Shown: positions 1 to 58,523 of the stretch, one piece after another | Numbering within the stretch: position 1 is the stretch's first letter | Layout: the number at the start of each line of letters is the position of its first letter | DNA from: a bacterium | Lineage (GTDB): Bacteria; Patescibacteriota; Minisyncoccia; Phycocordibacterales; DATDWN01 | NCBI GenBank assembly: GCA_037134875.1 | Contig: JBAXLH010000005.1 | Span: 1-58,523 of the forward strand | DNA length: 58,523 nt | Reading direction: 5' to 3' | Made by a program: the position numbers and the translations under genes | Notes under the pieces: generated by a model | Told to the model about the DNA's origin: nothing | Seen by the model: the letters and a program-made list of their open reading frames with translations, nothing else | Database searches by the model: none

Positions 1-40
1 GTGTACACATTAATTAACTCTACTAAAAAGTGACATATGT

Positions 41-847
41 GTGTGCACATTACCACATGTATTTGACAATATTAATTTGGAGGCAAAAGCTGCATATGTT
101 TTTGATATACAAAAAAATCAGGTTGTGTATGAAAACAATCAAAACACACAACTCCCACTCGCATCTCTTACAAAACTAATGACAGCACTCACCGCAATCA
201 AACTCATTCCTACAAATTCAAAAATAACAATAAAAAAGGAATTTATTGACTACAATGGAGATGAGAAGGGAATAACAGCTAATGAATCATGGACACTCAA
301 AGATCTTCTCGATTTTTCTCTTATTACATCCTCAAACGATGGAATGCGTTCTGTGGCTTCAGCTATTGGTTCACAAATTTTAAATAGTACCGACTACAGT
401 ATGGGACGAAAAGAGTTTGTGACAAAGATGAACGAAAATGCAAAATCTCTTGGACTCACTCAGACATATTATATTAACGAAAGCGGACTCGATGAAGGTA
501 AAGTAAATGGAGGATATGGTTCGGCGGAAAATATCGCACAGCTTATGGAATATATGCTCAAAAATTATCCACAGATTCTTGAGGCAACTAAATATCCGGT
601 GACAAAAATTAATTCTCTTTCAAAGACTCACACGGCAGTAAACACCGACACAGCAATAGAAAAAATCCCAAATCTTATCGCCTCAAAAACCGGATACACT
701 GATATTGCCGGCGGAAACTTGGCTGTAATTTTTGATGCTTCTATCGGCAGACCAATTGTTATTGTAGTACTCGGTTCTTCAGAAAATGGCCGATTTGAGG
801 ACGTAAAAACGCTCGTACAGGCAAGTTTGGCATATAGTAAAGAATAA
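41..847 (+). CDS. dacA: D-alanyl-D-alanine carboxypeptidase (peptidase S11); N-terminus uncertain
   Basis: SxxK (ASLTK), SxN (SSND) and KTG (SKTGYT) motifs. An in-frame stop at 11-13 means no N-terminal anchor is encoded in this frame. Confidence 0.85.
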   Translation: MCTLPHVFDNINLEAKAAYVFDIQKNQVVYENNQNTQLPLASLTKLMTALTAIKLIPTNSKITIKKEFIDYNGDEKGITANESWTLKDLLDFSLITSSNDGMRSVASAIGSQILNSTDYSMGRKEFVTKMNENAKSLGLTQTYYINESGLDEGKVNGGYGSAENIAQLMEYMLKNYPQILEATKYPVTKINSLSKTHTAVNTDTAIEKIPNLIASKTGYTDIAGGNLAVIFDASIGRPIVIVVLGSSENGRFEDVKTLVQASLAYSKE

Positions 848-861
848 AGTATACTGGAAAT

Positions 862-2823
862 ATGTGTGGAATTGCCGGGGTTATTGACCCAAATCTAAAC
901 GAAAAGGAAAAGGTAATAGGAGATATGGTCTCCAGTATTATTCATCGAGGACCTGACGATGACGGTTTTTTTGTTGATGGATATGTTGGTCTCGGAATGA
1001 GACGACTTTCTATTATTGACCTCTCCTCTGGTAGACAACCTATCACATCAGCAGACGACAGATTTCTAATATTTTTCAACGGAGAAATTTATAACTATCA
1101 GAGTCTTCGAAAAGAGCTTATTGAAAAAGGATACAAATTTAAAACACAAACTGATACCGAAGTTATTCTTCATATGTATAGTTTGTACGGAGAAAAAATG
1201 CTTCCGAAATTGCGTGGAATGTTTGTATTTTGTATTTATGATACACAAGAAAAAACTGTATTTTTGGCGCGAGATTTTTTTGGGATAAAACCTCTGTACT
1301 ATCTTGTCCAAAAAACCGTAAGTTCTCCGAGAGATGAGGCAAGTATTGTAGCCTTTTCATCAGAAATAAAAAGCTTTCTCACATATCCGGGGTTTATTCC
1401 ACAGGTAAATGATAGCGCAGTCTATAACTATCTTTCATTTCAATACAATCCACTCACAGAAACTTTTTTCAAATCTGTCTACAAACTCCCTCCGGCACAT
1501 TGGATGAAATTGGATCTCAAAAAGAGTACCGCAGAAATAAAACAATACTGGTCATTTGAGTTTGGTGAGAAAAAAATATTACCCAAAAAAGCTGAATTGA
1601 AAGAAAATAAAGGTGTTGATTATGATGTTGAAATTGATCCAATTGATCCAAACAAAAATAGACTCGTACTACCCAAAACAGAAGAAAAGGTTGCTGAGGT
1701 TGTATACGAAACCATAAAGGATTCTGTGAGTCACCATATGATTGCCGATGTTCCAGTAGGTTCATTTCTCTCCGGAGGAGTTGATAGCAGTATTATTGCT
1801 ACACTTATGCAGGAAATCCGAGGGGACAAAAAAATCAAAACATTCACTGTAGGCTTTGAAGGACTTACCGAAGGAAATGAATCAAAAGAAACATCTGATT
1901 TTCTTGGTACCGACCACACAGAGATCACAGTTGGAGCAGATGAATATTTTAATATATTACCTAAAGCCGTCTGGCATTTTGACGAGCCAGTTGCTGATCC
2001 ATCAGCTATTGGACTCTATTTTGTGGCTCGTGAGGCCAGAAAACATGTCAAAGTTGTCCTGTCTGGCGAGGGTGCGGATGAGTTTTTTGGTGGGTACAAT
2101 ATCTATCTCGAGCCATTTGCTCGCAAGAAAATACTCTGGATTCCAAAAGTTATTCTAGAGTTTGTCACAAAAATTCCTTTTGAATTCAGGGGTAAAAATT
2201 ATGCGCGCCGAGCAAGTCAGAGACTCAAAGACTGGTACATTGGAAATGCCTCAATTTTCAAAAAAGACGAAATTAAAAAAATATGGAAGGGAAGTCCGCA
2301 AAACTTGCAATCTCTCAACCTACTCTACGCACACACCGCGCACCTCAGCGAATCGACACAAATGCAATACATCGATATTCACACATGGCTTGTCGGTGAT
2401 ATTTTGGCAAAAGCCGACAAAATGACAATGGCAAATTCTCTCGAGCTCCGTGTTCCATTTTTGGATACCGAGATTGCTCGACTTGCCTCTGTTTTGCCAG
2501 ACACTCTCAAATGGAACGGGGGGATAACAAAATATATTTTAAGAAAAGCATTTGAAAAAAGAATTCCAGAGACAACACGTAATAGAAAAAAACTCGGCTT
2601 TCCAACACCTCTCCGTGACTGGCTCACTCCAGAGAGAAAAGATATATATGAGAAAATATTGTCCAACGAATATATTTCTTCACATATGGATGTGCAATAT
2701 ATACAAAAAACAATCTCCGATCATACTGAGAAAAAAGCTGATAATTCACGAAAAATCTATCTCCTCCTTATGCTCGCTTTGTGGTATAATGTGTATATTA
2801 AAGGCGAAAAAATATCCGTATGA
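862..2823 (+). CDS. asnB: Glutamine-hydrolysing amidotransferase, asparagine synthase B family
   Basis: N-terminal MCGIAG, HRGPD, RLSIID, FNGEIYN, SGGVDSS, SGEGADE and LRVPFLD motifs. Confidence 0.93.
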   Translation: MCGIAGVIDPNLNEKEKVIGDMVSSIIHRGPDDDGFFVDGYVGLGMRRLSIIDLSSGRQPITSADDRFLIFFNGEIYNYQSLRKELIEKGYKFKTQTDTEVILHMYSLYGEKMLPKLRGMFVFCIYDTQEKTVFLARDFFGIKPLYYLVQKTVSSPRDEASIVAFSSEIKSFLTYPGFIPQVNDSAVYNYLSFQYNPLTETFFKSVYKLPPAHWMKLDLKKSTAEIKQYWSFEFGEKKILPKKAELKENKGVDYDVEIDPIDPNKNRLVLPKTEEKVAEVVYETIKDSVSHHMIADVPVGSFLSGGVDSSIIATLMQEIRGDKKIKTFTVGFEGLTEGNESKETSDFLGTDHTEITVGADEYFNILPKAVWHFDEPVADPSAIGLYFVAREARKHVKVVLSGEGADEFFGGYNIYLEPFARKKILWIPKVILEFVTKIPFEFRGKNYARRASQRLKDWYIGNASIFKKDEIKKIWKGSPQNLQSLNLLYAHTAHLSESTQMQYIDIHTWLVGDILAKADKMTMANSLELRVPFLDTEIARLASVLPDTLKWNGGITKYILRKAFEKRIPETTRNRKKLGFPTPLRDWLTPERKDIYEKILSNEYISSHMDVQYIQKTISDHTEKKADNSRKIYLLLMLALWYNVYIKGEKISV

Positions 2824-3875
2824 TTAATGTTATCAAAATTGTAGTACCAGCAGTCGTGACTTTCTTTTTGGGTATTCTTATTACTCCGTTTTTTACTCAC
2901 TATTTCTACAAGTACAAAATGTGGAAAAAATCCGCTCGCACAGAAGCAGGGGATATTACCACAGATGATTTTGCAAAGGTACATAACACAAAGGGTGAGT
3001 TATCTACACCTCGTCCAGGAGGAATTATTGTTTGGTTTTCTGTAATTCTCACGGTTTTTATTATTTATTTGTTGTCACTACTTTTCCCCGGTGACTTGAC
3101 CCACAAATTAAACTTTTTCAGCCGAAGTCAGACTCTTCTGCCGATAGCAGTATTTATTTTAGGATCACTCATTGGTCTTGCTGATGATCTCCTCCAAGTC
3201 TTCAGCACTGGCTCATATGCAAGAGACAATATCGCAAACAGAAAGGTTAAAATTGGTTGCATTTTTATAATAGGAGTTATTGTGAGTTACTGGTTTTATT
3301 TCAAACTTGCAATGACCACTATTCATATTCCATTTTGGTATGACATTGATTTGGGTATTATGATAATTCCATTTTTCATTATGGTTATGTTTGCAGTATT
3401 TTCTACAAGTATTATTGATGGGATTGACGGACTATCGGGAGGCGTTATGGCATCAATATTTACTGCATATTCAGCCATTGCCTTTTTTCAAAACCAAATC
3501 GATATTGCAACACTTTGTGCAGTTATCGCAGGTGGAACACTCGCTTTTCTTTGGTTTAATATTCCTCCGGCACGATTTTATATGAGCGAGACTGGGATGA
3601 TTGGGCTTACTGTTGTTTTGTCTGTTATTGCTTTTTTGACCAACACAGTTCTCCTTTTACCGATCATTGCGTTGCCACTCGTAGCAACATCTCTGTCTGC
3701 TATTATTCAAATGATCTCTTATAAATACTTCAACAAACATCGCGTATTTCGTGTTGCTCCACTCCATCATCATTTCGAGGCAATCGGCTGGTCAAAAGAA
3801 AAGGTTGTTATGCGTTATTGGATTGTAAGTGTCGTATGCGCAATCATTGGAGTTATTCTTTCTATTGTCAGTTAA
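2820..3875 (+). CDS. mraY: Phospho-N-acetylmuramoyl-pentapeptide transferase
   Basis: TPRPGG, GLADD, DGIDGLSGG, FNIPPARFYM and APLHHHFE motifs; multi-TM; ATGA overlap with asnB. Confidence 0.95.
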   Translation: MINVIKIVVPAVVTFFLGILITPFFTHYFYKYKMWKKSARTEAGDITTDDFAKVHNTKGELSTPRPGGIIVWFSVILTVFIIYLLSLLFPGDLTHKLNFFSRSQTLLPIAVFILGSLIGLADDLLQVFSTGSYARDNIANRKVKIGCIFIIGVIVSYWFYFKLAMTTIHIPFWYDIDLGIMIIPFFIMVMFAVFSTSIIDGIDGLSGGVMASIFTAYSAIAFFQNQIDIATLCAVIAGGTLAFLWFNIPPARFYMSETGMIGLTVVLSVIAFLTNTVLLLPIIALPLVATSLSAIIQMISYKYFNKHRVFRVAPLHHHFEAIGWSKEKVVMRYWIVSVVCAIIGVILSIVS

Positions 3876-3898
3876 TGTGTCTGTGTGTATAAAATTCG

Positions 3899-5008
3899 AT
3901 GAAAACAATCAAAGTTGACATTCCATTTCTCATATCAATTTTTATTTTTGTCGTCGCTGGCTTTCTGATTTTTTCATCTGCATCCCTCGGCCTTTTATCA
4001 AATCCTAATGGGAAATATTCATCGGTGACATTCAGTCAAACATTTTTTGGTCTTGGACTAGGACTCATTTTTTGTTGGATAACGTCGAGAATTGATTATA
4101 GACTTTACAGAAATTACTCTTTCTGGCTTTTTATTCTCTCTATTCTAGCCACATTACTTGTTTTTGTACCTGGAATAGGAGTTCTCCACGGCGGAGCACA
4201 TAGATGGATCTATATTTTTGGTTACTCATTTCAACCATCCGAGCTTTTGAAAATTGGCTTTATATTTTATTTGTCAGCATGGTATGCGGGAGTTAAAGAA
4301 AAAGTAATTACATTCAAAGATGGTTTTCTACCTTTTCTTATTTTGTCAGCAATTGTCAGCGGAATTCTCTTGAAACAACCAGATACCGACACACTGATGA
4401 TTACAATTTTTTCTGGAATTGCAATTTTTCTCTCGGCTGGTGGAAAATGGAAACATCTTATTGCCTTCGGGGCTCTCGTTATTGTTGGATTTGTCGGGCT
4501 TGTTTTTGCCAGACCATACCTTATGAGTCGCGTGACAACATTTTTAAATCCAGCAGACAATGCGCTAGGTAGTGGTTATCAAATACAACAGTCTCTCATT
4601 GCAATTGGATCTGGAGGAATTTTTGGGAGAGGATTTGGTCAAAGTATCCAAAAGTTTGATAATCATTTGCCAGAACCAATAGGGGACTCAATTTTTGCTG
4701 TGGCCGGTGAAGAATTTGGCTTTCTAGGTACCACAGTAATACTCGCCCTTTTTGTTTTTTTTGCCTTTAGAGGCCTCAAAATAGCCAATCAAAGTCCCGA
4801 TATTTTCGGTAGACTAGTGACCGTTGGAATTGTTATAATGATTGTATCCCAGGCTTTTGTAAATATAAGCGCTATGGTGGGTGTTTTGCCTTTGTCTGGC
4901 ATAACACTACCATTTATTAGTCACGGTGGAACATCATTATTTATGACGCTTGCCGAGGTGGGAATTATTTTGAATATTTCAAAACACAGAAAATTGAAAA
5001 AAAACTAA
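3899..5008 (+). CDS. ftsW: SEDS peptidoglycan polymerase FtsW/RodA
   Basis: GAHRWI, FQPSELLK, KQPD, GYQIQQSLIAIGSGG, EEFGF and LPFISHGGTS; lies between mraY and murG. Confidence 0.93.
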   Translation: MKTIKVDIPFLISIFIFVVAGFLIFSSASLGLLSNPNGKYSSVTFSQTFFGLGLGLIFCWITSRIDYRLYRNYSFWLFILSILATLLVFVPGIGVLHGGAHRWIYIFGYSFQPSELLKIGFIFYLSAWYAGVKEKVITFKDGFLPFLILSAIVSGILLKQPDTDTLMITIFSGIAIFLSAGGKWKHLIAFGALVIVGFVGLVFARPYLMSRVTTFLNPADNALGSGYQIQQSLIAIGSGGIFGRGFGQSIQKFDNHLPEPIGDSIFAVAGEEFGFLGTTVILALFVFFAFRGLKIANQSPDIFGRLVTVGIVIMIVSQAFVNISAMVGVLPLSGITLPFISHGGTSLFMTLAEVGIILNISKHRKLKKN

Positions 5009-5009
5009 T

Positions 5010-6149
5010 ATGAAAATACTTTTAACTGGTGGAGGTAGTGGTGGACATTTTTATCCTATTATCGCCATTGCTGACGAAATAAACAACATCACAAAAGAAA
5101 ACCGTCTGGTCAGACCGGAAATTTTCTTTATGTCCAATGATCCATACAACGAAGGATTGCTCTACGAAAACAACATTACATTTGTCCAAGCGATGTCTGG
5201 AAAGGTTCGAGTCAAACCATCATTCACAAGTATTATTCTCAACTTTTTTGACTTCTTCAAAATTGTATTCGGCTCAATTGGCGCACTCTGGTCCGTGTTT
5301 AGTATCTATCCCGATGTTGTTTTTGGAAAAGGTGGATTTTCCAGTTTTCCAGCACTCCTCGCGGCACGGATTTTGAGAATCCCAGTTGTCATCCACGAAT
5401 CCGACAGTGCTCCCGGCAGAGTAAACCTCTGGGCCGGTAAATTTGCGAGGAAGATAGCACTATCCTATCCAGATGCAGCATCATATTTTCCAAAAGATAA
5501 AGTCGCGTACACCGGTAACCCAATCAGAAAAGAAGTTATGGAAGCTCTCTCGGTCGGTGCACACGAATACTTGAAACTCGATCCAAGCATTCCAACAATT
5601 CTCATTCTCGGTGGTTCTCAGGGTGCACAGATTATAAACGAAGTTATTATGGATGCACTTCCAAGACTTGTAGAACAGTATCAAGTTATTCATCAAACTG
5701 GAAAAAATAATATAAAAGTAATACAAGAAACAAGTGCTGTTATTCTCCAAGCAAATTCCCACAAAGACAGGTATCGACCATATGACTATCTGAATATTTT
5801 GACACAGAGAATGTCTGCTGGTGCATGTGACATCATTGTCTCTCGAGCAGGGTCAACTATTTTTGAAATTGCATCATGGGCAAAACCAAGTATTTTGATT
5901 CCCATAACAAATTCAAATGGAGATCATCAACGCAAAAATGCATACTCGTATGCTCGGTCAGGCGCCGCAATTGTCATTGAGGAAAAAAATCTAGTTGCAA
6001 ATGTTCTTGTGGCAGAAATTAACAGAATTATGGGAAATAAAGATGAGATTGAAAAAATGAAAGCATCCGCACAAGCGTTTGCAAAGAGAGATGCAGCTCG
6101 TCTGATCGCCGAAGAAATTGTAAAAATTGCTCTTGAGCACGAAAAATAA
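5010..6149 (+). CDS. murG: Lipid II GlcNAc transferase MurG
   Basis: GGGSGGHFYP, HESDSAPG, TGNPIR, GGSQGA, SRAG and HQRKNA motifs. Confidence 0.96.
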   Translation: MKILLTGGGSGGHFYPIIAIADEINNITKENRLVRPEIFFMSNDPYNEGLLYENNITFVQAMSGKVRVKPSFTSIILNFFDFFKIVFGSIGALWSVFSIYPDVVFGKGGFSSFPALLAARILRIPVVIHESDSAPGRVNLWAGKFARKIALSYPDAASYFPKDKVAYTGNPIRKEVMEALSVGAHEYLKLDPSIPTILILGGSQGAQIINEVIMDALPRLVEQYQVIHQTGKNNIKVIQETSAVILQANSHKDRYRPYDYLNILTQRMSAGACDIIVSRAGSTIFEIASWAKPSILIPITNSNGDHQRKNAYSYARSGAAIVIEEKNLVANVLVAEINRIMGNKDEIEKMKASAQAFAKRDAARLIAEEIVKIALEHEK

Positions 6150-6150
6150 A

Positions 6151-7635
6151 ATGGAACATACAAACAAAAAAGTTGTCACACGTTTTGCACCGTCTCCCAC
6201 AGGTTTTATGCATGTGGGAAATGTGCGTACTGCTCTCTATGCATGGCTTTTTGCGAGGAAAAGTAACGGTGTTTTCATTTTGCGAATCGAGGACACTGAT
6301 CAGAAAAGAGAAGTGGAAGGTTCTAGAGAACATATACTCAAAGCGCTGAAATGGTTGGGTTTAGATTGGGATCAAGGTCCAGATGTTGGAGGTCCTTTTA
6401 CCCCATATGTTCAATCAGAGAGACTAAAACAGCTTGATATTTATAAAAAATATGCAGAAAAACTTATAGAAAAGGGTTATGCATATGCAGATACAAAATC
6501 TGAAGAAGAACTTGATGCTTTGCGAAAAAAAGCTGAGAATGAAAAACGACCTTTCTTATATCGTGAACATAGACCTGAAAATACTCCAAAGTGGGAAGTT
6601 GGAATGCCTTTGCGATTTAAAATAAAAGAATTAAAACGAACAACTTGGAATGATATTGTGAGGGGTGAACTCTCTGCAGGACCGGAAGCTTTGGATGATT
6701 TTATTTTAATTAAAAGTGATAGTTTTCCTACGTATAATTTTGCTCATATTGTGGATGATATTGAAATGGGTGTAACTCATGTCGTTCGTGGACAAGAATT
6801 TATTTCTTCAACGCCAAATTATATTTCTGTGTATGAAGCATTAGGTGCCACAGAGCCTTCATATATAACAGTGCCTCCAATTATGGGAGCGGATGGCAAA
6901 AGAAAACTAGGCAAACGTGACGGTGCAAAAGACATTTTGGATTATGAAAAAGAAGGATATCTCCCTGACACGATGATAAATTTTCTTACGTTTCTCGGAT
7001 TTAATCCGGGTGGAGAAAAAGAAATATACACCAGAGAGGAACTTATTGATGTTTTTGACTTACAAAAAATTCACAAAGCTGGCGCACAATGGAGCGATGA
7101 CAAACTCGACTGGATGAACAAAGAACATATGAAGCTCTTGGATGAACATGAGAGAAACCAGAAAATATATGAGAGACTTTCTGAGAACAAAGAAATTTCA
7201 ACATATAAAAAATTGCAGGATATAAATTTTATGCAAAAAATATATCCGATAATTTTTGATAGAATTTCAAAATGGGGAGATATTGATTTGCTTGTTGGGG
7301 CAGGGGAGTTATCATACTTTTTTGAAGCACCTGAATATGATGAAAAACAGCTTGGCTGGAAAGGGGAGTCCCCTCGCGAAGAAACCAAAAAACATTTGGA
7401 GTGGGTTAAACAAACTCTCGAAAATGCCGACCCAGAATCATTTAGTGATAGTGAAAAGATAAAATCATTGATTTTTGATTATGCAACAGAAGTCGGTCGT
7501 GGTCAAGTATTATGGCCGTTGCGTGTTTCGTTATCTGGAAAAGAAAAAAGTCCTGATCCATTTACTCTTATATACATTCTCGGAAAAGAAGAAACTCTTT
7601 TACGTATAGAAACTGCAATTGCCAAAGTTTCATAA
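6151..7635 (+). CDS. gltX: Glutamate--tRNA ligase
   Basis: TRFAPSPTGFMHVGN, RIEDTD and KLGKRDG motifs; ATG at 6151 just after the murG stop. Confidence 0.96.
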   Translation: MEHTNKKVVTRFAPSPTGFMHVGNVRTALYAWLFARKSNGVFILRIEDTDQKREVEGSREHILKALKWLGLDWDQGPDVGGPFTPYVQSERLKQLDIYKKYAEKLIEKGYAYADTKSEEELDALRKKAENEKRPFLYREHRPENTPKWEVGMPLRFKIKELKRTTWNDIVRGELSAGPEALDDFILIKSDSFPTYNFAHIVDDIEMGVTHVVRGQEFISSTPNYISVYEALGATEPSYITVPPIMGADGKRKLGKRDGAKDILDYEKEGYLPDTMINFLTFLGFNPGGEKEIYTREELIDVFDLQKIHKAGAQWSDDKLDWMNKEHMKLLDEHERNQKIYERLSENKEISTYKKLQDINFMQKIYPIIFDRISKWGDIDLLVGAGELSYFFEAPEYDEKQLGWKGESPREETKKHLEWVKQTLENADPESFSDSEKIKSLIFDYATEVGRGQVLWPLRVSLSGKEKSPDPFTLIYILGKEETLLRIETAIAKVS

Positions 7636-7638
7636 ATA

Positions 7639-8943
7639 ATGAAAATAAACAAACCTGTAATCATAATTTGTATGTTTTTGATGCTAGGTACGACACCGGC
7701 ATCTTTTGTGTCTGCCGTAACCGCCACTAGTACAGCTACAAGTACCGCAGCAGATGAATTAAAGCTCAAAATTGAAGATAGAAACAACCAGATCAAACAA
7801 CTTGAATACGAAATCAGCCAGTATAACAATGAAGTCCAAAAAATAAGTGGCGAAGCAACAACTCTACAAAAAACACTTCAAACCTTGGACTTAACCCAGA
7901 AAAAAATCACCACAGACATCACGCTTACAGACAGAAAAATAAGCAAAACAACTCTGACAATAACTCAAACTCAAAATGAGATTGTGGACATTCAAAACAG
8001 TGTTGCCCAGAACAAAAAAGCAATATATTCTCTCATTCAAAATATCAGGATGATAGAGGATAATAATATCGTCGCTCAATTTTTGTTTAGCAAAAACCTT
8101 GGTGACATATGGACCGATGTTGATACAATGAACCAAGTCCAGAATCAAATAAAGATTAAATCCGACCAGCTTAGGCTCCTACAAGCTAGTTTGGAGAATA
8201 AAAAAAACCAACTAGGTACGCAGAAAAAGAATTTGAGTTCGCTTAAACAGGATCTAAGTGGCAAAAAACAGGCCGTAGAAGTCACAAAACAAGAGAAAGC
8301 AACCATCCTTGCCCAGACAAAAAACAAAGAACAGGTCTACAAAGAAATCGTAAAAACAAAAGAGGAACAGAAAGCTCAATTTGAAAAAGAGCTGTATGAT
8401 TTTGAATCACAACTCAACCTTGTAGTGGACAAGAGTAAATATCCATCAGCACGGATTGGACTCTTTGCATGGCCACTCGACAACGCATATATTACACAAC
8501 GATTTGGTGTGACAGTTGATTCCAAGAGACTATATTTGTCCGGCTCTCATAATGGAATTGATTTCAGAGCAACTGTAGGCACGCGAGTCAAAAGCATTGG
8601 GAGCGGAATTGTTGTGGGTACTGGCAACACTGATATATATCCAGGATGTTATTCGTTTGGAAAATGGGTTATGATTGATCATCAAAATGGACTCTCATCA
8701 ATATACGGTCATTTGTCGGTTATTAGCGTATCAAAAGGTCAAGAATTGCAAGCTGGAGACCTAATTGGATACAGTGGAAACACTGGATACACAACAGGCC
8801 CACATTTGCACCTCGGAATATATGCAACTCAAGGTGTGAGAATCGAACAATTTGTAAACAGTCGGGGATGCAAGCAAGCAATAATTCCACTCGCTGACAC
8901 AAAAGCATATTTGGATCCAATGGCATATATGCCAGCATATTAA
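7639..8943 (+). CDS. Secreted coiled-coil + M23 metallopeptidase (EnvC/CwlO-like murein hydrolase)
   Basis: Signal peptide, long Q/K/L coiled coil, HNGIDF and GPHLHL zinc motifs. Confidence 0.88.
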   Translation: MKINKPVIIICMFLMLGTTPASFVSAVTATSTATSTAADELKLKIEDRNNQIKQLEYEISQYNNEVQKISGEATTLQKTLQTLDLTQKKITTDITLTDRKISKTTLTITQTQNEIVDIQNSVAQNKKAIYSLIQNIRMIEDNNIVAQFLFSKNLGDIWTDVDTMNQVQNQIKIKSDQLRLLQASLENKKNQLGTQKKNLSSLKQDLSGKKQAVEVTKQEKATILAQTKNKEQVYKEIVKTKEEQKAQFEKELYDFESQLNLVVDKSKYPSARIGLFAWPLDNAYITQRFGVTVDSKRLYLSGSHNGIDFRATVGTRVKSIGSGIVVGTGNTDIYPGCYSFGKWVMIDHQNGLSSIYGHLSVISVSKGQELQAGDLIGYSGNTGYTTGPHLHLGIYATQGVRIEQFVNSRGCKQAIIPLADTKAYLDPMAYMPAY

Positions 8944-9005
8944 AAGGTAACTGGAGACGATAAAACAATACTGGGAAAAAGGGAACAAATATTTAGAAGA
9001 ACGAA

Positions 9006-9093
9006 GCCATTATTGTGCGATGAGAACAAAGTGAACATTGCACAATAATGGCAATCTTTTGGTAAGTCGCCCTACGGGCACTTACCAAAAGAT
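9006..9093. repeat. Twin long hairpins
   Basis: 13-bp stem gccattattgtgc/gcacaataatggc (9006-9052) and 14-bp stem atcttttggtaagt/acttaccaaaagat (9054-9093) with inner gccc-tacg-ggc. Confidence 0.75.
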
Positions 9094-9170
9094 ATATTGT
9101 GCGACGTGGTCTGTAGAGAGAGAAAACCACTTCCCTCAACCAAAAATAGACAAAAAAAACAAAACTCGCA

Positions 9171-9581
9171 TTACGCGAGATTTTTAAAATTTTTTATTTC
9201 TACAGAGAATACGTTCATCCTATCCTCCGATTTTTTTCTCTTGGTCATTTGAGATTGTATGATAAGTACATCATCTTCCGAGAACCGGATTTCCATTATG
9301 TACTCCCCTCTTTTGAGTTCATTTTTTGTGATGTGACATACAATGAGAAATGCATCCTGAAAAAGAAGTACGATAATATGTTTGACTCGTTCAAGCATAT
9401 TATTTCTATTTATTGTATGTGTAGGTTCACAACTCTCTTCACAAATGATTTTTATGATATCCAAAAAATGATTGACGACGATATATCCGTTTTTTGTCAT
9501 CCGGAGAATAGTCGGATCAATCATCAAACGAATTTCTTTTGGTGCGAGGGACATAAGACCACATCTTCCAGTACATAGCAT
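9171..9581 (-). CDS. Hypothetical protein (start uncertain, 9581 or 9554)
   Basis: Open frame with A-rich coding-strand bias and no recognisable motif; competes with the + ORF at 9249-9578. Confidence 0.35.
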   Translation of the reverse strand: MLCTGRCGLMSLAPKEIRLMIDPTILRMTKNGYIVVNHFLDIIKIICEESCEPTHTINRNNMLERVKHIIVLLFQDAFLIVCHITKNELKRGEYIMEIRFSEDDVLIIQSQMTKRKKSEDRMNVFSVEIKNFKNLA

Positions 9582-9604
9582 ACCCCCACCACACACCCTG
9601 TCAA

Positions 9605-9635
9605 ACACAACAAAAACCCCTTTCGGGGCTTTTGT
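9605..9635 (-). terminator. Intrinsic terminator of the lysozyme-like gene
   Basis: On the minus strand, aaaagcccc-gaaa-ggggttttt followed by a T-rich tail. Confidence 0.7.
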
Positions 9636-9642
9636 GTAGTTG

Positions 9643-10185
9643 TTACTTATTGAGAGCGATTGTCTGAGAAGCGTCTGTCTGTGCAGTTTGAGTCTGGTAT
9701 TTACCCCAACATGCTCTAGATGAGCTCCATGGCTGTGTGCCCTGTTTCTCATACAATTCGCGTGCGTAGGCAGTATTACCTTCGAGTGTATAGATGTTAT
9801 AATTTTTTTCCTGAGATGTTTCGAGATGATAATGCTCGTTTATCTGCATCACACCAACATCCTCATTATTTACAACTCCTCGATGGATACTTCCATCCTT
9901 ATCAAGCTGTCTAAAGTGAGATTCACATTTTGCAATCTGAATCATAATGGGTATGTCAGAGAAGTACTTTCGCACGTACTCTTCGGTACTCATGATGATT
10001 TCCACTTCTTTTCTCGATATTTCTCTTACAATGTTCTGGTCCTCCAGTTTTGGAGCGTCTGTGACTGTGACTGGACTTGCGAGTCCCCCAGCTGCAGACA
10101 TAACCATAAGCAAACTAATAGCAGTGAAATTTAAAATACGTGTGTGTTTAGATAATAATTCTGAATGTAATGCGGTAGTGGACAC
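9643..10185 (-). CDS. Secreted lysozyme-like / SLT (Rpf-like) transglycosylase
   Basis: Hydrophobic N-region, IAKCES catalytic-Glu motif, GVMQIN, and GTQPWSSSRACW; start uncertain. Confidence 0.75.
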   Translation of the reverse strand: MSTTALHSELLSKHTRILNFTAISLLMVMSAAGGLASPVTVTDAPKLEDQNIVREISRKEVEIIMSTEEYVRKYFSDIPIMIQIAKCESHFRQLDKDGSIHRGVVNNEDVGVMQINEHYHLETSQEKNYNIYTLEGNTAYARELYEKQGTQPWSSSRACWGKYQTQTAQTDASQTIALNK

Positions 10186-10302
10186 CCTAAAAGCGGGTTT
10201 CCAAAATAAAAACTCAGTACTTCTGAGTTCCTTATACTATATCATACTCGACCCCATCTTGTCAATACAACAACACAAAAACAACCTCTTGAAAAGGTGC
10301 AA

Positions 10303-10337
10303 AAAATGGCTCAAATAAAGGATATAAGAGCCATTTT
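10303..10337 (-). terminator. Hairpin downstream of the adhesin operon
   Basis: aaaatggctc / gagccatttt inverted repeat. Confidence 0.55.
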
Positions 10338-10375
10338 CAACACACATTATTTACCCCAAAAATCAAGTAGTTTTT

Positions 10376-12070
10376 CTAGAAATCTTGGTACTGGAGAGGT
10401 TGGAGTGAAAAGAGAGCAGAAACGTTCTTTGCAGCGGCAATGTTTGGCAAAACACAGTCATTTTTGCCTATACAATCACCCTGCCAACCCGAAAATCGCC
10501 ACTGAGCTGAGTCTGGATAGGCTCGGAGTGTCACTGTACTGCCCTGATCATATTTTTTTGTACACGTCGCACCACAATTTATAAGACCATCAGGACTTCC
10601 GCTCGTAATACTCTTTACTGACCCACCATAAGTCTTGGTCACATTCACATTGAGCTGACTGTAGACCGTCACACTGGCAGACTTTGAAGCACTACCCGAA
10701 GCATTTGAACAAGTAATCGTATAGGTTGAATTTGTATTGATTCCAGAGATAACCTTATTTCCTTCCGTCGTCGGAGTCACAGCACCTGTCCATCCACCGG
10801 AAATATTGCAGGATGTTGGTGTATTTGTAGTGAGCCAGTAAAGGTTGGTATTAAATCCAGACGTTCCCGACACTGGATTTGCAGTGAAAGTGGTGATGGT
10901 TGGAGGAGCTGCTGGACATGTGACTGAATCAATAGCAAAACCACCATTTGCAGCATTGGCAGAATTTTTTGTTGCCACCCAAATATAATAGGTTTGACCT
11001 GGAGTAGATGCAAATGACTGGCTTGTTCCGGCACTTGTATTTTGAAATGATGGGTTATATATATCAAAAGTTGGACTTACAGAGAAGTATGATTGCGTAT
11101 ACCCAGCTGGCAGAGTCCATGAAGCATTGACCTGAGTACCTGGAGCTGGACAAGAAAGGACAAGGTTGGTTGGAGTTGGTGGTATTGTAACTTTGACTGT
11201 ATCTGATGTTTTTTGTCCGTTAGCACCAGAACACGTAATAGTACTTGAATAATATGTATATGGATTTGGTATATATGGTGATGCACTTGATGTCCCTCCA
11301 TTTGGATTAATCGCAACACTTGGATTTCCTGTTAATAGGTAACCTGAAGATAGAGTACAGCCGCCAGAAGCATTTGCTATAGCACCCCATGACAAACCAT
11401 ACGTAGCTCCAATTGGCAAGTTATTATATGGCCCCCAAATCTGAGGGACTTCAACTGGTCCGTCTGTATTGGTGTAATAACCGGCAGTAAACCAACCATA
11501 ATTTCCACTACCACTTGGCCACGGAACACTTGTAATTTTGAGATCTGGTGTACCAAGTACAGGTATAGGGTTTTGAACTGTAATTGTAAATGTTGACGTA
11601 ACTGGAACCATTTTACCTACCCCATTGAGAGGATATTCATAAACTTGAAAAGTTACAATATATGTACCTGGTGTAATATTTCCACTAATCGTATAAAGAG
11701 CATCATATCCATAATTTGAATAAATTGTTGCATCGAGACCATTACTGCCGTTATTTGCATACTGAAATGTACATGTACCACCTGTTGGACAACCTGTTAC
11801 GCGCCAGCTAACATTTGTCCATCCTGTTTGACCCATATATTGACTACCCGCCCATGTGGTTATTGTTTTTAAATACAACCAATCACCTTGATTGATTGTA
11901 ATATTTCCAGCTGTACTATAATAATATGGCCACAAAGTTGAATTTGTGTAATACTGTTGAACAGCAAGATATCCGGTAGAAGCACGCACCGACACAGTCA
12001 AAAATAATGAAATAATTAGTACTAGCGCAAAGTATGTACTGTATGAAATAAGTGTAGTTAATTTTTTCAT
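10376..12070 (-). CDS. Secreted S/T/G-rich adhesin-like protein (Ig/PKD-like repeats, C-terminal divergent InlB B-repeat-like domain)
   Basis: Signal peptide from MKKLTT (ATG 12070), Cys-bridged beta-rich modules, CGATCTKKYDQGSTVTLRA...FSGWQGDC, ends PLQYQDF. Confidence 0.75.
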   Translation of the reverse strand: MKKLTTLISYSTYFALVLIISLFLTVSVRASTGYLAVQQYYTNSTLWPYYYSTAGNITINQGDWLYLKTITTWAGSQYMGQTGWTNVSWRVTGCPTGGTCTFQYANNGSNGLDATIYSNYGYDALYTISGNITPGTYIVTFQVYEYPLNGVGKMVPVTSTFTITVQNPIPVLGTPDLKITSVPWPSGSGNYGWFTAGYYTNTDGPVEVPQIWGPYNNLPIGATYGLSWGAIANASGGCTLSSGYLLTGNPSVAINPNGGTSSASPYIPNPYTYYSSTITCSGANGQKTSDTVKVTIPPTPTNLVLSCPAPGTQVNASWTLPAGYTQSYFSVSPTFDIYNPSFQNTSAGTSQSFASTPGQTYYIWVATKNSANAANGGFAIDSVTCPAAPPTITTFTANPVSGTSGFNTNLYWLTTNTPTSCNISGGWTGAVTPTTEGNKVISGINTNSTYTITCSNASGSASKSASVTVYSQLNVNVTKTYGGSVKSITSGSPDGLINCGATCTKKYDQGSTVTLRAYPDSAQWRFSGWQGDCIGKNDCVLPNIAAAKNVSALFSLQPLQYQDF

Positions 12071-12071
12071 A

Positions 12072-12524
12072 TTATTTTTGATATCGAATAGATACAAATG
12101 TTAAATCTGCTTGTTTTGTGAGATCCACAGAAATTCGTTGCTGACCTTTTGAAGCGACTATCTTGCCTGTACCGCCTGTATTGGAACTACTACTTGCCAC
12201 GAGCCACTGTTTATATTCGAGAAAAGCTTTGTACATCGAGAAAACAGAACCTATTTTATTGTTTGTTATATATTCCAAATAATCCCCTTTTTGATCTTCT
12301 GGTGTCTTGATTGAATATGATTTTGAGAGAAGGGTTCGCTCAAATATGAGGTCGTCTGGATAGTCCGATGGGTACTGAGGAATTTCAGGTGGTTTTATGA
12401 AAGTTACTGTTGTTGAGACTGTATTCTTACTTTTTATATTGGTGTACACCATATAAGAAACTCCTACAATAGCAACAACAAGAATGACTATGACGAGTAT
12501 TTTTATTACAGTAGCTCTATTCAT
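12072..12524 (-). CDS. Small membrane-anchored protein, paralog of 16288-16755
   Basis: N-terminal TM helix; YPSDYP, Y..L...QW and KGQQRISV motifs. Confidence 0.8.
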   Translation of the reverse strand: MNRATVIKILVIVILVVAIVGVSYMVYTNIKSKNTVSTTVTFIKPPEIPQYPSDYPDDLIFERTLLSKSYSIKTPEDQKGDYLEYITNNKIGSVFSMYKAFLEYKQWLVASSSSNTGGTGKIVASKGQQRISVDLTKQADLTFVSIRYQK

Positions 12525-12533
12525 TGTGTTTGA

Positions 12534-15500
12534 TTAAAACTCTTGATAATTAAGTGGATCGAGAGAAAAGAGTGCCTTTGCCGTTTTGGCCGCACCTGTC
12601 ACAGAAACAGCACATACATTTCCACTCGTTGGTCGAGTACAATCCCCTTCCCATCCAACAAATTTCCATGCACTCGAGCTTGGTACTGCACGGAGTGTAA
12701 CCGTCGTGCCATTACTATAACTTTTTACACACGATATACCACAAGAAATTCCCCCATCGTCACTCGCTACTGTTCCTCCATATGAAGGTTGGACTGTCAG
12801 GTTGTATGTTGTCAAAATAATTGGTGTGACTGTTACTTGTCTCGTTACACTACCTGCACTGTTTTGACATACGAGGGTAAATGTTGTTGGAGTCGAGAAT
12901 CCTGTGACTGTCTCACTGCCCCCGGCAATTGATTTTGCACCACTCCATCCTCCAGATGCAGTACAAGATGTTGGACTGCCTGTAGTTGTCCATGTGAGAG
13001 TTGTTGTACGTGGCAGAGCACTTGTTGGTGTCGTTGCAGAAAGATTGAGAGTTGGAGTCACAACTGCAGTAGATACTGCGACAGTCTTACTTGCTGTTGC
13101 AGGTGTTGGTATGGAACACAAGTTTGCAAAACCAGTATGGTTGGCTACTGTACATGTATATGTTTTGGTTTGGGCTGACGAGAGCGCTGCACACGAGAAA
13201 TTTGCTGTTGTATTACCTGTACCTGTCCAATTTACAAATGTACACTCAGAAGGATTTAGGGTGACATAAGCATTGTTGACCCCATAATTACAACTAACAG
13301 CAATTGGTGTACCGGTCTGAGCAGTAGTTGGTGCTGTTACTGTACCAGCTGTTGGGGTAATACATGATCCAGAAGCACTTGGATCTACACAAGTCGTATT
13401 TTGCAGAATATATGAACTGGAAGCACCATTTGCACCATATGCTGAATGAACCCACACGCTATATGTTTGTCCTGGTGTGGTTGAAAACGATTGACTTGTT
13501 CCAACACTAGTTGAAACACCAGCAACAGTTGGACTTTCGTAGAAATAGCTGGATGAATAACCTGCGGGAAGACTCCATGTTGCGGAGAGTGTTGTGCCAG
13601 GAGTAGGACAAGAAAGAACAAGGTTTGTTGGAGGAGGAGGTGTGTTTACTACAAGACTGTCAGAGCCAGACCCGCCTGCACCAGTACACGAGAGTGTATG
13701 TGTTTTTGTAAGAGCATTAGTTGTAAATATTGAACTGCCACCATTTACATTCACAGATGCTCCATCCAAAGTACAACTTGTTGCACCAGAAACAGCACCC
13801 CATGACAGAGTATAGTCATAGCCGTAGTGAAGCATTACTGGGCCATCAGTATTTACATATGGTGCCCACCACACAGTGGTATGAGCCTTGTCAGCCCATG
13901 CAGTGAGTTTCAAATCAGGCGCTGGAGGTGTTGGACCGACAACTGTATATGGTGTGGATGCTTGAGAATTAAAATCTACAGTATCCAAATTTACAAATGA
14001 GTTTGCATATGCTCTAGCTGTATATGTACCAGCAGTATTCACCGTCCAGTAATCCTGACTCCATAACGAATGATTACTTGTGAGAGAATACACGCGCGAC
14101 GCATGTGGAGCAAGCATACTTGAATCGGAAGTGTAGACATTTATATCACTCGAAGTATTTTTTGGTATATTGCCAGATTTATTTCCGTAAATACTGTTAT
14201 AGAAAACTGGACCACCGCCAGGCAAAAAAGCTGTGGTGTACGAGCTGTTATTTATAATCGCTAAATATGGGTAAATCTTTTCACCAATATTGAATGTACT
14301 TTTTATATTACCGTTTTGATCGGTCAAATAAAATTGTGTAATTGATAGTGTTGATTTTCCACCACTTCCGCCAGTTGTCGGCAAACAATAATAAATTGCA
14401 CAAGATGTATTACATTTTTGAACAGAAACAGATGATACTGGACAACTATTTGTGTTTTGTGCCCCATTATCACATTGTTCTGTGCTTTGTACTATTCCAT
14501 CTCCACAACTTGCTGGTGCACTACACGAGTTGAGTCGACAACTGATACTACATGTCGAAGGACATGCACCGTTTGCAGACCCACGATCACATTGTTCGCC
14601 TGTTTCTTGTATGCCATTACCACACACCGGTCCGGATGGAGCTGGTGCTTGGAGATTTACTGTGACTTGTGCGAGAGTTCCGGCAGATGTTGTGTCCCCT
14701 CTTTTTTGCAAATAAAATACTGTGCCATTATTTACCCATGCGCCTGATGTGTATGTTCCAGCACCTGGTCCACCCATCATAGCAAGAGTTCCGGATGGAC
14801 TACTGACACGCAAATCATATTCACACGTTGCATTGGTTGAAATAGTTGTCACTCCGACTGGCTGACTTGTGATAATAGGATTTGGATTTGCAGAAATGGT
14901 TCCGGTACATGCTGGAGGGTTTGAGGTTTTAACTGCACTACATGATGCATTTGCTCCACCGTTTGTCCCGGCACACTGCCAAGTCCACGGACCTGTACCA
15001 GAAAAACCGGTTACTACTCCAAGAGCACATAAACCTGCACTTGAGGAACTCAAAGTTGAAAATGATTGACCATTTGAAGATCCACACTGACCGGCCGTAG
15101 AAACAACTGGATCTGAGACTGTTATTGAGGGACACTGAGTTTGTCTTCCAATACCGTCAGTGAGTTTTATTCTATCGTATGTTCCTGAGGTTGAGAAAGA
15201 TGTTGTAAATGTATCACTCCCAACATTTAATGTAGACTTGGATGAAGGATTTCCTCCTTGAGCTGACCAATTAAAATTACCGTCCCCATTTATACCAGTA
15301 AAAGTTACACTTTGATTTGTGTATACAGATGTAGAACCAGAAGTAAGTGTACATTCTGGTGGAGTAGTCACCACTGGCGGTTGACTTATTGTCACCACCC
15401 TATCCTGAGATTCTGAGTTGACGGGAGACGTACATGTCAGACGATATGTCTGTGTTGGATTTGATGGACTGTATGTCAGATTTCCTGTAGATACTTGTCC

Positions 15501-16277
15501 CGATGAATCTGTACCAGATGTTACTGGAGCATATGTACCCCCAGACAATACACTAAGTGTCCATGGAAATGGACCTCCTGTGCCGAAAGCAAAACTGACA
15601 GATGCACTCGTACCAGACTGTACAGATGAAGGAGTTATGCTAAATGCCTGAATAGAACACTTTGGAGCTTGTCGTATTTTTATATAAAAATCCTCATCAA
15701 GAATATTACCTGTCTTTGATGATACGCCTATCCTCCAAGGACCAGCACCTCTTGTAGCATTTGGGTCAACCTGCAAAGTGAAGACTGCTTGATAAGTACC
15801 ATTTCCACCTTGGAATACTCTCTCACAAATTCTTGCGCCATATGCAGGATATGTATACGATGATGCTCCACCATTTATACCGCCAGTTGCAGTACAATTG
15901 CTAATCTGTACAGTCTGACTTGGGTTGGAAGAATTTTGGTAGAAATAACCAAGTGGTGTTCCATTAAATATAGAACCAATGCCCAAAGAAGGTGTATCTG
16001 TTAAAGCCGAAGTTACCTCAATTGTTCCTGTAACAGTAATCACAGCACCAGGATCAACTTCGTATGTATAAATGGGACTACCATCATCATTTTTTTCTCC
16101 AGAATCACTGAATGTCCCACTTGGTGAATACACGTTCATTGAAATACTTCTATTGAAAGTATCTGCACGTACAACTGAAATTATTCCAGAAAAATAATAT
16201 GCACACAGGAAGCTCAAAAATATCATACTACCTATTACCGCCTTTTTCCCAATTTTATTTTTTATTTTTTGTACCAT
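12534..16277 (-). CDS. Large secreted adhesin/S-layer-like protein with Myxococcus-type Cys-rich repeats and a C-terminal InlB B-repeat-like domain
   Basis: Signal peptide; CGNGIQETGEQCD and CGDGIVQSTEQCD repeats; module shared with 10376-12070; ends PLNYQEF. Confidence 0.8.
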   Translation of the reverse strand: MVQKIKNKIGKKAVIGSMIFLSFLCAYYFSGIISVVRADTFNRSISMNVYSPSGTFSDSGEKNDDGSPIYTYEVDPGAVITVTGTIEVTSALTDTPSLGIGSIFNGTPLGYFYQNSSNPSQTVQISNCTATGGINGGASSYTYPAYGARICERVFQGGNGTYQAVFTLQVDPNATRGAGPWRIGVSSKTGNILDEDFYIKIRQAPKCSIQAFSITPSSVQSGTSASVSFAFGTGGPFPWTLSVLSGGTYAPVTSGTDSSGQVSTGNLTYSPSNPTQTYRLTCTSPVNSESQDRVVTISQPPVVTTPPECTLTSGSTSVYTNQSVTFTGINGDGNFNWSAQGGNPSSKSTLNVGSDTFTTSFSTSGTYDRIKLTDGIGRQTQCPSITVSDPVVSTAGQCGSSNGQSFSTLSSSSAGLCALGVVTGFSGTGPWTWQCAGTNGGANASCSAVKTSNPPACTGTISANPNPIITSQPVGVTTISTNATCEYDLRVSSPSGTLAMMGGPGAGTYTSGAWVNNGTVFYLQKRGDTTSAGTLAQVTVNLQAPAPSGPVCGNGIQETGEQCDRGSANGACPSTCSISCRLNSCSAPASCGDGIVQSTEQCDNGAQNTNSCPVSSVSVQKCNTSCAIYYCLPTTGGSGGKSTLSITQFYLTDQNGNIKSTFNIGEKIYPYLAIINNSSYTTAFLPGGGPVFYNSIYGNKSGNIPKNTSSDINVYTSDSSMLAPHASRVYSLTSNHSLWSQDYWTVNTAGTYTARAYANSFVNLDTVDFNSQASTPYTVVGPTPPAPDLKLTAWADKAHTTVWWAPYVNTDGPVMLHYGYDYTLSWGAVSGATSCTLDGASVNVNGGSSIFTTNALTKTHTLSCTGAGGSGSDSLVVNTPPPPTNLVLSCPTPGTTLSATWSLPAGYSSSYFYESPTVAGVSTSVGTSQSFSTTPGQTYSVWVHSAYGANGASSSYILQNTTCVDPSASGSCITPTAGTVTAPTTAQTGTPIAVSCNYGVNNAYVTLNPSECTFVNWTGTGNTTANFSCAALSSAQTKTYTCTVANHTGFANLCSIPTPATASKTVAVSTAVVTPTLNLSATTPTSALPRTTTLTWTTTGSPTSCTASGGWSGAKSIAGGSETVTGFSTPTTFTLVCQNSAGSVTRQVTVTPIILTTYNLTVQPSYGGTVASDDGGISCGISCVKSYSNGTTVTLRAVPSSSAWKFVGWEGDCTRPTSGNVCAVSVTGAAKTAKALFSLDPLNYQEF

Positions 16278-16287
16278 AGTTTTTTAA

Positions 16288-16755
16288 TTATTTTTCTAGT
16301 TGAAATGTTATTTGAATATCATTGACCTTTACGGGTGCGATAATGACAGAAACCTGCTGACTCCCTTTTTTAACCTGTATGAGTGCTGTATTTTTGGCAA
16401 TTGAATTTGAAATAACAACCCAGCCTTTTTGTGGTAACTCCGTTGCGTATAGATTTATTGCATCAAGCATATTTTTGCCTGAAATATATGAAATATTGAT
16501 TTGTTTTCTACCATCAGGCATTTTTACCTCTCCGGAATAGTTAATTTTTTTGTCTTCCAGCATTATTTCTCTCGGAAAATCTGAAGGTAGACCATCATAC
16601 AGGGAAACTGTGGTACCTGTTGCGTAGCCTTCTGGAGTAAGAACTTTGTATGGTTTTTTCTTTGTAAGCTCAGGAATAAAAACGATACCGATAACAATTA
16701 TTAAAATTAAAATAACAACTACTATAAAATAGTTTGAATTAGATTTATTTTCCAT
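16288..16755 (-). CDS. Small membrane-anchored protein, paralog of 12072-12524
   Basis: N-terminal TM helix; LPSDFP, Y..L..KGW and KGSQQVSV motifs. Confidence 0.8.
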   Translation of the reverse strand: MENKSNSNYFIVVVILILIIVIGIVFIPELTKKKPYKVLTPEGYATGTTVSLYDGLPSDFPREIMLEDKKINYSGEVKMPDGRKQINISYISGKNMLDAINLYATELPQKGWVVISNSIAKNTALIQVKKGSQQVSVIIAPVKVNDIQITFQLEK

Positions 16756-16837
16756 ACCAAAATTATACTATATATAAAAAGTAAATGACAGAGAAAGACA
16801 CAAAAATGTGGATAAGATACAGGGTTTAAAGATAAAC

Positions 16838-16879
16838 AAAAAGTCCGCGATGGGTGCCAGAGGCAACCGATCACGGACT
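16838..16879 (-). terminator. Intrinsic terminator of the GC-rich gene
   Basis: Minus strand agtccgtgatcggttgcc-tct-ggcacccatcgcggact followed by tttt. Confidence 0.75.
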
Positions 16880-16886
16880 GTTATAT

Positions 16887-18623
16887 TTACGGGACGTCAT
16901 TCCCATCACCTCCGTCGTCAGATGACTTAGGAGTTTTGGGAGCAATCACCGTGAGATCAATAGCGTTACTCACTGCACTATTGAGCTCAATATAAAGTTT
17001 TGCCTGACCAATCGGCAGATCCGGAACACTCACTGTGATGAGCTCCGAAGCGCACGACTGGATCCCGGCATAGAACTTGTCTCCAAACTCGCTGACGAAC
17101 GCCACACGAGTTTTGCCACCCGAACCCACGCAACCTTCGGTGGGTAGAGGAGCAACATAAGTCGCCGGATCATTATGTGTCACACCCTTTGCGAGGATAG
17201 ACACAGTAGACCCAGACGAAATCGTGGAAACTTTATTGAGTGTAGTCGGGTCGACCGCACTCATTACAAATGTGTCGTCAAACTGCGTCCAAAAATCCAC
17301 TACAGACGAGTTCGACGAGCTGGTAAATACTCGAATCTTCGTGCCATCCGTGATCTCGACGTCGCCAACAGGGTTGTTGACAACAAAGAGCCCAGGATAA
17401 CGCTCGACTTTGTACTTACCAATAGAAGCACCTGACAGATCCAGACGAGTCTGGGTCGACAGGCTATTGTATTCGGGTCCGTTGGTAACAAGGATGAGCT
17501 TGTTACGCGTCCAATCTCCCTCTTTGTAGACCACCATATACTTGGTGTCATAGAGAGACGGGTCGCACGAACCATTATTAACTACGCAGGTCTCCCTCTT
17601 ATACCCGCCAGTCGGAAGAGGGTTAGTCTTCGGATAGAACGGGTATGCGACATCGCCAGAAGACCCATCATCAACCTTGTCCCAAATCACAGTCCTGTTG
17701 ACATCAGTCACCCGATACCAAACTGTGGAAATCTTTGGAAACGTAGTAGAGTTACTTTTTCTTTCTACCAGGTTGACCATAAATCCAGAAGAATTGACAA
17801 CAGCCCAATTTTCTCCGTCAGAACTCCCAGAATCAAAGGTTTGGAGTGACACTCCATCAGTGCTGAAGCCCAGTTTCTGCTTCATTTCTTCGCTTGGAGC
17901 GAAGGCGCACTTAGTCTCACGGAGATACGTCGACGGGAGAACCCCATTGACCTTTCCGGAAACAGTGTCAATCGCATTAATGATATCATCCCGGGTCGTG
18001 AGACCCGTGATAGCCGTATCGATAGCTCGAAAGTCGCCGTTGTTCACAGCACCGAGCAACTCGATCGGTCCAGCCGCGCAGGCGTAGCCAGGCGATGGAT
18101 TATGCCAAAAGTCCGAAGATCCGCCCACAGTCAGCCAGTCGGCCGACTTGAAGACGGGTGCCATCCAGACATTGACAAACGGTTTTATTGATGGATCATC
18201 CTTTGCCATCTCTTTGTAGAGCCAGGCAGCCTTCGCTTTCGCGAAACCTTCTGGCAAAGAGAAGTCATTGGACAAAACAGTGGAGCAAGGGGTAAACCTT
18301 GCCAAAATATATTCATGAATGAGAACCCGATTGCTCGGATCAGTCACGTCATATTTATTGACTGGGCCATATTTGTTTCCAAACATGGTATGACCCTCGC
18401 AGACATAGGTGCCCGCGAACGTGGTCGTATTGTCCCATTCAATAGTAATGGAAGACCTCTGCGGAACAGAGATCCGTTCCAAATACGGAGTGACCTTGTT
18501 GATCACCCAGTCGGCATCAAAATTCGACGCCGAGTTGTTACCTGCATAGTTTATTTTTACCTCCGCCCCGAGTTGGGACAGAAGTGCAAACGTGACAATG
18601 AACAATCTGTTCAGTTTGGACAT
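16887..18623 (-). CDS. GC-rich secreted protein, probably horizontally acquired; degenerate gluzincin-like N-domain and IPT-like C-domain
   Basis: ATG 18623 preceded by AGGAGG and an upstream TGGTATAAT; signal peptide; LIHEYIL...LPEGFA; spot counts of three 60-nt lines gave 38-55% GC. Confidence 0.75.
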   Translation of the reverse strand: MSKLNRLFIVTFALLSQLGAEVKINYAGNNSASNFDADWVINKVTPYLERISVPQRSSITIEWDNTTTFAGTYVCEGHTMFGNKYGPVNKYDVTDPSNRVLIHEYILARFTPCSTVLSNDFSLPEGFAKAKAAWLYKEMAKDDPSIKPFVNVWMAPVFKSADWLTVGGSSDFWHNPSPGYACAAGPIELLGAVNNGDFRAIDTAITGLTTRDDIINAIDTVSGKVNGVLPSTYLRETKCAFAPSEEMKQKLGFSTDGVSLQTFDSGSSDGENWAVVNSSGFMVNLVERKSNSTTFPKISTVWYRVTDVNRTVIWDKVDDGSSGDVAYPFYPKTNPLPTGGYKRETCVVNNGSCDPSLYDTKYMVVYKEGDWTRNKLILVTNGPEYNSLSTQTRLDLSGASIGKYKVERYPGLFVVNNPVGDVEITDGTKIRVFTSSSNSSVVDFWTQFDDTFVMSAVDPTTLNKVSTISSGSTVSILAKGVTHNDPATYVAPLPTEGCVGSGGKTRVAFVSEFGDKFYAGIQSCASELITVSVPDLPIGQAKLYIELNSAVSNAIDLTVIAPKTPKSSDDGGDGNDVP

Positions 18624-18866
18624 GATGTCCCTCCTGCCCGTATTATACCAAGCACATTTTATAAAGTAAAGCAAGTTTACAACTGTGGATAACCTATTTT
18701 TAATAAAATGTAGCCTACAATATAGCTATTTTACCAAAAAATCACATTATTTTATCAAAAATTTGACCCATTTTTAGGTTGATAATTTGCCAAAATATCG
18801 ATACTATGAATATGGAAGCGCCAAGCTTACTACGGCTCGTCACTGAGCTCAATCGGGAGGAAAAAA

Positions 18867-18938
18867 GTGAAAAAAATCAAGCCGATTCGTAAAGCAAACG
18901 GTTGCTCAAGATGTGCAACCCGAAGTTCTAGTCATTAA
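18867..18938 (+). CDS. Possible 23-aa basic CxxC peptide (MKKIKPIRKANGCSRCATRSSSH), GTG start
   Basis: GGGAGG 6 nt upstream of GTG; inside a unit with promoter (TTGATA-17-TACTAT) and terminator. Confidence 0.35.
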   Translation: MKKIKPIRKANGCSRCATRSSSH

Positions 18939-18960
18939 ATCTAGTAATTATTTTTTAATA

Positions 18961-18993
18961 CCGCCTCAGATGTTTCTATAGCATCTTTGGCGG
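18961..18993 (+). terminator. Hairpin terminator
   Basis: ccgcctcagatg ... catctttggcgg followed by atttaatttat. Confidence 0.6.
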
Positions 18994-19027
18994 ATTTAAT
19001 TTATGAAAAATATGATAATATATAATT

Positions 19028-19483
19028 ATGGATAACTCGCATCAAATTTTTATTGAGGTGATTAGTAATCTAAATAAAAACAGTATTGAACCAATTGTTT
19101 ATGGTTCTTTTGGTCTGTACCTACTACTTAAAATGAATAATGAGTCAAATGATCTTGATTTTATTATAGATAAACCCGAACAGTTTACTGTTTGTAAAAA
19201 AGTATTGAAAAAAATGGGATTTGAAATTGATCCGGATCACGATCGAGAACTTGAAAGAAATGGTTTCTACGTATCTTTTATTGACAGATCAGAAATTGAG
19301 ACATTAATTTCCGAACAACTCAAGATAAAAAAGTTTTCTGATAACTTGGGAAATTATTTTAATATTGACATCTCGCAATATAAAAAAATTTATAGTAAGG
19401 GATTAGAAAATAAATACAGAAAAGCAAAAAAAGAGAAAGAAGATCTGGAGAAAATAAGGATGATTGAAAAATCTCAAAATTAA
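19028..19483 (+). CDS. Small nucleotidyltransferase-like protein (Pol beta superfamily)
   Basis: VYGS...NDLDF signature; low GC (25-30% in spot counts). Confidence 0.6.
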   Translation: MDNSHQIFIEVISNLNKNSIEPIVYGSFGLYLLLKMNNESNDLDFIIDKPEQFTVCKKVLKKMGFEIDPDHDRELERNGFYVSFIDRSEIETLISEQLKIKKFSDNLGNYFNIDISQYKKIYSKGLENKYRKAKKEKEDLEKIRMIEKSQN

Positions 19484-19995
19484 TGAAACTATACATTATT
19501 CCAGGATATAAGGAGGATTTGAGAAATAAAGGCTACAAGTCCATCATCGCAAAAACAAAACACACATATGATGTCAGATTTTTGAAATTAAACTATGATC
19601 AGTTATTGTGTGATTTTCCTCATATAGAACCAAATTCAATTGTTATTGGTTTTTCTATTGGGGCTCTTATTGCTTACTATATTTCAACTAAAATCAAACT
19701 GGACAAAGCGGTGATTTGTTCTATGTCCCCTTTGTTAGAAAGTGATTTTAATACATTCGATAAAAAAGATCAGAGAGAAATAATCAAACTCCTAACTCTC
19801 AAAACATGGAATAAATTAAAACAAATGAAGTATACTAAATCATTATCACAATCAAAAAATATTTTTCTATTCGGAGAAAATGAAATTGCAACACTGAAAA
19901 ACAGATCAAAAAAACTGGGAAAATATGTTGAAATAAAAAATACTGGACACGAACTTACTGAGACCTATGTGAAGGAAATATTAAAATATATATAA
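19483..19995 (+). CDS. Small alpha/beta hydrolase
   Basis: GFSIG nucleophile elbow and C-terminal GHE; TAATG overlap with the upstream gene. Confidence 0.7.
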   Translation: MKLYIIPGYKEDLRNKGYKSIIAKTKHTYDVRFLKLNYDQLLCDFPHIEPNSIVIGFSIGALIAYYISTKIKLDKAVICSMSPLLESDFNTFDKKDQREIIKLLTLKTWNKLKQMKYTKSLSQSKNIFLFGENEIATLKNRSKKLGKYVEIKNTGHELTETYVKEILKYI

Positions 19996-20004
19996 TTTTT
20001 TATT

Positions 20005-20505
20005 CTATCCCAATTTTTCTTTAAGCTCAATTGCTCGCTGTATTATTCTCTCCCCTATCTCGCCCCAGTCAAAATATTGTTTGTAATCTTTTGGATCAAT
20101 AAGTTTTATTTCCGTAATACTCCCATCTGGATCAAAAATAAATTCACCATAGGGTTCGACAATACAGACATAACGTAATTGATTGAATACATCACCCTCA
20201 AAATGCACTTCTTGATATCCGATCGGTGCAAATGAAATAACTTTCATATTTGATTCTTCTTGAATCTCTCTTTTTAAACACTCCTCAAATGTTTCTCCTT
20301 TTTCAATACTTCCACCCGGAAGAATCCTATGATTTCCTTTGCCACTGTACACGACTACCATTTTGTCATTCAGAAAACAGACACCGTAACACTGCGTTAC
20401 TTTTTGTGACAGAAGATGGTCAAAAGAATCAGCATCTTCGTATGCAACTTTTGCTACCCGACCTTGTCCGTCGGTAAATTGTGATTGTATGTGTATCATA
20501 TTCAC
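20005..20505 (-). CDS. Nudix hydrolase, paralog of 49986-50477
   Basis: GGSIEKGETFEECLKREIQEESNM Nudix box. Confidence 0.88.
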   Translation of the reverse strand: MNMIHIQSQFTDGQGRVAKVAYEDADSFDHLLSQKVTQCYGVCFLNDKMVVVYSGKGNHRILPGGSIEKGETFEECLKREIQEESNMKVISFAPIGYQEVHFEGDVFNQLRYVCIVEPYGEFIFDPDGSITEIKLIDPKDYKQYFDWGEIGERIIQRAIELKEKLG

Positions 20506-20519
20506 ACTCTAACACACTT

Positions 20520-21017
20520 TTAGAGCAATAACAGAAGTGCCAGTGGGACTAATGTGGCCCAAAATTGTCTGTCTGTACCAACAAAGAAATTTGCCACAAC
20601 TGGAGAGAATTTGTAGATGGAATCAAGACTCACAATGCGATATGAAAAAATGAGGACAAGCACAACTCCGGCGAGCGCATAGCCTGCAATACGAAAATAA
20701 TGCTTTGATCCACCGGAAAACTCAGAGAAAATGTATCTGCCAACCATAATATTTATTGGAATCAAAAACAAAAGGAAAATTGCTGCTTTGTTTAAGATGA
20801 GAAGTGAATCCCCTTTCAGAAACAACAACTTGTCAAAGAAAGGAAAATTTTCGTAGAAAAAATATGCGGGATAAAATGAAATGAGCAAAGAAATTATTTT
20901 GCTTTTTCCAAAGTAGAGCGCGTAAAAGAAAAAGAGGAGAAAAATTGCGCCAAGTACGAAAAGGTCTGTTGTAAACGATCCACTACTTTTTAGAAATTGT
21001 AGGAACGGAGCGAACAT
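20520..21017 (-). CDS. Hypothetical multi-pass membrane protein
   Basis: Four to five hydrophobic segments. Confidence 0.7.
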   Translation of the reverse strand: MFAPFLQFLKSSGSFTTDLFVLGAIFLLFFFYALYFGKSKIISLLISFYPAYFFYENFPFFDKLLFLKGDSLLILNKAAIFLLFLIPINIMVGRYIFSEFSGGSKHYFRIAGYALAGVVLVLIFSYRIVSLDSIYKFSPVVANFFVGTDRQFWATLVPLALLLLL

Positions 21018-21054
21018 ACGATAATTATAAAGTATTCAAAAAATAAATACAAAT

Positions 21055-21197
21055 AAAAAAACCGCTCGCAACACCCTATACTCGAGTCATTGCGAGCGGT
21101 ATCCAACAAAAATGTCGTGGGCTGTTATCCCGCGCAATGCAGCATGTTGGTGGCCTCCTGAACACCCTCGCGGGGTACAACGTTCAGTCGTTACCGG
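21055..21197 (-). ncRNA. Candidate structured small RNA of unknown class
   Basis: TTGACA (21230-21225), 16-nt spacer, TAAACT (21208-21203); GC-rich stems ctgaac/gttcag with ccc-gcga-ggg and ccaaca/tgttgg; 11-bp terminator stem plus T-tract. Confidence 0.55.
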
Positions 21198-21235
21198 TAT
21201 TAAGTTTATCAATTGTTTTATTATTGTCAATATTT

Positions 21236-22342
21236 TTAAATCCCTTCTTTTTTGAGTTGCTCGATGAGTTTTTTTGCCTCTTTTGAGATTTTCTTTGGAA
21301 TGTTGATGTGGAGTTTGATGAGAATGTCGCCTCGTTTATTTTTGTCGTATGGCACACCTTTTCCTTTGACACGCAAAATTTCGCCGATCGCCACTCCCTC
21401 TGGAATTTTGACTGCGATAGTGCCGTCGAGTGTTTGCACAGAATATTCTGCCCCGACAAGTGCGTCAGAAAGTTTGATATTCAAATCCATCACGAGATCA
21501 TTTCCTTCTTTTCGAAACAGTGAATGTTTTTTGACATAAATTCTGATATACAAATCCCCAGCTGTGCCACCCTGGACCGCCTCGCCCATACCAGAAAGTC
21601 GCATCATCTCGCCGTTGTTTATACCGGCTGGAATTTTGACTTTGATTTCTGATTCTTTTTTGTACACACCAGTTCCTCGACACACAGTACATTTTATTTT
21701 TGGAATTTTGCCACTGCCACCACAAGTACCACATGTTACATTGACTTCATACTGACCCAAAATAGTTCGCTTGATTTCGCGAATCTGTCCATTACCGTTG
21801 CATGTCGTACACGTCATCATTTCACTTCCTTTTTCCGCACCTGTACCTGAACAGTTGTCACATTTTGAAACTTTATTCAAAAGCACAACACGCTCGGCAC
21901 CGAAAATTGAATCTTCGAATGAAAGTTCGAGGTCAATGGAAATATCACGACCACGTTTTGCCTGAGTTCGACGAGATCTGCCACCACCAAACACATCTCC
22001 AAAAATATCTCCGAGATCAAATTCAAAATTTGCTCCTTGACCGCCTTGAGTAAATTGTGAAAAGTCAAAGTCGCCAAATCCACCAAAGCCCTGTCCTCCG
22101 TTGAAGCCACTTTGACCGCCACCAAAGCCCGATGGTCCAGCCGAGCCAAATGTGTCGTACTGCTGTCGCTTTTGGTCGTCGGATAGCACCGAATATGCTT
22201 CGTTTATTTCTTTGAATTTGTCGCTATCGCCACCTTTTTTGTCAGGGTGGTATTTGTGGGCAAGTGTACGAAAAGCCTTCTTTATCTCGTCTTTTGAGGC
22301 CTTTTTGTCCACTCCCAGTGTTTGATAATAGTCTTTTGCCAT
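21236..22342 (-). CDS. dnaJ: Chaperone DnaJ
   Basis: J-domain HPD, G/F-rich linker, four CxxCxGxG repeats. Confidence 0.97.
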
Positions 22343-22437
22343 ATGTTTTGTTGGTTGTATTATATCCTATTTTGAACCATATTATACTTGACTTTAATGA
22401 ATTTTCAAGTAATGTTTTGGAGGGAGGAAAAGCTATA

Positions 22438-22617
22438 ATGATTACCAAGATCGTTGAGGTTCTTATCTACAGCATTATGGTAGGTATCATAATGTCGTTA
22501 CTTGATACTTTTGCACAAAAAAAGTTTAAGGTCATGGGACCATCTTTCAAGACTGGTTTGATTATGTACAGTGTGCTATTTCTAATATTTATTTCTTTTT
22601 CAGTAAAATGGAATTGA
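22438..22617 (+). CDS. Small membrane protein (59 aa), antisense to the dnaK-dnaJ operon
   Basis: GGAGGGAGG SD before ATG 22438; two hydrophobic helices; followed by a ctagg-gaaa-cctag hairpin and T-tract. Confidence 0.6.
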   Translation: MITKIVEVLIYSIMVGIIMSLLDTFAQKKFKVMGPSFKTGLIMYSVLFLIFISFSVKWN

Positions 22618-22664
22618 AATATACTAGATTGAGAGCCTAGGGAAACCTAGACTTTTTTATTTAC

Positions 22665-22695
22665 AAAAATTACAAGGTTCGACCTTGTAATTTTT
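22665..22695. terminator. Bidirectional terminator
   Basis: 13-bp stem aaaaattacaagg-ttcga-ccttgtaattttt. Confidence 0.75.
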
Positions 22696-22717
22696 GCTAT
22701 TATTGACTCCAAATATT

Positions 22718-24619
22718 TTACTTATCTTCCGGCTTCTTTTCTGTAAACTCTGCATCTTTTACTGGACCATCAGCTGGTGGAGTTTGCTGAGCTTGCTCCT
22801 GAGACGCTTTATTCATTATCTCACCAATCTTTGAAAGCTCGGTGGAAAGATCAGATGTGTTTTTCTTGATAGCTTCCATATCATCTCCGTCCTTGAGTTT
22901 TTTCAAATCAGTAATTTTGTTTTCAATTGATACTCGCAAATCTGCCGGCACTTTTTCTCCAGCATCGCGCAAAGATTTTTCGGATGTGTAGATGAGTTGC
23001 TCTGCGATATTTTTAACCTCCACCAAATCTTTCTTTTTCTGGTCTTCTGTTGCATGAGCTTCAGCATCCTTTTGCATTTTTTCAATATCTTCTTTTGAAA
23101 GACCCGAGCGTGCTTCAATACGGATAGACTGTTCTTTGCCAGTAGCTTTATCCTTTGCTTTGACGGCCAAGATTCCGTTTGCGTCCACGTCAAACGTCAC
23201 CTCCACCTGTGGCATACCGCGAGGTGCTGGTGGAATACCGTCGAGAATAAACCTACCCAAAGATTTGTTGTCCCCTGCCATAGCTCGCTCGCCCTGCACA
23301 ATGTGTATTTCCACACTAGTCTGGTTGTCCGCTGCGGTAGAGAAAACTTGTGACCTTGACGCTGGAATGGTCGTATTTCGCTCTATAAGCTTTGTAGCAA
23401 CGCCTCCCATGGTTTCTATGCCCAAGGACAGTGGTATTACGTCTAGGAGCAAAACATCCTTTACATCCCCTGCCAAAATACCTCCCTGAATAGCGGCTCC
23501 GAGAGCCACAACTTCGTCTGGATTGATTGACTTGTTTGGATCTTTGCCGAAAAATTCCTTGACCTTTTCTGCCATTTTTGGCATACGAGTTTGACCTCCA
23601 ACGAGAATGACTTCGTTGATTTGAGATGTTGAATAGCCGGATGCTTCCATTGCTCGTTTTGTAATAGCCATTGCGCGGTCGATAAACTCTGCTGTAAGCT
23701 CCTCGAGTTTTGCGCGAGAGAGTTTAATGAGCAAATGTTTTGGACCAGATGCATCACTTGTGATAAACGGAATGTTTATTTCTGATTCCATTGCTGACGA
23801 AAGTTCTATTTTTGCTTTTTCCGCAGCTTCGTCGAGTCTCTGAAGTGCCAGTGTGTCGGAGCGCAAATCAATTCCACTTTCTTTTTTGAATTCATCTGCT
23901 AGAAAGTTTATGATTTTCTGGTCAATATCTTTTCCGCCCAGATGTGAGTCTCCGTCTGTTGCTTTCACTTTGATATCTCCGCCAACTTCGTCCACATCCA
24001 CTTCCAAAATAGACACGTCAAATGTTCCACCACCAAAGTCAAAAACAACTATTTTTTCGTCCTTGCGGTTTTTATCAAAGCCATACGCTAGAGCCGCTGC
24101 TGTAGGCTCGTTTATGATGCGCAATACTTCAAGACCTGCAATCTGTCCGGCATCTTTTGTAGCCTGTCTCTGTGCATCGTTAAAATATGCAGGCACAGTG
24201 ATAATAGCCTGTGTGACTTTCTCGCCCAGTTTTGCTTCTGCATCGGCTTTCATTTTTGAAAGGAGCATTGCTGAAATTTCCTCTGGAGTATACTCTTTGT
24301 CTGCCATTTTTACTTTCACTCCGCCAGTTGCGGATTTCATGACTTCAAAAGGCACAATGGCTTTATCTTTCTGTACACCAGCATCGTCAAAGGTGTGACC
24401 GATAAATCTCTTGATTCCGAAAATAGTGTTTTTTGGATTTGTTACCGCTTGTCGCTTAGCTAGAAGTCCCACTATTCGCTCACCCGTTTTTGAGGTAGCA
24501 ATAATAGACGGCGTTGTGCGAGCACCCTCAGCATTTTCCAATATTTTTGGCTGACCAACTTCCATAACTGCCACAGCACTGTTTGTCGTACCGAGATCGA
24601 TTCCTATTATTTTAGACAT
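22718..24619 (-). CDS. dnaK: Chaperone DnaK
   Basis: [25 protein letters not shown] and NPDEVVA motifs. Confidence 0.98.
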
Positions 24620-24637
24620 ATGTTTTATATTTGTTAT

Positions 24638-24856
24638 TTAGTAATTTGGTGACCAATGATTACCTACTCCATCACAGACACTTTTATCTGGTATAGGCAT
24701 ACAGTCCAGTGCGATAAAATAAATGCACTTTCTTTGGTTTATTAATTCGCAATCAAATTGTGATAAATATTTGTTTTGCTTAATGTATTGGAAATAGTAT
24801 GTTCCAAATAACAAAGCGATTAATAATATAACAAATAAAACAATTTTTCTTATCAT
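24638..24856 (-). CDS. Small membrane-anchored protein with four Cys
   Basis: N-terminal TM helix, four Cys, AT-rich. Confidence 0.55.
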   Translation of the reverse strand: MIRKIVLFVILLIALLFGTYYFQYIKQNKYLSQFDCELINQRKCIYFIALDCMPIPDKSVCDGVGNHWSPNY

Positions 24857-24899
24857 AAATTTAATTTTAGATTTACAAATAAATAAACCAAAACTAAAT

Positions 24900-25250
24900 T
24901 TAAAAAGTTGGGGCCCGTGGAGTTGAACCTAAAATATAATATAAATATGAGGTTGAAAATGGAGAAACAATTTTTGAATTTCTGAAAAGTGTTGTGCTAT
25001 ATGTTTCTTTCGCTTTCAAATCCGCCAAAACTGGAGTCTGGCTTCCAAGAGATGATTCTTCAATGTACACGGCACTCAAAAGTCGAGCTTTGATATGTCC
25101 CCCATTTTCATACACACAAAAAGTAGCACGCAAGAGTCGTCCGTTTGCGTCGCGAATGATTTTTTCTATGAAATTTCCTCGTGGTTGAGCAATCTGTCGC
25201 ATATTTTGTATTGAAATTATATCATACTTTTTCTTTTGTAAAATTGACAA
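24900..25250 (-). CDS. Hypothetical protein
   Basis: Open frame with no motif; start may be downstream (MRQIAQ). Confidence 0.55.
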   Translation of the reverse strand: MSILQKKKYDIISIQNMRQIAQPRGNFIEKIIRDANGRLLRATFCVYENGGHIKARLLSAVYIEESSLGSQTPVLADLKAKETYSTTLFRNSKIVSPFSTSYLYYILGSTPRAPTF

Positions 25251-25270
25251 ACTGTATTTCCAGTGATATT

Positions 25271-25477
25271 ATGTTTTATGGAAAACCCATGCAGACAAAC
25301 ATTTTGTTATGGACATTTGTTTTAACAACATTTGTATTTGGAACCTTTCTTGGAGTTGTTTATATTTTTTCGGTGATAAGGCTGGGGTATGATTCAACTC
25401 CTGCCAAAGCTAGTCTCCGAATGAGCTTGCTACTCTTTGTTATGAGTGTCGTCGCAAAATACCTCTTTGGAGGATAA
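25271..25477 (+). CDS. Small membrane protein
   Basis: Two hydrophobic helices; downstream of a TTGACA-containing promoter; start 25271 or 25289. Confidence 0.5.
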   Translation: MFYGKPMQTNILLWTFVLTTFVFGTFLGVVYIFSVIRLGYDSTPAKASLRMSLLLFVMSVVAKYLFGG

Positions 25478-25478
25478 A

Positions 25479-25739
25479 ATGGCGAGGACAGTCAGAGAAC
25501 TGGTAGTCGAGATTGATGCTATCTTTTTTGGGACAGGTGACTCTCGTGTGTACCACCACACCGAAGTCCTGTGGAATCTCAAAAAGAAATTATTTGATAT
25601 CAGTTATAGATATCACAAGGAAAAATCTGCACTGGGGCAAGTTTGTGCAGACACCAATACTGACACTCCCCTTACCGAAGGGCAGTATCAATCTTTCCTA
25701 AAGGAAGCTCACTGGCTCAAAACCCGTACTTCCAACTAA
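25479..25739 (+). CDS. Small hypothetical protein
   Basis: GGAGGA SD before ATG 25479; terminator hairpin at about 25748-25785. Confidence 0.55.
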   Translation: MARTVRELVVEIDAIFFGTGDSRVYHHTEVLWNLKKKLFDISYRYHKEKSALGQVCADTNTDTPLTEGQYQSFLKEAHWLKTRTSN

Positions 25740-25830
25740 CTCATTATCCGTTTCAGTCACAGAGAAGACTGAGGCGGTTTTTTATTTTGTAAAATTGACA
25801 ATTTTTTAATATGATATACAATATTGCCAG

Positions 25831-26037
25831 ATGGATAGGGTAGCTTTTTATTTAATATCAGTTTCATTTTCGTCCGGAATGTATTACAGCTTGAAAGCCA
25901 TAAGAATATACATTAAAGAAGGAGAGGAGAGTTGGAAAAAAATCGTCGTCTGGGGGGCGATTGCGAACATGTCATTTATATTTGCGATTTTTATCCTGCT
26001 AATCTCAAGATTTTCAATCCCGACAACAAACCACTAA
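25831..26037 (+). CDS. Small membrane protein
   Basis: Two hydrophobic helices; TTGACA promoter upstream; hairpin and T-tract at about 26041-26078. Confidence 0.55.
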   Translation: MDRVAFYLISVSFSSGMYYSLKAIRIYIKEGEESWKKIVVWGAIANMSFIFAIFILLISRFSIPTTNH

Positions 26038-26096
26038 TAGGTCGCCAAATACCAAAAAGGTTATGGCGATTTTTTTTGGACAAATTTATTTTTTCT

Positions 26097-26702
26097 CTAA
26101 ATTTGTGACTTTTCTTTGTATTCTGCAACTTTCACTTTGGGAGCACGGATTAGCTTGTCGTGGAGTTTGTACCCCGATGTGACTACTTCCAAAATTTTCT
26201 GATCATCATTTTCATTTTCAACTGGCACAGTTTCTATTGCTTCATCACGATTATGATCAAATTTTTCACCAAGTGGATTTACGACTGAGAGGCCATGTTG
26301 AGACAGAGCACCAGCGAGCTGAGAGTGAATATATTCCACACCCTTTCGCCAATTTTCATCCACTTTTTCCCAACTTTCTTTATTTTTGAAAGCTGATTCA
26401 AATGAGTCCAGAGTTTGTAAAAGCTCAGTAATAATATCTTCTTTGGCAAATATAGCAAACTTTTTCTGATTTTCTGCGTCGCTTCTTCGTGCATTCAAAA
26501 AATCTGCTTTATCCCTCTGCCACGAGTCCAAAAGCTCCGCATTTTTCTTTTCCAACTCTTTTATTCTTTCCTTCAATTTTTTGACTTGAATCTGTGCATC
26601 CACGCCAGTCACTTCTGTGTTTTCCTCAAACACAACATCGTCCCCTGGATCGGTGTCCACTTCGTTTTCAATTACATCATTTTTAATATCATCATCTTTC
26701 AT
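26097..26702 (-). CDS. grpE: Nucleotide exchange factor GrpE
   Basis: RDKADFLNARR, GEKFDHNRDEA and GYKLHDKLIRAPKVKV. Confidence 0.93.
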   Translation of the reverse strand: MKDDDIKNDVIENEVDTDPGDDVVFEENTEVTGVDAQIQVKKLKERIKELEKKNAELLDSWQRDKADFLNARRSDAENQKKFAIFAKEDIITELLQTLDSFESAFKNKESWEKVDENWRKGVEYIHSQLAGALSQHGLSVVNPLGEKFDHNRDEAIETVPVENENDDQKILEVVTSGYKLHDKLIRAPKVKVAEYKEKSQI

Positions 26703-26775
26703 ATTGAGTACATATTATCACAAAATTATCAATTTTCAATAATGCTTATTATTTGAAGTAAAATCAATTTGAAGG

Positions 26776-26915
26776 ATTTTATTTTTGGAGCATCCGCAAG
26801 GAGCAAGCATGGTTTTGTCAACGACCCCGAGCTTTGCGAGGAGCTCATTGACAAATTGCGACTGAGGACAGAATAAACCCGGCGCTGGCCGGGTTTATGT
26901 CTCCAAAAATAAAAT
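26776..26915. repeat. Palindromic repeat element, copy A
   Basis: Perfect 15-bp outer inverted repeat attttatttttggag/ctccaaaaataaaat; core 26806-26871 aligns with 51892-51953. Confidence 0.85.
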
Positions 26916-26941
26916 AATGAGAATTGATTTTACGAAAACGA

Positions 26942-27346
26942 TTATCGTTTACTCCACTGTGGAGCTTTTCTCGCCTTTTTCAGACCGAATTTTCGTCGCT
27001 CTTTTGATCGTGGATCTCGTTTGAGGTAACCCTCCTTTTTGATATCTTTTCTAAGTTCTGGATTGTAATCTACGAGAGCTCTGGCAATACCGTGTCTGAG
27101 TGCCTCGGCTTGTGAGTGAATTCCACCACCAACTATTTTTGCAGTTACTTTGAATTTGTCAGTGATTTTTTTGTCTTTAAATGGTTCTACAACCAAGAGA
27201 TGCATTTCTTTTGTAGGAAAATAATCTGCAATATCTTTTTCGTTTATTGAAACTGTTGTTTTTGATGCCGGAGTAATACGTACTCGCGCAACTGATGTTT
27301 TGCGTCGTCCAACTGCCTCTATGTATTTTTCTTTTGTGTCAGTCAT
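26942..27346 (-). CDS. rpsI: 30S ribosomal protein S9
   Basis: GRRKTSVARV, GGGIHSQAEA and KKARKAPQWSKR. Confidence 0.98.
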   Translation of the reverse strand: MTDTKEKYIEAVGRRKTSVARVRITPASKTTVSINEKDIADYFPTKEMHLLVVEPFKDKKITDKFKVTAKIVGGGIHSQAEALRHGIARALVDYNPELRKDIKKEGYLKRDPRSKERRKFGLKKARKAPQWSKR

Positions 27347-27359
27347 ATGTCTATAATTA

Positions 27360-27707
27360 TTACTCAGTAATCTTTATATTATTCATCATTTTTGCTCGCA
27401 ATTTATTCTTTGGAAGCATTCCAGAAATTGCTATTCGGAAAATTTCACTGTAGCCTTTTTTTGCTACCACCTGCTTCATTGTTGGTTGCTTGAGTCCTCC
27501 TGGGTAACCAGAATATCGACTGTATGTTTCCTGATCCATTTTTGAATCAGCAATTGATGCTTTTGAAGCATTTTTTATTTCAACAGTGACCTCAGGATAT
27601 GCATTTCTTTTGAAATCAGTCGTGTTTTTGCCCATAAGCAAAACTGCGACTTCTGTAGCAACTCGTCCGACTTTTTTATTTTCTGCATCAATTACGTATG
27701 TTTTCAT
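27360..27707 (-). CDS. rplM: 50S ribosomal protein L13 (short form)
   Basis: IDAENKKVGRVA, YSGYPGG and GMLPKNKL; start at ATG 27707. Confidence 0.95.
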   Translation of the reverse strand: MKTYVIDAENKKVGRVATEVAVLLMGKNTTDFKRNAYPEVTVEIKNASKASIADSKMDQETYSRYSGYPGGLKQPTMKQVVAKKGYSEIFRIAISGMLPKNKLRAKMMNNIKITE

Positions 27708-27724
27708 ATTTTTTACATTATCAT

Positions 27725-27848
27725 AAACTTTCAAATTTGACTAAGGTCGCGTATGAAATTTACAAAAGAATTGGAGCCTGCCTGAGTGTACAGGTGACAA
27801 TTCTTTTGTAAATTTCAGACGATGAGATTAGTCATAATTTGGAAGTTT
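27725..27848. repeat. 124-bp long hairpin filling the rplQ-rplM spacer
   Basis: Perfect 20-bp inner stem 27754-27773/27798-27817 plus an imperfect ~20-bp outer stem. Confidence 0.85.
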
Positions 27849-28195
27849 TATACAAATTCTATTACAGCCATTAACCCTCCATCACTCTTTCGTGCTGGCA
27901 ATTTTGTAATGCGAGTATAGCCACCTTTTCGGTCAGCAAACTTTGGAGCAACTTTTGAAATTACCTGATCTGCACCCTCTACACCAATCTTTGCAATAAG
28001 TGCTCGTCGTGCTGAAAGTGTTGGGTTTTTGCCCTGAGTCACCATTTTTTCTGCATATGAACGAAGTTCTCGTGCTTTTGCTTCTGTTGTCTTTATCTTG
28101 CCGTGCATCATAAGAGACAACGCCAAAGACTTGAGCAATGCATTGCGTACTTTTCTAACTCGTCCAAATTTTCTGATTGACTTATGGTGATTCAT
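27848..28195 (-). CDS. rplQ: 50S ribosomal protein L17
   Basis: KFGRVRKVRNALLK, IKTTEAKA and GGYTRI. Confidence 0.98.
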   Translation of the reverse strand: MNHHKSIRKFGRVRKVRNALLKSLALSLMMHGKIKTTEAKARELRSYAEKMVTQGKNPTLSARRALIAKIGVEGADQVISKVAPKFADRKGGYTRITKLPARKSDGGLMAVIEFV

Positions 28196-28208
28196 ACGTG
28201 TTGTGTTA

Positions 28209-29162
28209 TTATTTCAGTGATATTCCGAATGACTGCAAAACTTCCTTGATCTCTGTGAGACCTTTTGCTCCGAGTCCTTCGATCTCTAATATATCTTTTT
28301 CTTTCTTTCGTGCAAGTCCACCGATTGTTCTAATGTTTGCGTTTGTCAGTGCGTTTTGTGTTCGTGCAGAGAGGTTGAGTGTTTCGATACGAGTCTTGAG
28401 ATAGTCCTCATCGATAGCAACATCTTTTTTTGATTCTTTTTTCTCTTCTGTTTCTGAGAAAATTTCCTCTTCTTTAAATCCAACAATAGATTTGAGCTGA
28501 TTTATCATTGTCTCGATTGATTTTTCGAGAGCTTCTTTTGGAGTGATTGTTCCATCTGTTTCAATGAAAATCTTGAGTCGATTGAAATCTGTTCTATCAC
28601 CAACTCGCATATTTTCTACTTCGTAGCTCACTCGTCGTACCGGAGTAAAGATAGCATCGAGAGTAATATGTCCGATATCAACTCGGTTTTTCTGTACAAC
28701 CTCCTTTGGCATAAAGCCAAGTCCTTTCTCAACAACAATTTCCATATCAAGTTCTGATGACTTGTCTGTGAGTGTTGCAATAACAAGCTCTGGATTAAGA
28801 ATCTCAACTCCACCAGGAAGTTTGATGTCTCCAGCAGTTACTTCTTTGACCCCTTTTACTTTGAGCGAAAGAGTCTGTGCTTCGTCAGAAACCATTCGGA
28901 TTCTAACTTTCTTGAGATTAAGCAAGATATTGACAGCATCCTCCTTAATACCAGGAATAACAGAGAATTCGTGACTCACGCCTTCTATTTTGATAGATGT
29001 TACTGCACATCCAACAAGAGAAGATAGGATGATTCTTCGCAGTGAATTACCGAGTGTATGTCCGTATCCGGGATACAAACCATCGATTTCATATGAACCG
29101 GAGAACTCAACCTCCGATACAATTCTTGGTTTTGATGGCAATACAATTGTATAGTCAGACAT
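28209..29162 (-). CDS. rpoA: RNA polymerase subunit alpha
   Basis: GYGHTLGNSLRRIILSS and FTPVRRVSYEVENMRVG; alpha-CTD present. Confidence 0.98.
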   Translation of the reverse strand: MSDYTIVLPSKPRIVSEVEFSGSYEIDGLYPGYGHTLGNSLRRIILSSLVGCAVTSIKIEGVSHEFSVIPGIKEDAVNILLNLKKVRIRMVSDEAQTLSLKVKGVKEVTAGDIKLPGGVEILNPELVIATLTDKSSELDMEIVVEKGLGFMPKEVVQKNRVDIGHITLDAIFTPVRRVSYEVENMRVGDRTDFNRLKIFIETDGTITPKEALEKSIETMINQLKSIVGFKEEEIFSETEEKKESKKDVAIDEDYLKTRIETLNLSARTQNALTNANIRTIGGLARKKEKDILEIEGLGAKGLTEIKEVLQSFGISLK

Positions 29163-29244
29163 AAAAATTTGTTAAAAATAATTAAATAATGCTTCTAAAA
29201 ATAAGTTAATATATTATACACCAATTCTCAATATATATCAAGTA

Positions 29245-29856
29245 TTATCGACTGTAGAACTCGACAACAGCATTAAGGTCGAATAATGAGTCTGTCTGAA
29301 CGAATTGTGGCACACCAACGATTTCTGCCTCTTTCTTTGCTCCATCGAGCTTTATCCATGCTGGAATTGTTGCATTTGAAATTTTTTCATCGAGAGTTGC
29401 AAAGAGTGGTTTTGATTTTGATGCCTCTCGGATTGAGATCTTGTCTCCAATGTACATTTTCATTGAAGGAATATTAACTCGCTTGCCATTTACCATAATA
29501 TGACCATGTGAGACCATTTGTTTGCTTGCAAGTCGTGTTGAAGCAAAACCCATTCGGTATACAACATTGTCGAGTCGTGACTCGAGACCTTCGAAAATAA
29601 GCTGGACTTTGTTTGGATTTTTCTTTGAGAGAGCATCCTTTATATAGTTTGAAAATTGTCTTTCAGACAAACAATATACAAAACGAGCCTTTTGCTTTTC
29701 ATTCATTTGGAATGCAAATTCAGATTTTGGTTTTGAAAAACCTTTCTTTACTTTGCTCTTTCGCTCCATTCTAAAGGCATACTTTTTTGTTTGTGTCTTT
29801 TCAAACACTGGTGCCCCGAGTCGTCGCGCTATTTTGTATTTTGGTCCGATAATCAT
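29245..29856 (-). CDS. rpsD: 30S ribosomal protein S4
   Basis: LESRLDNVVYRMGFA and VSHGHIMVNG. Confidence 0.98.
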   Translation of the reverse strand: MIIGPKYKIARRLGAPVFEKTQTKKYAFRMERKSKVKKGFSKPKSEFAFQMNEKQKARFVYCLSERQFSNYIKDALSKKNPNKVQLIFEGLESRLDNVVYRMGFASTRLASKQMVSHGHIMVNGKRVNIPSMKMYIGDKISIREASKSKPLFATLDEKISNATIPAWIKLDGAKKEAEIVGVPQFVQTDSLFDLNAVVEFYSR

Positions 29857-29876
29857 ATATGTAAAAATTTATTAAA

Positions 29877-30308
29877 TTATACTCGTCGTGGTTTCTTTGG
29901 CTTTGGTCCGTTGTGTGGGACAGGTGTGACGTCTTTGATCGAAGTAAGATTTACACCTTTTGATACAAATCCTCTAATACTTGACTCACGACCAGAACCA
30001 ACACCTTTTACAATGACAGCAACCTCTTTCATTCCCATTGCGCCTGCCTTGCCACCAATAATTTCGCCCACCTTTGCAGCTGCAAATGGAGTTCCCTTCT
30101 TTGCACCCTTGAATCCGATTGATCCACTTGATGAAGATGCGAGTACATTGCCTTTGCTGTCTGTCAAAACAACCTTTGTGTTGTTGTATGTTGACTGAAC
30201 GTATAATCTACCTGTATCAACTTTCTTTTTTGACACAGTTGAAACCTGAGACGCTTTGGCCTCAGATTCGCTAGCTCCTTCTGTTTTTACAATTCGTTTC
30301 TTTCCCAT
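29877..30308 (-). CDS. rpsK: 30S ribosomal protein S11
   Basis: STYNNT, GFKGAKKGTPFAA and DVTPVPHNG. Confidence 0.98.
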   Translation of the reverse strand: MGKKRIVKTEGASESEAKASQVSTVSKKKVDTGRLYVQSTYNNTKVVLTDSKGNVLASSSSGSIGFKGAKKGTPFAAAKVGEIIGGKAGAMGMKEVAVIVKGVGSGRESSIRGFVSKGVNLTSIKDVTPVPHNGPKPKKPRRV

Positions 30309-30312
30309 AATA

Positions 30313-30693
30313 TTATTTCTTATCTGCTATTTTCTTGCCTGTTGACATTGTTTTTCTGACATTACCTCGGCGTGTTCGGGAATTTGTTTTTGTTCTTTGA
30401 CCTCGTGATGGAAGTCCGCGCTGATGTCGCATACCTCTGTATGTTTTTATATCCTTGAGCTGTTTGATATTTCCAGCAACTTCACGTTTCAAATCTCCTT
30501 CTATTTTGTAACTCTCGATAATTTTTCTAATTGTATTTTCCTGATCAATCGAAATATCTTTTGGTTTTGAACCATATGGAACGTTTGCTTTGTCTAAAAT
30601 AGTGTGTGCGAGTGGTCGGCCAATACCATACAAAACGGTAAGTCCGATTTCAATTCTTTTTTCCTCTGGTATTGTGATTCCTAGTATTCTCAT
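30313..30693 (-). CDS. rpsM: 30S ribosomal protein S13
   Basis: MRILG, YGIG and YRGMRHQRGLPSRGQRTKTN. Confidence 0.98.
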   Translation of the reverse strand: MRILGITIPEEKRIEIGLTVLYGIGRPLAHTILDKANVPYGSKPKDISIDQENTIRKIIESYKIEGDLKREVAGNIKQLKDIKTYRGMRHQRGLPSRGQRTKTNSRTRRGNVRKTMSTGKKIADKK

Positions 30694-30717
30694 TACTTTG
30701 TATAAATATATTAAAAA

Positions 30718-30834
30718 TTAACCCTGTCTCTGCTTGTGTCGAGCATTTGCTTTGCAGGTAACATAAACATAGCCCTTTCTTCGGACTACTTGACATTGTG
30801 AACAGATTTTTTTAACAGAAGATTTTACTTTCAT
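30718..30834 (-). CDS. rpmJ: 50S ribosomal protein L36 (not in the ORF track)
   Basis: Hand translation [38 protein letters not shown]; ATGA overlap with the infA stop. Confidence 0.96.
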
Positions 30835-31052
30835 ACTCTCTTTACGATTCTGCCCTTACCGCCGTAAGGATCAATTTCGACAATAACCTTGTCGCCTACT
30901 AAAACTCTAATCCTGTGCAATCTCATTTTGCCAGAGAGAAATGTCAGAATCTCTTCTGCAGTGTCATCTCTTTTCACTTTAAAAAAAGTATTTGGCAAAG
31001 CCTCAATGACTACGCCAGATACACTCATATCCTTTTTATTTTGATCTTGCAT
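30831..31052 (-). CDS. infA: Translation initiation factor IF-1
   Basis: [20 protein letters not shown] and GDKVIVE. Confidence 0.97.
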
Positions 31053-31146
31053 TACGATTTAATCAACGGGTTATATACTAGCAAAATATAGGCCACTTAG
31101 TCAACCCCCTCGCTCTAGATCGTGGCCTTTTTGCAAAGTACTTGTT

Positions 31147-32637
31147 TTATGGCTTTTCTAATGTGTTAATAAAAGTTACTTTTTTGGAATCCATTGGAAT
31201 AGTAGTATTCCAAAATGGTTTTGTTTCAATCCATGCCTCCTTTATGGACGGATATGTCGAAATAAGGCTCAAAGCCGTGCTTTTTTTGAGTCCAAACAAA
31301 TCTGCCTGTAGTTTATTTTCATCAAAAGTCCATACAAAATTAGCATTTCCTTTGAGATTAAAACTAAGAGAAACTGATGAACCGGGGTTAAACGTAGAAC
31401 CATCCGGTAATGAAAACTGGAAACTGTCGAGATTTGTGATTTTGACAGGATCGTTTGTGGCATCAGGTAACACTTTATTTATGATGCTTCTCGAAAGAGA
31501 ACCCTTGTCAAAAATAATCGCTGTCGCTGTTCCCTTCTTTTGAACAATCGCATCATTTGTACTACTAGCTTCTGCGCCAACCTCTGCAGGAATAAAGCTG
31601 TATGAAATACTTTCCTTGTATAAGATAAAATCTGCGGGAATTTGAGACAAGATTTCGTTTGAAAGCGAAGTTCTGAGCTTGACCTCCAAATCCGTGTCAG
31701 CTTGACTGAGTGCGTCCTGAGAAACTGTTTTTTGCATACCCACAAAACCTCCTGACATTTCCGTTTTTGACCGTGCATAGACTTGAGTAAACTTTGCTGT
31801 GCCTTTGAAACCTGGAATGGTAAAATCTTTCATTCCTATGTTGTATGTGTCACCCGCCTCTTTGGCGACAACCACCACTTCCACACTACCAGCCACGCTT
31901 TTGCCTGATTTCATTTGACTACCCGGAACAGTAACAGCACTTGCGGAGAGAAATATCAGACCTTCTGGTGTTTGAAATCGAGTGTTTGCAACGAGTTTTT
32001 GAGCAGTAGTGTTTGTGTTATAGACAATTATTTTTCCCTGAGCCTTTTTTGAAACTTTTTGTTGTCCTGTTGCACTTACGTCTTCATTGACATCTTTTGA
32101 AACCGTCACAATCTGATATGACAAGCTGTTCCCTGCGCTATCTTTGTTGGCTATGAAAGTCTCATCAAACGGAACATCTTTTGATTGTGGAGTCACACGA
32201 ATTGTTGCACTTTTGAAAAATGCTGAAATTCCAAATGCAATAGCCAAAAGCAAAACACCTGTAGAAAAATATAAAATCTTTTTTGATGGTCGTTTTGGCT
32301 CGTCGTACTCATATTTGTACGTGAGGTGTTCTGGAATATCTGGCTTTTCTGACATATCAATCTCTGGTTTTTTTTCAACAACACGAGGAGTAATATCAAA
32401 AACAGGAGCACTTGTTTTTTTAGGAGCAATCTGTACATCAGGAGTTATTTTTTCTTGTTTTGTGATTTTTGGTTTTTCTACTGGAGGAACAATATCTCTT
32501 GGAGTCTTTCGCACATCAGCACTACCAAATCTACTTGTTCGAGCCGGAACATCGATATTGCGAATAGATCGTTTTCCTGGAACGATATCTTGCACTATTT
32601 TTTTATTTGTATTGGTGGAGTTTTTCATTGTATACAT
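31147..32637 (-). CDS. Single-pass membrane protein with a baseplate J-like extracytoplasmic domain
   Basis: Disordered N-terminus, one TM helix, then AQGKIIVYN...TRFQTPEGLIF...VVAKEAGDTYNIG, a pattern recognised as the CPR baseplate-J-like family. Confidence 0.6.
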   Translation of the reverse strand: MYTMKNSTNTNKKIVQDIVPGKRSIRNIDVPARTSRFGSADVRKTPRDIVPPVEKPKITKQEKITPDVQIAPKKTSAPVFDITPRVVEKKPEIDMSEKPDIPEHLTYKYEYDEPKRPSKKILYFSTGVLLLAIAFGISAFFKSATIRVTPQSKDVPFDETFIANKDSAGNSLSYQIVTVSKDVNEDVSATGQQKVSKKAQGKIIVYNTNTTAQKLVANTRFQTPEGLIFLSASAVTVPGSQMKSGKSVAGSVEVVVVAKEAGDTYNIGMKDFTIPGFKGTAKFTQVYARSKTEMSGGFVGMQKTVSQDALSQADTDLEVKLRTSLSNEILSQIPADFILYKESISYSFIPAEVGAEASSTNDAIVQKKGTATAIIFDKGSLSRSIINKVLPDATNDPVKITNLDSFQFSLPDGSTFNPGSSVSLSFNLKGNANFVWTFDENKLQADLFGLKKSTALSLISTYPSIKEAWIETKPFWNTTIPMDSKKVTFINTLEKP

Positions 32638-32696
32638 TCTGTATATTCATTTTATATGAGTTCTCGCGCTTTGCAAACAAAAAAGTGTTGAAAACC

Positions 32697-33902
32697 CTAC
32701 TTATTTAGAAACTTGCTGAAAAATAATGCGAGTATATCAATAAACTCATCTTGTGGTGCAAGAGGATTTTTTTCTGTAACATGAGTCATAAGCTCACTAT
32801 TCATATGAACAACCTGAATATTTTTTCTAAACAAAGATGTTCGATCACTTTTTGGAAGTTTGAGACTATCTATGAAAAATTTTGATACATCTGTGTCCAC
32901 GGTCAAATACACGTTTGGCGGCAAAATCATCTGCGGAGAAAGAGTTGCGAGTGTGTCTTCTATATATATTGCCCATTCAGTTTCTATATTTGCCAGAACT
33001 TCTTCGATAGATTTTGAAACTGGCTCATCAGCTTCTCCAGAATTAAACATATGGAGCATCGACTCGGCGATTTGTGGTGAACAATCAAATTTTTTGGTTA
33101 TTTGTCGGATGATAAAATTCCTTCCCAGAGGAAATGACATTGTTTTCTTGAGTGTTCCATCAGAAATAAGTGTAATGTCTGTTGTCTCTCCGGCAACATC
33201 CATAATAAGAAAATTATCCTCGTAGTGAAATATGTCTTTGATTACCAAAAATGATACAAGAGGAAAGGCGTGAATACTAATCTTTTCTTCATCTGTATTT
33301 GTATATCGATGCACAGTTGAAATGATTTTATTCAAAGTAATTTCCGGTATTGCAGAGAGACAGAGAAATGCATCGAATGCTTTTGTTTTTTTGCCAATAT
33401 TTATTCGCAGAGTATATCCGTTGAGTTTGCAATGGACTATATTTTTATCGACAATAACATATTTTTCATTTAACCCATTCTTCTTGCTTTGTTCTAATAA
33501 TTCTTTTTTGAACATCATTTCCTCTTTTGTAAGCACATCATCTACAAAAGATTGAGTGATAATAAATGTTTTGTCCTGTTCCAAGTGAATATCCTTTGAC
33601 TGCAAAATAAACCACGGTGAAGAAAAAGATATGAGAATACCATTGAATGTTTTTTTGAGATGATCGGCTTTGAAATTGTATTTCATCAAGTCTTTCAAAG
33701 ACTCGTCCAATGTTTTTAGCATTTCCTCTACGATGCGATTTTCGAAACTTTCACCTGATATAGAAAATGATTTCCGAACGCTGTGCAAGACGACTGGCTT
33801 TGAATTTTCTTTACACAAGACAAGTGCACTTCCAATACTGCCGTTTCCAATATCGATTAAGAGAGACGCTTCATCTTTTTTTTCAAACAGAGAGAAAGAC
33901 AT
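32697..33902 (-). CDS. FtsA/PilM-like actin-fold protein
   Basis: LIDIGNGS phosphate-1 motif, IMDVAGETT phosphate-2 motif, and FPLGRNFI. Confidence 0.7.
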   Translation of the reverse strand: MSFSLFEKKDEASLLIDIGNGSIGSALVLCKENSKPVVLHSVRKSFSISGESFENRIVEEMLKTLDESLKDLMKYNFKADHLKKTFNGILISFSSPWFILQSKDIHLEQDKTFIITQSFVDDVLTKEEMMFKKELLEQSKKNGLNEKYVIVDKNIVHCKLNGYTLRINIGKKTKAFDAFLCLSAIPEITLNKIISTVHRYTNTDEEKISIHAFPLVSFLVIKDIFHYEDNFLIMDVAGETTDITLISDGTLKKTMSFPLGRNFIIRQITKKFDCSPQIAESMLHMFNSGEADEPVSKSIEEVLANIETEWAIYIEDTLATLSPQMILPPNVYLTVDTDVSKFFIDSLKLPKSDRTSLFRKNIQVVHMNSELMTHVTEKNPLAPQDEFIDILALFFSKFLNK

Positions 33903-33967
33903 ACATACATTTTATCACAAAAAAGAAAATAAAAACCACCGGCAAACTTCTGCCAATGGCAATATTT

Positions 33968-35839
33968 TTACTCCAAAATAGCTTTTATGCGTCTCACTCC
34001 TACAGACACCGCTTCTTCTTTGAGAATTTTGAAAACCCCAAGTTCGCCAGTATGCGACATATGAGGTCCGCCACAGAATTCTTTTGACCACGCTGTTTCG
34101 AGAGAGTCGCCGACAAAATACACACTGACCTCATCACCATACTTGTCACCAAACGCATGCATTGCGCCAGTTTTTTCTGCCTCCTCTTTTTTCATAATTA
34201 TTTTTTGCACAGGAAGATTTGCCTGAATTTTTTCATTTACAATATTCTCAACTTTTTTCTTTTCTTCATCTGTCATTTTTGCACCGTGAGTAAAGTCAAA
34301 ACGAAGTCGCTCGGGAGTAATGTTGCTTCCCTTTTGAATCACATTCTCTCCTAGGACTTCCTGCAGTGCCTTGTGGAGCAAATGTGTTGCGGTATGATAT
34401 TTTGTTTCCATTTCGCCTGTACTAGCGAGACCTCCTTTGAATTTTTGCTCACTCCCAGAGCGAGAAAGTTTTTGGTGTTCTTCTAGATCAGCACGGAATT
34501 TATTCTCATCAACTACAATCCCTTTCTCTTTTGCTAATTCTTGCGTAAGTTCAAATGGAAAACCATACGTAGTAAAGAGAATGAATGGATCCACTCCTTT
34601 TTCAAATTGTTTCAAACCATCTTTGAGTGTCTTCCTAAACTTCTCTTCCTCTTTTTCTATTTCCTGTATTATTGTCTCTTTTTTTGAATATGTTTCCGGA
34701 TATGTATCTTTGTAATATTCCAACATCGGCGAAACTAGCACGGAAATCCCTGTTTCTGTTATTCCGAGCTTGTCCCAATATCTCACTGCGCGTCGTAAAA
34801 GCCTTCTTACAAAATATCCTTGGTCTGTGTTTGATGGAACGATTCCGTCACCAATAAGAAAAACTGATGCTCGAATATGATCTGCAACTACTCTGTATGA
34901 AGCTGTAACACTTTCATCTAAATACGCTGTGCCAGAAAGTTTTTCAATTTGTTTTATGAGATGTGAAAAAATATCAATGTTGAAAATATCATTTGTGTTT
35001 TGCACAGCCATTGCGAGTCGTTCAAGTCCTCCACCAAAATCAACATTACTCTGTGGAAGTTTTGAAAATGTGCCATCTGAATTTTTCTTGTATTCCATAA
35101 AAACATTATTTCCAATTTCTAGAAATCTCCCACAATCACAATTTGGGTGACACTCTTTTCCAAACTTTGGATCGTGTGGTGTGCCAAAATCATAAAACAT
35201 TTCAGAATCCGGTCCGCCAGGCTCGCCAGCAGGCATATGTTCTGGTACTCCAGCACGACTCCACCAATTTTTCTTGGCATTATAATAGAAAATCCGACCA
35301 CCCTGCATACCGACATTGTAACCATTTTCTTCACTACCGATCTCTACATCTTTTACGATAATCCCCTTTTCGGCAAAAAGTTGTTTCCAGAGTTCAACGG
35401 ATTCGGTGTCCTTTGGAATATTATTTTTTTCATCACCAATAAAAACACTGACATACAGTTTGTTTGGATCAATACCAATTTCATTTACCAAAAAATCAAA
35501 CATCCATGGTATCTGCTCTTTTTTGAAATAATCTCCGAGTGACCAATTTCCAAGCATTTCAAAAAATGTCGTGTGACGGTTATCGCCAACTTCCTCAATA
35601 TCTACTGCACGAAAAGATTTTTGTGAGTCAGCTATTCGTCTGCCGAGTGGATGTGTCTCGCCGAGGAGATATGGCACCATTGGTTGCATACCCGAGCCAG
35701 TAAAAAGGGTCGTCGGATCATTTTCCGGCACAAGAGAAGCCGAAGGAACAATAGCATGTCCTTTTTCCTTGAAAAATTCAAGATATTTTTGCCTAATTTG
35801 GTCTGCGGTTATCATTGTCATATAATTGCATAAAACCAA
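33968..35839 (-). CDS. alaS: Alanine--tRNA ligase, short form (start may be 35815-35821)
   Basis: FTGSGMQP, RHTTFFEMLGN, DFGGGLER, HTATH and EFCGGPH; ends directly after the editing domain. Confidence 0.96.
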   Translation of the reverse strand: MVLCNYMTMITADQIRQKYLEFFKEKGHAIVPSASLVPENDPTTLFTGSGMQPMVPYLLGETHPLGRRIADSQKSFRAVDIEEVGDNRHTTFFEMLGNWSLGDYFKKEQIPWMFDFLVNEIGIDPNKLYVSVFIGDEKNNIPKDTESVELWKQLFAEKGIIVKDVEIGSEENGYNVGMQGGRIFYYNAKKNWWSRAGVPEHMPAGEPGGPDSEMFYDFGTPHDPKFGKECHPNCDCGRFLEIGNNVFMEYKKNSDGTFSKLPQSNVDFGGGLERLAMAVQNTNDIFNIDIFSHLIKQIEKLSGTAYLDESVTASYRVVADHIRASVFLIGDGIVPSNTDQGYFVRRLLRRAVRYWDKLGITETGISVLVSPMLEYYKDTYPETYSKKETIIQEIEKEEEKFRKTLKDGLKQFEKGVDPFILFTTYGFPFELTQELAKEKGIVVDENKFRADLEEHQKLSRSGSEQKFKGGLASTGEMETKYHTATHLLHKALQEVLGENVIQKGSNITPERLRFDFTHGAKMTDEEKKKVENIVNEKIQANLPVQKIIMKKEEAEKTGAMHAFGDKYGDEVSVYFVGDSLETAWSKEFCGGPHMSHTGELGVFKILKEEAVSVGVRRIKAILE

Positions 35840-35856
35840 ACAAAATTAAAGAGTGA

Positions 35857-36279
35857 TTATTTCCAGATAGTCAAAAATGCACCTACCGCAATGAGTAGGA
35901 CCCCAGCGATTTTGTATATAGTAAATCCTTCTCCCAAAAATAATCCAGCAAGAATTGCCACAAAAACAATGCTGAGACGATCAATAGCAGAGACCACTGT
36001 TGCACTGCCGTATTTGAGAGCAAAAAAATAACAGAGCCACGACAGGGCACCTGCAATACCAGAGAGTGCCACAAAAATCCATTCTCGAGAACCAAATGTT
36101 GAGATGGAAACACCATTAAATTTTTTGAGAGAAACCGAAACAAGAAACAGAAAAACCGCCATAATAATAGCTCGAATTGTCGTAGCAAATGTTGAATCAA
36201 TATTTTTGAGTCCAATTTTTCCAAGTACAGCGACGAGTGATGCAAAGAAAGCCGAACCTAATGCGTATAGTATCCACAT
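35857..36279 (-). CDS. EamA/DMT family small transporter
   Basis: SAFFASLVAVLGKIGL, SWLCYFFAL and LFLGE; about five TM helices. Confidence 0.85.
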   Translation of the reverse strand: MWILYALGSAFFASLVAVLGKIGLKNIDSTFATTIRAIIMAVFLFLVSVSLKKFNGVSISTFGSREWIFVALSGIAGALSWLCYFFALKYGSATVVSAIDRLSIVFVAILAGLFLGEGFTIYKIAGVLLIAVGAFLTIWK

Positions 36280-36283
36280 AAAA

Positions 36284-36895
36284 TTATGTTATATATTTTT
36301 TTAATATTTGAAAATCTTTTAATAATGTTGCTTTGTTAGAACCATTATACAGTGCAACTGCCGGATGGTAGAGGGGTACAATTGTAACCTCTCCATAACT
36401 TGTCTGTGTTTTAAATTCTCCTCCATGCATTTTACTGATTGATCCGAGGACATCCCACAAATCGAATTTGTTGAAAATATAATCCATAGAAAATCGTCCA
36501 AGGGTTGCAATGACTTTTGGCTCTATAATATCAATCTGTCTATCCAAAAATGGTGCATACAATTTTATTTCTTCGGGGGAAGGATCACGATTGTCTTGTG
36601 GACGATCTTTGACTATGTTTGTAATGTACACATCTGTACGCTCGAGACCGATTGACCGTATCATCTCGTCCAAAAGTTTTCCCGACCTACCACAAAAAGG
36701 TCGTGCTTGCTCGGCCTCATTTTTTCCCGGAGCTTCGCCGATAAACATAATATGCGCACTATGACTCCCCTCACCTACCACAGGAAAATATTTGTTTGCT
36801 GTACGATATTCATACAAAGGCGACTCTGTAAAATGCAAAAGTTCATCACGAATCTCTTTCATCTTTTCAAATCGTTCTGCCTTTGTGAGTGACAT
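36284..36895 (-). CDS. udg: Uracil-DNA glycosylase family 4, lacking Fe-S cysteines
   Basis: FIGEAPG, TNIVKDRP and LYHPA motifs. Confidence 0.9.
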   Translation of the reverse strand: MSLTKAERFEKMKEIRDELLHFTESPLYEYRTANKYFPVVGEGSHSAHIMFIGEAPGKNEAEQARPFCGRSGKLLDEMIRSIGLERTDVYITNIVKDRPQDNRDPSPEEIKLYAPFLDRQIDIIEPKVIATLGRFSMDYIFNKFDLWDVLGSISKMHGGEFKTQTSYGEVTIVPLYHPAVALYNGSNKATLLKDFQILKKYIT

Positions 36896-36897
36896 AG

Positions 36898-37347
36898 TTA
36901 TGATCTGTTAATATAAAATTTTCCTTGAAGATAATTTTCTATAACTTCAAAACTTGGAAAATATCTTGGAGATGGCAGATTATCCAAATCAAACCATTCC
37001 CATTGTATAATCTCGTCAGGTTCAGTCACTTTTGCTTCTCCTTTCCATTCTGTAGCAACAAGACCCACAGTCATAAAATGTGCATGTTCATTTTTGCAAT
37101 TATGTACCGATATTACTTTTGGATTTTTTATAGTTATACTCGTTTCTTCTTTGACTTCTCTTATAGCACCCTCTTCAAATGACTCACCCCACTCAAGTTT
37201 TCCTCCAGGCAAACACCACTCCCCACTACTACGAAATGCAGAATCAGCTTTATCTGGATCAGGATGTCTCATTCCCATGAGAATTTTTCCATTATTTTCA
37301 AGTATAACCCCAAATCCTGCCCCTACTTTTTTCTTTTCAGTATTCAT
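36898..37347 (-). CDS. Nudix hydrolase (NUDT15/MutT-like)
   Basis: GGKLEWGESFEEGAIREVKEETSI and EPDEIIQWEWF. Confidence 0.9.
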   Translation of the reverse strand: MNTEKKKVGAGFGVILENNGKILMGMRHPDPDKADSAFRSSGEWCLPGGKLEWGESFEEGAIREVKEETSITIKNPKVISVHNCKNEHAHFMTVGLVATEWKGEAKVTEPDEIIQWEWFDLDNLPSPRYFPSFEVIENYLQGKFYINRS

Positions 37348-37384
37348 AAATAAAATTTATTTTATTAATTTTAAATTGCTATTT

Positions 37385-37822
37385 TCATATATTTCCATCA
37401 ATAAAATTAATGTTGTTTATAAAAGCCGGGATCAATTCTTGGTGTCCTACAAATATATTTTCTGGCAAATTGTTCATATCAAACCATTTCCATTCTGCAA
37501 ATTTATCTGGCTCCGTCACAGTGGGAACACCGTGCCATTTTTTCGCGATAAAATCTATGTGTACATAATGAACATCATCCCTTGGATCATTTACCATATG
37601 TAGATATTCAAATTTTTCTCCAACAATACCTGTCTCTTCCTCCAGTTCGCGTTTGGCACAACCTTCGAGTTTCTCTCCCCATTCAAAATGACCTCCGGGC
37701 AAACACCATGTTCCATATCCTGTTTTTCCAATTCTTTTACCCATAAGCAGTTCTCCTTTTTCATTAAACACAAAAACATTTACACCGATTTTTGGATATT
37801 TTTTATTTAATGTTTCAGTCAT
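37385..37822 (-). CDS. Nudix hydrolase (NUDT15/MutT-like), tandem paralog
   Basis: GGHFEWGEKLEGCAKRELEEETGI and EPDKFAEWKWF. Confidence 0.9.
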   Translation of the reverse strand: MTETLNKKYPKIGVNVFVFNEKGELLMGKRIGKTGYGTWCLPGGHFEWGEKLEGCAKRELEEETGIVGEKFEYLHMVNDPRDDVHYVHIDFIAKKWHGVPTVTEPDKFAEWKWFDMNNLPENIFVGHQELIPAFINNINFIDGNI

Positions 37823-37826
37823 ATAT

Positions 37827-38375
37827 TTATATTATTTTACTAAATTTATTCAAATCTTCCCTTGCTTCTTCATTTGACGTTGGCCTGTGAGCGGCATTTC
37901 TAAAATATTTTAATCCTTGTTCTAATTCCTCTGGAACAAGATCACCATAAATATACCGGATTGTCTCAGGATCACACAGAGCTGGATTTGTTTTAAGTCC
38001 AACTGTATCCAATAATTTCCTTACGACATTATCTCCTTTTACAATAATTATTTCGGATTCACCACTCAAAAAATGTCTGATATGTGCATCTTCTAATGGT
38101 TTGGGCAATGCATCTTTTCCATACATTTCATGTACGACAAAATTTTCTCCGAGCTGTTTGGGAGTTCTCTGTACAATATAGAGACCAGAACTTTCAAGCC
38201 TTCTCACAATATCATCTCTGTGTAAAAAAGCGTCTGGTTTGATAACACAGATTGCAATCGTGTCATCCAGTGTAGGAGAAATCTCTATTGAATTTCCAAT
38301 TGTCTCAATGGCAGTTTCTATATCTCCTGTCGGTCTTTCATTTTTCTCCTTATGTAGCTGTTCTATTTTTTCCAT
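37827..38375 (-). CDS. ndk: Nucleoside-diphosphate kinase-like protein
   Basis: IKPDA, TIRYIYG and RNAAH (catalytic His position; canonical form NxxHxSD). Confidence 0.75.
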   Translation of the reverse strand: MEKIEQLHKEKNERPTGDIETAIETIGNSIEISPTLDDTIAICVIKPDAFLHRDDIVRRLESSGLYIVQRTPKQLGENFVVHEMYGKDALPKPLEDAHIRHFLSGESEIIIVKGDNVVRKLLDTVGLKTNPALCDPETIRYIYGDLVPEELEQGLKYFRNAAHRPTSNEEAREDLNKFSKII

Positions 38376-38380
38376 AGTAA

Positions 38381-39007
38381 TTATTTTTTATTTCTATTGA
38401 CCCACCATGGACTATTTTTGTCGGCAAACCACCAGTCGTTTGAGTCTGTATCCATTATCGCGGACGCAATCGCCTGTGCTGGTTCTGTCTTGAGTCTCTT
38501 TATTGCCGGCTTTATCCATTCCAGAGCGCGTGTGTTACCAGTATCAACCTCTTCTTTGAGAGCCAAAATCCACTCGAGATTGTCGGCATCTTTTGCAAGT
38601 ATTGATTCTTTTGATTGTCTTTCCTCATATTCACTCAATGTATCAAACATATCTTTTCCGAATGGAACTGAGTCTGTGATATCCTTCACAGCACTGTCCT
38701 CCATTCGTGTTACATATTTCTGATGCACATAATTCAAATCAGAAATTCTTGTCTCCGAAATGTCGTGGAGCATACACATTTTGAGTACCTTCAAAACATC
38801 CACCGTTCCATCCAAAAGAGCAAGTGCGTATCCGATAAATGTTGCTCGATTTAAATGTTCAGCAACAGATTGATCTCCGGTACCCAGAAAATTAAATCCA
38901 CTACGTGGTGTTTTTGCCAAAATACCTACTTCAAAAAGAAAGTTCGCTGTCTGTTTGTATCTGATTTCCATTTTTTTCTTGTCACCAGTTGTTTTTGTTT
39001 TTTTCAT
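38381..39007 (-). CDS. HD-domain phosphohydrolase (YfbR-like)
   Basis: SVAEH, LHDISE, SD and DADNLE. Confidence 0.85.
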   Translation of the reverse strand: MKKTKTTGDKKKMEIRYKQTANFLFEVGILAKTPRSGFNFLGTGDQSVAEHLNRATFIGYALALLDGTVDVLKVLKMCMLHDISETRISDLNYVHQKYVTRMEDSAVKDITDSVPFGKDMFDTLSEYEERQSKESILAKDADNLEWILALKEEVDTGNTRALEWIKPAIKRLKTEPAQAIASAIMDTDSNDWWFADKNSPWWVNRNKK

Positions 39008-39017
39008 ATTGTTTAAA

Positions 39018-39857
39018 TTAAAGTAATTCTATTTCCTCTCTGACCTTTTGTGCTTCTTCACCTCTCACCCCGACAGTTTCAAGTATGTCAGGATTTTCCA
39101 AAATCGTTTTACACAGAACAATACCAGCATTCAAAAGCTCCTTTTTGGCGTGACCATCGAGAGTTGTGAGACATGTGAGTGGATGAAGTTTTGTCTCCAA
39201 AATCATATCGTGCAAGTTGCCGTGTGTCGGATAATTCCAACCAATCATCACGAGACGATTGCCTTGATGTGATCCATATTCTATCGCTGTACTCGTAAAT
39301 TTTGTATTTGTCACAAGCCATCCCTCATCGAGCTGTCTACCTTTTTTGCCGTAATCAAATGTTTGAGTACTGAGATCATCAAATCTTTCTTTGACATACA
39401 GTGCAATTTTCAAATCGGATTTAACACCGAGTTGATTGTGAAATTTTGCCTCTACCATAATAAGTTTCTCTGGATTCCATGCCACTACATCTATTTCGTG
39501 TTCAACATACTGACCCTTCACAATCTGACCCGTAAGAGTTTCAAAACCTTTTGTTTTTAAAATTTCAGCAACATAGTCCTCGAATGGAAAACCCGACGGA
39601 CCGAGCTCCATAATCGCTCGCTTGAGAGAATATCGTATTGCAACTGGTCGATCATCTGAATGGAGAAGTTCGAATGCTTTATTATAAATATCCCGAGTAG
39701 TCATTCCATCAGTCAGCGTATCTGTGATAGTACTCAAAATTGACTCTATTATTTTTGAGTTTGCACCAGCGTGCCTGAGTGAGTGTTCGAGCTTTGCTAC
39801 ATCAAACTGCTCTTTTGTCCCATCAAACTTTATAATATAAATTGGTTCCGTATTCAT
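39018..39857 (-). CDS. ATP-cone + Mrr-like PD-(D/E)xK nuclease fusion
   Basis: IIKFDGTKEQFDVAKL ATP-cone; GFPFEDYV...HEIDVVA...VEAK nuclease motifs. Confidence 0.8.
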   Translation of the reverse strand: MNTEPIYIIKFDGTKEQFDVAKLEHSLRHAGANSKIIESILSTITDTLTDGMTTRDIYNKAFELLHSDDRPVAIRYSLKRAIMELGPSGFPFEDYVAEILKTKGFETLTGQIVKGQYVEHEIDVVAWNPEKLIMVEAKFHNQLGVKSDLKIALYVKERFDDLSTQTFDYGKKGRQLDEGWLVTNTKFTSTAIEYGSHQGNRLVMIGWNYPTHGNLHDMILETKLHPLTCLTTLDGHAKKELLNAGIVLCKTILENPDILETVGVRGEEAQKVREEIELL

Positions 39858-39901
39858 ACGGTTATTATCGCATATATACAGTTTGGAGCAAACAGTATAG
39901 T

Positions 39902-41107
39902 TTAGGCTACTTTTTCAATAATTCCCCCACCGAGACAAACCTCTCCGGTATACAAAACAGCAGATTGACCGACAGCTACACCATTTTGAGGCACTTCAAA
40001 ATCAATACAATATTCATTATCTTGTTTTGTAACAGTACACCGTTGTTTTTCTTGTCTGTATCTAATTCGCACAGAACAGACAAAAGGAAAAGCTGGTTCT
40101 TGTCCGGAAATGAAATGCAAATTTTTGACAGTGATTTTTTTGGTTGAAAAAACAGTTTCTTTTTCTGTCTCTTTGTCTGCAACAGTAATCGTATTTTTTT
40201 CCAAATCTTTTGACACCACAAAAAGTTTTGGACTGTTTGCGGTTTTTTTGATTATTTCAAATCCATGACGCTCACCGATGGTAGAAAATATTGCACCGTT
40301 GTGTTTGCCGATGACTTCACCTTTTGTATTTAGAACATCGCCAGGTTTTTCTGAAATATAATGAGCCAAAAATTCCTTCATATCGAGTTTACCCAGAAAA
40401 CAAACTCCTTGACTATCTTTTTTGGTAGCTGTCGGCAAGCCAAACTTCTCAGCGAGCGTTCTGACTTCCGGCTTAGTCATTCCACCAATAGGAAAAAGAA
40501 TATGTGAGAGCTGGTCTTGACTTAGTGTGTACAGAAAATATGACTGATCTTTGTTTTTGTCGACAGATTCGTGGAGCTCAAAAAACTCAAAATCTTTTGA
40601 ATGGGAATGTTCTGACGGAACATTGCGCAGGCCGACGGGCTGAGCACGAAGAAATTTGCCAGCAGGCAAATATTCTGTTTCCGGCAGAATATTCCCTGAA
40701 AAATATTTTGAGTTTTTATGCACCACGGCATAGTGTCCCGTCGCAACATAATCAGCTCCCATTTCAAGAGCTTTTTTGAGAAAAACACCGAACTTTACAT
40801 ACTTGTTACAAAACACGTCCGGGTTTGGTGTGCGACCGACGCGATATTCGTTTATCATATAATCTGCAACCTCTTTTTTATATTCTTCCTGACAGTCCAG
40901 TGTTATAAACGGTACACCGAGCGTCGCACAAACTCGCATTGCATCCCGTCGTTCTTCTCGCCAATTACACTCAAGAAAATCAGGATTCCAAACACGCAAA
41001 AAAACTCCAGTCACATCGTAGCCCTGTCTTTTGAGCAAAGCCAAAGCAACAGAGCTATCCACTCCACCAGAAACTCCCACAAAAACTTTTTTTCCTTTTG
41101 AGACCAT
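39902..41107 (-). CDS. mnmA: tRNA 2-thiouridylase MnmA with a ~40-aa insertion
   Basis: SGGVDS, TPNPDVFCN, ATGHY, KDQSYFL and SQGVCF. Confidence 0.96.
   Translation of the reverse strand: MVSKGKKVFVGVSGGVDSSVALALLKRQGYDVTGVFLRVWNPDFLECNWREERRDAMRVCATLGVPFITLDCQEEYKKEVADYMINEYRVGRTPNPDVFCNKYVKFGVFLKKALEMGADYVATGHYAVVHKNSKYFSGNILPETEYLPAGKFLRAQPVGLRNVPSEHSHSKDFEFFELHESVDKNKDQSYFLYTLSQDQLSHILFPIGGMTKPEVRTLAEKFGLPTATKKDSQGVCFLGKLDMKEFLAHYISEKPGDVLNTKGEVIGKHNGAIFSTIGERHGFEIIKKTANSPKLFVVSKDLEKNTITVADKETEKETVFSTKKITVKNLHFISGQEPAFPFVCSVRIRYRQEKQRCTVTKQDNEYCIDFEVPQNGVAVGQSAVLYTGEVCLGGGIIEKVA
40581..40717. repeat. Palindromic element inserted in-frame in mnmA
   Basis: Perfect 13-bp outer inverted repeat aaaaactcaaaat/attttgagttttt enclosing at least three hairpins. 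Confidence 0.8.
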
Positions 41108-41133
41108 TGAGGAATTTATACCACAAATTTAGA

Positions 41134-42126
41134 TTATTTCAAATACTTTGCTTTGTTTCTTTTATGTTCCTCAAATGTTTTGGCGTAATGTATCGTTCCG
41201 TTTTTTTCTGTCAGATAGTACAAATAATCCGACGTGACTGGAGTTGCAGCCGCAATAATAGCATTGACTCCCGGATTGCCGATCGGTCCCGGCGGTAAAC
41301 CTTTGTGTGTGTATGTGTTATACGGAGAATCAATTTTCAAATCTGCCAGTGTCAGATTGTATGTATTTTTTCCATTTATATACAGAAATGATGAGTCGAC
41401 TTGGAGAGGCATTCCGATAGATATTCTCTTCCATAGTATTCCGGAGACAGTCTGTCGATCTGCAGGCAACACTTCATCTTCCAAAATAGATGCCATTGTA
41501 ATAATGTCTGACAAACTTTTTCCAGATTTTTTTACTTCCGCCAACTGACTCACTTTTTGTTCAAAATTTTGATTCATCATTTGTATAATCTCTTTTGCTC
41601 CATATGATGGAGGAAGAAAATATGTATCAGGAAACAAATATCCCTCACGTGGTTTTGCAAGACTCAAAAATTCCGCTTTATTGAAATTTGTTAAGTTTTT
41701 CTCGAGATAATCCCCGATTTGCGACACAGTCCAACCCTCAGGAATCGTCACTTTGACTGCATTGATTCTAAACTGTCCAGCAACCAGTCGCTCAGCAAGG
41801 ACAAGAACATTTTCTTTTTGATCTAAGAGATAATCACCGGCAATTACCTTTTTTTCTCCTCCAAACAGAATAACGAGCGAACGGAAAAGAAATGTTGATT
41901 TAACAATATGACTATCTTTTAAATTTATACTTATTGACTGCAATGATTCACCAGAATGTATTGTGAGTGTACTACCTATCGGAAAATCAGAAGGAGCAGA
42001 AAAAATAAAAACCACGACAATTGACAGGACAAACGCAAAAGAAAAAGCAATCATTGCTTTTTTCTTTTCAGATGTAAACTCAGAAAAATAATGTCTCAGT
42101 TTTTCGATCCAGATTTTGTAATCCAT
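41134..42126 (-). CDS. mltG: Endolytic transglycosylase MltG
   Basis: TM anchor, IPEG, EGYLFPDTY, ASILEDE, LQVD, SPYNTY and GLPPGPIGNPG. Confidence 0.93.
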   Translation of the reverse strand: MDYKIWIEKLRHYFSEFTSEKKKAMIAFSFAFVLSIVVVFIFSAPSDFPIGSTLTIHSGESLQSISINLKDSHIVKSTFLFRSLVILFGGEKKVIAGDYLLDQKENVLVLAERLVAGQFRINAVKVTIPEGWTVSQIGDYLEKNLTNFNKAEFLSLAKPREGYLFPDTYFLPPSYGAKEIIQMMNQNFEQKVSQLAEVKKSGKSLSDIITMASILEDEVLPADRQTVSGILWKRISIGMPLQVDSSFLYINGKNTYNLTLADLKIDSPYNTYTHKGLPPGPIGNPGVNAIIAAATPVTSDYLYYLTEKNGTIHYAKTFEEHKRNKAKYLK

Positions 42127-42137
42127 TGTTGATACTT

Positions 42138-43373
42138 TTATATAGGCAAATTTTGAGGAGCCTCGGCTTTTCGAGAACCGATTCTCTCAAATGTAGGCGT
42201 TGCTGATACACCACCTGGGAAATGATAGACTGTCGCCAATTCTTCACTATTCAAAACAAAAACTCCCCTTTTGTATGGTTTATAGAAAAACTGTCTGCGT
42301 TTATATGCATCGAACATTACCCCTTTTTCAAAATTGGCAACTTTATCTTTTCTATCTATCCATGGATACTTTTTTGATCCAGCAATTGTTGGTTTGAATG
42401 CATTCAAATTATTTGAATTAAAATGTGTAATACCACCAATCACTCCGCCAATATTACTTCTATCAAATATATCTTTTGGAGCCATATAAATAGCCCTCAT
42501 TCCCACATCAAATCCGGGCTTTGAAATACTTCTCTCGAGTGCTTTTACTGTTTCCATTTCACCGTCTGTCAAAAGTCTACCTTTATCCTCTTTGCCTGTT
42601 GCATCATCTTTTTTACCTTTCGTTCCTTCATAAATTTTATCTATTTCCACCTTGGCTGCTTTCGCCCATGCAAGATCAACAAGTTTACCTGTTACTGGGT
42701 CTTTGTCTGTCGCTTTGTGTGCACGAACGACAATCTGAAACCATGCTTGATGACCTTTTTTGAGAGTACCGAAAAATTCAATGAGAGGAGTGAGTGGATC
42801 AATCTTATATTCTTCTTTTGGATCTTTGTCCATTCCGTAGTCAACATATGTTTTGATAGGAAACACATCAGCTTTAGTCAAACCAAATTCGCATGTCATC
42901 ATTCCTACCGTCGCAGGATCAAAACTCATAGGTAGTGTGTAGTCTGGGACTTCGTATATTTCTATACCTGGATATTGTGAATACAAGTTTGCTTCAATCG
43001 CATTTCTGTAAGATTTTCGTGTCCAGATAAAGAAATGAACCTCGCCACCAATCGATACAATCTCCAGAGAAAACCATGGTCGAGTCGAGCCTTTCCACCA
43101 ATCCAAAAACCAGTTTCCATCTCCAAACGGCTGATTGAGTCCTGCAATCATAAACTCCATTGCTCGTGGAGATTTAAAAATTTCTTTTGGGAGTTTAATC
43201 TCGAGCAAAATATATGTCTGCTTTGCAAAAAACATAGCTCGCCTCCAGTCTACCCACAGCTCAAAAGCAAGAATAAAAAGTAACACAGGCAACCATACAA
43301 AAGATGTGTAATAAAGAATTTTGAATACCTCCACTACATTATGATTGGCAAATATATTAAAAATAGAATTCAT
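42138..43373 (-). CDS. Conserved hypothetical membrane protein (CPR-type)
   Basis: N-terminal TM helix, WFSLEI, YSQYP, YPIKTY-like FPIKTY and EELATVYHFP; resembles N-terminal regions of CPR VirD4-like proteins (by eye only). Confidence 0.65.
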   Translation of the reverse strand: MNSIFNIFANHNVVEVFKILYYTSFVWLPVLLFILAFELWVDWRRAMFFAKQTYILLEIKLPKEIFKSPRAMEFMIAGLNQPFGDGNWFLDWWKGSTRPWFSLEIVSIGGEVHFFIWTRKSYRNAIEANLYSQYPGIEIYEVPDYTLPMSFDPATVGMMTCEFGLTKADVFPIKTYVDYGMDKDPKEEYKIDPLTPLIEFFGTLKKGHQAWFQIVVRAHKATDKDPVTGKLVDLAWAKAAKVEIDKIYEGTKGKKDDATGKEDKGRLLTDGEMETVKALERSISKPGFDVGMRAIYMAPKDIFDRSNIGGVIGGITHFNSNNLNAFKPTIAGSKKYPWIDRKDKVANFEKGVMFDAYKRRQFFYKPYKRGVFVLNSEELATVYHFPGGVSATPTFERIGSRKAEAPQNLPI

Positions 43374-43392
43374 ATAAAAATAATTATATCAC

Positions 43393-43428
43393 AATCAAAA
43401 AACTTCCCAAATGGGAAGTTTTTTGATT
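43393..43428. terminator. 17-bp perfect inverted repeat, probable terminator
   Basis: aatcaaaaaacttccca-aa-tgggaagttttttgatt. Confidence 0.75.
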
Positions 43429-44465
43429 TACGCAATACTGTATTTACCGTCTTTTGATTTCTTGAAATATTTTGTGTTCTGAAGGTTTACCATAATCGTG
43501 TTTTCCTTTACATATCTTTCCTTCAAAACCTTTTCAACAACTTCTTCTTTTGTCAGTGGGCCGTTCTTTTCGATAACACCTTTGATAACATCCTTTACAA
43601 CGCCAGACATATATCCCCATTCTGCGAGTGCATAGAGTCCTCTGCCGACGAGCACAAATCGAGGATCTTTGATAAGTTCATTGTGTGTTGTTGCTACGTG
43701 AGCTTTCTTTTTGAAAACCTCTGTAATGAGTTTTGCAACTTCTCGGAAGTGAATTGGAGAACCGTGTCGTCTGATGACGAGGAATGCATAGTCTCGCATA
43801 CCTTTTGCTTTGATATTTGGAGAATCTGCCTTACCCCATTCGCCGAGTGGGTTTTTGTCGATGAGTTTTGAGAGCGCGAGCCATCGTTTTGCAATTTCCT
43901 CTTTTTTATATTTGTCTGCAACATCTTTGAGATTTTCCAAAAACTTCTCAATCATATCTGCTTCGAGCAAAATCTCATCATCTGACAAGTTTGAATACAA
44001 ATCACGAAGTGACTCATGAATTCTCTTTGAGAGATCCTTGTCAACATGCCATCTGTGTTTGAATTCGTCGTCTTCTTTTTCTTTTATGAAATCTTCACCA
44101 ACAATGAGCAAAAAGTGGAGGTGGTTTTGGATTGATTTGTCTTTTGAGAGATGATTCAAAAGATCTTCTTCGGAAATGACAGCTCCGAGACCCTCAACAA
44201 TAGCTTTGAGCTCATCAAACACAGGTTTTTCTTTTGTGTATTCTTTTGATTTGCGAATACTTGCAATAGAATAGTTTTCTATCTGTCTCACTCGCTCTCG
44301 TGTGATTTTGTATTTCTTTCCGATTGCTTCGAGAGTCATCTTTCGAGTTTCGTTTCCGAGACCGAGACGATTGATCAAAACGTCCTGGGCTCTCTGTGAG
44401 AGAACTGAAAGAAGTTTCTTTGTAACCTGCTTTGGCTTAAATGTTATTGGTGATTTTTCGCTCAT
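43428..44465 (-). CDS. Sigma70 region-4-like HTH fused to C-terminal winged HTH (HARE-HTH-like)
   Basis: TLEAIGKKYKITRERVRQIE; PIHFREVAKLI...HNELIKDPRFVLVGRGLYALAEWG; no sigma region 2 seen. Confidence 0.8.
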   Translation of the reverse strand: MSEKSPITFKPKQVTKKLLSVLSQRAQDVLINRLGLGNETRKMTLEAIGKKYKITRERVRQIENYSIASIRKSKEYTKEKPVFDELKAIVEGLGAVISEEDLLNHLSKDKSIQNHLHFLLIVGEDFIKEKEDDEFKHRWHVDKDLSKRIHESLRDLYSNLSDDEILLEADMIEKFLENLKDVADKYKKEEIAKRWLALSKLIDKNPLGEWGKADSPNIKAKGMRDYAFLVIRRHGSPIHFREVAKLITEVFKKKAHVATTHNELIKDPRFVLVGRGLYALAEWGYMSGVVKDVIKGVIEKNGPLTKEEVVEKVLKERYVKENTIMVNLQNTKYFKKSKDGKYSIA

Positions 44466-44563
44466 AAATAATGTAATAATGTTTTAATAATTTTTATAAC
44501 CTAAATCGTATAGTCTATTTCTATCACTATTAGTCATTTTCGTCAAGTGCCTGTCAAGATTTT

Positions 44564-47464
44564 CTACACCACGACAAAATTAACAAGTCTATTCGCTACA
44601 TAAATGGTTTTTTTGATTTCTTTACCCAAAAGCCACTTGTCTACCTCTGGAAGTTTTTTGGCAATATCTACTATTTCATCCTGTGCAGTTCCTCCAGGAA
44701 CAGAGCATTCTGCCCGTACTTTTCCATTGATTTGAATCATAATTTTGATCTCTGTTTCAACAATTTTTTTCGGATCCGCTTTTGGCCATTTTTCGATGGA
44801 AATCAAGGTTTTGTTTCCTATAGCGTGCCAAATTTCTTCTGTAATATGTGGCGCAAACGGAGAGAGAATTTTGAGAAACATTTCAAAATCCTCTTTGTTT
44901 ATTTTCTCCAATTTTTCAGCCTCATTTAGGAAAATCATCATTCCAGAAATGGCTGTGTTGAATCCCATTTTTTCAATATCATCAGAAACTTTTTTGAGTG
45001 TCTTATGGAGAAGTGTTTCAAATTTTTGATCAGGTGTTGTATTTTTTACAACACGAAACTGAAGTCGCCAGACGCGGTCAAGAAATCTTCGGGCACCAAT
45101 AATATTTTGCTCATCCCAACCAATCGCCTGATCAAATGGGCCCATAAACATTTCGTACATTCGGAGCGTATCGGCACCATATGCTTTTACAATATCATCG
45201 GGATTTACCACATTTCCGCGAGACTTGCTCATTTTTTCCCCACCCTTTGCAAGAATCATTCCATGAGATGTACGTTTTTTGTACGGTTCTGAAAATGGCA
45301 CAAGTCCAATATCAAACAAAAACTTGTTCCAAAATCGTGAGTAGAGCAAATGGAGTGTTGTATGTTCCATTCCACCGTTGTACCAGTCCACTTGCATCCA
45401 CTTTTTCATTTTTTTCATATCCGCAAACTTCTTTGAATTTTTTGGATCTGTGTATCGCAAGAAATACCACGAACTTCCCGCCCAGTTTGGCATTGTGTCT
45501 GTCTCGCGTTTTGCCTTCCCACCACATGTTGGACATTTTATATTGACCCACTTTGAAATACTGGCGAGTGGTGACTCCCCTGTATCTGTCGGCTCATATT
45601 TTGTAACTTTTGGAAGAGTTAGTGGTAAGTCCTTTTCTTTGAGGGGCACAATTCCACAGTCCGGACAATGTACAACCGGAATCGGTTCACCCCAATATCT
45701 CTGACGAGAAAACACCCAATCTCGCAATTTGAATTTTGTTACTGATTTTCCGTGAACAAATTTTGTGATTTCTTTTTTAGCCTTTTCACTATCTGTTCCA
45801 TTAAATCTTCCAGAGTTAATCATCAATCCGTTTCCTAAATAAGATGAACTAACAAAAATATTTTTATCACTCGTTTTGTCAAACCCTAATTCAATAATCC
45901 TGGCTATTGAATTCGTAATAAACCACACCCAATGATCATTATCATGACCACCATTATGTGCAAGTATGTTATCCAACAATTCTTTGCCCGAAACCCAAGT
46001 TAAATCAAAATCTTCATGTTCTTCATGATGTACCTTTTTTTCCTCTGTGCTATTCAAAATAACGAGAAAACAGGTTGCCCAAGCAGAGCGATTAACTTTT
46101 CGTAAACTATTATAATAGTGAGTATATGCTGTGCCAACAAATTCAACTTTTTTAAAATCATACAGACCACTTTCCTCCTCAACTTCACGAAGAATGCCAG
46201 TTTTAATATCTTCGCCACTATCTACTCCACCAGAAAACAGTCTAAAAGCACCGTTTTTTTGGAGGCCGACTGCGTATTTTTGTGTTTTTGGATCAAAAAC
46301 AATTCCACATCCACCATTTCTCTCTTCTTCATTTTCTCTCTTGAGACCAAATTCAGGAGCTATGACTTGTTTTATTGGTAGTTCATACTTCTTTGCAAAC
46401 GCAAAATCACGTTCGTCGTGAGCGGGCACAGCCATTACGCTACCTGTACCATATGTTGCAAGTACATAGTCAGCAATAAAGACCGGAATTTCTTCGTTGG
46501 TTGCAGGATTTATTGCCTGTACACCACGGAGTAGGACTCCTGTCTTTTCTTTTTCATCGGCAGTACGCTCTATCTCAGCTTTCTTTTTTGAATCAGAAAT
46601 ATATGTTTCTACCTCACTCCAGTTTGTAATTTGATTTTTGAGTTTCTGTACAAACTCGTGTTCCGGCGCAAGTACAACATATGTCGCTCCGAAAATTGTG
46701 TCTGGTCGAGTTGTAAAAACTTTTATTTTTTCGGAAATTTTTTTGAGTGCAAATTCAATTTCTGCGCCCTCGCTCCGTCCAATCCAATTTCTCTGCTGAA
46801 GTTTTATTTTTTCCAAATAGTCGACAGTATCCAAATCTCTATCTAATTTGTCTGCATACTTTGTAATCCGAAGCATCCACTGTTCCTTCTCACGTTTTTC
46901 TACCGGAGTACCACATCGCTCACAACAACCGTTTACAACCTCCTCGTTTGCAAGACCGATTTTATCCTTTGGACACCAATTTATATTTATTTTTGCTTTG
47001 TATGCCAGATCATGTTTCAAAAATTGCAAGAAAATCCACTGCGTCCATCTGTAATATTTTGGATCAGTTGTGTTTATTTCTCGTGACCAATCAAAAGACA
47101 TCCCGAGACCTTTAAATTGTTTTCTGAAATTGTCTGTATTTTTCTGTGTGACTTTTGCCGGCTGGATTCCGGTTTTGATAGCATAATTCTCTGTGGGAAG
47201 TCCGAATGCATCCCAACCTATTGGAAATAGAACATTTGCCCCGTTCATTCGTTTCTTGCGCGAAATAATATCCATCGCAGTATATCCGCGAACATGGCCG
47301 GTATGAAGTCCATCTCCTGATGGATATGGAAATTCCATAAGTCCATAAAATTTTTGTTTTTTTGAAGTATCAGAAGCACGAAAAACTTTTTTCTTTTCCC
47401 ATTCTTTCTGCCATTTTGGCTCTATATTACTTGGCTCGTATTCCTTGGATATAGTTTTTTTCAT
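44564..47464 (-). CDS. leuS: Leucine--tRNA ligase with an inserted Nudix domain
   Basis: FPYPSGDGLHTGH, FTTRPDT, RDWVFSRQRYWG and KMSKS; start at ATG 47464. Confidence 0.97.
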   Translation of the reverse strand: MKKTISKEYEPSNIEPKWQKEWEKKKVFRASDTSKKQKFYGLMEFPYPSGDGLHTGHVRGYTAMDIISRKKRMNGANVLFPIGWDAFGLPTENYAIKTGIQPAKVTQKNTDNFRKQFKGLGMSFDWSREINTTDPKYYRWTQWIFLQFLKHDLAYKAKININWCPKDKIGLANEEVVNGCCERCGTPVEKREKEQWMLRITKYADKLDRDLDTVDYLEKIKLQQRNWIGRSEGAEIEFALKKISEKIKVFTTRPDTIFGATYVVLAPEHEFVQKLKNQITNWSEVETYISDSKKKAEIERTADEKEKTGVLLRGVQAINPATNEEIPVFIADYVLATYGTGSVMAVPAHDERDFAFAKKYELPIKQVIAPEFGLKRENEEERNGGCGIVFDPKTQKYAVGLQKNGAFRLFSGGVDSGEDIKTGILREVEEESGLYDFKKVEFVGTAYTHYYNSLRKVNRSAWATCFLVILNSTEEKKVHHEEHEDFDLTWVSGKELLDNILAHNGGHDNDHWVWFITNSIARIIELGFDKTSDKNIFVSSSYLGNGLMINSGRFNGTDSEKAKKEITKFVHGKSVTKFKLRDWVFSRQRYWGEPIPVVHCPDCGIVPLKEKDLPLTLPKVTKYEPTDTGESPLASISKWVNIKCPTCGGKAKRETDTMPNWAGSSWYFLRYTDPKNSKKFADMKKMKKWMQVDWYNGGMEHTTLHLLYSRFWNKFLFDIGLVPFSEPYKKRTSHGMILAKGGEKMSKSRGNVVNPDDIVKAYGADTLRMYEMFMGPFDQAIGWDEQNIIGARRFLDRVWRLQFRVVKNTTPDQKFETLLHKTLKKVSDDIEKMGFNTAISGMMIFLNEAEKLEKINKEDFEMFLKILSPFAPHITEEIWHAIGNKTLISIEKWPKADPKKIVETEIKIMIQINGKVRAECSVPGGTAQDEIVDIAKKLPEVDKWLLGKEIKKTIYVANRLVNFVVV

Positions 47465-47553
47465 AATACTCAGTATGCCAAAAAACCCGCATAAAATCAA
47501 AGTGTCAAGGACTTGCCCTGACACTTTTGATTATTTTAATTTTGTTTTACTTT

Positions 47554-48528
47554 CTACTGTTTTACAGGCATTGCTGGAATGGCTTTTGGCTGAATATATT
47601 GATTTGCTGGAATTGTTTTATCAAAACAATATCGTCCTGCTGGATGTGACCAATCCGTAGCAGTTGTATCATAGTAAAGTGGCACAGCATATTGATTTTT
47701 TTGAGATGCTTTGTTGAATTCTGCACAGAGCTGATATGCCTTTGCACTCTGCCCTATCAAAATATACTCATACATTCTGTTTGTTTGTTTATCAGAACAC
47801 ATACCACTATTGGAGCTCTGAACACAACCGAGATCATTTATAGAGCTAGGTAAACTTGCATGAAGTGAATAATAATTTGTTACAAGATAATCCATATTTT
47901 GAAGATCATTTACTTTTTGTTCATCATATTTGAGAAGTTGTTGTGTGCGAGGTGAACCAAGAACAGAAAATCCCCAAATGATTGAACCGAGTACAATCAC
48001 GAATGCGACAATCATCCAAACTTTTTTTGACATAGATGTAAGCTTTCCTCTGATATCTGAAATGTAGTAGAGAAATACGGCAAGAGCAATCACAAACACA
48101 ACAAGCACTTTGAGCAAAAAGCTCGCAGTGAGTTCCTGACCATCAATAAAGTAATACAAGACAGTCACGAGGTCGCCAGCGAGAGTGAGCCCGGCAATGA
48201 AAAGTGTAATATATGTCAGCCACTTTCGAATACCTATATTCTTGCGTTCTGGCTCGGTAGCATATTCTCTTTCCAAAATCCACATAAGTAAGATATATAT
48301 TGGAAAGAAAATAATAAGAGTTGCTACAGGAAAACTGATTGATGGTGTGTAATATGAATAATATGTATTTACTATTTGTGGAAACGCTGTGTTAATTACA
48401 ATAAACAGGATATTGATAAGATTTCCTATCACAGTAAACAGTGCGACTATCGCGCCAAGATTGAGAAAAAAATCTTTGGGAGATGATTTTGACTTTACGC
48501 TTACATTTTGCATTTGATTTGGTTCCAT
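47554..48528 (-). CDS. DUF5671-like membrane protein with a pilin-like C-terminal region
   Basis: SSPKDFFL, five TM helices, IRKWLTYITLF, GSPR...DEQKVNDLQ and YQLCAEF. Confidence 0.65.
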   Translation of the reverse strand: MEPNQMQNVSVKSKSSPKDFFLNLGAIVALFTVIGNLINILFIVINTAFPQIVNTYYSYYTPSISFPVATLIIFFPIYILLMWILEREYATEPERKNIGIRKWLTYITLFIAGLTLAGDLVTVLYYFIDGQELTASFLLKVLVVFVIALAVFLYYISDIRGKLTSMSKKVWMIVAFVIVLGSIIWGFSVLGSPRTQQLLKYDEQKVNDLQNMDYLVTNYYSLHASLPSSINDLGCVQSSNSGMCSDKQTNRMYEYILIGQSAKAYQLCAEFNKASQKNQYAVPLYYDTTATDWSHPAGRYCFDKTIPANQYIQPKAIPAMPVKQ

Positions 48529-48601
48529 AATAAAAAGTTAATTATTAATTATTAGTATTATACCATTTATTTAAAGAAAAACCCTAGACAGTGTCCGGGG
48601 A

Positions 48602-48838
48602 TTAATTTTTGGATAGTTTAGATTCGATCTGTTTGAATAGTTCCAATTTACGCCAGAAAAGGTACACATCCCATGCGTTGAAACAAAACAAAAGAAACAT
48701 CAAAAAACTTATAAAATATTCTTTCTTAAAAAAAAGAATAGAAGAATAAAAAATAGAACCCACAGAAAGAAGAAGTCTAATATAAAAAAGAATGGTTGCC
48801 TTTCTTTTACTCATATTGGTCTGATAAAAGAATAGCAC
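48602..48838 (-). CDS. Small membrane protein
   Basis: Two hydrophobic helices. Confidence 0.5.
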   Translation of the reverse strand: MLFFYQTNMSKRKATILFYIRLLLSVGSIFYSSILFFKKEYFISFLMFLLFCFNAWDVYLFWRKLELFKQIESKLSKN

Positions 48839-48852
48839 TTTTTAGGGAAAAA

Positions 48853-49950
48853 TCAAATTCTAAACTCAATCACATCCCCATCTTTGACTATGTACTCTTT
48901 ACCTTCCGTACGTACCAAACCTTTCTCACGAGCCTGACCATATGAGCCAGCATTGAGAAGATCAGACCAAAAGACCACCTCTGCTCGAATAAATTTTTCT
49001 TTGAAATCAGTGTGAATTGCCATGCCAGCAACCGGCGCAGTAGATCCTCGCAAAATAGTCCATGCCCGCGACTCATCCTCACCCGTAGTAAAATATGTAA
49101 TCAAATTGAGCAGTGTGTATCCGGAAGTGATGAGACTATTTATTCCATCATCTTTTCCTCCGAGCTCTGTTCGAAACATTTCCTTTTCCTCCCCTTCCAA
49201 ATCTTTTAGCTCCTCCTCGATTTTGGCGTCGACAATCACATACTGAAAATTATTTTGTTTCAAAAACTCCAAAAGTTTTGTAAATCTTTCATCTCCCATT
49301 TCATCCAAATTTCTCCCGCCAGCTTTTTTGTTGAGCGCATACATTATCGGTTTTGCTGTGAGCAGGTGTAAATTTCTAACAATGAGAATTTCTTTTTCAT
49401 CAAAATCGAGTGTGTGTATGAGTTTTCCGCCCTGCAAATGCGATTCTATTTTTTTCAAAACATCATTTTCAAAAATTGCCTCTTTTTTATTTGCTTTGAC
49501 ATCCTTTTGAACACCGCCAAGTCTTTTTGAAACTGTTTCTTGGTCCGCTAGTACAAGCTCGAGGTTGATAACTTCAATATCGGAAACAGGATCAACTTTG
49601 TTGTGTACGTGAATAATATTGTCGTCTTCGAAAATTCTGACAACCTCTACAATCGCATCTACCTCGCGAATATTTTGTAAAAATTTATTTCCGAGACCTT
49701 CACCCTCCGATGCACCTTTGACAAGACCCGCAATATCGACAAATTCCACTACTGCGGGAATGGTTTTTTTGCTTTTTGAAAATTCCGAAAGCTTCCAGAG
49801 TCTTTCGTCTGGAACAGGCACAATTCCCACTGACGGATCAATAGTACAAAATGGGTAATTCTCCGCCGACACTGACTTTTTTGTAAGTGCGTTAAAGAGA
49901 GTCGATTTTCCGACGTTTGGCAGACCTACGATTCCGATGGATAGTGACAT
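48853..49950 (-). CDS. ychF: Ribosome-binding ATPase YchF
   Basis: GIVGLPNVGKST, NYPFCTIDP, DIAGLVKGAS and TGS domain. Confidence 0.97.
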   Translation of the reverse strand: MSLSIGIVGLPNVGKSTLFNALTKKSVSAENYPFCTIDPSVGIVPVPDERLWKLSEFSKSKKTIPAVVEFVDIAGLVKGASEGEGLGNKFLQNIREVDAIVEVVRIFEDDNIIHVHNKVDPVSDIEVINLELVLADQETVSKRLGGVQKDVKANKKEAIFENDVLKKIESHLQGGKLIHTLDFDEKEILIVRNLHLLTAKPIMYALNKKAGGRNLDEMGDERFTKLLEFLKQNNFQYVIVDAKIEEELKDLEGEEKEMFRTELGGKDDGINSLITSGYTLLNLITYFTTGEDESRAWTILRGSTAPVAGMAIHTDFKEKFIRAEVVFWSDLLNAGSYGQAREKGLVRTEGKEYIVKDGDVIEFRI

Positions 49951-49985
49951 AGCTTAAAGATAGCGAAAAAAGTGATGAAAGTAAA

Positions 49986-50477
49986 TCACATCTTGTTTTT
50001 CATTTCGATAGCTCGCTTCACAATATGATCCCCGATTTCTCCCCATTTCACATACTGGTCATACTCTTTGGGATCAATCAGTTTAATTTCTGAAATGTCA
50101 CCGTCCGGATCTGACACAAAATCTCCGTAGGGTTCAACAATACAAAATGACCGAGTTTGTCGTATCGTGCGATCTTTCTCGTATACATCTATATAACCAA
50201 TCAATTCCTGATGGAGAACTTTCATATTTGATTCTTCTTTTACTTCGCGCACTACAGCCTCCTCATACGTTTCTCCTTTTTCTATACCACCGCCCGGAAA
50301 TGTCCAATATCCTTTATCTTGCGCATACACCACAACCAGTTTATCTCCACAAAAACAAAAACCATGTACGGCTTGTAGAATTTTTCCATCTAGCCCTTCT
50401 AGCGGATCAAATCCTTCTCTGTACACATATTCATACATCTGCCCGTCACGACCCTTGAATTGTGATTTGATTTCCAT
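49986..50477 (-). CDS. Nudix hydrolase, paralog of 20005-20505
   Basis: GGGIEKGETYEEAVVREVKEESNM; start at ATG 50477. Confidence 0.88.
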   Translation of the reverse strand: MEIKSQFKGRDGQMYEYVYREGFDPLEGLDGKILQAVHGFCFCGDKLVVVYAQDKGYWTFPGGGIEKGETYEEAVVREVKEESNMKVLHQELIGYIDVYEKDRTIRQTRSFCIVEPYGDFVSDPDGDISEIKLIDPKEYDQYVKWGEIGDHIVKRAIEMKNKM

Positions 50478-50484
50478 ATTAATT

Positions 50485-50616
50485 TTATTGTACCAGAGAT
50501 TTTGGATTTGCTTCTTTTTGATATACAAATGGTTTGATGTTCCCCCACTTTTCCACTATTGGTGTGATGTAGTGCCACTCTGCCAAGATTTCATCTGTGC
50601 TTGTAAAAACAGTATC
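50485..50616 (-). pseudogene. zwf: 3' remnant of glucose-6-phosphate dehydrogenase
   Basis: Hand translation DTVFTSTDEILAEWHYITPIVEKWGNIKPFVYQKEANPKSLVQ* matches the G6PD C-terminal pattern D-x-T-L-F-x-x-x-D-E-V-x-x-x-W-x-x-I-x-P-I-x-x-x-W; no start codon. Confidence 0.65.
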
Positions 50617-50618
50617 AC

Positions 50619-51836
50619 TTACTTTAATACGTTCCAAATGGCCGGATCGGCACCTCCATCAATTTTGAAAATTGAAATTCCTCGAACGCCGAGCTTTTTT
50701 GCCAGAGCAATTTTATCCTTCACTGCCTGTGCGTCACTCCACACGAGCAGTCGAAATGGTGCGGATACCTGTGGAGAAGTCGTCGCTCCACCACTCGAGC
50801 TCGTCACAGCTGACTGACCAAAAAGAGATGTGTCGAGTGAAGGTGTTGTTGTGGCGAGTGTGGTTGATGTTGTCACAAGAGGAGTCGATGTTGGTGTATA
50901 AATAAGATTGAGCTCGCCCGCAACACTTCGTGATGATGCAACACCAAAAGCTGATGCAATACTGAGCGCGTAGTTTGGATTGAATGATGTTTCTCTATCA
51001 TACACATATCCACCCTGGACTGGTGTGACAGTGTATTCGTAGCCGTATGTCGCAACACCGATCGTAATTTTCTTTTTTGATATTGTTTTGGATGCAAGTG
51101 TAATAACCTTTTCCACCCATTTTGGATCAGAGACTGGCACGTACGGACCACTTGAAAGAGCATTGAGTTTCAAATCAACCGTACCTTGATCATATGTCAT
51201 AATACGAACACGATCACAATATTTATTTATCTCAACATAATCATTTGCATATTGAATATCTTTTGGAATCATCACAAAACGTGAGTCAAGCGGAGTGCGC
51301 GCCTCGATTGTACACGAAACAATTTTATTGCCGATTGAATTCCACAACTCTTTCAGAAAAAGTGAAAAATATTTTTTTGTTTCTGCTGATTTTCCCTCGT
51401 AGTCAATATCGACTCCATCAAAATTGTTGCTTTTTACCATTGTCACAATAGCCTGTATATGAGCTTTGCGTTTTGTTGGACTCTTGAGCGTTGCGTATAT
51501 ATTGTCTGCATTGCTCCACATTACTGTTGGAATTATTTTGACTTTGTTTGCCTTTGCAGTCTGAATAAGTGTTGTCCATGGTTCCTGTCCAATATTCATC
51601 GGATCATACAACGTCCCATCGAGCTTGACCGTGTAGCCAAACGGACTAAGTTCTTTAAAAACAGAAATATGATTTATTGCTTCGGCTGTTCCCGTAGCAG
51701 TACGCCAATATGGTATCCAGCCAGAAATTTCTAGCGGAATCACCGCGACTTTTTTTGTTGTCACAGCAGAAACAGTACTCGACATACATACGAGACAGAG
51801 GAGTAAGAAAATTTTTAGGAGAGATGTTGATTTCAT
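50619..51836 (-). CDS. Secreted glycoside hydrolase family 18
   Basis: Signal peptide; intact FDGVDIDYE (DxxDxDxE); IMTYD; S/T-rich insert; start at ATG 51836. Confidence 0.9.
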   Translation of the reverse strand: MKSTSLLKIFLLLCLVCMSSTVSAVTTKKVAVIPLEISGWIPYWRTATGTAEAINHISVFKELSPFGYTVKLDGTLYDPMNIGQEPWTTLIQTAKANKVKIIPTVMWSNADNIYATLKSPTKRKAHIQAIVTMVKSNNFDGVDIDYEGKSAETKKYFSLFLKELWNSIGNKIVSCTIEARTPLDSRFVMIPKDIQYANDYVEINKYCDRVRIMTYDQGTVDLKLNALSSGPYVPVSDPKWVEKVITLASKTISKKKITIGVATYGYEYTVTPVQGGYVYDRETSFNPNYALSIASAFGVASSRSVAGELNLIYTPTSTPLVTTSTTLATTTPSLDTSLFGQSAVTSSSGGATTSPQVSAPFRLLVWSDAQAVKDKIALAKKLGVRGISIFKIDGGADPAIWNVLK

Positions 51837-51845
51837 ATGATTTGA

Positions 51846-52015
51846 ATAAAAGGACAACCTAAAATAATTTTTGGAGACTCCGCAGGCCGTGAGCATGGTC
51901 TTGTCAACGACCGAGCGAAGCGAGGCTCATTGACAAGTTACGGTCGAGGACAGCCGAGAATGCTCGCAGGAGCATTCGAGGTTGCTCCAGAAATTATTTT
52001 AGATTGTCCTTTTAT
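51846..52015. repeat. Palindromic repeat element, copy B
   Basis: 31-bp outer inverted repeat with 2 mismatches (51846-51876 / 51985-52015); core aligns with 26806-26871. Confidence 0.85.
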
Positions 52016-52027
52016 CTATTTAATTTC

Positions 52028-52252
52028 TCACACCAACTTCTTCAAATCCACCTCATACCTTTTCACAACTTCCATAGTAGCAGACATTTGGTCCTTGCCT
52101 TTTTTCATCTCTTCCTGTACTTCAAGACCAATTTTTTGAAATAGTTCTGGATCTTTTTCGAGCATAGCAAACACTTTGTCCTGTTCGGCTTGTGGTACAC
52201 CCTTCATCTGGTTTGATAACATTTTTCGCATTAAGAAATTTTTTATGGACAT
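52028..52252 (-). CDS. Small helical hypothetical protein
   Basis: Clean ORF with a K/E/M-rich helical pattern. Confidence 0.7.
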   Translation of the reverse strand: MSIKNFLMRKMLSNQMKGVPQAEQDKVFAMLEKDPELFQKIGLEVQEEMKKGKDQMSATMEVVKRYEVDLKKLV

Positions 52253-52296
52253 ATATTTATTTACAACTTTTTATTTTTCTATGGTATCATAAATTT

Positions 52297-53097
52297 ATGA
52301 AATGGAGAATCATATTATCACTTTTTGCAGTCCTCGGAATTGTAGGCTGTGGCCTTGTTGGAACTGTCCTATACTATCATTTTGACTGGAGTGACTTGGC
52401 AGATATTTCTTTCTACGAAAATCTTGCAAACCCTTCTATGCGCATAGTCCGTGTACAGGAAGGACTTCGAAAAGAACAGGTTGCAGATGTGCTTGGTAGT
52501 AAGCTCGGATGGGATGATGCAGAAAAAAATCAATTTGTGAATGCACACCTCGCCCTCAATACAACAAACTCAGAAGGATACTACTTCCCAAAGAGCTATA
52601 TCATTCAAAAAGACGAGGGACCAATAACTATTAGTAATTTGATGTTTGATGAATTTCAAAAGCAAACAAGTAAAATCATAAAACCAAAGAAAACAAAAAT
52701 TGTAAACGAAGACACCGCACTCAAGATTGCCTCTATTATACAACGAGAAGCGGCTGGTAAAAATGACATGCGACTTATTTCAGGTATTATTTGGAATCGT
52801 ATTTTCAAAGGTATGAAGCTCCAAATGGATGCCACTTTGCAATATGCCAAAGGAACCGAGAATGATTGGTGGCCACAGGTTGATCCAAAAGACAAACAGA
52901 TTGATTCTCCATACAACACATATATGTATCCATCACTTCCTCCATCTCCTATTGCTAATCCTGGCCTTGCAGCTATCGAGGCAGCATATAATCCCCAACC
53001 AACAAATTGCCTCTTTTATTTACACGATAAAAAAGGACAGATCCATTGCTCGGCAACGTACGAAGGTCACAAAGCAAATATCGCAAGGTATTATTAA
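52297..53097 (+). CDS. mltG: Second MltG-like endolytic transglycosylase
   Basis: TM anchor, EGYYFPKSY, ASIIQRE, LQMDAT, SPYNTY and LPPSPIANPG; start at ATG 52297. Confidence 0.88.
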   Translation: MKWRIILSLFAVLGIVGCGLVGTVLYYHFDWSDLADISFYENLANPSMRIVRVQEGLRKEQVADVLGSKLGWDDAEKNQFVNAHLALNTTNSEGYYFPKSYIIQKDEGPITISNLMFDEFQKQTSKIIKPKKTKIVNEDTALKIASIIQREAAGKNDMRLISGIIWNRIFKGMKLQMDATLQYAKGTENDWWPQVDPKDKQIDSPYNTYMYPSLPPSPIANPGLAAIEAAYNPQPTNCLFYLHDKKGQIHCSATYEGHKANIARYY

Positions 53098-53100
53098 AAT

Positions 53101-53496
53101 CTAGTTAAATGTAATTTCAAATGGGTACATTCCCATTCCACAGGTTCCTCTGAATACTCCGACAGGTTGCGAACCGATATCAATATCTGTTGAGCTTGAT
53201 GATTGAAGAATTTTTGATAGATTCATACTTGGAATTCGAATAGAAGCGGAACAATCAAATGTTCCGTTTGTTGTTACCCGCAAAATAGTTGGAACACCTG
53301 CCTTGGCTACACTTTTTCTCGGAGAATATCCTCCGCGGGCAGTCAGCTCCACAATCTGTGTACCATTCTGGATTGTCACATTGTTTTGTTGCTCGAGATT
53401 TGTATTATTTCCAGTTCCACCAGAGTTTCGCGACAAGAAAACAGCACCAAAAATGAGTAAGAGAGAAATAATAATGGAAATAATGGTGGCTTTCAT
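53101..53496 (-). CDS. Membrane-anchored cupredoxin-domain protein
   Basis: GGYSP, FDCSA and GTCGMGMY. Confidence 0.85.
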   Translation of the reverse strand: MKATIISIIISLLLIFGAVFLSRNSGGTGNNTNLEQQNNVTIQNGTQIVELTARGGYSPRKSVAKAGVPTILRVTTNGTFDCSASIRIPSMNLSKILQSSSSTDIDIGSQPVGVFRGTCGMGMYPFEITFN

Positions 53497-53505
53497 TGAA
53501 GTTTA

Positions 53506-54534
53506 TTAGAAATTAAAAATAGGTGGCAATACATTGATCACAACCAAACTGTTTATTATTGTGAACACCGCAAAAAATATAACAATGAGTCCGGCACTTT
53601 TGAAAAAGATGCCTGCTTTTGAATTGTTTTTGAAACTAAAAGAGCTGAAACTGACGAGAGCAAGAATAGGCAGTGTACCGAGAGCAAACGTAAGCATAGT
53701 TAGTCCCCCATTCCAGAAATTTCCGACCGAGAGTGTATAAATCTGCATTGATTGAGTAAATCCACACGGTAAGAAAAATGTAACCGCACCAACAAGAAAC
53801 GGAGTGAGACTATGATTGAGTTTGGAAATTCCGAGAGCATGCCGAGAAATAAATTTTGGCATACTTGGCTGAATTTTTTTGGTTATATGAAAAACATCAA
53901 GGAGGTTGAGTCCCATAATGAGCATCACAATGCCTACGATAAATCCCAGAATAAATGTCATCGTTCCATTTAGCTGAAATGCAGAGCCAATAACACCGAT
54001 CACTCCACCGAAAATAAAAAAAGAAATGAGTCGTCCGATATGGAACAAGGACTGCGGTTTAAACTTTTCGCCTTCCTTTGCAAATGTTGCAGACATTGAA
54101 AGCAAGAGTCCACCGACGACAGCCATACAGCTCGAAAGAGACGCGACAACACCAATAAGAAAAATAGAACCAAATGACATATGTTTGCCACTCACAATAT
54201 TCACGAGTCCCAGTTTTTGGAGCAATATAAAAATAACAATAAACGCTAGTGCCACAGGAACGGCAATTTTAAAATCTGAAAAATCTTTTTGCGCCACATC
54301 GAATGGATGAGCAGAAAAAGAATATTTTTGTTCATACAACAAAATAGAAAAATCTTCGGCAATCTTTTCGGCAGGAATTCCTTCAAAATCTCCTGTCACA
54401 GTTACAATCTTTGTATCAAAATTAATCTGAACACCCTCGACATACGAAAGATCAGATAATTCCTTTTCTATAAGTAGAGCACAGGATTTGCAATTCATTC
54501 CCTGCACATAAAATTTATATGTAACACTTTTCAT
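53506..54534 (-). CDS. HMA domain + DsbD_2/TauE-like membrane protein
   Basis: GMNCKSC metal-binding motif; SLSSCMAVVGG; FFLPCGFTQ; LGTLP. Confidence 0.85.
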   Translation of the reverse strand: MKSVTYKFYVQGMNCKSCALLIEKELSDLSYVEGVQINFDTKIVTVTGDFEGIPAEKIAEDFSILLYEQKYSFSAHPFDVAQKDFSDFKIAVPVALAFIVIFILLQKLGLVNIVSGKHMSFGSIFLIGVVASLSSCMAVVGGLLLSMSATFAKEGEKFKPQSLFHIGRLISFFIFGGVIGVIGSAFQLNGTMTFILGFIVGIVMLIMGLNLLDVFHITKKIQPSMPKFISRHALGISKLNHSLTPFLVGAVTFFLPCGFTQSMQIYTLSVGNFWNGGLTMLTFALGTLPILALVSFSSFSFKNNSKAGIFFKSAGLIVIFFAVFTIINSLVVINVLPPIFNF

Positions 54535-54795
54535 TTATTTTCTTTTTAATTTATATACCTTGAGAATTTCATCTTTTGTTGTTTTTTCTTTGCCTTTTTT
54601 TATCTGATCAATAACACACGTATCTAAATGTGACTCCATCAAGGAATCCTCTATACTCGAAAGTGCATTTCTTATTGCTGATGTTTGGGTAATCACATCA
54701 ATACAATATTTTTTCTTTTCTATCATTTCTCTTACTCCTCTCACCTGACCTTCTATAATATGTAATCTTTTTAATAATTTTTCCTGTGTTGTCAT
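54535..54795 (-). CDS. csoR: Copper-sensing repressor, CsoR family
   Basis: RLHIIEGQVRG, YCIDV and SHLDTC (Cys-His-Cys ligands intact). Confidence 0.92.
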   Translation of the reverse strand: MTTQEKLLKRLHIIEGQVRGVREMIEKKKYCIDVITQTSAIRNALSSIEDSLMESHLDTCVIDQIKKGKEKTTKDEILKVYKLKRK

Positions 54796-54834
54796 AATAT
54801 GTAATTATAATATAAAACCCTATATAAAAATAAT

Positions 54835-54868
54835 GGCGCTAGGGACGATCTCTTTTGTCCCTAGCGCC
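54835..54868 (-). terminator. 12-bp perfect hairpin in the csoR leader
   Basis: ggcgctagggac / gtccctagcgcc followed on the minus strand by attattttt. Confidence 0.7.
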
Positions 54869-54872
54869 CGGC

Positions 54873-54932
54873 CTAACAGCCGTTCTGACAGTGAGCAACC
54901 GCTCGCAACATCCAGCGACGTCGAATGTACAT
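54873..54932 (-). CDS. 19-aa CxxxC leader peptide MYIRRRWMLRAVAHCQNGC (not in the ORF track)
   Basis: AAAGGAG SD 9 nt upstream of ATG; directly downstream of the CsoR-operator promoter. Confidence 0.6.
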   Translation of the reverse strand: MYIRRRWMLRAVAHCQNGC

Positions 54933-54956
54933 ATGCTTGCTCTCCTTTCTGTAATT

Positions 54957-54985
54957 ACTATATACCCCTAGGGGGTATATGTCAA
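54957..54985 (-). promoter_or_regulatory. Sigma70 promoter with a CsoR-type operator in the spacer
   Basis: TTGACA-17 nt-TATAGT; palindrome ATATACCCC-TAG-GGGGTATAT at 54960-54980. Confidence 0.9.
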
Positions 54986-55377
54986 AACAACTTATCCACA
55001 ATTTTTTCTAGCTTGAGAGAAAGATACCCAAGAAGTCCGAGCTGGATTGTGGGAGTAAGTCCAGTGCCGAGAAATGGAAGAATCGGCATATACGAGTTAT
55101 ACACCCACATCCCCGTAGCAAGTGCAAACCATTCAATGAAAATTGATATGAGTATACCAACAAAAATAATTATCCAGCTGTGTTTTTGAAAAAAAGATTG
55201 TTTTAAAAACAACACTGACAGTATTGTAATAATGAGAGCATCAATCAGACTTGCTTCAAATAGGACCAGAAAGGTGATATCACCTCCCATATAGTGCGCA
55301 TATAAAAACGAGTGAAAATATTCCCAGACAAGATTGAGAATAAAAGAAATTACAAAAATAGATAAAAATTTTTTCAT
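54982..55377 (-). CDS. Small multi-pass membrane protein
   Basis: Four hydrophobic helices, NLVWEY and IEWFAL...WVY; start at ATG 55377. Confidence 0.7.
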   Translation of the reverse strand: MKKFLSIFVISFILNLVWEYFHSFLYAHYMGGDITFLVLFEASLIDALIITILSVLFLKQSFFQKHSWIIIFVGILISIFIEWFALATGMWVYNSYMPILPFLGTGLTPTIQLGLLGYLSLKLEKIVDKLF

Positions 55378-55445
55378 ACAATAATAGTAGCATATTAAAA
55401 TCGCCTTTCGTTTCCTACTCAGCGATTTATTAGAAATATGCCACC

Positions 55446-55718
55446 TCAATTAATATGAATAGGAACTCTGGCCGTGACAAACTCAGCCACGATCACAGTT
55501 TCTTTTCCGTCACCACTTTTTCCACCTACCAACAAGCCTTCCACGTGTCCGTAGACGACGACTTCCGACTGTCCGTCCGAGAGACGCACAGTACCGAAAT
55601 GAACGACGTCCGGCACATGTCCAGTAAGCCAAAACTTGATGCGGGTGATTGCTCCATCCCACAAAATTTCCTCTCCGACGGGAGTGAAAGTTTGGTTATC
55701 CGCAATGATTAGGTGCAT
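55446..55718 (-). CDS. Small hypothetical protein, visibly GC-rich
   Basis: GAGAGG SD before ATG 55718. Confidence 0.5.
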   Translation of the reverse strand: MHLIIADNQTFTPVGEEILWDGAITRIKFWLTGHVPDVVHFGTVRLSDGQSEVVVYGHVEGLLVGGKSGDGKETVIVAEFVTARVPIHIN

Positions 55719-55780
55719 GGTAACCTCTCTCGACTCATTATACATTAAACACTACAATCAACTAACTTTCTGTGGATATC

Positions 55781-57742
55781 TTATTTCACAGAATCATATG
55801 TGTGTTTATTTATTTTTAAATTATATATTTTGAACACGTTGAATATTGGGAGAAAATCTGTGAGAAAGTTAAAGACTGATGCGCCCACTGGACCAACAAA
55901 CCCTCCAAAGGCCAGAAAGAGGCCTACTCCATTTGTAATTGCCCAAATAACAAAATTTTGTCGAACAATAGAGAGAACTTCTTTACTCAAATAAATTGAC
56001 TCCGGTACTCTGCGCAAATCATCGTGAATGAGTGTAATATCAGACGCTTCAATAGACGCATCAGCGCCTGTTCCTCCCATCGAGAAACTCACATCAGCGA
56101 GAGCAAGTGATGCCGCATCGTTGACACCATCTCCCATCATCGCAATAGCGCCGTGTTTTCTTTTTAATTTTTTGATGTGCTCAAGTTTCTCGGCCGGTTT
56201 CAAGTTTGCATAAAATTCATTGATACCAGTTTCTCTCGCAACACGAGACGCAACCTGCTCATTGTCTCCGGTCAGCATTATCCAATCTTTAACCCCAAGT
56301 GTTTTTGTCTCAGCAATGGCATCGTGTGCATATTTTTTTACTTCGTCCGCAAGTACAAAAAATCCTGCGAGTTTTCCGTCAATTGCAACAGCCGTAATAC
56401 TCGCACCATTTTGTTTTTCCTCCGAAATTTGTTTTGTAACTTCGTGAGAAATCATAACTCCCTTTTGTTCCAAAAACGAAACTCGGCCGTGTAGATATTC
56501 GTGTCCTCCGTGTTTTGCATAGACACCGTCACCTGGATATTCCATTACTTCATCAGGTGAATGGACTTTGACTCCATTTTTTTCGGCATATTGCACAACC
56601 GCTTTTGACATTGGATGTTTTGAATCTATCGAACATATCGCACCGGCGATTACAAATTCGTTTTCAGGTCTTCCGTCCACTGAAACCGCTTTTGAAACTG
56701 CAAACACACCTTTTGTCAGTGTACCCGTTTTGTCCGTAACAAAAATTCGGATATCTTTGAGTCGTTCCATCACCGCCGCACCTTTGACAATAATGCCGTG
56801 TTTGGCAGCTTTTGATATGGCTACCGTAAACCCGAGAGGAATTGCCACCGCAAGATCATCTGCGCAGGTCACAAGCAAAATGCTGAGCACAAGATTTAGA
56901 TTCCTCGTGACAATATAAATAACAAAAACTCCCACAAGTGAGATGAGAATGTACCATGCACTAAATTTGTTTGCCAACGTTTCTGTTTTTGTTTTTGCGC
57001 GACTTGCCTCGTCCACGAGTGCAATCATTTTTGAAAGTGTTGTGTCTTCGCCAACTTTTTCTGCACGAACAAAGAGTGAGCCAGACAAACAGAGTGTAGA
57101 ACTAAGCACCTGACTACCCGGAGTCTTGCTCAGTGGTTTACTTTCGCCAGTGAGAGATGATTCGTCCACCATTGCCTGACCCTTTACAACACTGCCATCA
57201 ATAGGTATCCTGTCGCCCGATTCCACCACAACAACATCACCGACAACAACTTCCTCTAATGTTTTTTCTTTTGTATATTCACCATCCTGAACTCTCACAG
57301 AAACTGGCCGTAGTTTGAGTAGGCTGGAAATAATATGCTCTGTGCGTCTCTCTGTAAATGCTTCAAAAAGTCTCGCCGAGGAAAGCATAAGATTTATAAA
57401 CACAGCTGATACCCATTCGCCCTGAATAATGGTGAACGCAAGTGCAATACTCGCGAGAAGATCTATTGTAATACTCTTTTTTACGAGAGCCCTCACAGCG
57501 CTCCAGACAACAGGAGCAATACCGAGAATAGACACGACGACAATAGATATATTTGAAATCTGCCCCGCAAGTGATGAAAATGAAAACAAATGTAAAACAC
57601 CGAGCCCGTGATAGACGAGTGTAATAAAGAGCAACGCAATGAGACCTTCATTAAAATAAATCTGACGTGTAATCGCTTTGTCATTTTCCTCGGCTTTGAT
57701 CACGACACTTTTTGCCTTTCCTACTGTTTTAATTTTTTCCAT
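55781..57742 (-). CDS. Heavy-metal P1B-type ATPase with a non-canonical CAD transmembrane motif
   Basis: TGES, DKTGT, HP, TGDN and GDGVND motifs; CADDL where CPC is expected; no N-terminal HMA domain. Confidence 0.93.
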   Translation of the reverse strand: MEKIKTVGKAKSVVIKAEENDKAITRQIYFNEGLIALLFITLVYHGLGVLHLFSFSSLAGQISNISIVVVSILGIAPVVWSAVRALVKKSITIDLLASIALAFTIIQGEWVSAVFINLMLSSARLFEAFTERRTEHIISSLLKLRPVSVRVQDGEYTKEKTLEEVVVGDVVVVESGDRIPIDGSVVKGQAMVDESSLTGESKPLSKTPGSQVLSSTLCLSGSLFVRAEKVGEDTTLSKMIALVDEASRAKTKTETLANKFSAWYILISLVGVFVIYIVTRNLNLVLSILLVTCADDLAVAIPLGFTVAISKAAKHGIIVKGAAVMERLKDIRIFVTDKTGTLTKGVFAVSKAVSVDGRPENEFVIAGAICSIDSKHPMSKAVVQYAEKNGVKVHSPDEVMEYPGDGVYAKHGGHEYLHGRVSFLEQKGVMISHEVTKQISEEKQNGASITAVAIDGKLAGFFVLADEVKKYAHDAIAETKTLGVKDWIMLTGDNEQVASRVARETGINEFYANLKPAEKLEHIKKLKRKHGAIAMMGDGVNDAASLALADVSFSMGGTGADASIEASDITLIHDDLRRVPESIYLSKEVLSIVRQNFVIWAITNGVGLFLAFGGFVGPVGASVFNFLTDFLPIFNVFKIYNLKINKHTYDSVK

Positions 57743-57796
57743 ACATATATTTTACACTATTTGTTTTTTAAAATCTTTTAAACAATTTTATACGAA

Positions 57797-57820
57797 AAAC
57801 CGGACACCGAAGTGCCCGAT
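57797..57820 (-). terminator. UUCG-loop intrinsic terminator
   Basis: cgggcac-ttcg-gtgtccg followed by gttttt. Confidence 0.75.
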
Positions 57821-57827
57821 TAGACAT

Positions 57828-57998
57828 TTACCGCGGAAGAAATCCTGCAGTCATAGACGTCTTGGCTGAGCCAAGTATCGTCTGCAATGCGTCAAAGAAC
57901 ACGAGAAGCGTTCTCTGTAGTCCCGCAAATATTTCCGGGACCAGGAACTTAAGCAGGACGATTAGCAAACCGAAACCTAAAACTCGAAAAATATTCAT
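57828..57998 (-). CDS. 56-aa membrane protein (not in the ORF track)
   Basis: Hand translation MNIFRVLGFGLLIVLLKFLVPEIFAGLQRTLLVFFDALQTILGSAKTSMTAGFLPR; followed by a terminator. Confidence 0.7.
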   Translation of the reverse strand: MNIFRVLGFGLLIVLLKFLVPEIFAGLQRTLLVFFDALQTILGSAKTSMTAGFLPR

Positions 57999-58259
57999 AT
58001 CTTTTTTATTTTAAGAGAAGCGGAGACTGTGTGTGGACGAGACACACAGCGCCGGCTAATCGCCAGACTGCCCCTCTCTTCCCTTTTTACCTGCTGTGAC
58101 AAAAAGAGAAGAAGTGAGGTTCCAGCGCATTTTCAATGATCTTTCCTTACTTATATTATATCACTTTTTTATTAAAAAAACAGCCCTGATTTATATACCA
58201 AACTTGCATAGAATAAAAAATAATGTAAAATAGAATTTGTCATTTTGAGTAGTAAATAA

Positions 58260-58487
58260 GGGCCCTTAGCTTCCGGTAGAGGCCCGAATGAGTTTTGAAA
58301 ATTTAATATGGGCCCTTAGCTTAGTTGGTGGAGTGAGATTGGGGTGGGACCCAATCGCAAGACCGGAGCGCGACGGCGCGAGGTGGGGTCGAGAGATTTT
58401 TCAGCAGAAAAATACTCGTGACACTCATTTGCCAAATGAGGCTAGTGGGTTCTAAAATAAGTTCAGTGAAGTTTGAAAATTTAATAT
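58260..58487 (+). pseudogene. Two decayed tandem copies of the tRNA-Ala 5' region, the second carrying an ~88-bp structured insertion
   Basis: gggcccttagctt starts at 58260 and 58310; tttgaaaatttaatatgggcccttagcttagttggt is repeated before 58310 and 58488. Confidence 0.75.
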
Positions 58488-58523
58488 GGGCCCTTAGCTT
58501 AGTTGGTAGAGCGCCTCATTTGC
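58488..58523 (+). tRNA. tRNA-Ala(TGC), 5' part; truncated by the window end
   Basis: GGGCCCT-TA-GCTT-AGTTGGT-AGAGC-G-CCTCA-TT-TGC; G3 fits Ala identity. Confidence 0.85.

Follow-up and report, generated by a model that had tools for sequence, protein, structure and literature searches.

The presence of an asparagine synthase-family gene among the cell wall genes of an ultra-small Paceibacteria/CPR bacterium raises the question of whether the encoded enzyme supplies asparagine for translation or amidates a precursor of peptidoglycan. The gene (asnB) was found in a window of 58,523 nt, which is the whole stretch of DNA that was analyzed, and belongs to a genome of 771 kb scored as 100% complete.

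Organization of the asnB locus

ORF calls and family profiles revealed a block of genes on the plus strand (41–8943 of the window) in the order dacA, asnB, mraY, ftsW, murG, gltX, and a gene for an M23 peptidase. The first of them, whose 5′ end lies close to the start of the contig, encodes a DacA-like S11 D,D-carboxypeptidase (41–847; Pfam PF00768, E = 2.6e-30). It is followed by asnB (862–2823; Pfam GATase_7 and Asn_synthase, E = 2.7e-99), encoding a 653-aa glutamine-dependent amidotransferase of the AsnB/LtsA type, which is a probable meso-diaminopimelate (mDAP) amidotransferase. Downstream lie mraY for phospho-MurNAc-pentapeptide translocase (2820–3875; TIGR00445, E = 2.1e-44; Pfam PF00953), a gene for a peptidoglycan polymerase of the FtsW/RodA family (3899–5008; PF01098, E = 1.7e-93), murG (5010–6149; TIGR01133, E = 2.5e-68), gltX for GluRS (6127–7635; TIGR00464, 438 bits), which synteny indicated to be a member of the block conserved across the whole order, and, as the final gene, that of the M23 peptidoglycan endopeptidase (7639–8943; PF01551). 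Both the ORFs and the profile families thus agreed with the initial annotation, which had placed asnB within dacA-asnB-mraY-ftsW-murG, and the ATGA overlap that it had described between the stop of asnB and the start of mraY was indeed seen at 2820–2823. The terminator search placed the first terminator-like hairpin past the block, readable on both strands, at 9165–9179, and no comparable intergenic site was present between 847 and 8943.

Conservation of the asnB-mraY linkage among relatives

An ortholog of asnB was present in all 24 of the 24 same-family genomes, and the orthologs were 53 to 75% identical across at least 14 genera, most of them being free of stops. In the relatives, mraY was located downstream of asnB in 21 out of 23 assessable loci; therefore, the linkage is more than a chance neighborhood. 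The two genes overlapped or were separated by no more than 6 nt in about 10 of these mraY-linked loci, with a −4 overlap of the identical type in three relatives, and the ATGA overlap was frequent among the relatives, not universal. Most of them also carried dacA upstream of asnB. Another arrangement was found in family f9 (genome G032, locus L122), where asnB lies 40 nt after the M23 gene, i.e. at the opposite end of the same operon. A tie between asnB and the genes for the membrane stage of wall synthesis is conserved, and it has come about in two distinct gene arrangements. In the sister families represented by G033, G035, and G038 and at a second locus of G029, the wall operon occurs with no asnB before mraY; dacA and mraY are adjacent in G033, G038, and G029, and no DacA match was obtained at the G035 locus.

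In a Patescibacteria-wide sample, AsnB-like genes (30–37% identity) were detected in 68 of 400 genomes, and none of the 29 loci retrieved from this sample contained mraY, dacA, or ftsW within 1.5 kb of the AsnB-like gene. Hence, the linkage to mraY held among the relatives and was absent from the phylum-wide loci: the association of asnB with the wall operon occurs only in the family of the query and in two neighboring ones and is not a Patescibacteria-wide trait.

Domains, catalytic motifs, and insertions of AsnB

Membership of the protein in the AsnB family was indicated by the scores with PF00733 (333.6 bits, cut-off 21) and TIGR01536 (498 bits, cut-off 267), while that with NF006949, the asparagine synthase B equivalog of the E. 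coli AsnB type, was 332.5 bits and lay under the cut-off of 499. The N-terminal Ntn glutaminase domain (residues 1–235; 862–1566, plus strand), delimited by Pfam GATase_7/GATase_6 and by alignment to E. coli AsnB, retains Cys2 (the protein begins with MCG), Arg48, Asn73-Gly74-Glu75, and Asp98, which are nearly invariant in the homologue alignment (A1); all but the cysteine were matched to Arg49, Asn74-Gly75-Glu76, and Asp98 of E. coli AsnB. In the C-terminal PP-loop synthetase domain (1681–2820, plus strand; Pfam PF00733 at residues 282–642), the motifs SGGVDSS (304–310) and SGEGADE (401–407) are intact. An AF2 model of the enzyme (pLDDT 93.7, pTM 0.92) was confident outside the insertions described below, and a Foldseek search with it returned TsnB9 (7YLZ, E = 4.6e-33) and AsnB (1CT9, E = 3.1e-31) with target-normalized TM-scores of 0.81 to 0.83.

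Two features of the protein agree with the criteria given for mDAP enzymes in PMC8554201: the loop following GGY comprises 88 residues (413–500) versus 28 in E. coli AsnB, and Lys517 is found where E. coli AsnB carries Arg387; the alignments were ambiguous as to the Asp384 equivalent. Both features are common to 86 other long AsnB representatives and to the unlinked AsnB-like proteins of CPR bacteria, and the extra loop and the absent Arg were thus rejected as markers specific to mDAP enzymes. Since a broader range of uncharacterized long AsnB homologues also have them, they do not specify mDAP, and we regard them, judging by these alignments, as necessary and not sufficient for such an assignment.

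The initial annotation had also pointed to a charged insert of about 35 residues between the two domains. This segment is present (residues about 238–275), the insertion being mapped to residues 241–272 of the interdomain linker (1582–1677, plus strand; pLDDT 43–66). However, among the 120 closest homologues, with a linker of about 10 residues, 97 to 99% show gaps at these positions, and the segment therefore belongs to this genome alone and does not characterize the enzyme family. As it is strain-private and predicted to be disordered, the insert is uninformative on mechanism, and its interpretation as a membrane-targeting or regulatory module was rejected for the same reasons. It is bracketed by an imperfect 20-nt direct repeat (1577–1686, plus strand), the copies of which, at 1577–1596 and 1667–1686, are 80% identical and 90 nt apart. 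A second, small insertion at residues 151–160 (1312–1341, plus strand; pLDDT about 72) is lineage-specific, with 77% gaps in the 120 homologues.

Phylogenetic position of the enzyme

For the comparisons, the characterized enzymes were represented by orthologs from B. tequilensis, B. velezensis, and Rhodococcus sp. and not by the assayed proteins themselves; with these proxies, BLASTP yielded 43% identity of the query to Bacillus AsnB (502 bits, full length), 37% to the sole Rhodococcus AsnB (the LtsA ortholog), and 28% to each of AsnO and E. coli AsnB. The Rhodococcus and Streptomyces assemblies retrieved by 16S pattern were contaminated, and the B. tequilensis and B. velezensis genomes yielded no 747-aa paralogue of the AsnH type.

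In a FastTree phylogeny, the query fell together with the AsnB proteins of Bacillus and Rhodococcus into a 65-row clade with a support of 100. A careful IQ-TREE analysis, with two long branches removed and the tree rooted on the AsnO type, recovered the AsnB/LtsA-plus-query clade with a support of 100/99 and nested the query clade, together with Bacillus and Rhodococcus, in a clade supported by 94/98. In every tree, both AsnO and E. coli AsnB were placed outside the clade that holds the query. When the long-branched E. coli AsnB was included, the AU tests neither fixed the root nor separated a basal from a nested position of the query clade (p values of 0.59 to 0.61), and the constrained trees even scored slightly above the free tree of the quick search; the placement was resolved only by the careful analysis with the two long branches removed. 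In a profile test, members of the query clade scored +5 to +61 bits towards the AsnB/LtsA-side profile (the query +42), other CPR AsnB-like proteins −67 to −195 bits, and held-out members of the AsnB/LtsA side +80 to +195 bits, a margin larger than that of the query. Look-ups of clusters for the 'outside' AsnB representatives returned no functional names. To judge from these sequence comparisons, the affinity of the query is to the AsnB/LtsA lineage of mDAP-amidating enzymes, AsnO and E. coli AsnB lying apart, and the query clade is a separate, deep-branching lineage. The grouping with characterized peptidoglycan-amidating enzymes that the initial annotation had anticipated was thereby recovered, with ortholog proxies standing for those enzymes.

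Proposed function and the acceptor of the amide group

These findings led us to consider that the protein encoded at 862–2823 is probably a cytoplasmic glutamine-dependent amidotransferase of the AsnB/LtsA type that amidates mDAP of a peptidoglycan precursor and does not serve to supply asparagine for translation. The earlier suggestion of peptidoglycan amidation rather than asparagine synthesis is thus supported by sequence similarity, phylogeny, the conserved linkage, and the absence of AsnRS (see below). According to the chemistry of the family and the conserved residues, the Ntn glutaminase domain, with its Cys2, would free ammonia from glutamine, and the PP-loop synthetase domain would adenylate the carboxylate and then transfer the ammonia to it. 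The acceptor would most likely be the free epsilon-carboxyl, at the D-center, of mDAP in the precursor, which may be UDP-MurNAc-peptide or, because asnB is coupled to mraY, lipid I or lipid II. The stem peptide would then be amidated before its export by the presumably co-transcribed MraY-FtsW-MurG machinery.

We consider it unlikely, though worth weighing, that the same glutaminase and adenylation chemistry acts on another carboxylate of the envelope, such as the alpha-carboxyl of D-iso-glutamate (iGlu), a D-Asp side branch, or a sugar acid of a wall polymer. The operon context says only 'cell wall', the loop and Lys517 are not specific to mDAP enzymes, and the separate, deep position of the query clade also speaks for such an acceptor. 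Furthermore, profile searches found no MurE in the query genome, hence the third residue of the stem is not fixed by its own genes, and no MurT-like ligase was found among its Mur-family genes, which are two only, so that iGlu amidation would be left with no other candidate enzyme. Nevertheless, among lineages of known function, those closest to the query are the mDAP amidotransferases, and those relatives that retain MurE have the mDAP type, as in G019 (NF001126, 571 bits, cut-off 373), in which the DNPR motif is present; it is from these relatives that we infer the stem-peptide chemistry of the query organism, because it has no MurE. The other AsnB homologues of Patescibacteria, which have a glycan-like context, form a different group and do not adjoin mraY, and we know of no characterized AsnB-family enzyme that amidates iGlu.

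As regards the precursor pathway, the query genome has no MurC, MurD, MurE, or canonical MurF, and the first three are also gone from many members of the family, while MurA, MurB, Ddl, an Mpl/MurC-like ligase, a MurF-like paralogue, MraY, MurG, FtsW, PBP2, and AsnB are retained. In the query genome, the Mpl/MurC-like ligase has 511 aa and is encoded at C2:87210–88742. If mDAP is the acceptor, a tentative scenario, which we hold to be possible rather than probable, is one in which these epibionts obtain the stem peptides of their wall by scavenging from the host and AsnB would amidate the mDAP of the imported peptide once it is lipid-linked, setting their own wall apart from the host wall attacked by secreted M23 and lysozyme-like hydrolases. 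The notion that amidation may protect the wall against hydrolases rests on phenotypes reported for mutants of B. subtilis and C. glutamicum (PMC5485061).

Asparagine supply and tRNA charging

The asnB gene is the only Asn_synthase gene in the whole genome, and AsnA was not found there. No AsnRS (TIGR00457) scored above the cut-off in any of the 41 genomes searched, i.e. the query genome and about 40 relatives, and the class IIb synthetases identified by profile search were AspRS and LysRS. A class IIb synthetase of about 450 aa encoded near asnB in relatives was considered as a candidate AsnRS and rejected, since NCBIfam assigned it to the archaeal-type Asp-tRNA(Asn) ligase. The query genome encodes a non-discriminating AspRS, GatB (521 bits), GatA (552 bits), and tRNA-Asn(GTT), and tRNA-Asn would thus be charged via the non-discriminating AspRS and GatCAB, with no asparagine needed from AsnB. 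Because AsnRS is absent from the query genome and its relatives and the tRNA-dependent route is complete, free asparagine cannot enter translation.

It is therefore very improbable that the protein is a genuine asparagine synthetase making free L-asparagine and that its place in a wall operon is incidental, although public annotations all read asparagine synthase, the TIGR01536 model, whose cut-off it clearly exceeded, is named 'asparagine synthase (glutamine-hydrolyzing)', and all three B. subtilis paralogues, AsnB included, complement an E. coli asparagine auxotroph (PMC5485061). Owing to this complementation, some asparagine synthesis by the CPR enzyme may be possible. Besides the lack of AsnRS, the following observations argue against asparagine supply as its role: (i) the NF006949 score was below the cut-off and the Arg387 equivalent is Lys, (ii) the position of asnB among the wall genes is conserved and originated on two occasions, and (iii) sister families of the same lifestyle are entirely devoid of the gene. 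The idea that asnB is in decay or has lost its function and persists in the operon as a remnant, to which its two private insertions (residues 151–160 and 241–272) might point, is hardly credible given the intact 653-aa frame with all catalytic motifs, the conservation across genera mentioned above, and the confident AF2 model.

Implications

The 'asparagine synthase' of these Paceibacteria is thus probably not an enzyme of amino acid biosynthesis, which corrects a systematic annotation, and it should therefore be left out of CPR metabolic reconstructions as such. The amidation of mDAP is a chemistry already well known in Firmicutes and Actinobacteria (Bacillus, Corynebacterium); our search of the literature returned no paper tying AsnB to peptidoglycan in Patescibacteria/CPR. 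The assignment predicts an amidated mDAP-type wall in an uncultured lineage, which would bear on sensitivity to lysozyme and endopeptidases and on self-sparing by an epibiont that secretes wall hydrolases. With no AsnRS in its genome, the organism also provides a clean natural case in which genetics rules out a role in asparagine supply.

Comparison with known systems

Passages in PMC5485061, PMC8554201, and PMC7920481 describe amidation of mDAP by AsnB of B. subtilis and L. monocytogenes and by LtsA of C. glutamicum, the last of which works on lipid intermediates. The query shares with AsnB of B. subtilis and L. monocytogenes the two-domain architecture (653 versus 632 aa) and with the Bacillus enzyme also the 43% full-length identity (B. 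tequilensis ortholog), the clade in the trees, the long post-GGY loop, Lys at the position of E. coli Arg387, and KLGFPxP. Unlike the query organism, Bacillus has AsnRS and further AsnB paralogues, and its asnB presumably does not belong to a dcw/mraY operon. The CPR clade differs from Bacillus AsnB in forming a separate branch with a lower profile margin and in being embedded in, and often overlapping, the mraY operon.

The likeness to LtsA of C. glutamicum and AsnB of M. tuberculosis is given by the 37% identity to the sole Rhodococcus AsnB, which stands in for the assayed LtsA. Actinobacteria resemble the query organism in having no AsnRS, which to our knowledge applies to Corynebacteriales, and in using GatCAB, and for that reason an AsnB homologue is free of an asparagine-supply role in such organisms. 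An action on lipid-linked precursors, as that of LtsA, would fit the coupling of the query to mraY. Unlike in the query organism, where no MurT was found, iGlu is also amidated in Actinobacteria, by MurT/GatD.

AsnH of Lactococcus lactis is another AsnB-family enzyme that does not make asparagine and amidates the D-Asp cross-bridge of the peptidoglycan peptide. This enzyme, compared here by description only, requires an L-Lys stem with a D-Asp branch, whereas the relatives of the query have the mDAP-type MurE. Finally, the biosynthetic enzymes E. coli AsnB and B. subtilis AsnO have the same fold and catalytic motifs as the query; they differ from it in their 28% identity, in their loops of 28 and 65 residues, respectively, versus 88, and in carrying Arg where the query has Lys517.

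Organization of the wall operon

Seven genes, assigned with Pfam and NCBIfam models, are tightly packed on the forward strand within positions 1-9000 of the window and encode a DacA-like S11 carboxypeptidase (41-847), the 653-aa AsnB (862-2823), MraY (2820-3875), FtsW (3899-5008), MurG (5010-6149), GluRS (gltX, 6127-7635) and an M23 endopeptidase (7639-8943). The stop codon of asnB and the start codon of mraY overlap in an ATGA (2820-2823), and a hairpin scan revealed no intergenic terminator-like hairpin between these genes before 9165-9179; this gene block, the overlap and the lack of such a hairpin thus confirmed, as written, the initial annotation of asnB within dacA-asnB-mraY-ftsW-murG and in ATGA overlap with mraY. 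The longest gltX frame, opening with TTG at 6127, shares 23 nt with the 3' end of murG (6127-6149), and translation may in fact initiate at a later codon.

The genome comprises 770,998 bp in 18 contigs (completeness score 100%), the window being contig C5. The close homologues of its AsnB carry Patescibacteria, Paceibacterota, Zambryskibacteria or Minisyncoccia labels, which bears out the CPR/Parcubacteria host assumed from the start.

Linkage of asnB and mraY in related genomes

An ortholog of the enzyme (53-75% identity) was found in all 24 same-family genomes, with mraY downstream in 21 of the 23 loci whose flank could be assessed and dacA upstream in most. The two genes overlap by 4 nt in three relatives as in the window, overlap or lie within 6 nt of each other in about ten loci, and are 24-35 nt apart in six and further apart in the remainder, so that the coupling is frequent, not fixed. 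In another family (G032) the order is aspS...dacA-mraY-ftsW-murG-gltX-M23-asnB, with asnB at the far end of the operon, while three sister families (G033, G035, G038) and a second locus of the neighbouring-family genome G029 have a mraY-ftsW-murG-gltX operon devoid of asnB. No DacA match was obtained at the G035 locus; in the other asnB-less operons (G033, G038 and G029), dacA lies immediately 5' of mraY. Across 400 evenly sampled Patescibacteria, the remaining AsnB-like genes shared only 30-37% identity with the query, and none of the 29 loci fetched had mraY, dacA or ftsW nearby. Because of the two operon positions, the asnB-less sister operons and the unlinked AsnB-like genes elsewhere, we conclude that asnB was specifically recruited to the membrane-step wall operon twice, at different positions, in this lineage. 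The synteny survey proposed by the initial annotation thus places the linkage within this lineage and not across Patescibacteria at large.

G029 itself possesses two mraY genes (G029:C3:38017-40931 and G029:C1:14600-20000; loci L012 and L123), one 70% identical to that of the window and preceded by asnB, the other 52% identical and part of a complete dacA-mraY-ftsW-murG-gltX operon without asnB, which suggests transfer or duplication of an asnB-mraY module.

Properties and phylogeny of the AsnB protein

The catalytic set of the query is complete (Cys2, Arg48, Asn73-Gly74-Glu75, Asp98, SGGVDSS and SGEGADE), and its AlphaFold model (pLDDT 93.7, pTM 0.92) matched TsnB9 (7YLZ), E. coli AsnB (1CT9) and human ASNS. 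The reference proteins were AsnB (632 aa) and AsnO (614 aa) of Bacillus tequilensis and B. velezensis, Streptomyces paralogues, E. coli K-12 AsnB and the sole AsnB of a Rhodococcus, which stands in for LtsA as its ortholog. In BLASTP comparisons the query shared 43% identity (502 bits) with Bacillus AsnB and 37% with the Rhodococcus protein, as against 28% with both AsnO and E. coli AsnB. Dajkovic et al. (PMC5485061) report 56% identity between B. subtilis AsnB and LtsA, 50% between it and L. plantarum AsnB1, and only 23-31% for AsnO and AsnH.

Homologues for the phylogeny came from a profile run exhaustively against 1.84 billion representatives. In a FastTree analysis of the query, 147 representatives and the references, the query fell in a 65-row clade (support 100) together with Bacillus AsnB, Rhodococcus AsnB, a Kyrpidia and a Ruminococcus protein, leaving AsnO, the Streptomyces paralogues, E. 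coli AsnB and 86 other representatives outside. A quick IQ-TREE run was consistent with this grouping, and AU tests on its data set separated neither alternative roots nor a basal from a nested query (p of about 0.6). A more careful IQ-TREE analysis, with two long branches removed and the root placed on the AsnO type, recovered the AsnB/LtsA-plus-query clade with 100/99 (UFBoot/SH-aLRT), and within it a 94/98 clade that holds the query clade (100/100) alongside the Bacillus-Rhodococcus clade (100/100). When scored with profiles built without its own subclade, the query clade leaned by +5 to +61 bits toward the AsnB/LtsA side, compared with +80 to +195 for held-out members of that side, -105 to -172 for held-out outsiders and -67 to -195 for other CPR AsnB-like proteins. 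The phylogeny suggested by the initial annotation, run here with the Bacillus and Rhodococcus orthologs, thus groups the query with AsnB/LtsA, its lineage being a distinct, deep member of that group.

We consider it probable that the enzyme carries out glutamine-dependent amidation of the mDAP epsilon-carboxyl on a peptidoglycan precursor and is co-expressed with MraY. Lys517 occupies the position of Arg387 in E. coli AsnB, and the loop after the GGY motif has 88 residues, versus 28 in E. coli AsnB and 65 in AsnO. These traits set the query apart from true asparagine synthetases; both are also common among other uncharacterised long AsnB homologues and do not by themselves specify mDAP, which leaves some room for the main rival, the rather unlikely amidation of another envelope carboxylate.

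The charged insert noticed earlier between the two domains was located at residues 241-272 of the interdomain linker, which have a pLDDT of 43-66; of the 120 closest homologues, whose linker is about 10 residues long, 97-99% have gaps there. An imperfect 20-nt direct repeat (1577-1596 and 1667-1686, spacing exactly 90 nt) brackets the insert, which appears to be an in-frame insertion of recent origin that the enzyme tolerates rather than a functional module. Residues 151-160 form another insertion private to the query.

Asparagine supply and tRNA-Asn

The query is the only Asn_synthase gene of the genome, and no AsnA was found there. The asnS model matched only two class IIb enzymes in this genome, neither of them AsnRS; by NCBIfam they are a bacterial-type AspRS (621 bits) and LysRS. 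Across the family and order, none of 41 genomes had an AsnRS scoring above cut-off. Synthetases of about 450 aa in relatives, with 210-270 bits on the asnS model, were rejected as AsnRS: NF003483 identifies them as archaeal-type Asp-tRNA(Asn) ligases (448 bits vs cut-off 353). GatB (521 bits) and GatA (552 bits) are both present in the genome, as is a tRNA-Asn(GTT) gene (contig C1, 50334-50687, forward strand) whose anticodon loop is split by a 279-nt intron and which ARAGORN detects solely with introns allowed. Since AsnRS is missing, while AspRS, GatA, GatB and tRNA-Asn(GTT) are present, Asn-tRNA is formed on the tRNA in this lineage, and free asparagine has no way into translation; no other single argument speaks as strongly against a biosynthetic role. 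A genuine asparagine synthetase is thus very improbable, the more so as the query reached only 332 bits on the asparagine synthase B equivalog NF006949 (cut-off 499).

Within one family, the AspRS gene lying upstream of the wall operon differs in type (loci G000:C12:2693-4189, reverse strand, in this genome; G017:C14:2123-3430 and G019:C2:81770-83068 in relatives): a bacterial type lacking the insertion domain (498 aa) in this genome and about ten relatives, an archaeal-type non-discriminating form in about eleven others, and, in three, a third type that the asnS model scores at about 130 bits.

Stem peptide and Mur ligases

The family member G019, whose ligase set is complete, encodes an mDAP-type MurE (NF001126, 571 bits; DNPR motif at residue 417), which fits mDAP as the putative acceptor. 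In the genome under study, neither three HMMs nor tblastn with a relative's proteins detected MurE, MurD, canonical MurC or canonical MurF; MurA, MurB and Ddl are kept. The only two genes of the Mur ligase family there encode a 511-aa protein ambiguous between MurC and Mpl (C2, 87210-88742, reverse strand; 278 and 265 bits, respectively, both below cut-off; 24% identity to a relative's MurC) and a MurF-like paralogue beside PBP2/FtsI (C1, 29286-30584, reverse strand). It is reasonable to infer that ready-made peptide is taken up for the pentapeptide precursor.

Across the 24 relatives, Mur ligase matches ranged from 0 to 5 per genome, several genomes at 97-99% completeness having a single one, and MurE-like matches occurred in only six; asnB-mraY-ftsW was kept in all. 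That the ligases have eroded while AsnB, MraY, MurG and FtsW persist as a core is the more surprising finding. Orthologs of the Mpl-like ligase were found only in G006, G011 and G012, and a large CcrB/XisF-like serine recombinase (E 3e-35; L078:631-2283, i.e., C2, 84630-86282, forward strand) lies two genes away, with miaA in between; given this patchy distribution and the recombinase, the ligase may reside on mobile DNA. MurA of G019 (L075:79-1599) is extended at its N terminus by about 70 residues, which match an HTH antitoxin-like domain (TIGR03070, E 1.6e-11); the extension is conserved in the genome under study (C2, 78927-80429; 78% identity from residue 6).

Comparison with known AsnB enzymes

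The missing AsnRS, the AsnB/LtsA grouping and the conserved mraY linkage together support the role first proposed for this gene, peptidoglycan amidation, over asparagine synthesis. A literature search found no paper describing AsnB peptidoglycan amidation in CPR bacteria; the amidation chemistry and the enzyme family are themselves already known from Firmicutes and Actinobacteria.

Follow-up and report, generated by a model that had tools for sequence, protein, structure and literature searches.

The window, a stretch of DNA of 58,523 nt, contains on its minus strand four co-oriented genes that alternate between a gene encoding a small protein, which we refer to as the partner, and a gene encoding a large secreted protein (partner-large-partner-large). 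The gaps between them are 10, 9 and 1 nt, and their order, lengths, co-orientation and spacing of 1-10 nt agree with those given in the initial annotation. Following the direction of transcription, the region contains the following features:

16762 to 16791, minus strand: candidate operon promoter (CTGTCA-18-TATAAT) just 5' of partner 1, proposed on the basis of its consensus match only
16288 to 16755, minus strand: partner 1, 155 aa, with a TM helix (aa 7-30) and an alpha/beta domain; PF27226 (AF_1845)
12534 to 16277, minus strand: large secreted protein 1, 1247 aa, with a Sec signal peptide, Cys-rich and Ig-like all-beta modules and 41 Cys, without a C-terminal anchor
13104 to 13946, minus strand: module of large protein 1 (aa 778-1058) that is common to large protein 2 (PDLK..NTDGPV..LSWGA..PTNLVLSCP..LPAGY..GTSQSF..TPGQTY)
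12561 to 12806, minus strand: Flg_new_2 domain (divergent InlB B-repeat, PF18998) of large protein 1, 37.7 bits, residues 6-87 of the last 95
12537 to 12557, minus strand: tail of large protein 1, PLNYQEF-COOH, outside the Flg_new_2 domain
12072 to 12524, minus strand: partner 2, 150 aa, a divergent paralog of partner 1 with a TM helix and the same domain
10376 to 12070, minus strand: large secreted protein 2, 564 aa, with a Sec signal peptide and all-beta Ig-like domains, without an anchor
10403 to 10570, minus strand: Flg_new_2 domain of large protein 2, 38.4 bits
10379 to 10399, minus strand: tail of large protein 2, PLQYQDF-COOH
10265 to 10236, minus strand: promoter-like site of the SLT-like gene, its own
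9643 to 10185, minus strand: downstream neighbour, a membrane-anchored SLT/lysozyme-like protein of 180 aa with weak SLT matches
9635 to 9610, minus strand: strong terminator-like hairpin after the SLT-like gene

The start codon of large protein 2 is the ATG at 12070; the longest open reading frame, starting with a TTG at 12097, would run into the gene of partner 2, and the 564-aa form is the one present in public gene calls. Apart from a weak site inside the gene of large protein 1, the four genes are not separated by any detected terminator-like site on their strand, and these genes, which constitute two partner-large cassettes, probably form one operon. The SLT-like protein is 60-65% identical to its orthologs at two other loci, L005 and L018. 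Because its synteny is limited to one type of locus (DnaJ...GltX), the SLT-like gene probably lies outside the cassette.

BLASTP analysis showed that the two partners are indeed paralogs, as had been claimed (30% identity over 82 aa, E = 6e-11). Both belong to PF27226, both contain the motifs quoted for them earlier, and the identity between them is 24-30%. PF27226 is an existing, uncharacterised Pfam family that carries no functional annotation. The precomputed matches to it are strong for partner 1 (E <= 1e-5) and weak for partner 2, and most partner relatives at other loci also match this family. A family HMM made from 70 partner relatives gave values of 6.6e-56 for partner 1 and 2.1e-32 for partner 2; both are present in the seed alignment and these values are hence circular. 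The partner family comprises 434 clusters (E <= 1e-3), nearly all of them 145-190 aa long and sharing the same architecture. Each partner of the window has a single hydrophobic segment, located at the N-terminus, and neither contains a Cys or a lipobox.

The AlphaFold2 (AF2) model of partner 1 (pLDDT 95) contains a compact alpha/beta domain of ~115 aa. Foldseek did not return matches to this model at E <= 1e-3, and TM scores, which are lowered by the inclusion of the TM helix in the model, were <=0.44 throughout. The best match, which is weak, was DcrB (6e8a; E = 2.6e-3, TMq 0.42), followed by other weak matches to PsbP (1v2b, 2vu4), SciW/EagT6 (6xrb, 6xrf), PA1624 and PA94, and no sequence similarity to DcrB, PsbP, Mog1 or DUF1795 proteins was found. 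The DcrB/PsbP/Eag fold resembles what we propose for the partner in that several of its members are extracytoplasmic or protein-binding, and Eag chaperones are encoded beside their cargo. The partner differs in being TM-anchored and neither a lipoprotein nor cytoplasmic. Among the best fold matches, DcrB is a periplasmic lipoprotein and PsbP is lumenal, and because homologous domains occur in tandem copies in the lipoproteins P0080 and P0096, the globular domain of the partner is probably extracytoplasmic. Sequence alone does not settle the topology, since charged residues flank the TM helix on both sides.

The weak matches to SciW and EagT6, which are encoded beside their cargo, raise the possibility that the partner assists the very large, beta-rich protein after translocation, as a chaperone or export-folding helper (PrsA- or Eag-like). 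It would then act transiently at the membrane, and the large protein would subsequently be released or held by other means. Such a role would fit the gene order, in which the partner gene comes first at a short distance and translation is probably coupled, the fact that one partner can precede two large proteins and the likely need of Cys-rich multi-domain proteins for help with folding. However, the cargo carries a conventional Sec signal peptide, the partner is membrane-anchored, unlike Eag proteins, and inspection of the mature large proteins did not reveal a conserved N-terminal motif, which makes a chaperone role rather unlikely. A genuine Eag chaperone-effector pair was rejected. Eag chaperones (DUF1795) are cytoplasmic proteins that bind to TM helices at the N-termini of T6SS effectors. 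The partner is itself equipped with a TM helix and has homologous domains in lipoproteins, and its cargo contains no PAAR, Rhs or toxin domain.

The two large proteins had been reported to share a module of ~170 aa and the C-terminal domain. The sharing was confirmed, but its extent had been understated: ~300 aa are shared at 38% identity (aa 778-1042 versus 164-454, E = 7e-35), and the last ~160 aa of both proteins are 44% identical (E = 5e-33). The shared module is also present in P0005, a protein from another organism. The terminal Flg_new_2 domain, which a scan of the whole protein had missed, was detected above the cut-off of 23.6 bits when the last 95 aa were scanned alone, and it is also present in the homologs P0003, P0004, P0005 and P0009. 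One such terminal domain is a feature in common with the InlB B-repeat/Flg_new_2 (TIGR02543-type) surface proteins; unlike in those repeat proteins, it is only one of many domains here, and the terminal domain is a different one in other cassette proteins. Outside it, the two large proteins did not match any Pfam or NCBIfam family, and large protein 1 shows a weak DUF4215/myxo_disulf_rpt signal at aa 574-610. The AF2 model of large protein 2 (mean pLDDT 60) contains a confident Ig-like domain at aa 390-480 and matches strings of Ig domains. The label "adhesin" is only an inference from the Ig-like all-beta architecture in this low-confidence model.

As the initial annotation stated, neither large protein has a C-terminal TM helix or an LPxTG motif. 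Hydrophobic 19-mers are found in them exclusively in the signal peptides. Pfam and NCBIfam scans and hydrophobicity analysis did not reveal any known anchor in them, i.e., no TM helix, lipobox or sortase signal. The only LPXTG-like string, LPTTG at aa 632 of large protein 1, is internal and not followed by a TM helix, and the possibility of a sortase substrate was therefore discarded. Two-partner secretion (TpsA/TpsB) is defined by a cargo with an N-terminal TPS domain and by a beta-barrel transporter of the Omp85/POTRA type. It was rejected as well: the partners are 150-155 aa proteins with one TM helix, and the Pfam and NCBIfam scans gave no ShlB/POTRA or haemagglutination-activity matches.

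A lack of conserved adjacency in other genomes had been set beforehand as a refuting test. In every related locus that was readable downstream, we found a partner gene followed by a gene encoding a protein with a signal peptide. This is the case in the window (twice), the P0003 contig, L005, L008 (twice), L009, L011, L014, L015, L017, L018, L022, L023, L026/L029, L027/L032, L028, L030 and L031, and in L016/L025 a lipoprotein gene is located between the two. The gaps between partner and large genes are mostly -11 to +12 nt; longer ones are found in L011 (35 nt) and in L008 (76 nt for the second pair and about 580 nt for the first). In the reverse direction, both of the two loci that were found by means of the large-protein C-terminus have a partner gene immediately upstream. 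The cassette is widespread in Patescibacteria (CPR), and its neighbourhoods are of at least five kinds (DnaJ..GltX, NusA..PilB, TrpS/TyrS, DUF4012 and prepilin peptidase). The claim that each partner is dedicated to its own adhesin is contradicted by three loci. In L005, one partner is accompanied by two large proteins, in L029 the partner is followed by proteins of 663 and 781 aa, and in L021 a Flg_new_2 protein of 934 aa bearing the tail described below is preceded by a cupredoxin-like TM protein instead of a partner. Thus, partners and large proteins are not paired strictly 1:1.

Some of these neighbourhoods would be consistent with a role as an accessory of the type IV pilus machinery: the large protein would be an adhesin that is associated with the pilus or delivered by it, with the partner serving as a factor for assembly or alignment. 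In L014, L015 and L016/L025, genes for PilB (T2SSE), PilC (T2SSF) and pilins come directly after the large gene, a T2SSE gene is located 1.6 kb downstream in L006, and genes for a prepilin peptidase and a pilin are present upstream in L008. However, pilus genes were not found among the scanned ORFs of the window or in L005, L009, L017 and L018, and PilB and PilC are missing at the syntenic position in L029. Moreover, the signal peptides of the large proteins are of type I and not class III, and there is no PilN, PilO or GspM structure among the top 50 fold matches. We therefore regard a pilus function as quite improbable. Membership of the pilus alignment proteins (PilN/PilO/GspL/M, characterised by a TM helix, a coiled coil and a ferredoxin-like domain) or of the pilins (class III signal peptide, N_methyl) was rejected on the same fold and signal-peptide results and on the lack of an N_methyl match in any of the four proteins.

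The large proteins of most loci have a common C-terminus, P-x(1-2)-[YF]-x-[ED]-x-COOH, or in the fuller form [basic]-x-P-(hydrophobic)1-2-[YF]-x-[ED]-x-COOH, which does not depend on the type of the last domain; the domains preceding this tail are unrelated (Flg_new_2, Ig-like or Cys-rich). In the AF2 model of large protein 2, the tail (aa 557-564) is disordered. The regular expression P.{1,2}[YF].[ED].$, a motif defined post hoc on phylogenetically related proteins, matches 9/212 ORFs (minimum length 150 aa) of the loci retrieved. Each of the nine is a large protein of a partner-headed cluster, including L005-938, which is second in line after another large protein, and two further cases were found beyond this set. 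The tail is specific to these large proteins. In its strict form it is not universal, because large proteins accompanying a distant partner subfamily (L006, L009, L011 and L008) end differently (..IHEGQ, ..IEINP, ..RKEGN and ..SILKP). A chaperone role of the partner would leave the conserved tail unexplained.

The partners themselves also have a recurrent C-terminal residue. Both window partners end in Lys, as do 73/141 family members (often FQYEK) against a Lys background of 8%; the other terminal residues are Q, R, P and N. This resembles Braun's lipoprotein, which has an N-terminal lipobox, ends in YRK-COOH and whose terminal Lys is cross-linked to peptidoglycan. It is conceivable, then, that the wall or an S-layer holds the large proteins via the tail or Flg_new_2, while the partner is simply a co-expressed general envelope protein, for instance a membrane-to-wall tether acting via its C-terminal ..Y-E-K. 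The SLT-like and M23 cell-wall enzymes next to the window-type locus, and the occurrence of a tail-bearing protein without a partner immediately before it, would be in line with this. However, the terminal Lys is far from universal, SLT and M23 neighbours are found in only one of the five neighbourhood types, and the near-invariable adjacency across unrelated neighbourhoods would not be explained, so that we consider attachment via the wall unlikely.

The tandem duplication in the window is old. The best DNA repeat between the two cassette copies is 70% identical over 94 nt, and partner 1 is closer to partners elsewhere (40-42%) than to partner 2. The large protein is fast-evolving, and the partners of L017 and L018 are only 39% identical, versus 78% for DnaJ. 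Rapid evolution of both genes, together with the tandem multiplication of cassettes in the window and in L008, might point to an effector-immunity pair, in which the large protein is secreted to act against hosts or competitors, with the small membrane protein conferring protection on the producing cell. This is very improbable: neither toxin nor enzymatic domains were detected, the small gene precedes the large one whereas immunity genes are usually located after the toxin, and the C-terminal domains and tail are conserved, in contrast to a variable C-terminal toxin.

The leading hypothesis, to which we assign a probability of roughly 0.4, is that the region contains two tandem cassettes in which the small protein docks the large one on the cell surface. 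The PF27226 protein would be bitopic, its N-terminal TM helix carrying a small domain on the outer face of the membrane, and the all-beta multi-domain large protein, exported by Sec and having no anchor of its own, would be docked or retained by it non-covalently. Among the candidates for the part gripped by the small protein, the conserved tail would be the best, two or more large proteins may share a single partner, and the variable N-terminal and central domains would face outward, e.g., for host-cell attachment. Regarding the original interpretation as a surface-display pair, the conserved adjacency and the anchor-less large proteins stand, but dedicated 1:1 pairing does not. The system had been called possibly undescribed; no description of the cassette was found in the literature searched, although the partner family was already catalogued in Pfam.

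The proposed docking would follow the same logic as the cohesin-dockerin and monoderm WxL/Csc systems, in which an anchor-less protein is held by a small dedicated cell-bound protein via an element at its C-terminus, and the genes occur in clusters. Unlike in those systems, the putative handle is a tail of 6-8 residues and not a folded module, and membership of either was rejected, as there is no cohesin, dockerin, WxL or DUF916 Pfam match (E <= 0.1 to 1). LPXTG/sortase, PEP-CTERM, GlyGly-CTERM and MYXO-CTERM signals are likewise short conserved motifs located at the very end of surface proteins that are secreted. These signals add a TM helix and a basic cluster, whereas the cassette proteins end two residues past the aromatic-x-acidic core, and NCBIfam sorting-domain models did not match the large proteins. 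A more specific version, which is possible but doubtful, is a sortase-independent display system of Patescibacteria in which PF27226 reads a minimal tag (P-hydrophobic-[YF]-x-E-x-COOH) on hypervariable anchor-less proteins and docks them. A tail-specific receptor fits poorly with the low identity of the two partners (24-30%), given that both tails are near-identical.

Cultivated CPR/Patescibacteria live attached to other microbes. Their cells often have no recognisable anchoring signals by which to hold on to large unannotated surface proteins. The cassette, with its hundreds of protein clusters, provides a handle for predicting which giant "hypothetical" proteins are surface-displayed, gives a first functional context for the uncharacterised PF27226 and leads to a testable receptor-tag hypothesis. 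If the tail is a docking tag, it would be a new type of prokaryotic C-terminal sorting signal, one without a transmembrane segment, and if the display reading is true, the cassette would open a way to the proteins by which episymbiotic CPR bacteria attach to their hosts.

The tandem module of a small membrane-anchored partner and a large adhesin described in the initial annotation was recovered with the same order, lengths, gaps and paralogy. The four cassette genes lie head to tail, separated by gaps of 10, 9 and 1 nt:

16791..16762, minus strand: promoter-like site just 5' of partner 1 (consensus match only)
16755..16288, minus strand: partner 1, 155 aa
16277..12534, minus strand: large protein 1, 1247 aa
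12524..12072, minus strand: partner 2, 150 aa
12070..10376, minus strand: large protein 2, 564 aa from the ATG also used by public gene calls

A consensus-match scan did not reveal a convincing terminator between these four genes. Based on their spacing, the promoter-like site 5' of partner 1 and the lack of a convincing internal terminator, the four genes probably form one operon. The gene directly 3' of the cassette (9643-10185, minus strand) encodes a small SLT/lysozyme-like protein with a membrane anchor, which shares 60-65% identity with its orthologs at the related loci L005 and L018. This gene is always found just downstream of the cassette in loci of the DnaJ..GltX type. A promoter-like site of its own and a strong terminator-like hairpin (9635..9610) accompany it, both of which are consensus matches only. 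Directly 5' of partner 1 (16887-18674, minus strand), a secreted protein of 578/595 aa is encoded that belongs to no Pfam family and lacks the C-terminal tail discussed below (it ends ..GDGNDVP); it is present only in the near-identical contigs L001-L004 and is absent at the syntenic loci of other genomes.

The remainder of the window is ordinary chromosome, encoding MurG, FtsW, GltX, DnaK/DnaJ/GrpE, RpoA, AlaRS, LeuRS and a DUF5671 protein, and Rfam and tRNA scans of the window gave no matches. GltX and DnaJ share 63-68% identity with their counterparts in the 'Candidatus Paceibacterota' MAG L018 and the related MAG L017, which identifies the source of the window as a Patescibacteria/CPR bacterium. 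The leucyl-tRNA synthetase (986 aa; 44564-47524, minus strand) has an unusual insertion, a NUDIX match at aa 425-519 immediately after the editing domain, and the regions 39018-39857 and 43428-44465 (minus strand) hold the unusual pairings of an ATP-cone with an Mrr_cat restriction-endonuclease-like domain, and of Sigma70_r4 with HARE-HTH.

Partners 1 and 2 share 30% identity over 82 aa (E=6e-11) and 24% over their full length, and the large proteins match each other at 38% identity over about 300 aa and at 44% over their last ~160 aa. The duplication is old: the best DNA repeat between the copies is 70% identical over 94 nt. Divergence of the partners is asymmetric: partner 1 shares 40-42% identity with partners at another locus type (L014, L016), versus ~30% with partner 2, and BLAST detects no similarity between partner 1 and the partners at the syntenic loci L005, L017 and L018.

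Precomputed annotation placed both partners in Pfam PF27226 ('AF_1845'), and the small protein is a member of this recent, uncharacterised family. When a two-sequence profile was searched exhaustively with HMMER, relatives were recovered in 434 clusters (50% identity) at E<=1e-3, and in 72 at E<=1e-10; in a word-indexed homolog search partner 1 matched itself alone, and a 70-sequence profile retrieved few relatives. Nearly all relatives are 145-190 aa long with the same layout, and the clusters looked up carried almost no names other than 'hypothetical protein' and a single 'Candidatus Paceibacterota' label. In the 70-sequence alignment P57, F60, P61, Y103, W112 and Y153 are near-invariant. 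The AlphaFold2 model built on this alignment (pLDDT 95) contains a TM helix (aa 7-30) followed by a beta-sheet domain with one long helix. Foldseek searches of the PDB gave weak, thematically consistent matches to DcrB, PsbP, the Eag chaperones SciW/EagT6, PA1624 and PA94, none at E<=1e-3 and with a best TM score of 0.42; 'DcrB/PsbP-like' is therefore a lead from modelling, not a membership. The charge bias flanking the TM helix leaves the topology unsettled by itself. In two distant relatives, the lipoproteins P0080 and P0096, the partner domain is repeated three or four times in tandem; as DcrB and PsbP, in addition, are periplasmic or lumenal, the globular domain of the partner probably faces outward, being extracytoplasmic.

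Members of the partner family often end in ..FQYEK-COOH, and 73 of 141 have Lys as their final residue. The corresponding ends in the window are:

16288-16296, minus strand: C-terminus of partner 1 (..FQYEK-type ends family-wide)
12072-12080, minus strand: C-terminus of partner 2 (..FQYEK-type ends family-wide)

Braun's lipoprotein ends in YRK-COOH, and its terminal Lys is linked to peptidoglycan; the resemblance of the partner end to this sequence is speculative. The ..Y-E-K end prompted us to consider that the large protein binds the wall itself and that the partner is a general membrane-wall tether, which we regard as rather improbable.

Both large proteins begin with typical Sec signal peptides (..VRA followed by D and ..VRA followed by S), and each of the four cassette proteins has a single hydrophobic segment, which is N-terminal. 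When the last 95 aa of each large protein were scanned alone, Flg_new_2 (divergent InlB B-repeat, PF18998) scored above threshold, the final 8 residues falling outside it; judged by this profile match, the domain is bona fide. Apart from a sub-threshold Cys-rich repeat, the remainder matches no Pfam family, and PDB sequence searches gave no matches. In whole-protein Pfam/NCBIfam scans of the four proteins, the only matches (Cwp8_D2, DUF4307, DUF4215 and myxo_disulf_rpt) were all sub-threshold and were set aside. The AlphaFold2 model of the 564-aa protein is all-beta (mean pLDDT 60); an Ig-like domain at aa 390-480 is modelled confidently, and the tail is disordered. At this low overall confidence its fold matches (e.g., titin, ICAM and the Aureispira grappling-hook protein) can be read just as strings of Ig-like domains. 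On these features, 'adhesin' is a plausible but putative identity.

The acidic Cys-rich repeats CGNG..E.GEQCD.. of the 1247-aa protein (aa 574-610; 14448-14558, minus strand) score just below the DUF4215/myxo_disulf_rpt thresholds. Similar repeats occur in the large protein of L014 (L014:9464-11584), which points to small modules being shuffled among the large proteins. The same 1247-aa protein contains an internal LPTTG (aa 632-636; 14370-14384, minus strand) that is followed by no hydrophobic segment or TM helix; it almost certainly does not act as a sortase signal, but could mislead automated annotation. By sequence criteria, the large proteins carry no recognisable anchor.

Gene neighbourhoods were gathered in three independent ways: via partner homologs, via large-protein homologs and via a degenerate DNA pattern.

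Table. Cassettes at related loci (partner + downstream product or products, in order)
Via partner homologs
L006: 152 aa + >=547 aa
L008: 160 aa + 642 aa; 157 aa + >=640 aa (another tandem cassette pair)
L009: 155 aa + 791 aa
L011: 154 aa + 956 aa
L013: 156 aa + signal-peptide ORF (truncated)
L014: 153 aa + 706 aa
L015: 152 aa + 845 aa
L016: 152 aa + 174 aa (lipoprotein) + 991 aa
Via large-protein homologs
P0003 contig: 146 aa + 707 aa
L005: 179 aa + 1081 aa + 938 aa
L017/L018: 180/179 aa + 1073/1088 aa; gap 1-4 nt; partner family HMM E about 1e-12

L017 and L018 were retrieved by a GTDB scan with the large-protein C-terminal domain; the neighbourhood of P0044 ended at a contig edge and adds nothing to this set. 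The DNA pattern, designed for the partner motif GTTxSLY..P..FP, was run on metagenome contigs, and 12 of its 13 matches were true partner-family members. Wherever the downstream sequence was readable, these were followed by a signal-peptide ORF at -11..+11 nt, bar L025, in which, like in L016, a lipoprotein gene separates the partner gene from the large-protein gene. Most partner-large gaps are within ~12 nt; they are larger in L011 (35 nt) and in the second (76 nt) and first (~580 nt) pairs of L008. The surroundings of the cassette differ: DnaJ..SLT..M23..GltX; NusA..PilB/PilC..TIM/PGK; TrpS/TyrS; DUF4012; or a prepilin peptidase with a pilin. These differing neighbourhoods argue that partner and large protein travel as a unit. 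The cassette is a conserved, probably co-transcribed pair, whose small member is a bitopic protein. That such a unit would be an effector-immunity pair is very improbable in our estimation.

By all three routes, the adjacency whose absence the initial annotation had named among its refuting conditions was found in other genomes. Its proposal of a dedicated anchor or chaperone is supported in part, functional coupling being well supported. One-to-one dedication of each partner to its adhesin is contradicted by three loci. In L005 and L029, a single partner precedes two large proteins. L021 encodes a Flg_new_2 protein of 934 aa with the end ..FFNYREF (L021:2682-5963, minus strand); the gene before it is for a 142-aa TM-anchored protein that is not a partner, and a partner gene lies at the edge of the contig, ~2 kb away. 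A reading of the 142-aa protein as a divergent partner was rejected, since the family HMM matches its TM helix alone and the remainder looks cupredoxin-like by eye.

Most of the large proteins share a short C-terminal tail.

Table. C-termini of large proteins
Window, 1247 aa: ..DPLNYQEF
Window, 564 aa: ..QPLQYQDF
P0003: ..KPLIYQEF
L005-1081: ..KPIIYKEF
L005-938: ..KPLLFQEI
L017, L018: ..KPLIYREF
P0004: ..RPIYEEF
L014: ..TPIFIED
L015: ..KPSFNEN
L016: ..QPIYEEE
L029: ..IPTFIED
L023: ..IPLFKEF

The domain preceding the tail differs, being Flg_new_2, an Ig-like domain or a Cys-rich module. The regex P.{1,2}[YF].[ED].$, defined post hoc and matching several orthologs, was run on the non-redundant stop-to-stop ORFs of >=150 aa from the loci collected up to that stage; it occurs in 9 of 212 and in none of the other 203. 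All nine are large proteins in partner-headed clusters, eight located directly downstream of the partner and L005-938 second in line. The cassette large proteins have a conserved, disordered C-terminal tail specific to them, but those whose partners belong to the most distant subfamily (L006, L009, L011, L008) have other ends. NCBIfam sorting-signal models did not match the large proteins and, whereas LPXTG, PEP-CTERM and similar signals include a TM segment, the cassette tail has none.

We propose, with a probability of about 0.4, that the small partner retains or escorts the large protein at the cell surface, and that the tail would be the most economical candidate for the recognised element. 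Anchoring would be a plausible role for the partner. If the partner acted instead as a transient folding or export chaperone, its contact with the large protein would be temporary; we consider this unlikely, although less so than the membrane-wall tether. In several genomes genes of the type IV pilus (PilB/T2SSE, PilC/T2SSF, N_methyl pilins, prepilin peptidase) directly adjoin the cassette:

L014:11650-15135
L015:12046-17106
L016:13305-16279
L006:12418-14100
L008:236-2027

A role as type IV pilus accessory is suggested by the PilB/PilC/pilin genes adjoining the cassette in L014-L016; however, pilus genes are absent from several other loci and none were detected among the window ORFs scanned, and we hold this role to be less probable than the tether.

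In L020, a single 472-aa ORF (389-1807, minus strand) joins large-protein-like sequence, with a TSP1-like WSAWGACS.. segment and Cys-rich modules, directly to a partner ectodomain without TM helix (..NLKNAYIPPTKVLTPESYPVGTTVSLYDQ..FQYEK, stop). This ORF may represent a natural fusion or, the contig being 2 kb long, a chimera created by deletion or assembly; if natural, it would support a functional link between partner and large protein.

Assignment of the cassette to sortase, two-partner-secretion, Eag/T6SS or pilin systems was considered and rejected. Retention or escort by the partner would follow the same logic as the non-covalent cohesin-dockerin and WxL/Csc display systems; Pfam scans found no domains in common with either, and therefore the cassette is not a member of these families. 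A description of the pair, the tail or AF_1845 was not found in the full-text literature, whose coverage was incomplete, so that this is absence of evidence only. That the cassette represents a genuinely new tag-and-dock system is possible yet doubtful; what it does provide are new components for non-covalent surface display, a solution of a known kind.

Follow-up and report, generated by a model that had tools for sequence, protein, structure and literature searches.

The stretch of DNA analysed here (the window, 58.5 kb) contains two long intergenic palindromes. Copy A occupies positions 26758 to 26933 on the + strand, between the start of grpE (26702, - strand) and the stop codon of rpsI (26942, - strand), the latter lying 8 nt from the end of the 3' arm of the palindrome. 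Copy B spans positions 51846 to 52015 on the + strand and lies 10 nt upstream of a GH18 gene on the opposite strand, whose likely start (ATG at 51836) was placed from the GH18 N-terminus; the opposite-strand form of this copy may belong to the GH18 5' untranslated region rather than to a 3' end. Both palindromes had been reported at these sites by an earlier, sequence-only reading, and that observation is confirmed, although the limits given for copy A (26776 to 26915) are correct in location and fall short of the full hairpin. The arms of copy B (51846-51876 and 51985-52015) run for 31 nt with 94% complementarity and those of copy A (26758-26790 and 26901-26933) for 33 nt with 85% complementarity, including a perfect inner part of 15 bp, as had been described for the outer stems. 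Among the 33 inverted repeats of the window, these two are the longest and strongest. The conserved core common to the copies is confirmed, and two direct-repeat blocks recur in both, one of 46 nt and one of 29 nt, with 83% identity in each case. Folded as RNA from the + strand, copy A reaches -72.4 kcal/mol (z of -7.1 relative to shuffles) and copy B -86.3 kcal/mol (z of -10.2); with DNA parameters, the z values are -8.3 and -8.5, respectively. Five contigs from other samples carry the identical sequence of copy A.

Copies A and B are members of an undescribed family of strongly folded intergenic elements of about 125 to 190 nt. Pattern scans and a covariance model recovered about 45 relatives, all from Patescibacteria of the Zambryskibacteria/Paceibacteria type. 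The model, a check that the sequence-only reading had proposed, was built from the relatives and recovers copy A with 137.6 bits and copy B with 129.2 bits, giving a copy number of two in the window. The next match, at 40581 to 40717, has only 17 bits and lies inside mnmA, and it was rejected as a third copy, as was a hairpin at 58386 to 58417 that resembles a type B core with only E = 0.4. Among 185,579 species genomes there were 14 true matches, every one in Patescibacteria, and a metagenome scan returned 15. In viral contigs, the strict pattern gave no matches and a loose pattern gave 67 chance matches, none with the partner strand of stem P4 (described below). No Rfam 15 family matched the window at its gathering threshold; under permissive thresholds, the best scores of the copies were 20.6 bits for istR (versus 45) and 16.9 bits for the Bacillus-plasmid motif (versus 31), and the elements in 12 other loci matched none. 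A search of the literature on noncoding RNA motifs of CPR bacteria and Parcubacteria found nothing relevant, and the Bacillus-plasmid motif is merely listed by Weinberg 2010.

Contigs break inside the element, and at locus L105 a spurious 81-amino-acid "gene" is called over it. Coding potential was considered and rejected: an invariant AUG opens a frame, but indels of 1 to 2 nt in the apical stem break that frame between copies. A check for uptake sequences found that the 8-mers of the outer frame are not overrepresented outside the elements.

The family shares a fold in which an AT-rich closing helix of 30 to 40 bp (P1) surrounds a three-way junction. In copy A, which carries a type A core inside P1, the 5' arm of this helix consists of an outer stem (26758-26770), a purine-rich internal loop (26771-26775), and an inner stem (26776-26790) ending in UUUUUGGAG, and the 3' arm consists of the inner stem (26901-26915), the loop AAUGAG (26916-26921), and the outer stem (26922-26933). 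The long arm of the junction (26793-26868), delineated by folding, RNAalifold, and covariation in 34 copies, begins with P2 (UCC at 26793-26795 paired with GGA at 26866-26868) and a GCA/GA loop and continues through P3 (26799-26806 with 26856-26863), the 7-nt bulge GCAUGGU (26807-26813), and P4 (26814-26821 with 26848-26855, UUUGUCAA/UUGACAAA) to an apical stem (26822-26847) that contains tandem G.A and ends in a UUU triloop. The remaining hairpin, P5 (26873-26898), was defined by folding and covariation and displays the conserved loop C-GCUG-G (26884-26887).

Copy B follows the same plan. Its P1 is formed by AUAAAAGGACAACCUAAAAUAAUUUUUGGAG (51846-51876), an A-tract followed by a stem as in the terminators of the window itself, and CUCCAGAAAUUAUUUUAGAUUGUCCUUUUAU (51985-52015). 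The long arm (51879-51950), defined by the same three kinds of evidence, contains P2 (51879-51881 with 51948-51950), again followed by a GCA/GA loop; P3 (51885-51892 with 51938-51945, GGCCGUGA/UUACGGUC), which includes two G.U pairs; the GCAUGGU bulge (51893-51899); P4 (51900-51907 with 51930-51937); and the apical segment CC-GA-GC-GAA-GC-GA-GG (51908-51929). P5 (51951-51984) has tandem G.A near its base and the loop C-GCAG-G (51966-51969). All of these features are given for the + strand.

Conservation of this fold is apparent across the family. RNAalifold finds compensatory changes in 19 of 33 pairs, and in a 34-copy alignment both sides change in 35 of 52 pairs. In that alignment, which was fitted to a model already holding part of the tested structure, 78% of cells are paired versus 63% in shuffles, and the covariation score is 0.447 versus 0.173, with none of 500 shuffles reaching the observed values; when the register is slid, the score drops to 0.07 to 0.15. 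Pairing is retained in 95% of cases in P3, 98.5% in P4, and 95% in P5. P4 corresponds to the pairing of ttgtcaa with ttgacaa noted earlier, which is real, and its inner 5 bp are invariant across the 34 relatives. The middle of P1 is hypervariable, and there, as in P3 and P5, sequences differ between copies while pairing is kept. Together with near-invariant unpaired nucleotides, the type A core is characterised by a CGCAG/CGAG internal loop, the covarying P3, the 7-nt bulge GC(A)UGGU, the invariant GUCAA/UUGAC stem, an apical stem with tandem G.A, and the hairpin loop C-GCWG-G. P1 itself is not continuous in most relatives: an asymmetric loop, conserved as GUYGA facing GAGWAA, divides it. Apical triloops vary (AAA, AUA, UUU, GAA, and others) between GC pairs and tandem G.A, and in one clade UC takes the place of the 3' GA in the apical motif, so that Watson-Crick pairs form beneath a UUCGG loop, which includes UUCG.

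These comparisons alter how the two copies are to be read. Their right-hand hairpins had been taken as different and the element therefore as modular, but both hairpins are homologous (P5), their stem covarying and their loop (C-GCUG-G or C-GCAG-G) conserved, so the difference between A and B is no evidence of modularity. The element is modular in another sense, since one outer frame encloses at least four different cores. Two GNA triloops had also been proposed. GCGAAGC is limited to copy B and a few relatives, and CC-GCA-GG forms no hairpin, its C and G residues pairing with distant partners (with covariation at pairs 28/107 and 30/106) and its GCA forming one side of an internal loop.

Several known RNA motifs were tried and rejected. 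A kink-turn in the CGCAG/CGAG loop would require a register contradicted by the Watson-Crick covariation at 28/107 and 30/106, and in the GUYGA/GAGWAA loop the 3' strand comprises six nucleotides ending in AA. The hammerhead-like CUGAGGA belongs to the covarying P3. Hairpin ribozymes, twister and its relatives, 6S, SRP, Y RNA, 5S, T-box, retron, and bridge or omega RNAs lack a sequence or model match or a required neighbouring gene. A pseudoknot between ACCA in the 5' flank and UGGU in the bulge is supported by ACCG/CGGU in L106a and contradicted by ACCAC occurring with CACGGU.

P1 is designed as an A-tract, a stem, and a T-tract, like bidirectional intrinsic terminators, and its style matches that of the window's own terminators at 22664 to 22696 and 43393 to 43428. 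In twelve copies, no more than about 15 nt separates the element from the stop codon of a convergent gene, and no other terminator is present there; the genes followed directly by an element are rpsI, recA, tig, lepA, fba, prfA, dnaE, and comM. The terminator scan missed P1 because its loop exceeds 8 nt. The element differs from bidirectional intrinsic terminators, with which it shares this layout and the location at 3' gene ends, in that the "loop" is a conserved, strand-specific folded domain of 70 to 130 nt and the stem has two to three times the length of the native ones.

At the orthologous gap between rpsI and grpE, seven of eight relatives carry an element. Its orientation there never varies, whereas four different cores occur. 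The eighth relative, L113, has only a plain terminator hairpin, AAAAACCCCTTTTGGGGTTTTT. The empty-site comparison that the sequence-only reading had suggested thus returned an intact plain terminator. That reading had also held that only two copies, at conserved positions and with strand-specific expression, would point to a cis-regulatory RNA; position and orientation at rpsI-grpE come close to this description. Elsewhere, neighbouring genes are diverse and in all orientations, with no constant class of gene that would carry the element in its 5' untranslated region. Clustering of open reading frames within 2.5 kb found shared neighbours in secG (three loci), prfA (two loci), and the grpE-dnaK block, and nothing conserved beyond these. 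The copies in L078, L099, and L104 each lie upstream of secG, and those downstream of prfA differ in orientation between L087 and L094.

In contrast to P1, which is strand symmetric (G.U:A.C counts of 50:47), the core differs between strands. With the core folded alone, the + strand is more stable in 39 of 45 copies (by a mean of -3.3 kcal/mol), the G.U:A.C counts are 9:5 in P3 and 12:2 in P5 (21:7 combined), and the three conserved motifs that depart from Watson-Crick pairing are each purine-purine (C-GA-G) when read on the + strand. The signal modestly favours the + strand, a call that is not decisive given the small size of the wobble-pair bias and the shared ancestry of the copies. Such asymmetry would suit a folded single strand, for which sequence alone does not formally separate RNA from single-stranded DNA. 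The structured strand is mostly antisense to its neighbours (13 versus 5 among Pfam-confirmed neighbours). A polar motif, TACCACT or GGCACT, occurs in the 5' flank of 14 of 45 copies and on the mirrored side of 1 of 45. Upstream of the + strand form, no promoter recurs at a constant distance: copy A has only a weak sigma-70-like match (26715-26743), and copy B has none. Some elements form back-to-back pairs with 5' ends no more than 35 nt apart, leaving too little room for separate promoters. An internal sigma-70 promoter built on the invariant TTGACA of P4 was rejected, there being no properly spaced -10 box on either strand.

The reading that we tentatively prefer, at a probability of roughly 40%, is that a bidirectional terminator here encloses a small structured RNA with a putative function of its own. 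The element consists of two layers: an outer one, P1, built like the ordinary bidirectional terminators of the organism, and an inner one, the strand-specific core within the P1 "loop", which in type A is a three-way junction. The + strand of the window would specify a small, stable, structured RNA, and P1 would double as a terminator or insulator between adjacent transcription units, a role suggested at rpsI-grpE by its standing where a relative has a plain terminator only. The conserved purine-rich loops are predicted to offer a binding surface to a protein or to a second RNA, and the family would diversify by local duplication and by core exchange or rapid turnover inside a conserved frame. 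Transcription, the choice of the + strand, termination at P1, and the binding of a partner by the loops are all points that we infer. The upkeep of several copies, compensatory changes in the stems, near-invariant unpaired nucleotides, and the conservation of position and orientation in seven of eight relatives argue for a real function. Counting against this reading are the lack of a conserved promoter, the narrow gaps within back-to-back pairs, the closeness of copy B to the likely GH18 start, the paired state of the P1 T-tract, which is bound to the A-tract, and the 110-nt loop, which would be unusual for an intrinsic terminator hairpin.

The recent duplicates and the several cores per frame are also expected of a mobile element, and it is possible, with a smaller chance, that the family is a non-autonomous, MITE-like DNA element whose frame is recognised by an enzyme, whose cores (A, B, C, and D) are cargo, and whose transcript fold is a by-product or only mildly selected. 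There are several copies per genome, with four of type A and one of type B within 8 kb at L087 (the maximum seen per locus, the copies being diverged) and three at L100. Two of those at L087, L087c and L087d, are near-identical even in the variable part of P1, and their similarity stops at the frame. Orthologous sites vary in occupancy, both at rpsI-grpE and upstream of dnaK, where an element is present in L076 and L106 and not in the window; its position differs between the window and L076, whose DnaK proteins are 84.5% identical, and no element occupies the GH18 site in L108 or L109. Further, the two ends of the frame are consistently unlike each other, with GTTGA at one and the complement of GAGWAA at the other, a difference often seen between left and right inverted repeats; contigs break within the element, and one relative has IS30-like genes. 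Against mobility, no inspected copy has a target-site duplication, and a conserved 5' CTA has no 3' mirror. The ends ACAAAATCTC...GAGATTTTGT, common to many copies, are absent from both window copies and from the type B element of L087; in these, the outermost sequence is not conserved and the internal loop alone is kept. Stems P3 and P5 and the middle of P1 vary and yet stay paired, indicating long-term selection on the fold and not on terminal repeats. Position and orientation at rpsI-grpE are stable across seven relatives, the lone empty site there is a complete plain terminator with no excision scar, and the approximately 60 open reading frames of the window include no transposase, RAYT, reverse transcriptase, or integrase. 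A scan of the window for long palindromes lacking a core, which could have served as sites of core insertion, found none.

The closest parallels among mobile repeats are structured, dispersed intergenic repeats such as BOX of Streptococcus pneumoniae, ERIC, and the Correia elements of Neisseria. Like these, the present element is intergenic and multicopy, encloses variable inner modules in a long stem made by complementary outer ones, and has no cognate transposase nearby; transcription with neighbouring genes and action as terminators or RNase III substrates would be further likenesses. BOX, however, has about 100 copies, as opposed to a few per genome fragment here, and none of the three has sequence similarity to the present element. 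Also different are its lack of target duplication, its invariant unpaired core nucleotides, its retention of position across species at one site, and the strong divergence of copies within a genome, whose stems are kept by compensatory changes.

That the element acts purely in cis, ending and stabilising adjacent mRNAs as an elaborate two-way terminator, an insulator, or an RNase III site with no function as a separate RNA, is unlikely. The strand-symmetric, two-way terminator design of P1 would fit such punctuation, as would its location directly after convergent stop codons and in place of the plain rpsI terminator of L113, its occurrence in either orientation downstream of prfA, and its frequent position between a highly expressed and a stress-regulated gene (grpE, dnaK, groEL, recA, or pnp). 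But termination does not call for a 110-nt core whose unpaired nucleotides are invariant, which has three conserved G.A motifs, and which differs between strands. Moreover, genes reading into the 5' side often keep a conventional terminator of their own 25 to 75 nt upstream, so the element is not used symmetrically, and its orientation is fixed at the orthologous site.

The sequence-only reading had seen hints of a role in single-stranded DNA, as a structure for an HUH enzyme of the REP/RAYT or IS200/IS605 kind or for another such process, and this we regard as very unlikely. The 5'-Y-GA-R-3' context of the tandem G.A motifs is one that favours sheared G.A pairs in DNA; copy B contains GCGAAGC, the DNA-parameter folds are good, and the apex of copy B bears a weak likeness to the Bacillus-plasmid motif (RF01691). 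However, the GNA loops are not conserved, copies are few (two in 58.5 kb), and there is neither a GTAG-type REP unit nor a Y1/HUH gene in the window; the suggested look-up of RAYT and IS200 TnpA genes found none among its open reading frames or among about 40 neighbours elsewhere. Given genes co-oriented with replication, the structured strand, mostly antisense to its neighbours, would be the leading-strand template and less exposed as single-stranded DNA, and the UUCG-containing apical loop of one clade is RNA-style. REP and REPIN sequences, likewise extragenic palindromic repeats near gene ends, have 20- to 40-nt units with a GTAG head, tens to hundreds of near-identical copies, and a co-occurring RAYT gene, whereas the present element has 125 to 190 nt, a three-way-junction core, and no GTAG-type head. 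The likeness to RF01691 consists of a stem GUCAA(C)/(G)UUGAC enclosing GAC..GAGCGAAG.GAGG in copy B; it covers about 45 nt at 16.9 bits, below the gathering threshold of 31, with E = 0.41 in a 351-nt search, fails to recur in copy A and the 12 other loci, and comes from a different taxon and context, and it is a resemblance and not membership. Two other mobile classes were rejected: IS200/IS605-derived PATEs, in view of element ends that pair mutually over 30 to 40 bp and no conserved tetranucleotide on both flanks, and integron attC sites, in view of a GTTGAGC-like sequence on the 5' side only (its partner GAGWAA is not complementary) and of copies in both orientations among housekeeping genes without an integrase.

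Most improbable of all is cis regulation of chaperone and stress genes, with the element as an RNA leader or a DNA operator: copies do lie directly upstream of grpE (the window, L106, and L111), dnaK (L076 and L106), and groEL (L078), and others upstream of recA, pnp, and uvrC, but the grpE promoter (TTGAAA-16-TAATAT) is situated between the element and the ATG, which places the element outside the grpE mRNA, the structured strand is antisense to these genes, and many copies adjoin unrelated genes in every orientation.

Read as a small structured RNA within a terminator, the element is nearest to orphan motifs of the Weinberg type and to small RNAs that share terminators. As in these, its stems are supported by covariation and its loops conserved, it lies between genes without a consistent gene association, and its taxonomic range is narrow. 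It differs from them in having no recognisable dedicated promoter, in forming back-to-back pairs, and in being nested in a terminator-like frame shared with unrelated cores. A further, rather improbable reading is that the conserved hairpin frame (A-tract stem, GUYGA/GAGWAA loop, and variable stem) is a docking cassette at the boundaries of transcription units, in which interchangeable structured RNA cores of types A to D would move from locus to locus through recombination directed by the frame or through an RNA-level mechanism, without a transposase.

The genomes of CPR bacteria (Patescibacteria) are tiny, with little room for useless DNA, and, to our knowledge, very few noncoding RNAs or repeat families are known from them. 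The covariance model and the frame motif provide an annotation handle for sequences that break assemblies and attract spurious open reading frames. If the element is an RNA, it would represent a new structured class with three identical G.A-type loop modules, which may indicate a dedicated binding protein; if it is an exchangeable cassette embedded in a terminator, it would represent a new arrangement of genes for small RNAs or a mobile element of a new style. Were the docking-cassette reading true, CPR bacteria would possess a new modular RNA gene or mobile RNA-structure system, and the type A core would be a new class of ribonucleoprotein scaffold or ribozyme.

Of all inverted repeats in the 58.5-kb window, the two longest are formed by the outer arms of the two palindromic stretches that the sequence-only reading identified. 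In copy B, positions 51846-51876 pair with 51985-52015 (31 nt, 94% complementarity). Copy A lies where reported, but its limits of 26776-26915 were too narrow, since its arms (26758-26790 pairing with 26901-26933; 33 nt, 85% complementarity) reach 26758 and 26933. Two direct-repeat blocks (46 and 29 nt, 83% identity) are common to the copies, both of which are far more stable than dinucleotide shuffles (for + strand RNA, -72.4 kcal/mol, z = -7.1, in copy A and -86.3 kcal/mol, z = -10.2, in copy B; with DNA parameters, z = -8.3 and -8.5). Copy A is unchanged in five contigs from other samples, two of which end within it. The window is a piece of Patescibacteria chromosome with murein genes, a ribosomal protein operon, rpoA, grpE, dnaK, dnaJ, and aminoacyl-tRNA synthetases, and the nearest relatives of its GrpE carry the names Zambryskibacteria, Paceibacterota, and Minisyncoccia.

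On the + strand, the element is closed by P1, an AT-rich helix of 30 to 40 bp ending in UUUUYRGAG/CUCYRRAAA, followed by P2 (UCC pairing with GGA), an internal loop in which C-GCA-G faces C-GA-G, and the 8-bp P3, whose sequence differs between copies A and B and is paired in each. Beyond a 7-nt bulge (GCAUGGU), P4 (NNNGUCAA pairing with UUGACNNN) leads to an apical stem, CC-GA-GC-NNN-GC-GA-GG, with tandem G.A between G-C pairs and a variable triloop. P5 is a hairpin with a second tandem G.A close to its base and the loop C-GCUG-G in copy A and C-GCAG-G in copy B; the right-hand hairpins previously described as different are both this homologous P5. GNA triloops, also proposed earlier, do not characterize the family: the triloop takes many forms, GCGAAGC being one, and CCGCAGG marks an internal loop flanked by a C and a G that have their partners elsewhere.

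A degenerate pattern searched against GTDB contigs (one genome per species) matched 17 places, of which 3 were chance matches in unrelated phyla and 14 were true homologues, all in Patescibacteria MAGs (Zambryskiibacteriota, Minisyncoccia, "Patescibacteria group," and Saccharibacteria, the last label stemming from auto-labeled assemblies). A relaxed pattern matched 15 metagenome contigs, and the pattern search of viral contigs returned no real element. With the copies added by covariance model R1 in homologue loci and syntenic contigs, and variants identified by hand, the elements number about 45. Neither gathering nor permissive thresholds yield a match to any Rfam 15 family, copy B bears a 16.9-bit resemblance, not repeated at other loci, to the Bacillus-plasmid motif, and we found no description of the family in the literature searched.

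RNAalifold detects compensatory changes in 19 of 33 pairs. Across 34 copies, aligned to a model that already included some of the structure, the full structure has 78% of its cells paired (63% in shuffles), reaching 95% in P3, 98.5% in P4, and 95% in P5, and both sides change in 35 of the 52 pairs. The covariation score of 0.447 was reached by none of 500 shuffles (0.173; slid registers, 0.07 to 0.15), although these statistics overstate independence because the copies are phylogenetically related. In four elements (L093, L094, L095, and L100a), the apical 3' GA is replaced by UC, giving Watson-Crick pairs below a UUCGG loop and confirming that the apical GA dinucleotides face each other. Additionally, a C following GUCAA correlates perfectly with an additional A following CUC.

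P1 is strand symmetric, its arms being nearly all Watson-Crick, with 50 mismatches of the G.U type and 47 of the A.C type. When cores alone are folded, the + strand is more stable for 39 of the 45 elements, taking all types together (mean difference, 3.3 kcal/mol); G.U exceeds A.C by 9:5 in P3 and 12:2 in P5, and all conserved noncanonical motifs are purine rich on the + strand and would be tandem U.C mismatches on the other. From these asymmetries we infer that the window + strand ("E+") is the structured one, sequence alone not separating RNA from single-stranded DNA.

The frame houses several cores. In most relatives, P1 contains a conserved asymmetric loop, GUYGA facing GAGWAA, flanked on the outside by an A-tract stem (often ACAAAATCTC/GAGATTTTGT) and on the inside by a hypervariable stem. 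Within this frame, loci L080, L087, and L092 hold a "type B" element of 121 to 138 nt, in which a small three-way junction carries the hairpin UUUUC-AGYA-GAAAA, and locus L100 holds a type C core. The type B element of L087 keeps the loop with a different outer stem sequence, and the L087 copies L087c and L087d are recent duplicates whose likeness stops at the frame.

Seven contigs with GrpE 70 to 83% identical to that of the window retain the order rplQ-rplM-rpsI-[gap]-grpE-...-dnaK. The gap holds a type A element, the core of the window copies, in the window, L106, and L111; a type C element in L105, nearest to L100c, an element upstream of rpsF; a "type D" element in L107, which keeps P1 and the UUCGCAG...CGAGGA module with a different interior and no P5; and small type B elements in L110 and L112. 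In L113, the 65-nt gap contains only a plain hairpin, AAAAACCCCTTTTGGGGTTTTT, and the grpE promoter, so the element stands in place of a plain terminator. All seven occupied sites, the window included, have the element antisense to rpsI and grpE; position and polarity hold steady across this divergence, and the interior undergoes turnover. Elsewhere, sites are less stable: an element lies upstream of dnaK in L076 and L106 and not in the window, another downstream of dnaK in L105, and nothing precedes the GH18 homologues of L108 and L109, where synteny differs. Separately, L001 and L003, from the window's species with identical GrpE, carry 68- and 86-aa small open reading frames (ORFs) downstream of grpE in different order, a strain-level rearrangement of small cassettes (window about 25400-26040).

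The duplicates, the frame shared between cores, and the site polymorphism would suit a mobile repeat of the MITE, BOX, or Correia kind, which we regard as a possible but doubtful alternative, given stable sites and orientations, compensated stems, and the lack of target duplications at the elements. The elements also contain no attC core sites and no conserved reading frame.

No conserved neighboring gene and no fixed orientation to neighbors was found among the element loci. In 12 copies, the stop codon of a convergent gene (rpsI, recA, tig, lepA, fba, prfA, dnaE, comM, and others) lies about 15 nt or less from the P1 3' base with no other terminator, and genes reading into the 5' side often retain their own GC-rich terminator 25 to 75 nt upstream. 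The A-tract/stem/T-tract design of P1 is that of the window's ordinary terminators (22664-22696 and 43393-43428). A decorated terminator acting purely in cis is somewhat less probable than a mobile repeat; the conserved, strand-specific core and the polar usage speak against it. Back-to-back pairs with 5' ends facing occur at most 35 nt apart in L080, L081, and L104, and more loosely in L087; copies in L078, L099, and L104 all lie upstream of secG. A polar 5'-flank motif (TACCACT.. or GGCACTAAC) accompanies 14 of 45 copies, and on the mirrored side it accompanies 1 of 45. A conserved sigma-70 promoter at a constant distance is lacking, and of the window copies only A is preceded by a weak match.

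The single-stranded DNA (HUH) substrate of the sequence-only reading is improbable: neither the roughly 60 ORFs of the window nor some 40 neighbors elsewhere include a transposase, RAYT, reverse transcriptase, integrase, or Cas gene, and the element has no REP-type unit. IS30-like genes (rve plus HTH_38) in the close relative L109 (2018-3004 and 7581-8517; assembly shared with L106) place DDE transposases in the lineage, none adjoining an element. A heat-shock cis-regulator is the least probable reading. The element was excluded as part of the grpE mRNA, a promoter lying between it and the ATG.

At 26703-26757, grpE appears nearly leaderless, with no Shine-Dalgarno sequence and TTGAAA-16-(TG)TAATAT ending 9 nt before the ATG. 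In the stretch 51785-51845, the likeliest start of the GH18 gene is ATG 51836, which opens a signal peptide (MKSTSLLKIF...) only 10 nt from copy B; one public call begins 17 codons later. Public and mechanical calls place spurious ORFs over elements (L105 9711-9956, L080 330-665, L082 2576-2917, and others), and seven such "proteins" cluster solely as translations of the element.

Elsewhere in the window, a hairpin between rplQ and rplM (27750-27821; 31-nt arms, 87% complementary, 10-nt loop, containing TTGGAGCC) was ruled out as a family member by covariance model and may be a terminator, attenuator, or ribosomal protein leader. An 18-nt inverted repeat with arms 101 nt apart (40581-40717), within an mnmA-like gene (39902-41107), scored only 17 bits with the type A model and was judged chance or unrelated. 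Positions 58243-58523 hold three tandem "TTTGAAAATTTAATAT-GGGCCCTTAGCTT" units, none called by ARAGORN or Rfam: a short hairpin; a unit combining a tRNA 5' part, an insert about 95 nt long, and an anticodon arm, lacking the T arm (58309-58455; z = -4.8); and, from 58488, a true tRNA-Gly(GCC) cut off by the window end. The insert hairpin, UUUUUC-AGCA-GAAAAA, weakly resembles that of type B (nhmmer E = 0.4). A NUDIX domain is inserted into the leucyl-tRNA synthetase gene (44564-47524), at about residues 425 to 519, and four more NUDIX paralogues (20005-20505, 36898-37347, 37385-37822, and 49986-50528) have a DNA-level repeat in common (family D1). A single ORF (39018-39857) joins ATP-cone and Mrr-type restriction endonuclease domains beside dNTP-metabolism genes (HD, NDK, and NUDIX). 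A block of ORFs without Pfam matches at 9171-19995, one of them for a 1,247-aa protein (12534-16277), probably encodes surface or pilus proteins of the CPR type; internal DNA repeats in it (11099-11192 and 13557-13650) are 70% identical.

The family resembles, in kind, structured intergenic repeats and terminator-linked small RNAs, differing from them by combining a terminator-like frame, interchangeable cores kept by covariation, and restriction to Patescibacteria. In the best-supported reading, to which we assign a probability of roughly 0.4, the window + strand would specify a small structured RNA nested in a hairpin that may double as a bidirectional terminator or insulator separating transcription units, both strand and terminator role being putative. 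Its purine-rich loops would serve as a binding platform.

Follow-up and report, generated by a model that had tools for sequence, protein, structure and literature searches.

The window analysed here, a stretch of 58,523 nucleotides of Patescibacteria DNA, harbors a family of palindromic repeats with GC-rich multi-hairpin cores and long AT-rich stems, of which five copies are counted if a third type is included. Two full-type copies lie in gene spacers, one between rpsI and grpE (26758..26933) and the other between a GH18 gene and a 74-aa ORF (51846..52015), a mini-type copy (40581..40717) is inserted in-frame in mnmA, a GC-rich insert (58330..58423) occupies a dead copy of tRNA-Ala, and a third-type, “long-stalk” element (27725..27850) separates rplQ from rplM; all five are given on the plus strand. 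A preliminary description of this DNA had placed strong structures at six sites, and a GC-corrected sliding fold of 140 nt agrees at each of them: these sites are the strongest folding outliers of the window, with 27721 (the top one), 40581, 51861, 9001, and 26781 in the leading group and 58381 also listed. Compared with dinucleotide shuffles, the folds reach z-scores of -8.4 (26758-26933), -11.4 (51846-52015), -7.7 (40581-40717), and -6.1 (58330-58423). The long AT-rich closing stems noted in that description are indeed the longest inverted repeats of the window, i.e., I1 (31 nt), I2 (33 nt), I3 (31 nt), and I10 (18 nt).

The full-type copy in the rpsI-grpE spacer (core 26781-26914, inverted repeat I2) is antisense to both genes, possesses a 3' arm of subtype A and is scored 135.6 bits by R1, the covariance model of the full type; its closing stalk of 33 nt is AT-rich and contains the internal loop UGAAGG/AAUGAG. 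The second full-type copy (core 51867-51998, inverted repeat I1) has a closing stalk of 31 nt and a 3' arm of subtype B, and obtains 115.8 bits. Both are homologous, with a Smith-Waterman z-score of 28.6 and a common 34-nt pattern that occurs twice versus 0.01 occurrences expected. Each of them resembles copies from other classes more than it does its partner in the window.

Every copy consists of a GC-rich core atop a long AT-rich stalk. In the full type the core comprises about 130 nt and forms a three-way junction, the invariant bases of which are UCCGCAG, the bulge AGCAUGGU, GUCAACGACC, GGCUCAUUGAC, and GAGGAC, together with the hairpin loop CGCYGG. The long P2-P4 arm of the full type has been lost from the mini type, and the third type is a stalk and little else. 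Stalk sequences are copy-specific: only the innermost 8 bp or so (UUUUSRGAG / CUCYSAAAA) are common to the copies, and the outer 10-30 bp vary from copy to copy even inside one genome. In several genomes, copies are surrounded by a conserved leader CACCACUAAG and a trailer CGUYRU. Among 22 full-type copies, 95.5% of the cells are paired and 26 of the 41 pairs show changes on both sides; the covariation score of 0.53, which comes from an alignment fitted to the model and is somewhat inflated, compares with 0.19 after shuffling (0.53 is reached by none of 500 shuffles) and with at most 0.13 after sliding. A separate run of MAFFT and RNAalifold detects compensatory changes in 24 of the 41 pairs. 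The 3' arm exists in two conserved subtypes, A and B, and the unpaired bases are invariant from Saccharibacteria to Paceibacteria.

The host of the mini-type insert, the tRNA 2-thiouridylase gene mnmA (39902..41107, minus strand), is assigned based on its translation, on homologues with Pfam domains PF03054, PF20259, and PF20258, and on an alignment with insert-bearing and insert-free homologues. The element (core 40610-40689) is antisense to the gene and lengthens the protein by about 40 residues between its catalytic and its central domain, where query residues 128-178 correspond to residues 143-153 of E. coli MnmA in the interdomain linker. At this same loop, the insert is absent or variable in homologues, and close homologues range in length from 352 to 445 aa. 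R1 matches the insert at 40612-40691 with 29 bits, and R2, the mini-type model, gives 102.4 bits for this member of its own training set. In L064 the insert is on the sense strand of mnmA and in L065 on the antisense strand, the frame being open in both; over a core segment of about 95-110 nt they are near-exact reverse complements (95.9% over 122 aligned nt, with one mismatch by eye). Ordinary recombination between inverted repeats could account for this inversion. The mini type found in MnmA is also encountered in spacers of an unrelated genome, and intergenic relatives are located at L050:3841-3922 and L037:6641-6722.

The decayed tRNA-Ala copy (58310-58460) has kept the first 20 nt at the 5' end and the anticodon arm, is devoid of the 3' T-arm and acceptor strand, and carries the insert in place of the 3' half of the D-arm. 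Within this insert, 58362-58418 is a mini-type core that lacks the usual stalk; although outside the training set of R2, it is recognized by this model with 30.5 bits, at an E-value of 1e-5 in 907 kb. A 45-nt direct repeat (D7, 93% identity) brackets the insert, but it encloses decayed tRNA sequence too: the left copy (58289..58333, plus strand) covers the region upstream of tRNA-Ala and the first 24 nt of the tRNA, and the right copy (58467-58511) is the start of an intact tRNA-Ala that adjoins the decayed copy and runs off the end of the window. An intact tRNA-Ala(TGC) is seen in L001. ARAGORN reports no tRNA over the window, and 58310-58460 was rejected as a tRNA gene, as it offers no complete cloverleaf with a paired acceptor stem. 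Of the suggestion that the family reshapes proteins as well as RNAs, the RNA part comes down to a decayed pseudo-copy with an intact functional neighbour.

The preliminary description had united the four main sites in one family and proposed two possible further members. Alignment supports this for 26776 and 51846. Pairwise, 40581 and 58336 are without similarity to these two, and they are joined to them by covariance models: R1 and R2 detect one another's type with 29-34 bits, R2 matching a full-type copy with 34.4 bits, and all R2 matches with E ≤ 1 in 907 kb are family copies. The best R1 score in relatives is 15 bits (90 kb, filters off). The synthesis put forward at that time is largely right, though several of its shared modules are at non-homologous positions. 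The GAATG(C/T)TC stem is not one module, because it is the P5 hairpin at 51846 but part of the stalk at 40581, and the AGCA described as a loop is junction sequence in both spacer copies. One of the additional sites, the element at 27725-27850 (inverted repeat I3), is an AT-rich hairpin of roughly 55 bp with the apex GGAGCC..GUGAC; R3, the model of this third type, identifies copies in L100 (two), L011, L018, and L050. Outside the window, loci positive for the full type (about 108 kb) contain 6 mini and third-type copies taken together, versus 3 in 678 kb of other loci (conditional binomial p ~4e-4). What connects the third type with the full and mini types is co-occurrence, not demonstrated kinship.

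The family recurs beyond the window, in other Patescibacteria, both by pattern scan and with R1, R2, and R3. R1 yields 25 matches above 80 bits, and 22 distinct full-type copies are distributed over about 12 Patescibacteria genomes. True matches of the pattern scan occur only in Patescibacteria, with 2-4 per genome; a single 5.6-kb contig contains four full copies, and four bin-2248 loci contain at least seven copies when the three types are taken together. The search space amounts to about 1 Mb of Patescibacteria DNA and the models are built from few sequences. The distribution is patchy: 80 contigs of relatives, 679 kb in all, give no R1 match (E ≤ 0.1), an absence that is partly an effect of narrow models because their effective sequence numbers are 1.3-1.6. 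The covariance models of Rfam 15 do not match the window sites at gathering scores, and at E ≤ 5 there is only a chance-level microRNA match on 27751-27820. The MITE literature, as far as searchable, holds no description of the family either.

Orthologous sites differ in their occupation, at the MnmA loop as well as in the rpsI-grpE spacer, which is filled in the window but empty and 20-70 nt long in L080, L085, and L090. The closest relative, L067, has a remodelled copy in this spacer, and synteny of the elements is not kept past it. A comparison of filled and empty alleles in strain populations had been recommended; among six contigs with identical RpsI no presence/absence polymorphism is seen, the rpsI-grpE spacing of 240 nt fitting, by spacing only, an element in all of them. 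L031:4286 consists of the 5' arm of L031:5461 and a subtype-B 3' arm, and such a composition suggests an exchange of modules between copies.

The preliminary description had reported no transposase, and a domain search of the window ORFs, about nine of which are without a Pfam match, reveals no transposase, integrase, or reverse transcriptase domain. The 75 ORFs neighbouring copies are all housekeeping and include neither a conserved neighbour gene nor a transposase. No hallmark of transposition emerges, a point against mobility. Terminal repeats are not conserved between copies, and by eye neither the two spacer copies nor the copy in MnmA are bordered by direct repeats that might represent target-site duplications.

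In our judgement, there is about an even chance that the window copies belong to a dispersed, non-autonomous mobile or recombining palindromic superfamily of Patescibacteria, similar to MITEs or Rickettsia palindromic elements (RPEs), whose fold is constrained. Copies would spread, or be copied, to new sites through a trans-acting factor encoded away from the elements, recombination or gene conversion would swap arms between copies, and elements could flip between their own inverted repeats; the folded species may be RNA or single-stranded DNA. Copies would persist where the harm is small, that is, in gene-end spacers, mostly antisense to the neighbours, in a surface linker of MnmA that is open either way, and in a dead tRNA copy.

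A family of functional RNA genes would account equally well for the strong covariation and for junction bases that stay invariant between distant classes, and invariant unpaired bases, two 3'-arm subtypes, and an excess of G-U on one strand are expected of a functional RNA and speak against mobility. The main alternative, tentative but to be taken seriously, is that the elements are multi-copy genes for trans-acting small structured RNAs with their own promoters and antisense to their neighbours, a double-strand RNase perhaps freeing the RNA from the long stalk; the inserts in MnmA and the tRNA copy would then be captured or decayed copies present by accident. On the drawn strand of the full-type element, 27 G-U pairs compare with 11 A-C pairs, and 28 of the genes flanking copies are on the opposite strand versus 12 on the same strand. 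Variants of the P2 helix and both 3'-arm subtypes recur across classes, the conserved leader and trailer are in favour as well, and a sigma-70-like match (26715-26743) is situated about 15 nt upstream of the stalk of the first copy. However, no promoter-like site is found at the second copy (51846-52015), no neighbour gene is conserved, and RNA genes of this kind would hardly be expected to have zero copies in the 679 kb of related genomes, to lose synteny past the closest relative, to occur four times within one 5.6-kb contig, or to reside in a coding region and a tRNA copy.

It is quite unlikely that the elements are cis-acting parts of operons, i.e., bidirectional terminators, processing sites, or mRNA-stabilising hairpins similar to REP/BIMEs or SPRITEs, retained for their effect on the spot and spread mainly by gene conversion. 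Most copies are located just beyond gene ends between same-direction genes, relatives have simple AT-rich terminator hairpins at the equivalent spot, and the spacers of these genomes commonly contain long palindromes rich in AT. A terminator, however, has no need of an invariant 130-nt three-way junction, a terminator scan is empty at both spacer copies with no T-run after the stalks, the strand to which the G-U bias points is antisense to the operons, and the inserts in MnmA and the tRNA copy cannot act in this way. That the hairpins are unrelated and share short motifs by chance in the GC-rich stems of an AT-rich genome is very improbable, since, even if pairwise alignment links only two sites and several proposed modules are misplaced, the mutual detection by R1 and R2 lies well above the best R1 score in relatives, neither model produces matches outside the family in the space searched at the thresholds given, and the types co-occur in the same genomes.

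It would be a rather unlikely but far-reaching case that the conserved three-way junction is the RNA or single-stranded DNA handle of an undescribed, Patescibacteria-wide RNA- or structure-guided mobility system, the elements then being working parts and not junk. The junction might, for instance, be recognised by a recombinase, reverse transcriptase, or nuclease that acts in trans and copies or inverts the element, with specificity residing in the variable P2 and P4 helices.

Placement in spacers, in-frame in MnmA, and in a dead tRNA calls to mind the RPEs, which are repeats of palindromic build, about 100-150 bp long, from the small AT-rich genome of a host-dependent bacterium, are located in spacers, in RNA genes, and in-frame in housekeeping protein genes, are tolerated in protein surface regions, and have no associated transposase (PMC10969869). 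The MnmA insert is likewise an in-frame palindromic repeat tolerated in a protein gene. RPEs are compared here by description, and common membership at the sequence level is not expected for such unrelated hosts; in addition, a Rickettsia genome has dozens of in-frame copies versus one in the window, whereas the present elements possess a conserved three-way junction common to classes of a whole phylum and both insert orientations in orthologous genes. MITEs such as Correia, ERIC, BOX, and QMITE are also short, non-coding, and multi-copy, as are the five dispersed copies in 58.5 kb, are predicted to give long stem-loop transcripts, are mostly spacer-located, modular in the case of BOX, and mobilised in trans, as may be the case here (PMC10969869; PMC2229807; PMC3184786). 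In contrast to the present family, with its differing stem sequences, no evident duplication, no parent found, and GC-rich cores, MITEs are usually AT-rich and have conserved terminal inverted repeats, target-site duplications, and usually a parent IS. REP/REPIN sequences of the RAYT (HUH Y1) systems share GC-rich spacer hairpins, compensatory arm changes, and a patchy, orientation-biased distribution, and rely on a single-copy enzyme whose gene lies elsewhere, as might these elements (general knowledge; PMC3733652). REPs are simple hairpins of 20-40 nt with a GTAG or CGTC head, frequently arranged as inverted pairs, unlike the headless, branched 130-nt core.

Mobile GC clusters or double-hairpin elements of fungal mitochondria are GC-rich palindromes of a very AT-rich genome that occupy spacers and rRNA genes and are also present in-frame within the protein gene var1. 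They resemble the present elements in composition and in both spacer and in-frame protein-gene locations but belong to another domain of life, are much shorter at 30-50 nt, and lack a conserved core with branches. Intragenic invertons are invertible segments inside coding regions, and the MnmA insert, bounded by inverted repeats and open in both orientations, similarly encodes two different peptides; its orientations, however, are fixed in two separate genomes, with no within-population switching seen and no invertase nearby.

The genomes of Patescibacteria are tiny and are regarded as streamlined and poor in mobile elements. A structured repeat family extending from Saccharibacteria to Paceibacteria, which enters housekeeping proteins in-frame, flips within a coding region, and appears to trade arms between copies, would offer a new handle on genome change in these bacteria. 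For annotation it is a warning that such elements lengthen proteins, inflate spacers, and give rise to tRNA-like pseudogenes. Should the core turn out to be a functional RNA, or else a site that an unknown enzyme recognises, a large part of the bacterial tree would gain a new RNA class.

The other additional site of the preliminary description (9006..9135, no strand assigned) lies between convergent genes and consists of two simple hairpins with ATATTGTGCGAC after them. It was rejected as a family copy, as it matches neither R1 (E ≤ 1), R2 (E ≤ 1), nor R3 (E ≤ 0.1), and is a separate two-hairpin unit with a covarying counterpart at L080:8180-8400.

The two spacer copies at 26758-26933 and 51846-52015 have about 90 nt in common (z = 28.6) and represent the full type of a family of palindromic repeats with GC-rich cores on long AT-rich stalks. 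A pattern drawn from the unpaired parts of both copies, TCCGCA-N8-GCATGGT-N8-CGACC, retrieves 56 stretches when scanned against one genome per species. About 20 of them, distributed over 19 loci, are genuine, and every one belongs to a Patescibacteria-type MAG (Paceibacterota, Minisyncoccia, Parcubacteria, Saccharibacteria, a bin labelled 'uncultured bacterium', and a single Nitrospira-binned contig); the remaining stretches are chance matches in GC-rich genomes. R1, the covariance model of the full type, identifies additional copies within the pattern-positive loci, with four in one 5.6-kb Saccharibacteria contig. Patescibacteria DNA searched amounts to about 1 Mb in total, and the covariance models are built on 3 to 15 sequences.

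The full type folds into a three-way junction consisting of the closing stalk, one long arm, and a second hairpin (P5) with the loop CGCYGG. The long arm is comprised of UCC/GGA, an 8-bp P2, a 7-nt bulge GCAUGGU, an 8-bp P3, and a variable P4. Compensatory changes are found in 24 of 41 pairs (MAFFT and RNAalifold); among 22 full-type copies, 95.5% of cells pair, 26 of the 41 pairs change on both sides, and the covariation score of 0.53 is higher than that of every shuffle and every slid control. The stalk runs 10-30 bp past the conserved part, this extension being copy-specific in sequence, and is flanked in several genomes by CACCACTAAG and CGTYRT. Stalks often include a recurring internal loop, a candidate K-turn or loop-E motif. 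Its 5' strand reads UGAAGG, GUUGAG or GUCGCG, and its 3' strand AAUGAG, GUGAGAAA or CGAUGAG; it occurs in the window at 26768-26790 with 26901-26923 and at 27745-27752 with 27818-27828, and in the stalks of the loci L031, L020, L047, and L018.

The preliminary description had seen strong structures at these and other sites, and a 140-nt sliding fold with the effect of G+C regressed out bears this out, since the top ranks are taken by 27721, 40581, 51861, and 9001, and sites 26781 and 58381 are likewise among the top eight outliers. The four main sites, i.e., both full-type copies and the inserts in mnmA and in a tRNA-Ala copy, surpass dinucleotide shuffles in folding strength by 6 to 11 standard deviations, and the window's longest inverted repeats are those that form their closing stems.

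The mini type is represented by 40581-40717, which lies inside mnmA between the regions for the catalytic and central domains, where residues 128-178 stand in place of a linker that comprises 11 residues in E. coli MnmA. At the same position, close homologs have nothing or inserts differing in sequence and length. R1 aligns the MnmA insert to the family with four bases in place of the P2-P4 arm (29 bits), and BLAST detects its short form also in spacers of an unrelated genome (L050 and L037). R2, a model built from the mnmA and L050/L037 short forms, leads to further copies in L018 and L112 and scores a full-type copy at 34.4 bits; as R1 matches a mini copy and R2 a full one, the two types detect each other. 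In two related genomes (L064 and L065) the MnmA insert is found on opposite strands, its core segment of about 95-110 nt being a near-exact reverse complement, with break points in the outer stalk and a reading frame that is open both ways. The yceG-mnmA interval of these two genomes contains an extra small ORF (111-123 aa) along with some 500 nt that are non-coding (L064:8157-8978, L065:3106-3988); in the window it spans only 27 nt (41107-41134).

The second mini-type insert is situated in a decayed tRNA-Ala duplicate (58310-58460) just upstream of the intact tRNA-Ala(TGC) gene, within which the window ends. The duplicate retains the initial 20 nt together with the anticodon arm, is devoid of a 3' end, and has the 3' half of its D arm replaced by about 94 nt. 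A 45-nt direct repeat encloses the insert plus the decayed remainder. The insert, which is not in the training set of R2, is matched by it at 58362-58418 with 30.5 bits, and all other R2 matches at E ≤ 1 in 907 kb, beyond the training copies, are family copies. About 110 nt past the window end, at 9041-9138 (minus strand) of the overlapping contig L001, there is a tRNA-Ala 3' fragment with a CCA end that is not encoded in the intact gene. Its T loop holds an 88-nt GC-rich insert with CGAA at both sides and a CAGCAG hairpin loop, which scores only 11.4 bits in the comparison with the family.

The distribution of the family is patchy. No full-type copy is found at E < 0.1 (E-values are rough due to a shortened calibration) in 80 contigs from relatives (679 kb), fetched via RpsI at 60-76% identity. 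The rpsI-grpE spacer measures 240 nt in the window and 20-70 nt in L080, L085, and L090; in L068 and L069, where the gene after rpsI is not grpE, rpsI is immediately followed by a plain terminator hairpin. In L067, the closest relative, the rpsI-grpE spacer is occupied by a remodelled copy of unchanged orientation (13.6 bits). All six contigs with identical RpsI show the 240-nt spacing and hence probably all carry the element; spacing reveals no strain polymorphism among the six. The genes next to the copies are of the usual housekeeping kind, and among 75 neighbouring ORFs no Pfam family is seen repeatedly. Copies group by genome only in part: each of three distant genomes contains both 3'-arm subtypes, and in one copy the 5' arm of its neighbour is joined to a 3' arm of the other subtype.

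Patchy distribution, locally high numbers of copies, orthologous sites that are filled in some genomes and empty in others, copies in a coding region and in a tRNA duplicate, arm exchange, and the flipped insert point to a non-autonomous element which reaches new sites by copying and undergoes recombination. Rickettsia palindromic elements and MITEs behave in this way (PMC10969869). In contrast to classical MITEs, however, the terminal stems of the family are not conserved in sequence, target duplication is not evident, and unpaired junction bases are invariant across classes. Due to these features, together with a strand bias, a functional multi-copy RNA gene family remains the main rival explanation. 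The best-scoring strand is the plus strand for all five window copies, G-U outnumber A-C pairs by 27 to 11 on the best-scoring strand, and flanking genes lie on the opposite strand in 28 cases and on the same strand in 12. Among known RNAs, SRP RNA, 6S, 5S, Y RNA, and RNase P, as well as known ribozymes, retron ncRNA, and omega or bridge RNAs, were weighed and dropped on account of copy number, because no gene is linked, or because Rfam gives no match. ARAGORN and Rfam give no match at any of the sites, Rfam neither at gathering scores nor, beyond a chance-level microRNA match at 27751-27820, at E ≤ 5, and no description of the family was found in Rfam 15 or in the literature searched. The CACCA-like motif that precedes several copies does not represent the 3' end of a tRNA. 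In the 16 loci scanned, ARAGORN detects no tRNA beside any copy. A phage or plasmid origin was rejected: a viral scan gave one chance match, rejected by the model, and BLAST against phages and plasmids gave none.

Two further sites had been proposed as possible members. The ~55-bp hairpin at 27725-27850 co-occurs with the family and has a GGAGCC top and a stalk internal loop in common with it, but its homology to the family is at most putative. This third type has relatives in other contexts (two copies in L100, others in L011, L018, and L050), and, window excluded, full-type-positive loci contain 6 mini plus third-type copies in about 108 kb, versus 3 in 678 kb of full-type-negative ones. Site 9006 does not belong to the family; flanked by convergent genes, it forms a two-hairpin unit of its own. 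The unit, followed by ATATTGTGCGAC, is conserved in two genomes (window 9006-9135 and L080:8180-8400, minus strand) with compensatory changes in both stems, and could represent an independent cis element or a small RNA.

Other repeats are also encountered in spacers. An all-against-all BLAST of 426 spacers yields mainly small conserved genes and AT-rich palindromes. Many long AT-rich palindromes of GGAAATT and AATTTCC repeats occupy spacers of one genome, bin-2248 (L013:1-119, L037:332-463, L050:2030-2145, L050:2509-2643, and L062:3358-3511). In some relatives, the final ~20 nt of rpsI are repeated on both sides of ~90-nt GC-rich hairpin inserts from other families (L081:10387-10520, L082:10402-10700, and L087:10387-10470), suggesting recurrent insertion with target duplication at the rpsI 3' end.

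The window has a G+C content of 38.5% and carries ribosomal-protein and housekeeping genes, most of them on the minus strand, which is probably the leading strand as plus-strand GC skew is negative from about 16 kb onward. Its DNA is also present in a 61-kb ENA contig and in NCBI assembly GCA_964547445.1, and the best relatives of its MnmA are proteins labelled Patescibacteria, Paceibacterota or Parcubacteria by their sources. In the leucyl-tRNA synthetase (986 aa, 44564-47524, minus strand), a NUDIX domain is listed between synthetase domains, a whole-domain insertion in a housekeeping enzyme. Three NUDIX hydrolase genes, paralogs scattered across the window, have a 92-nt stretch in common (20239-20330, 37129-37220, and 50217-50308; 61-76% identity). 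Large minus-strand ORFs of 573, 1247, and 595 aa (10376-12097, 12534-16277, and 16887-18674) are without a Pfam match. A 94-nt repeat is common to the first two, which, judged from it, are probably paralogous surface proteins. Contigs L003, L004, and L005, which derive from other samples, code for a P-type ATPase identical to that of L001 and L002 but diverge right after it (window ~54900-55800), with ORFs of 90 or 102 aa in place of the one of 155 aa, which represents strain-level variation in gene content.
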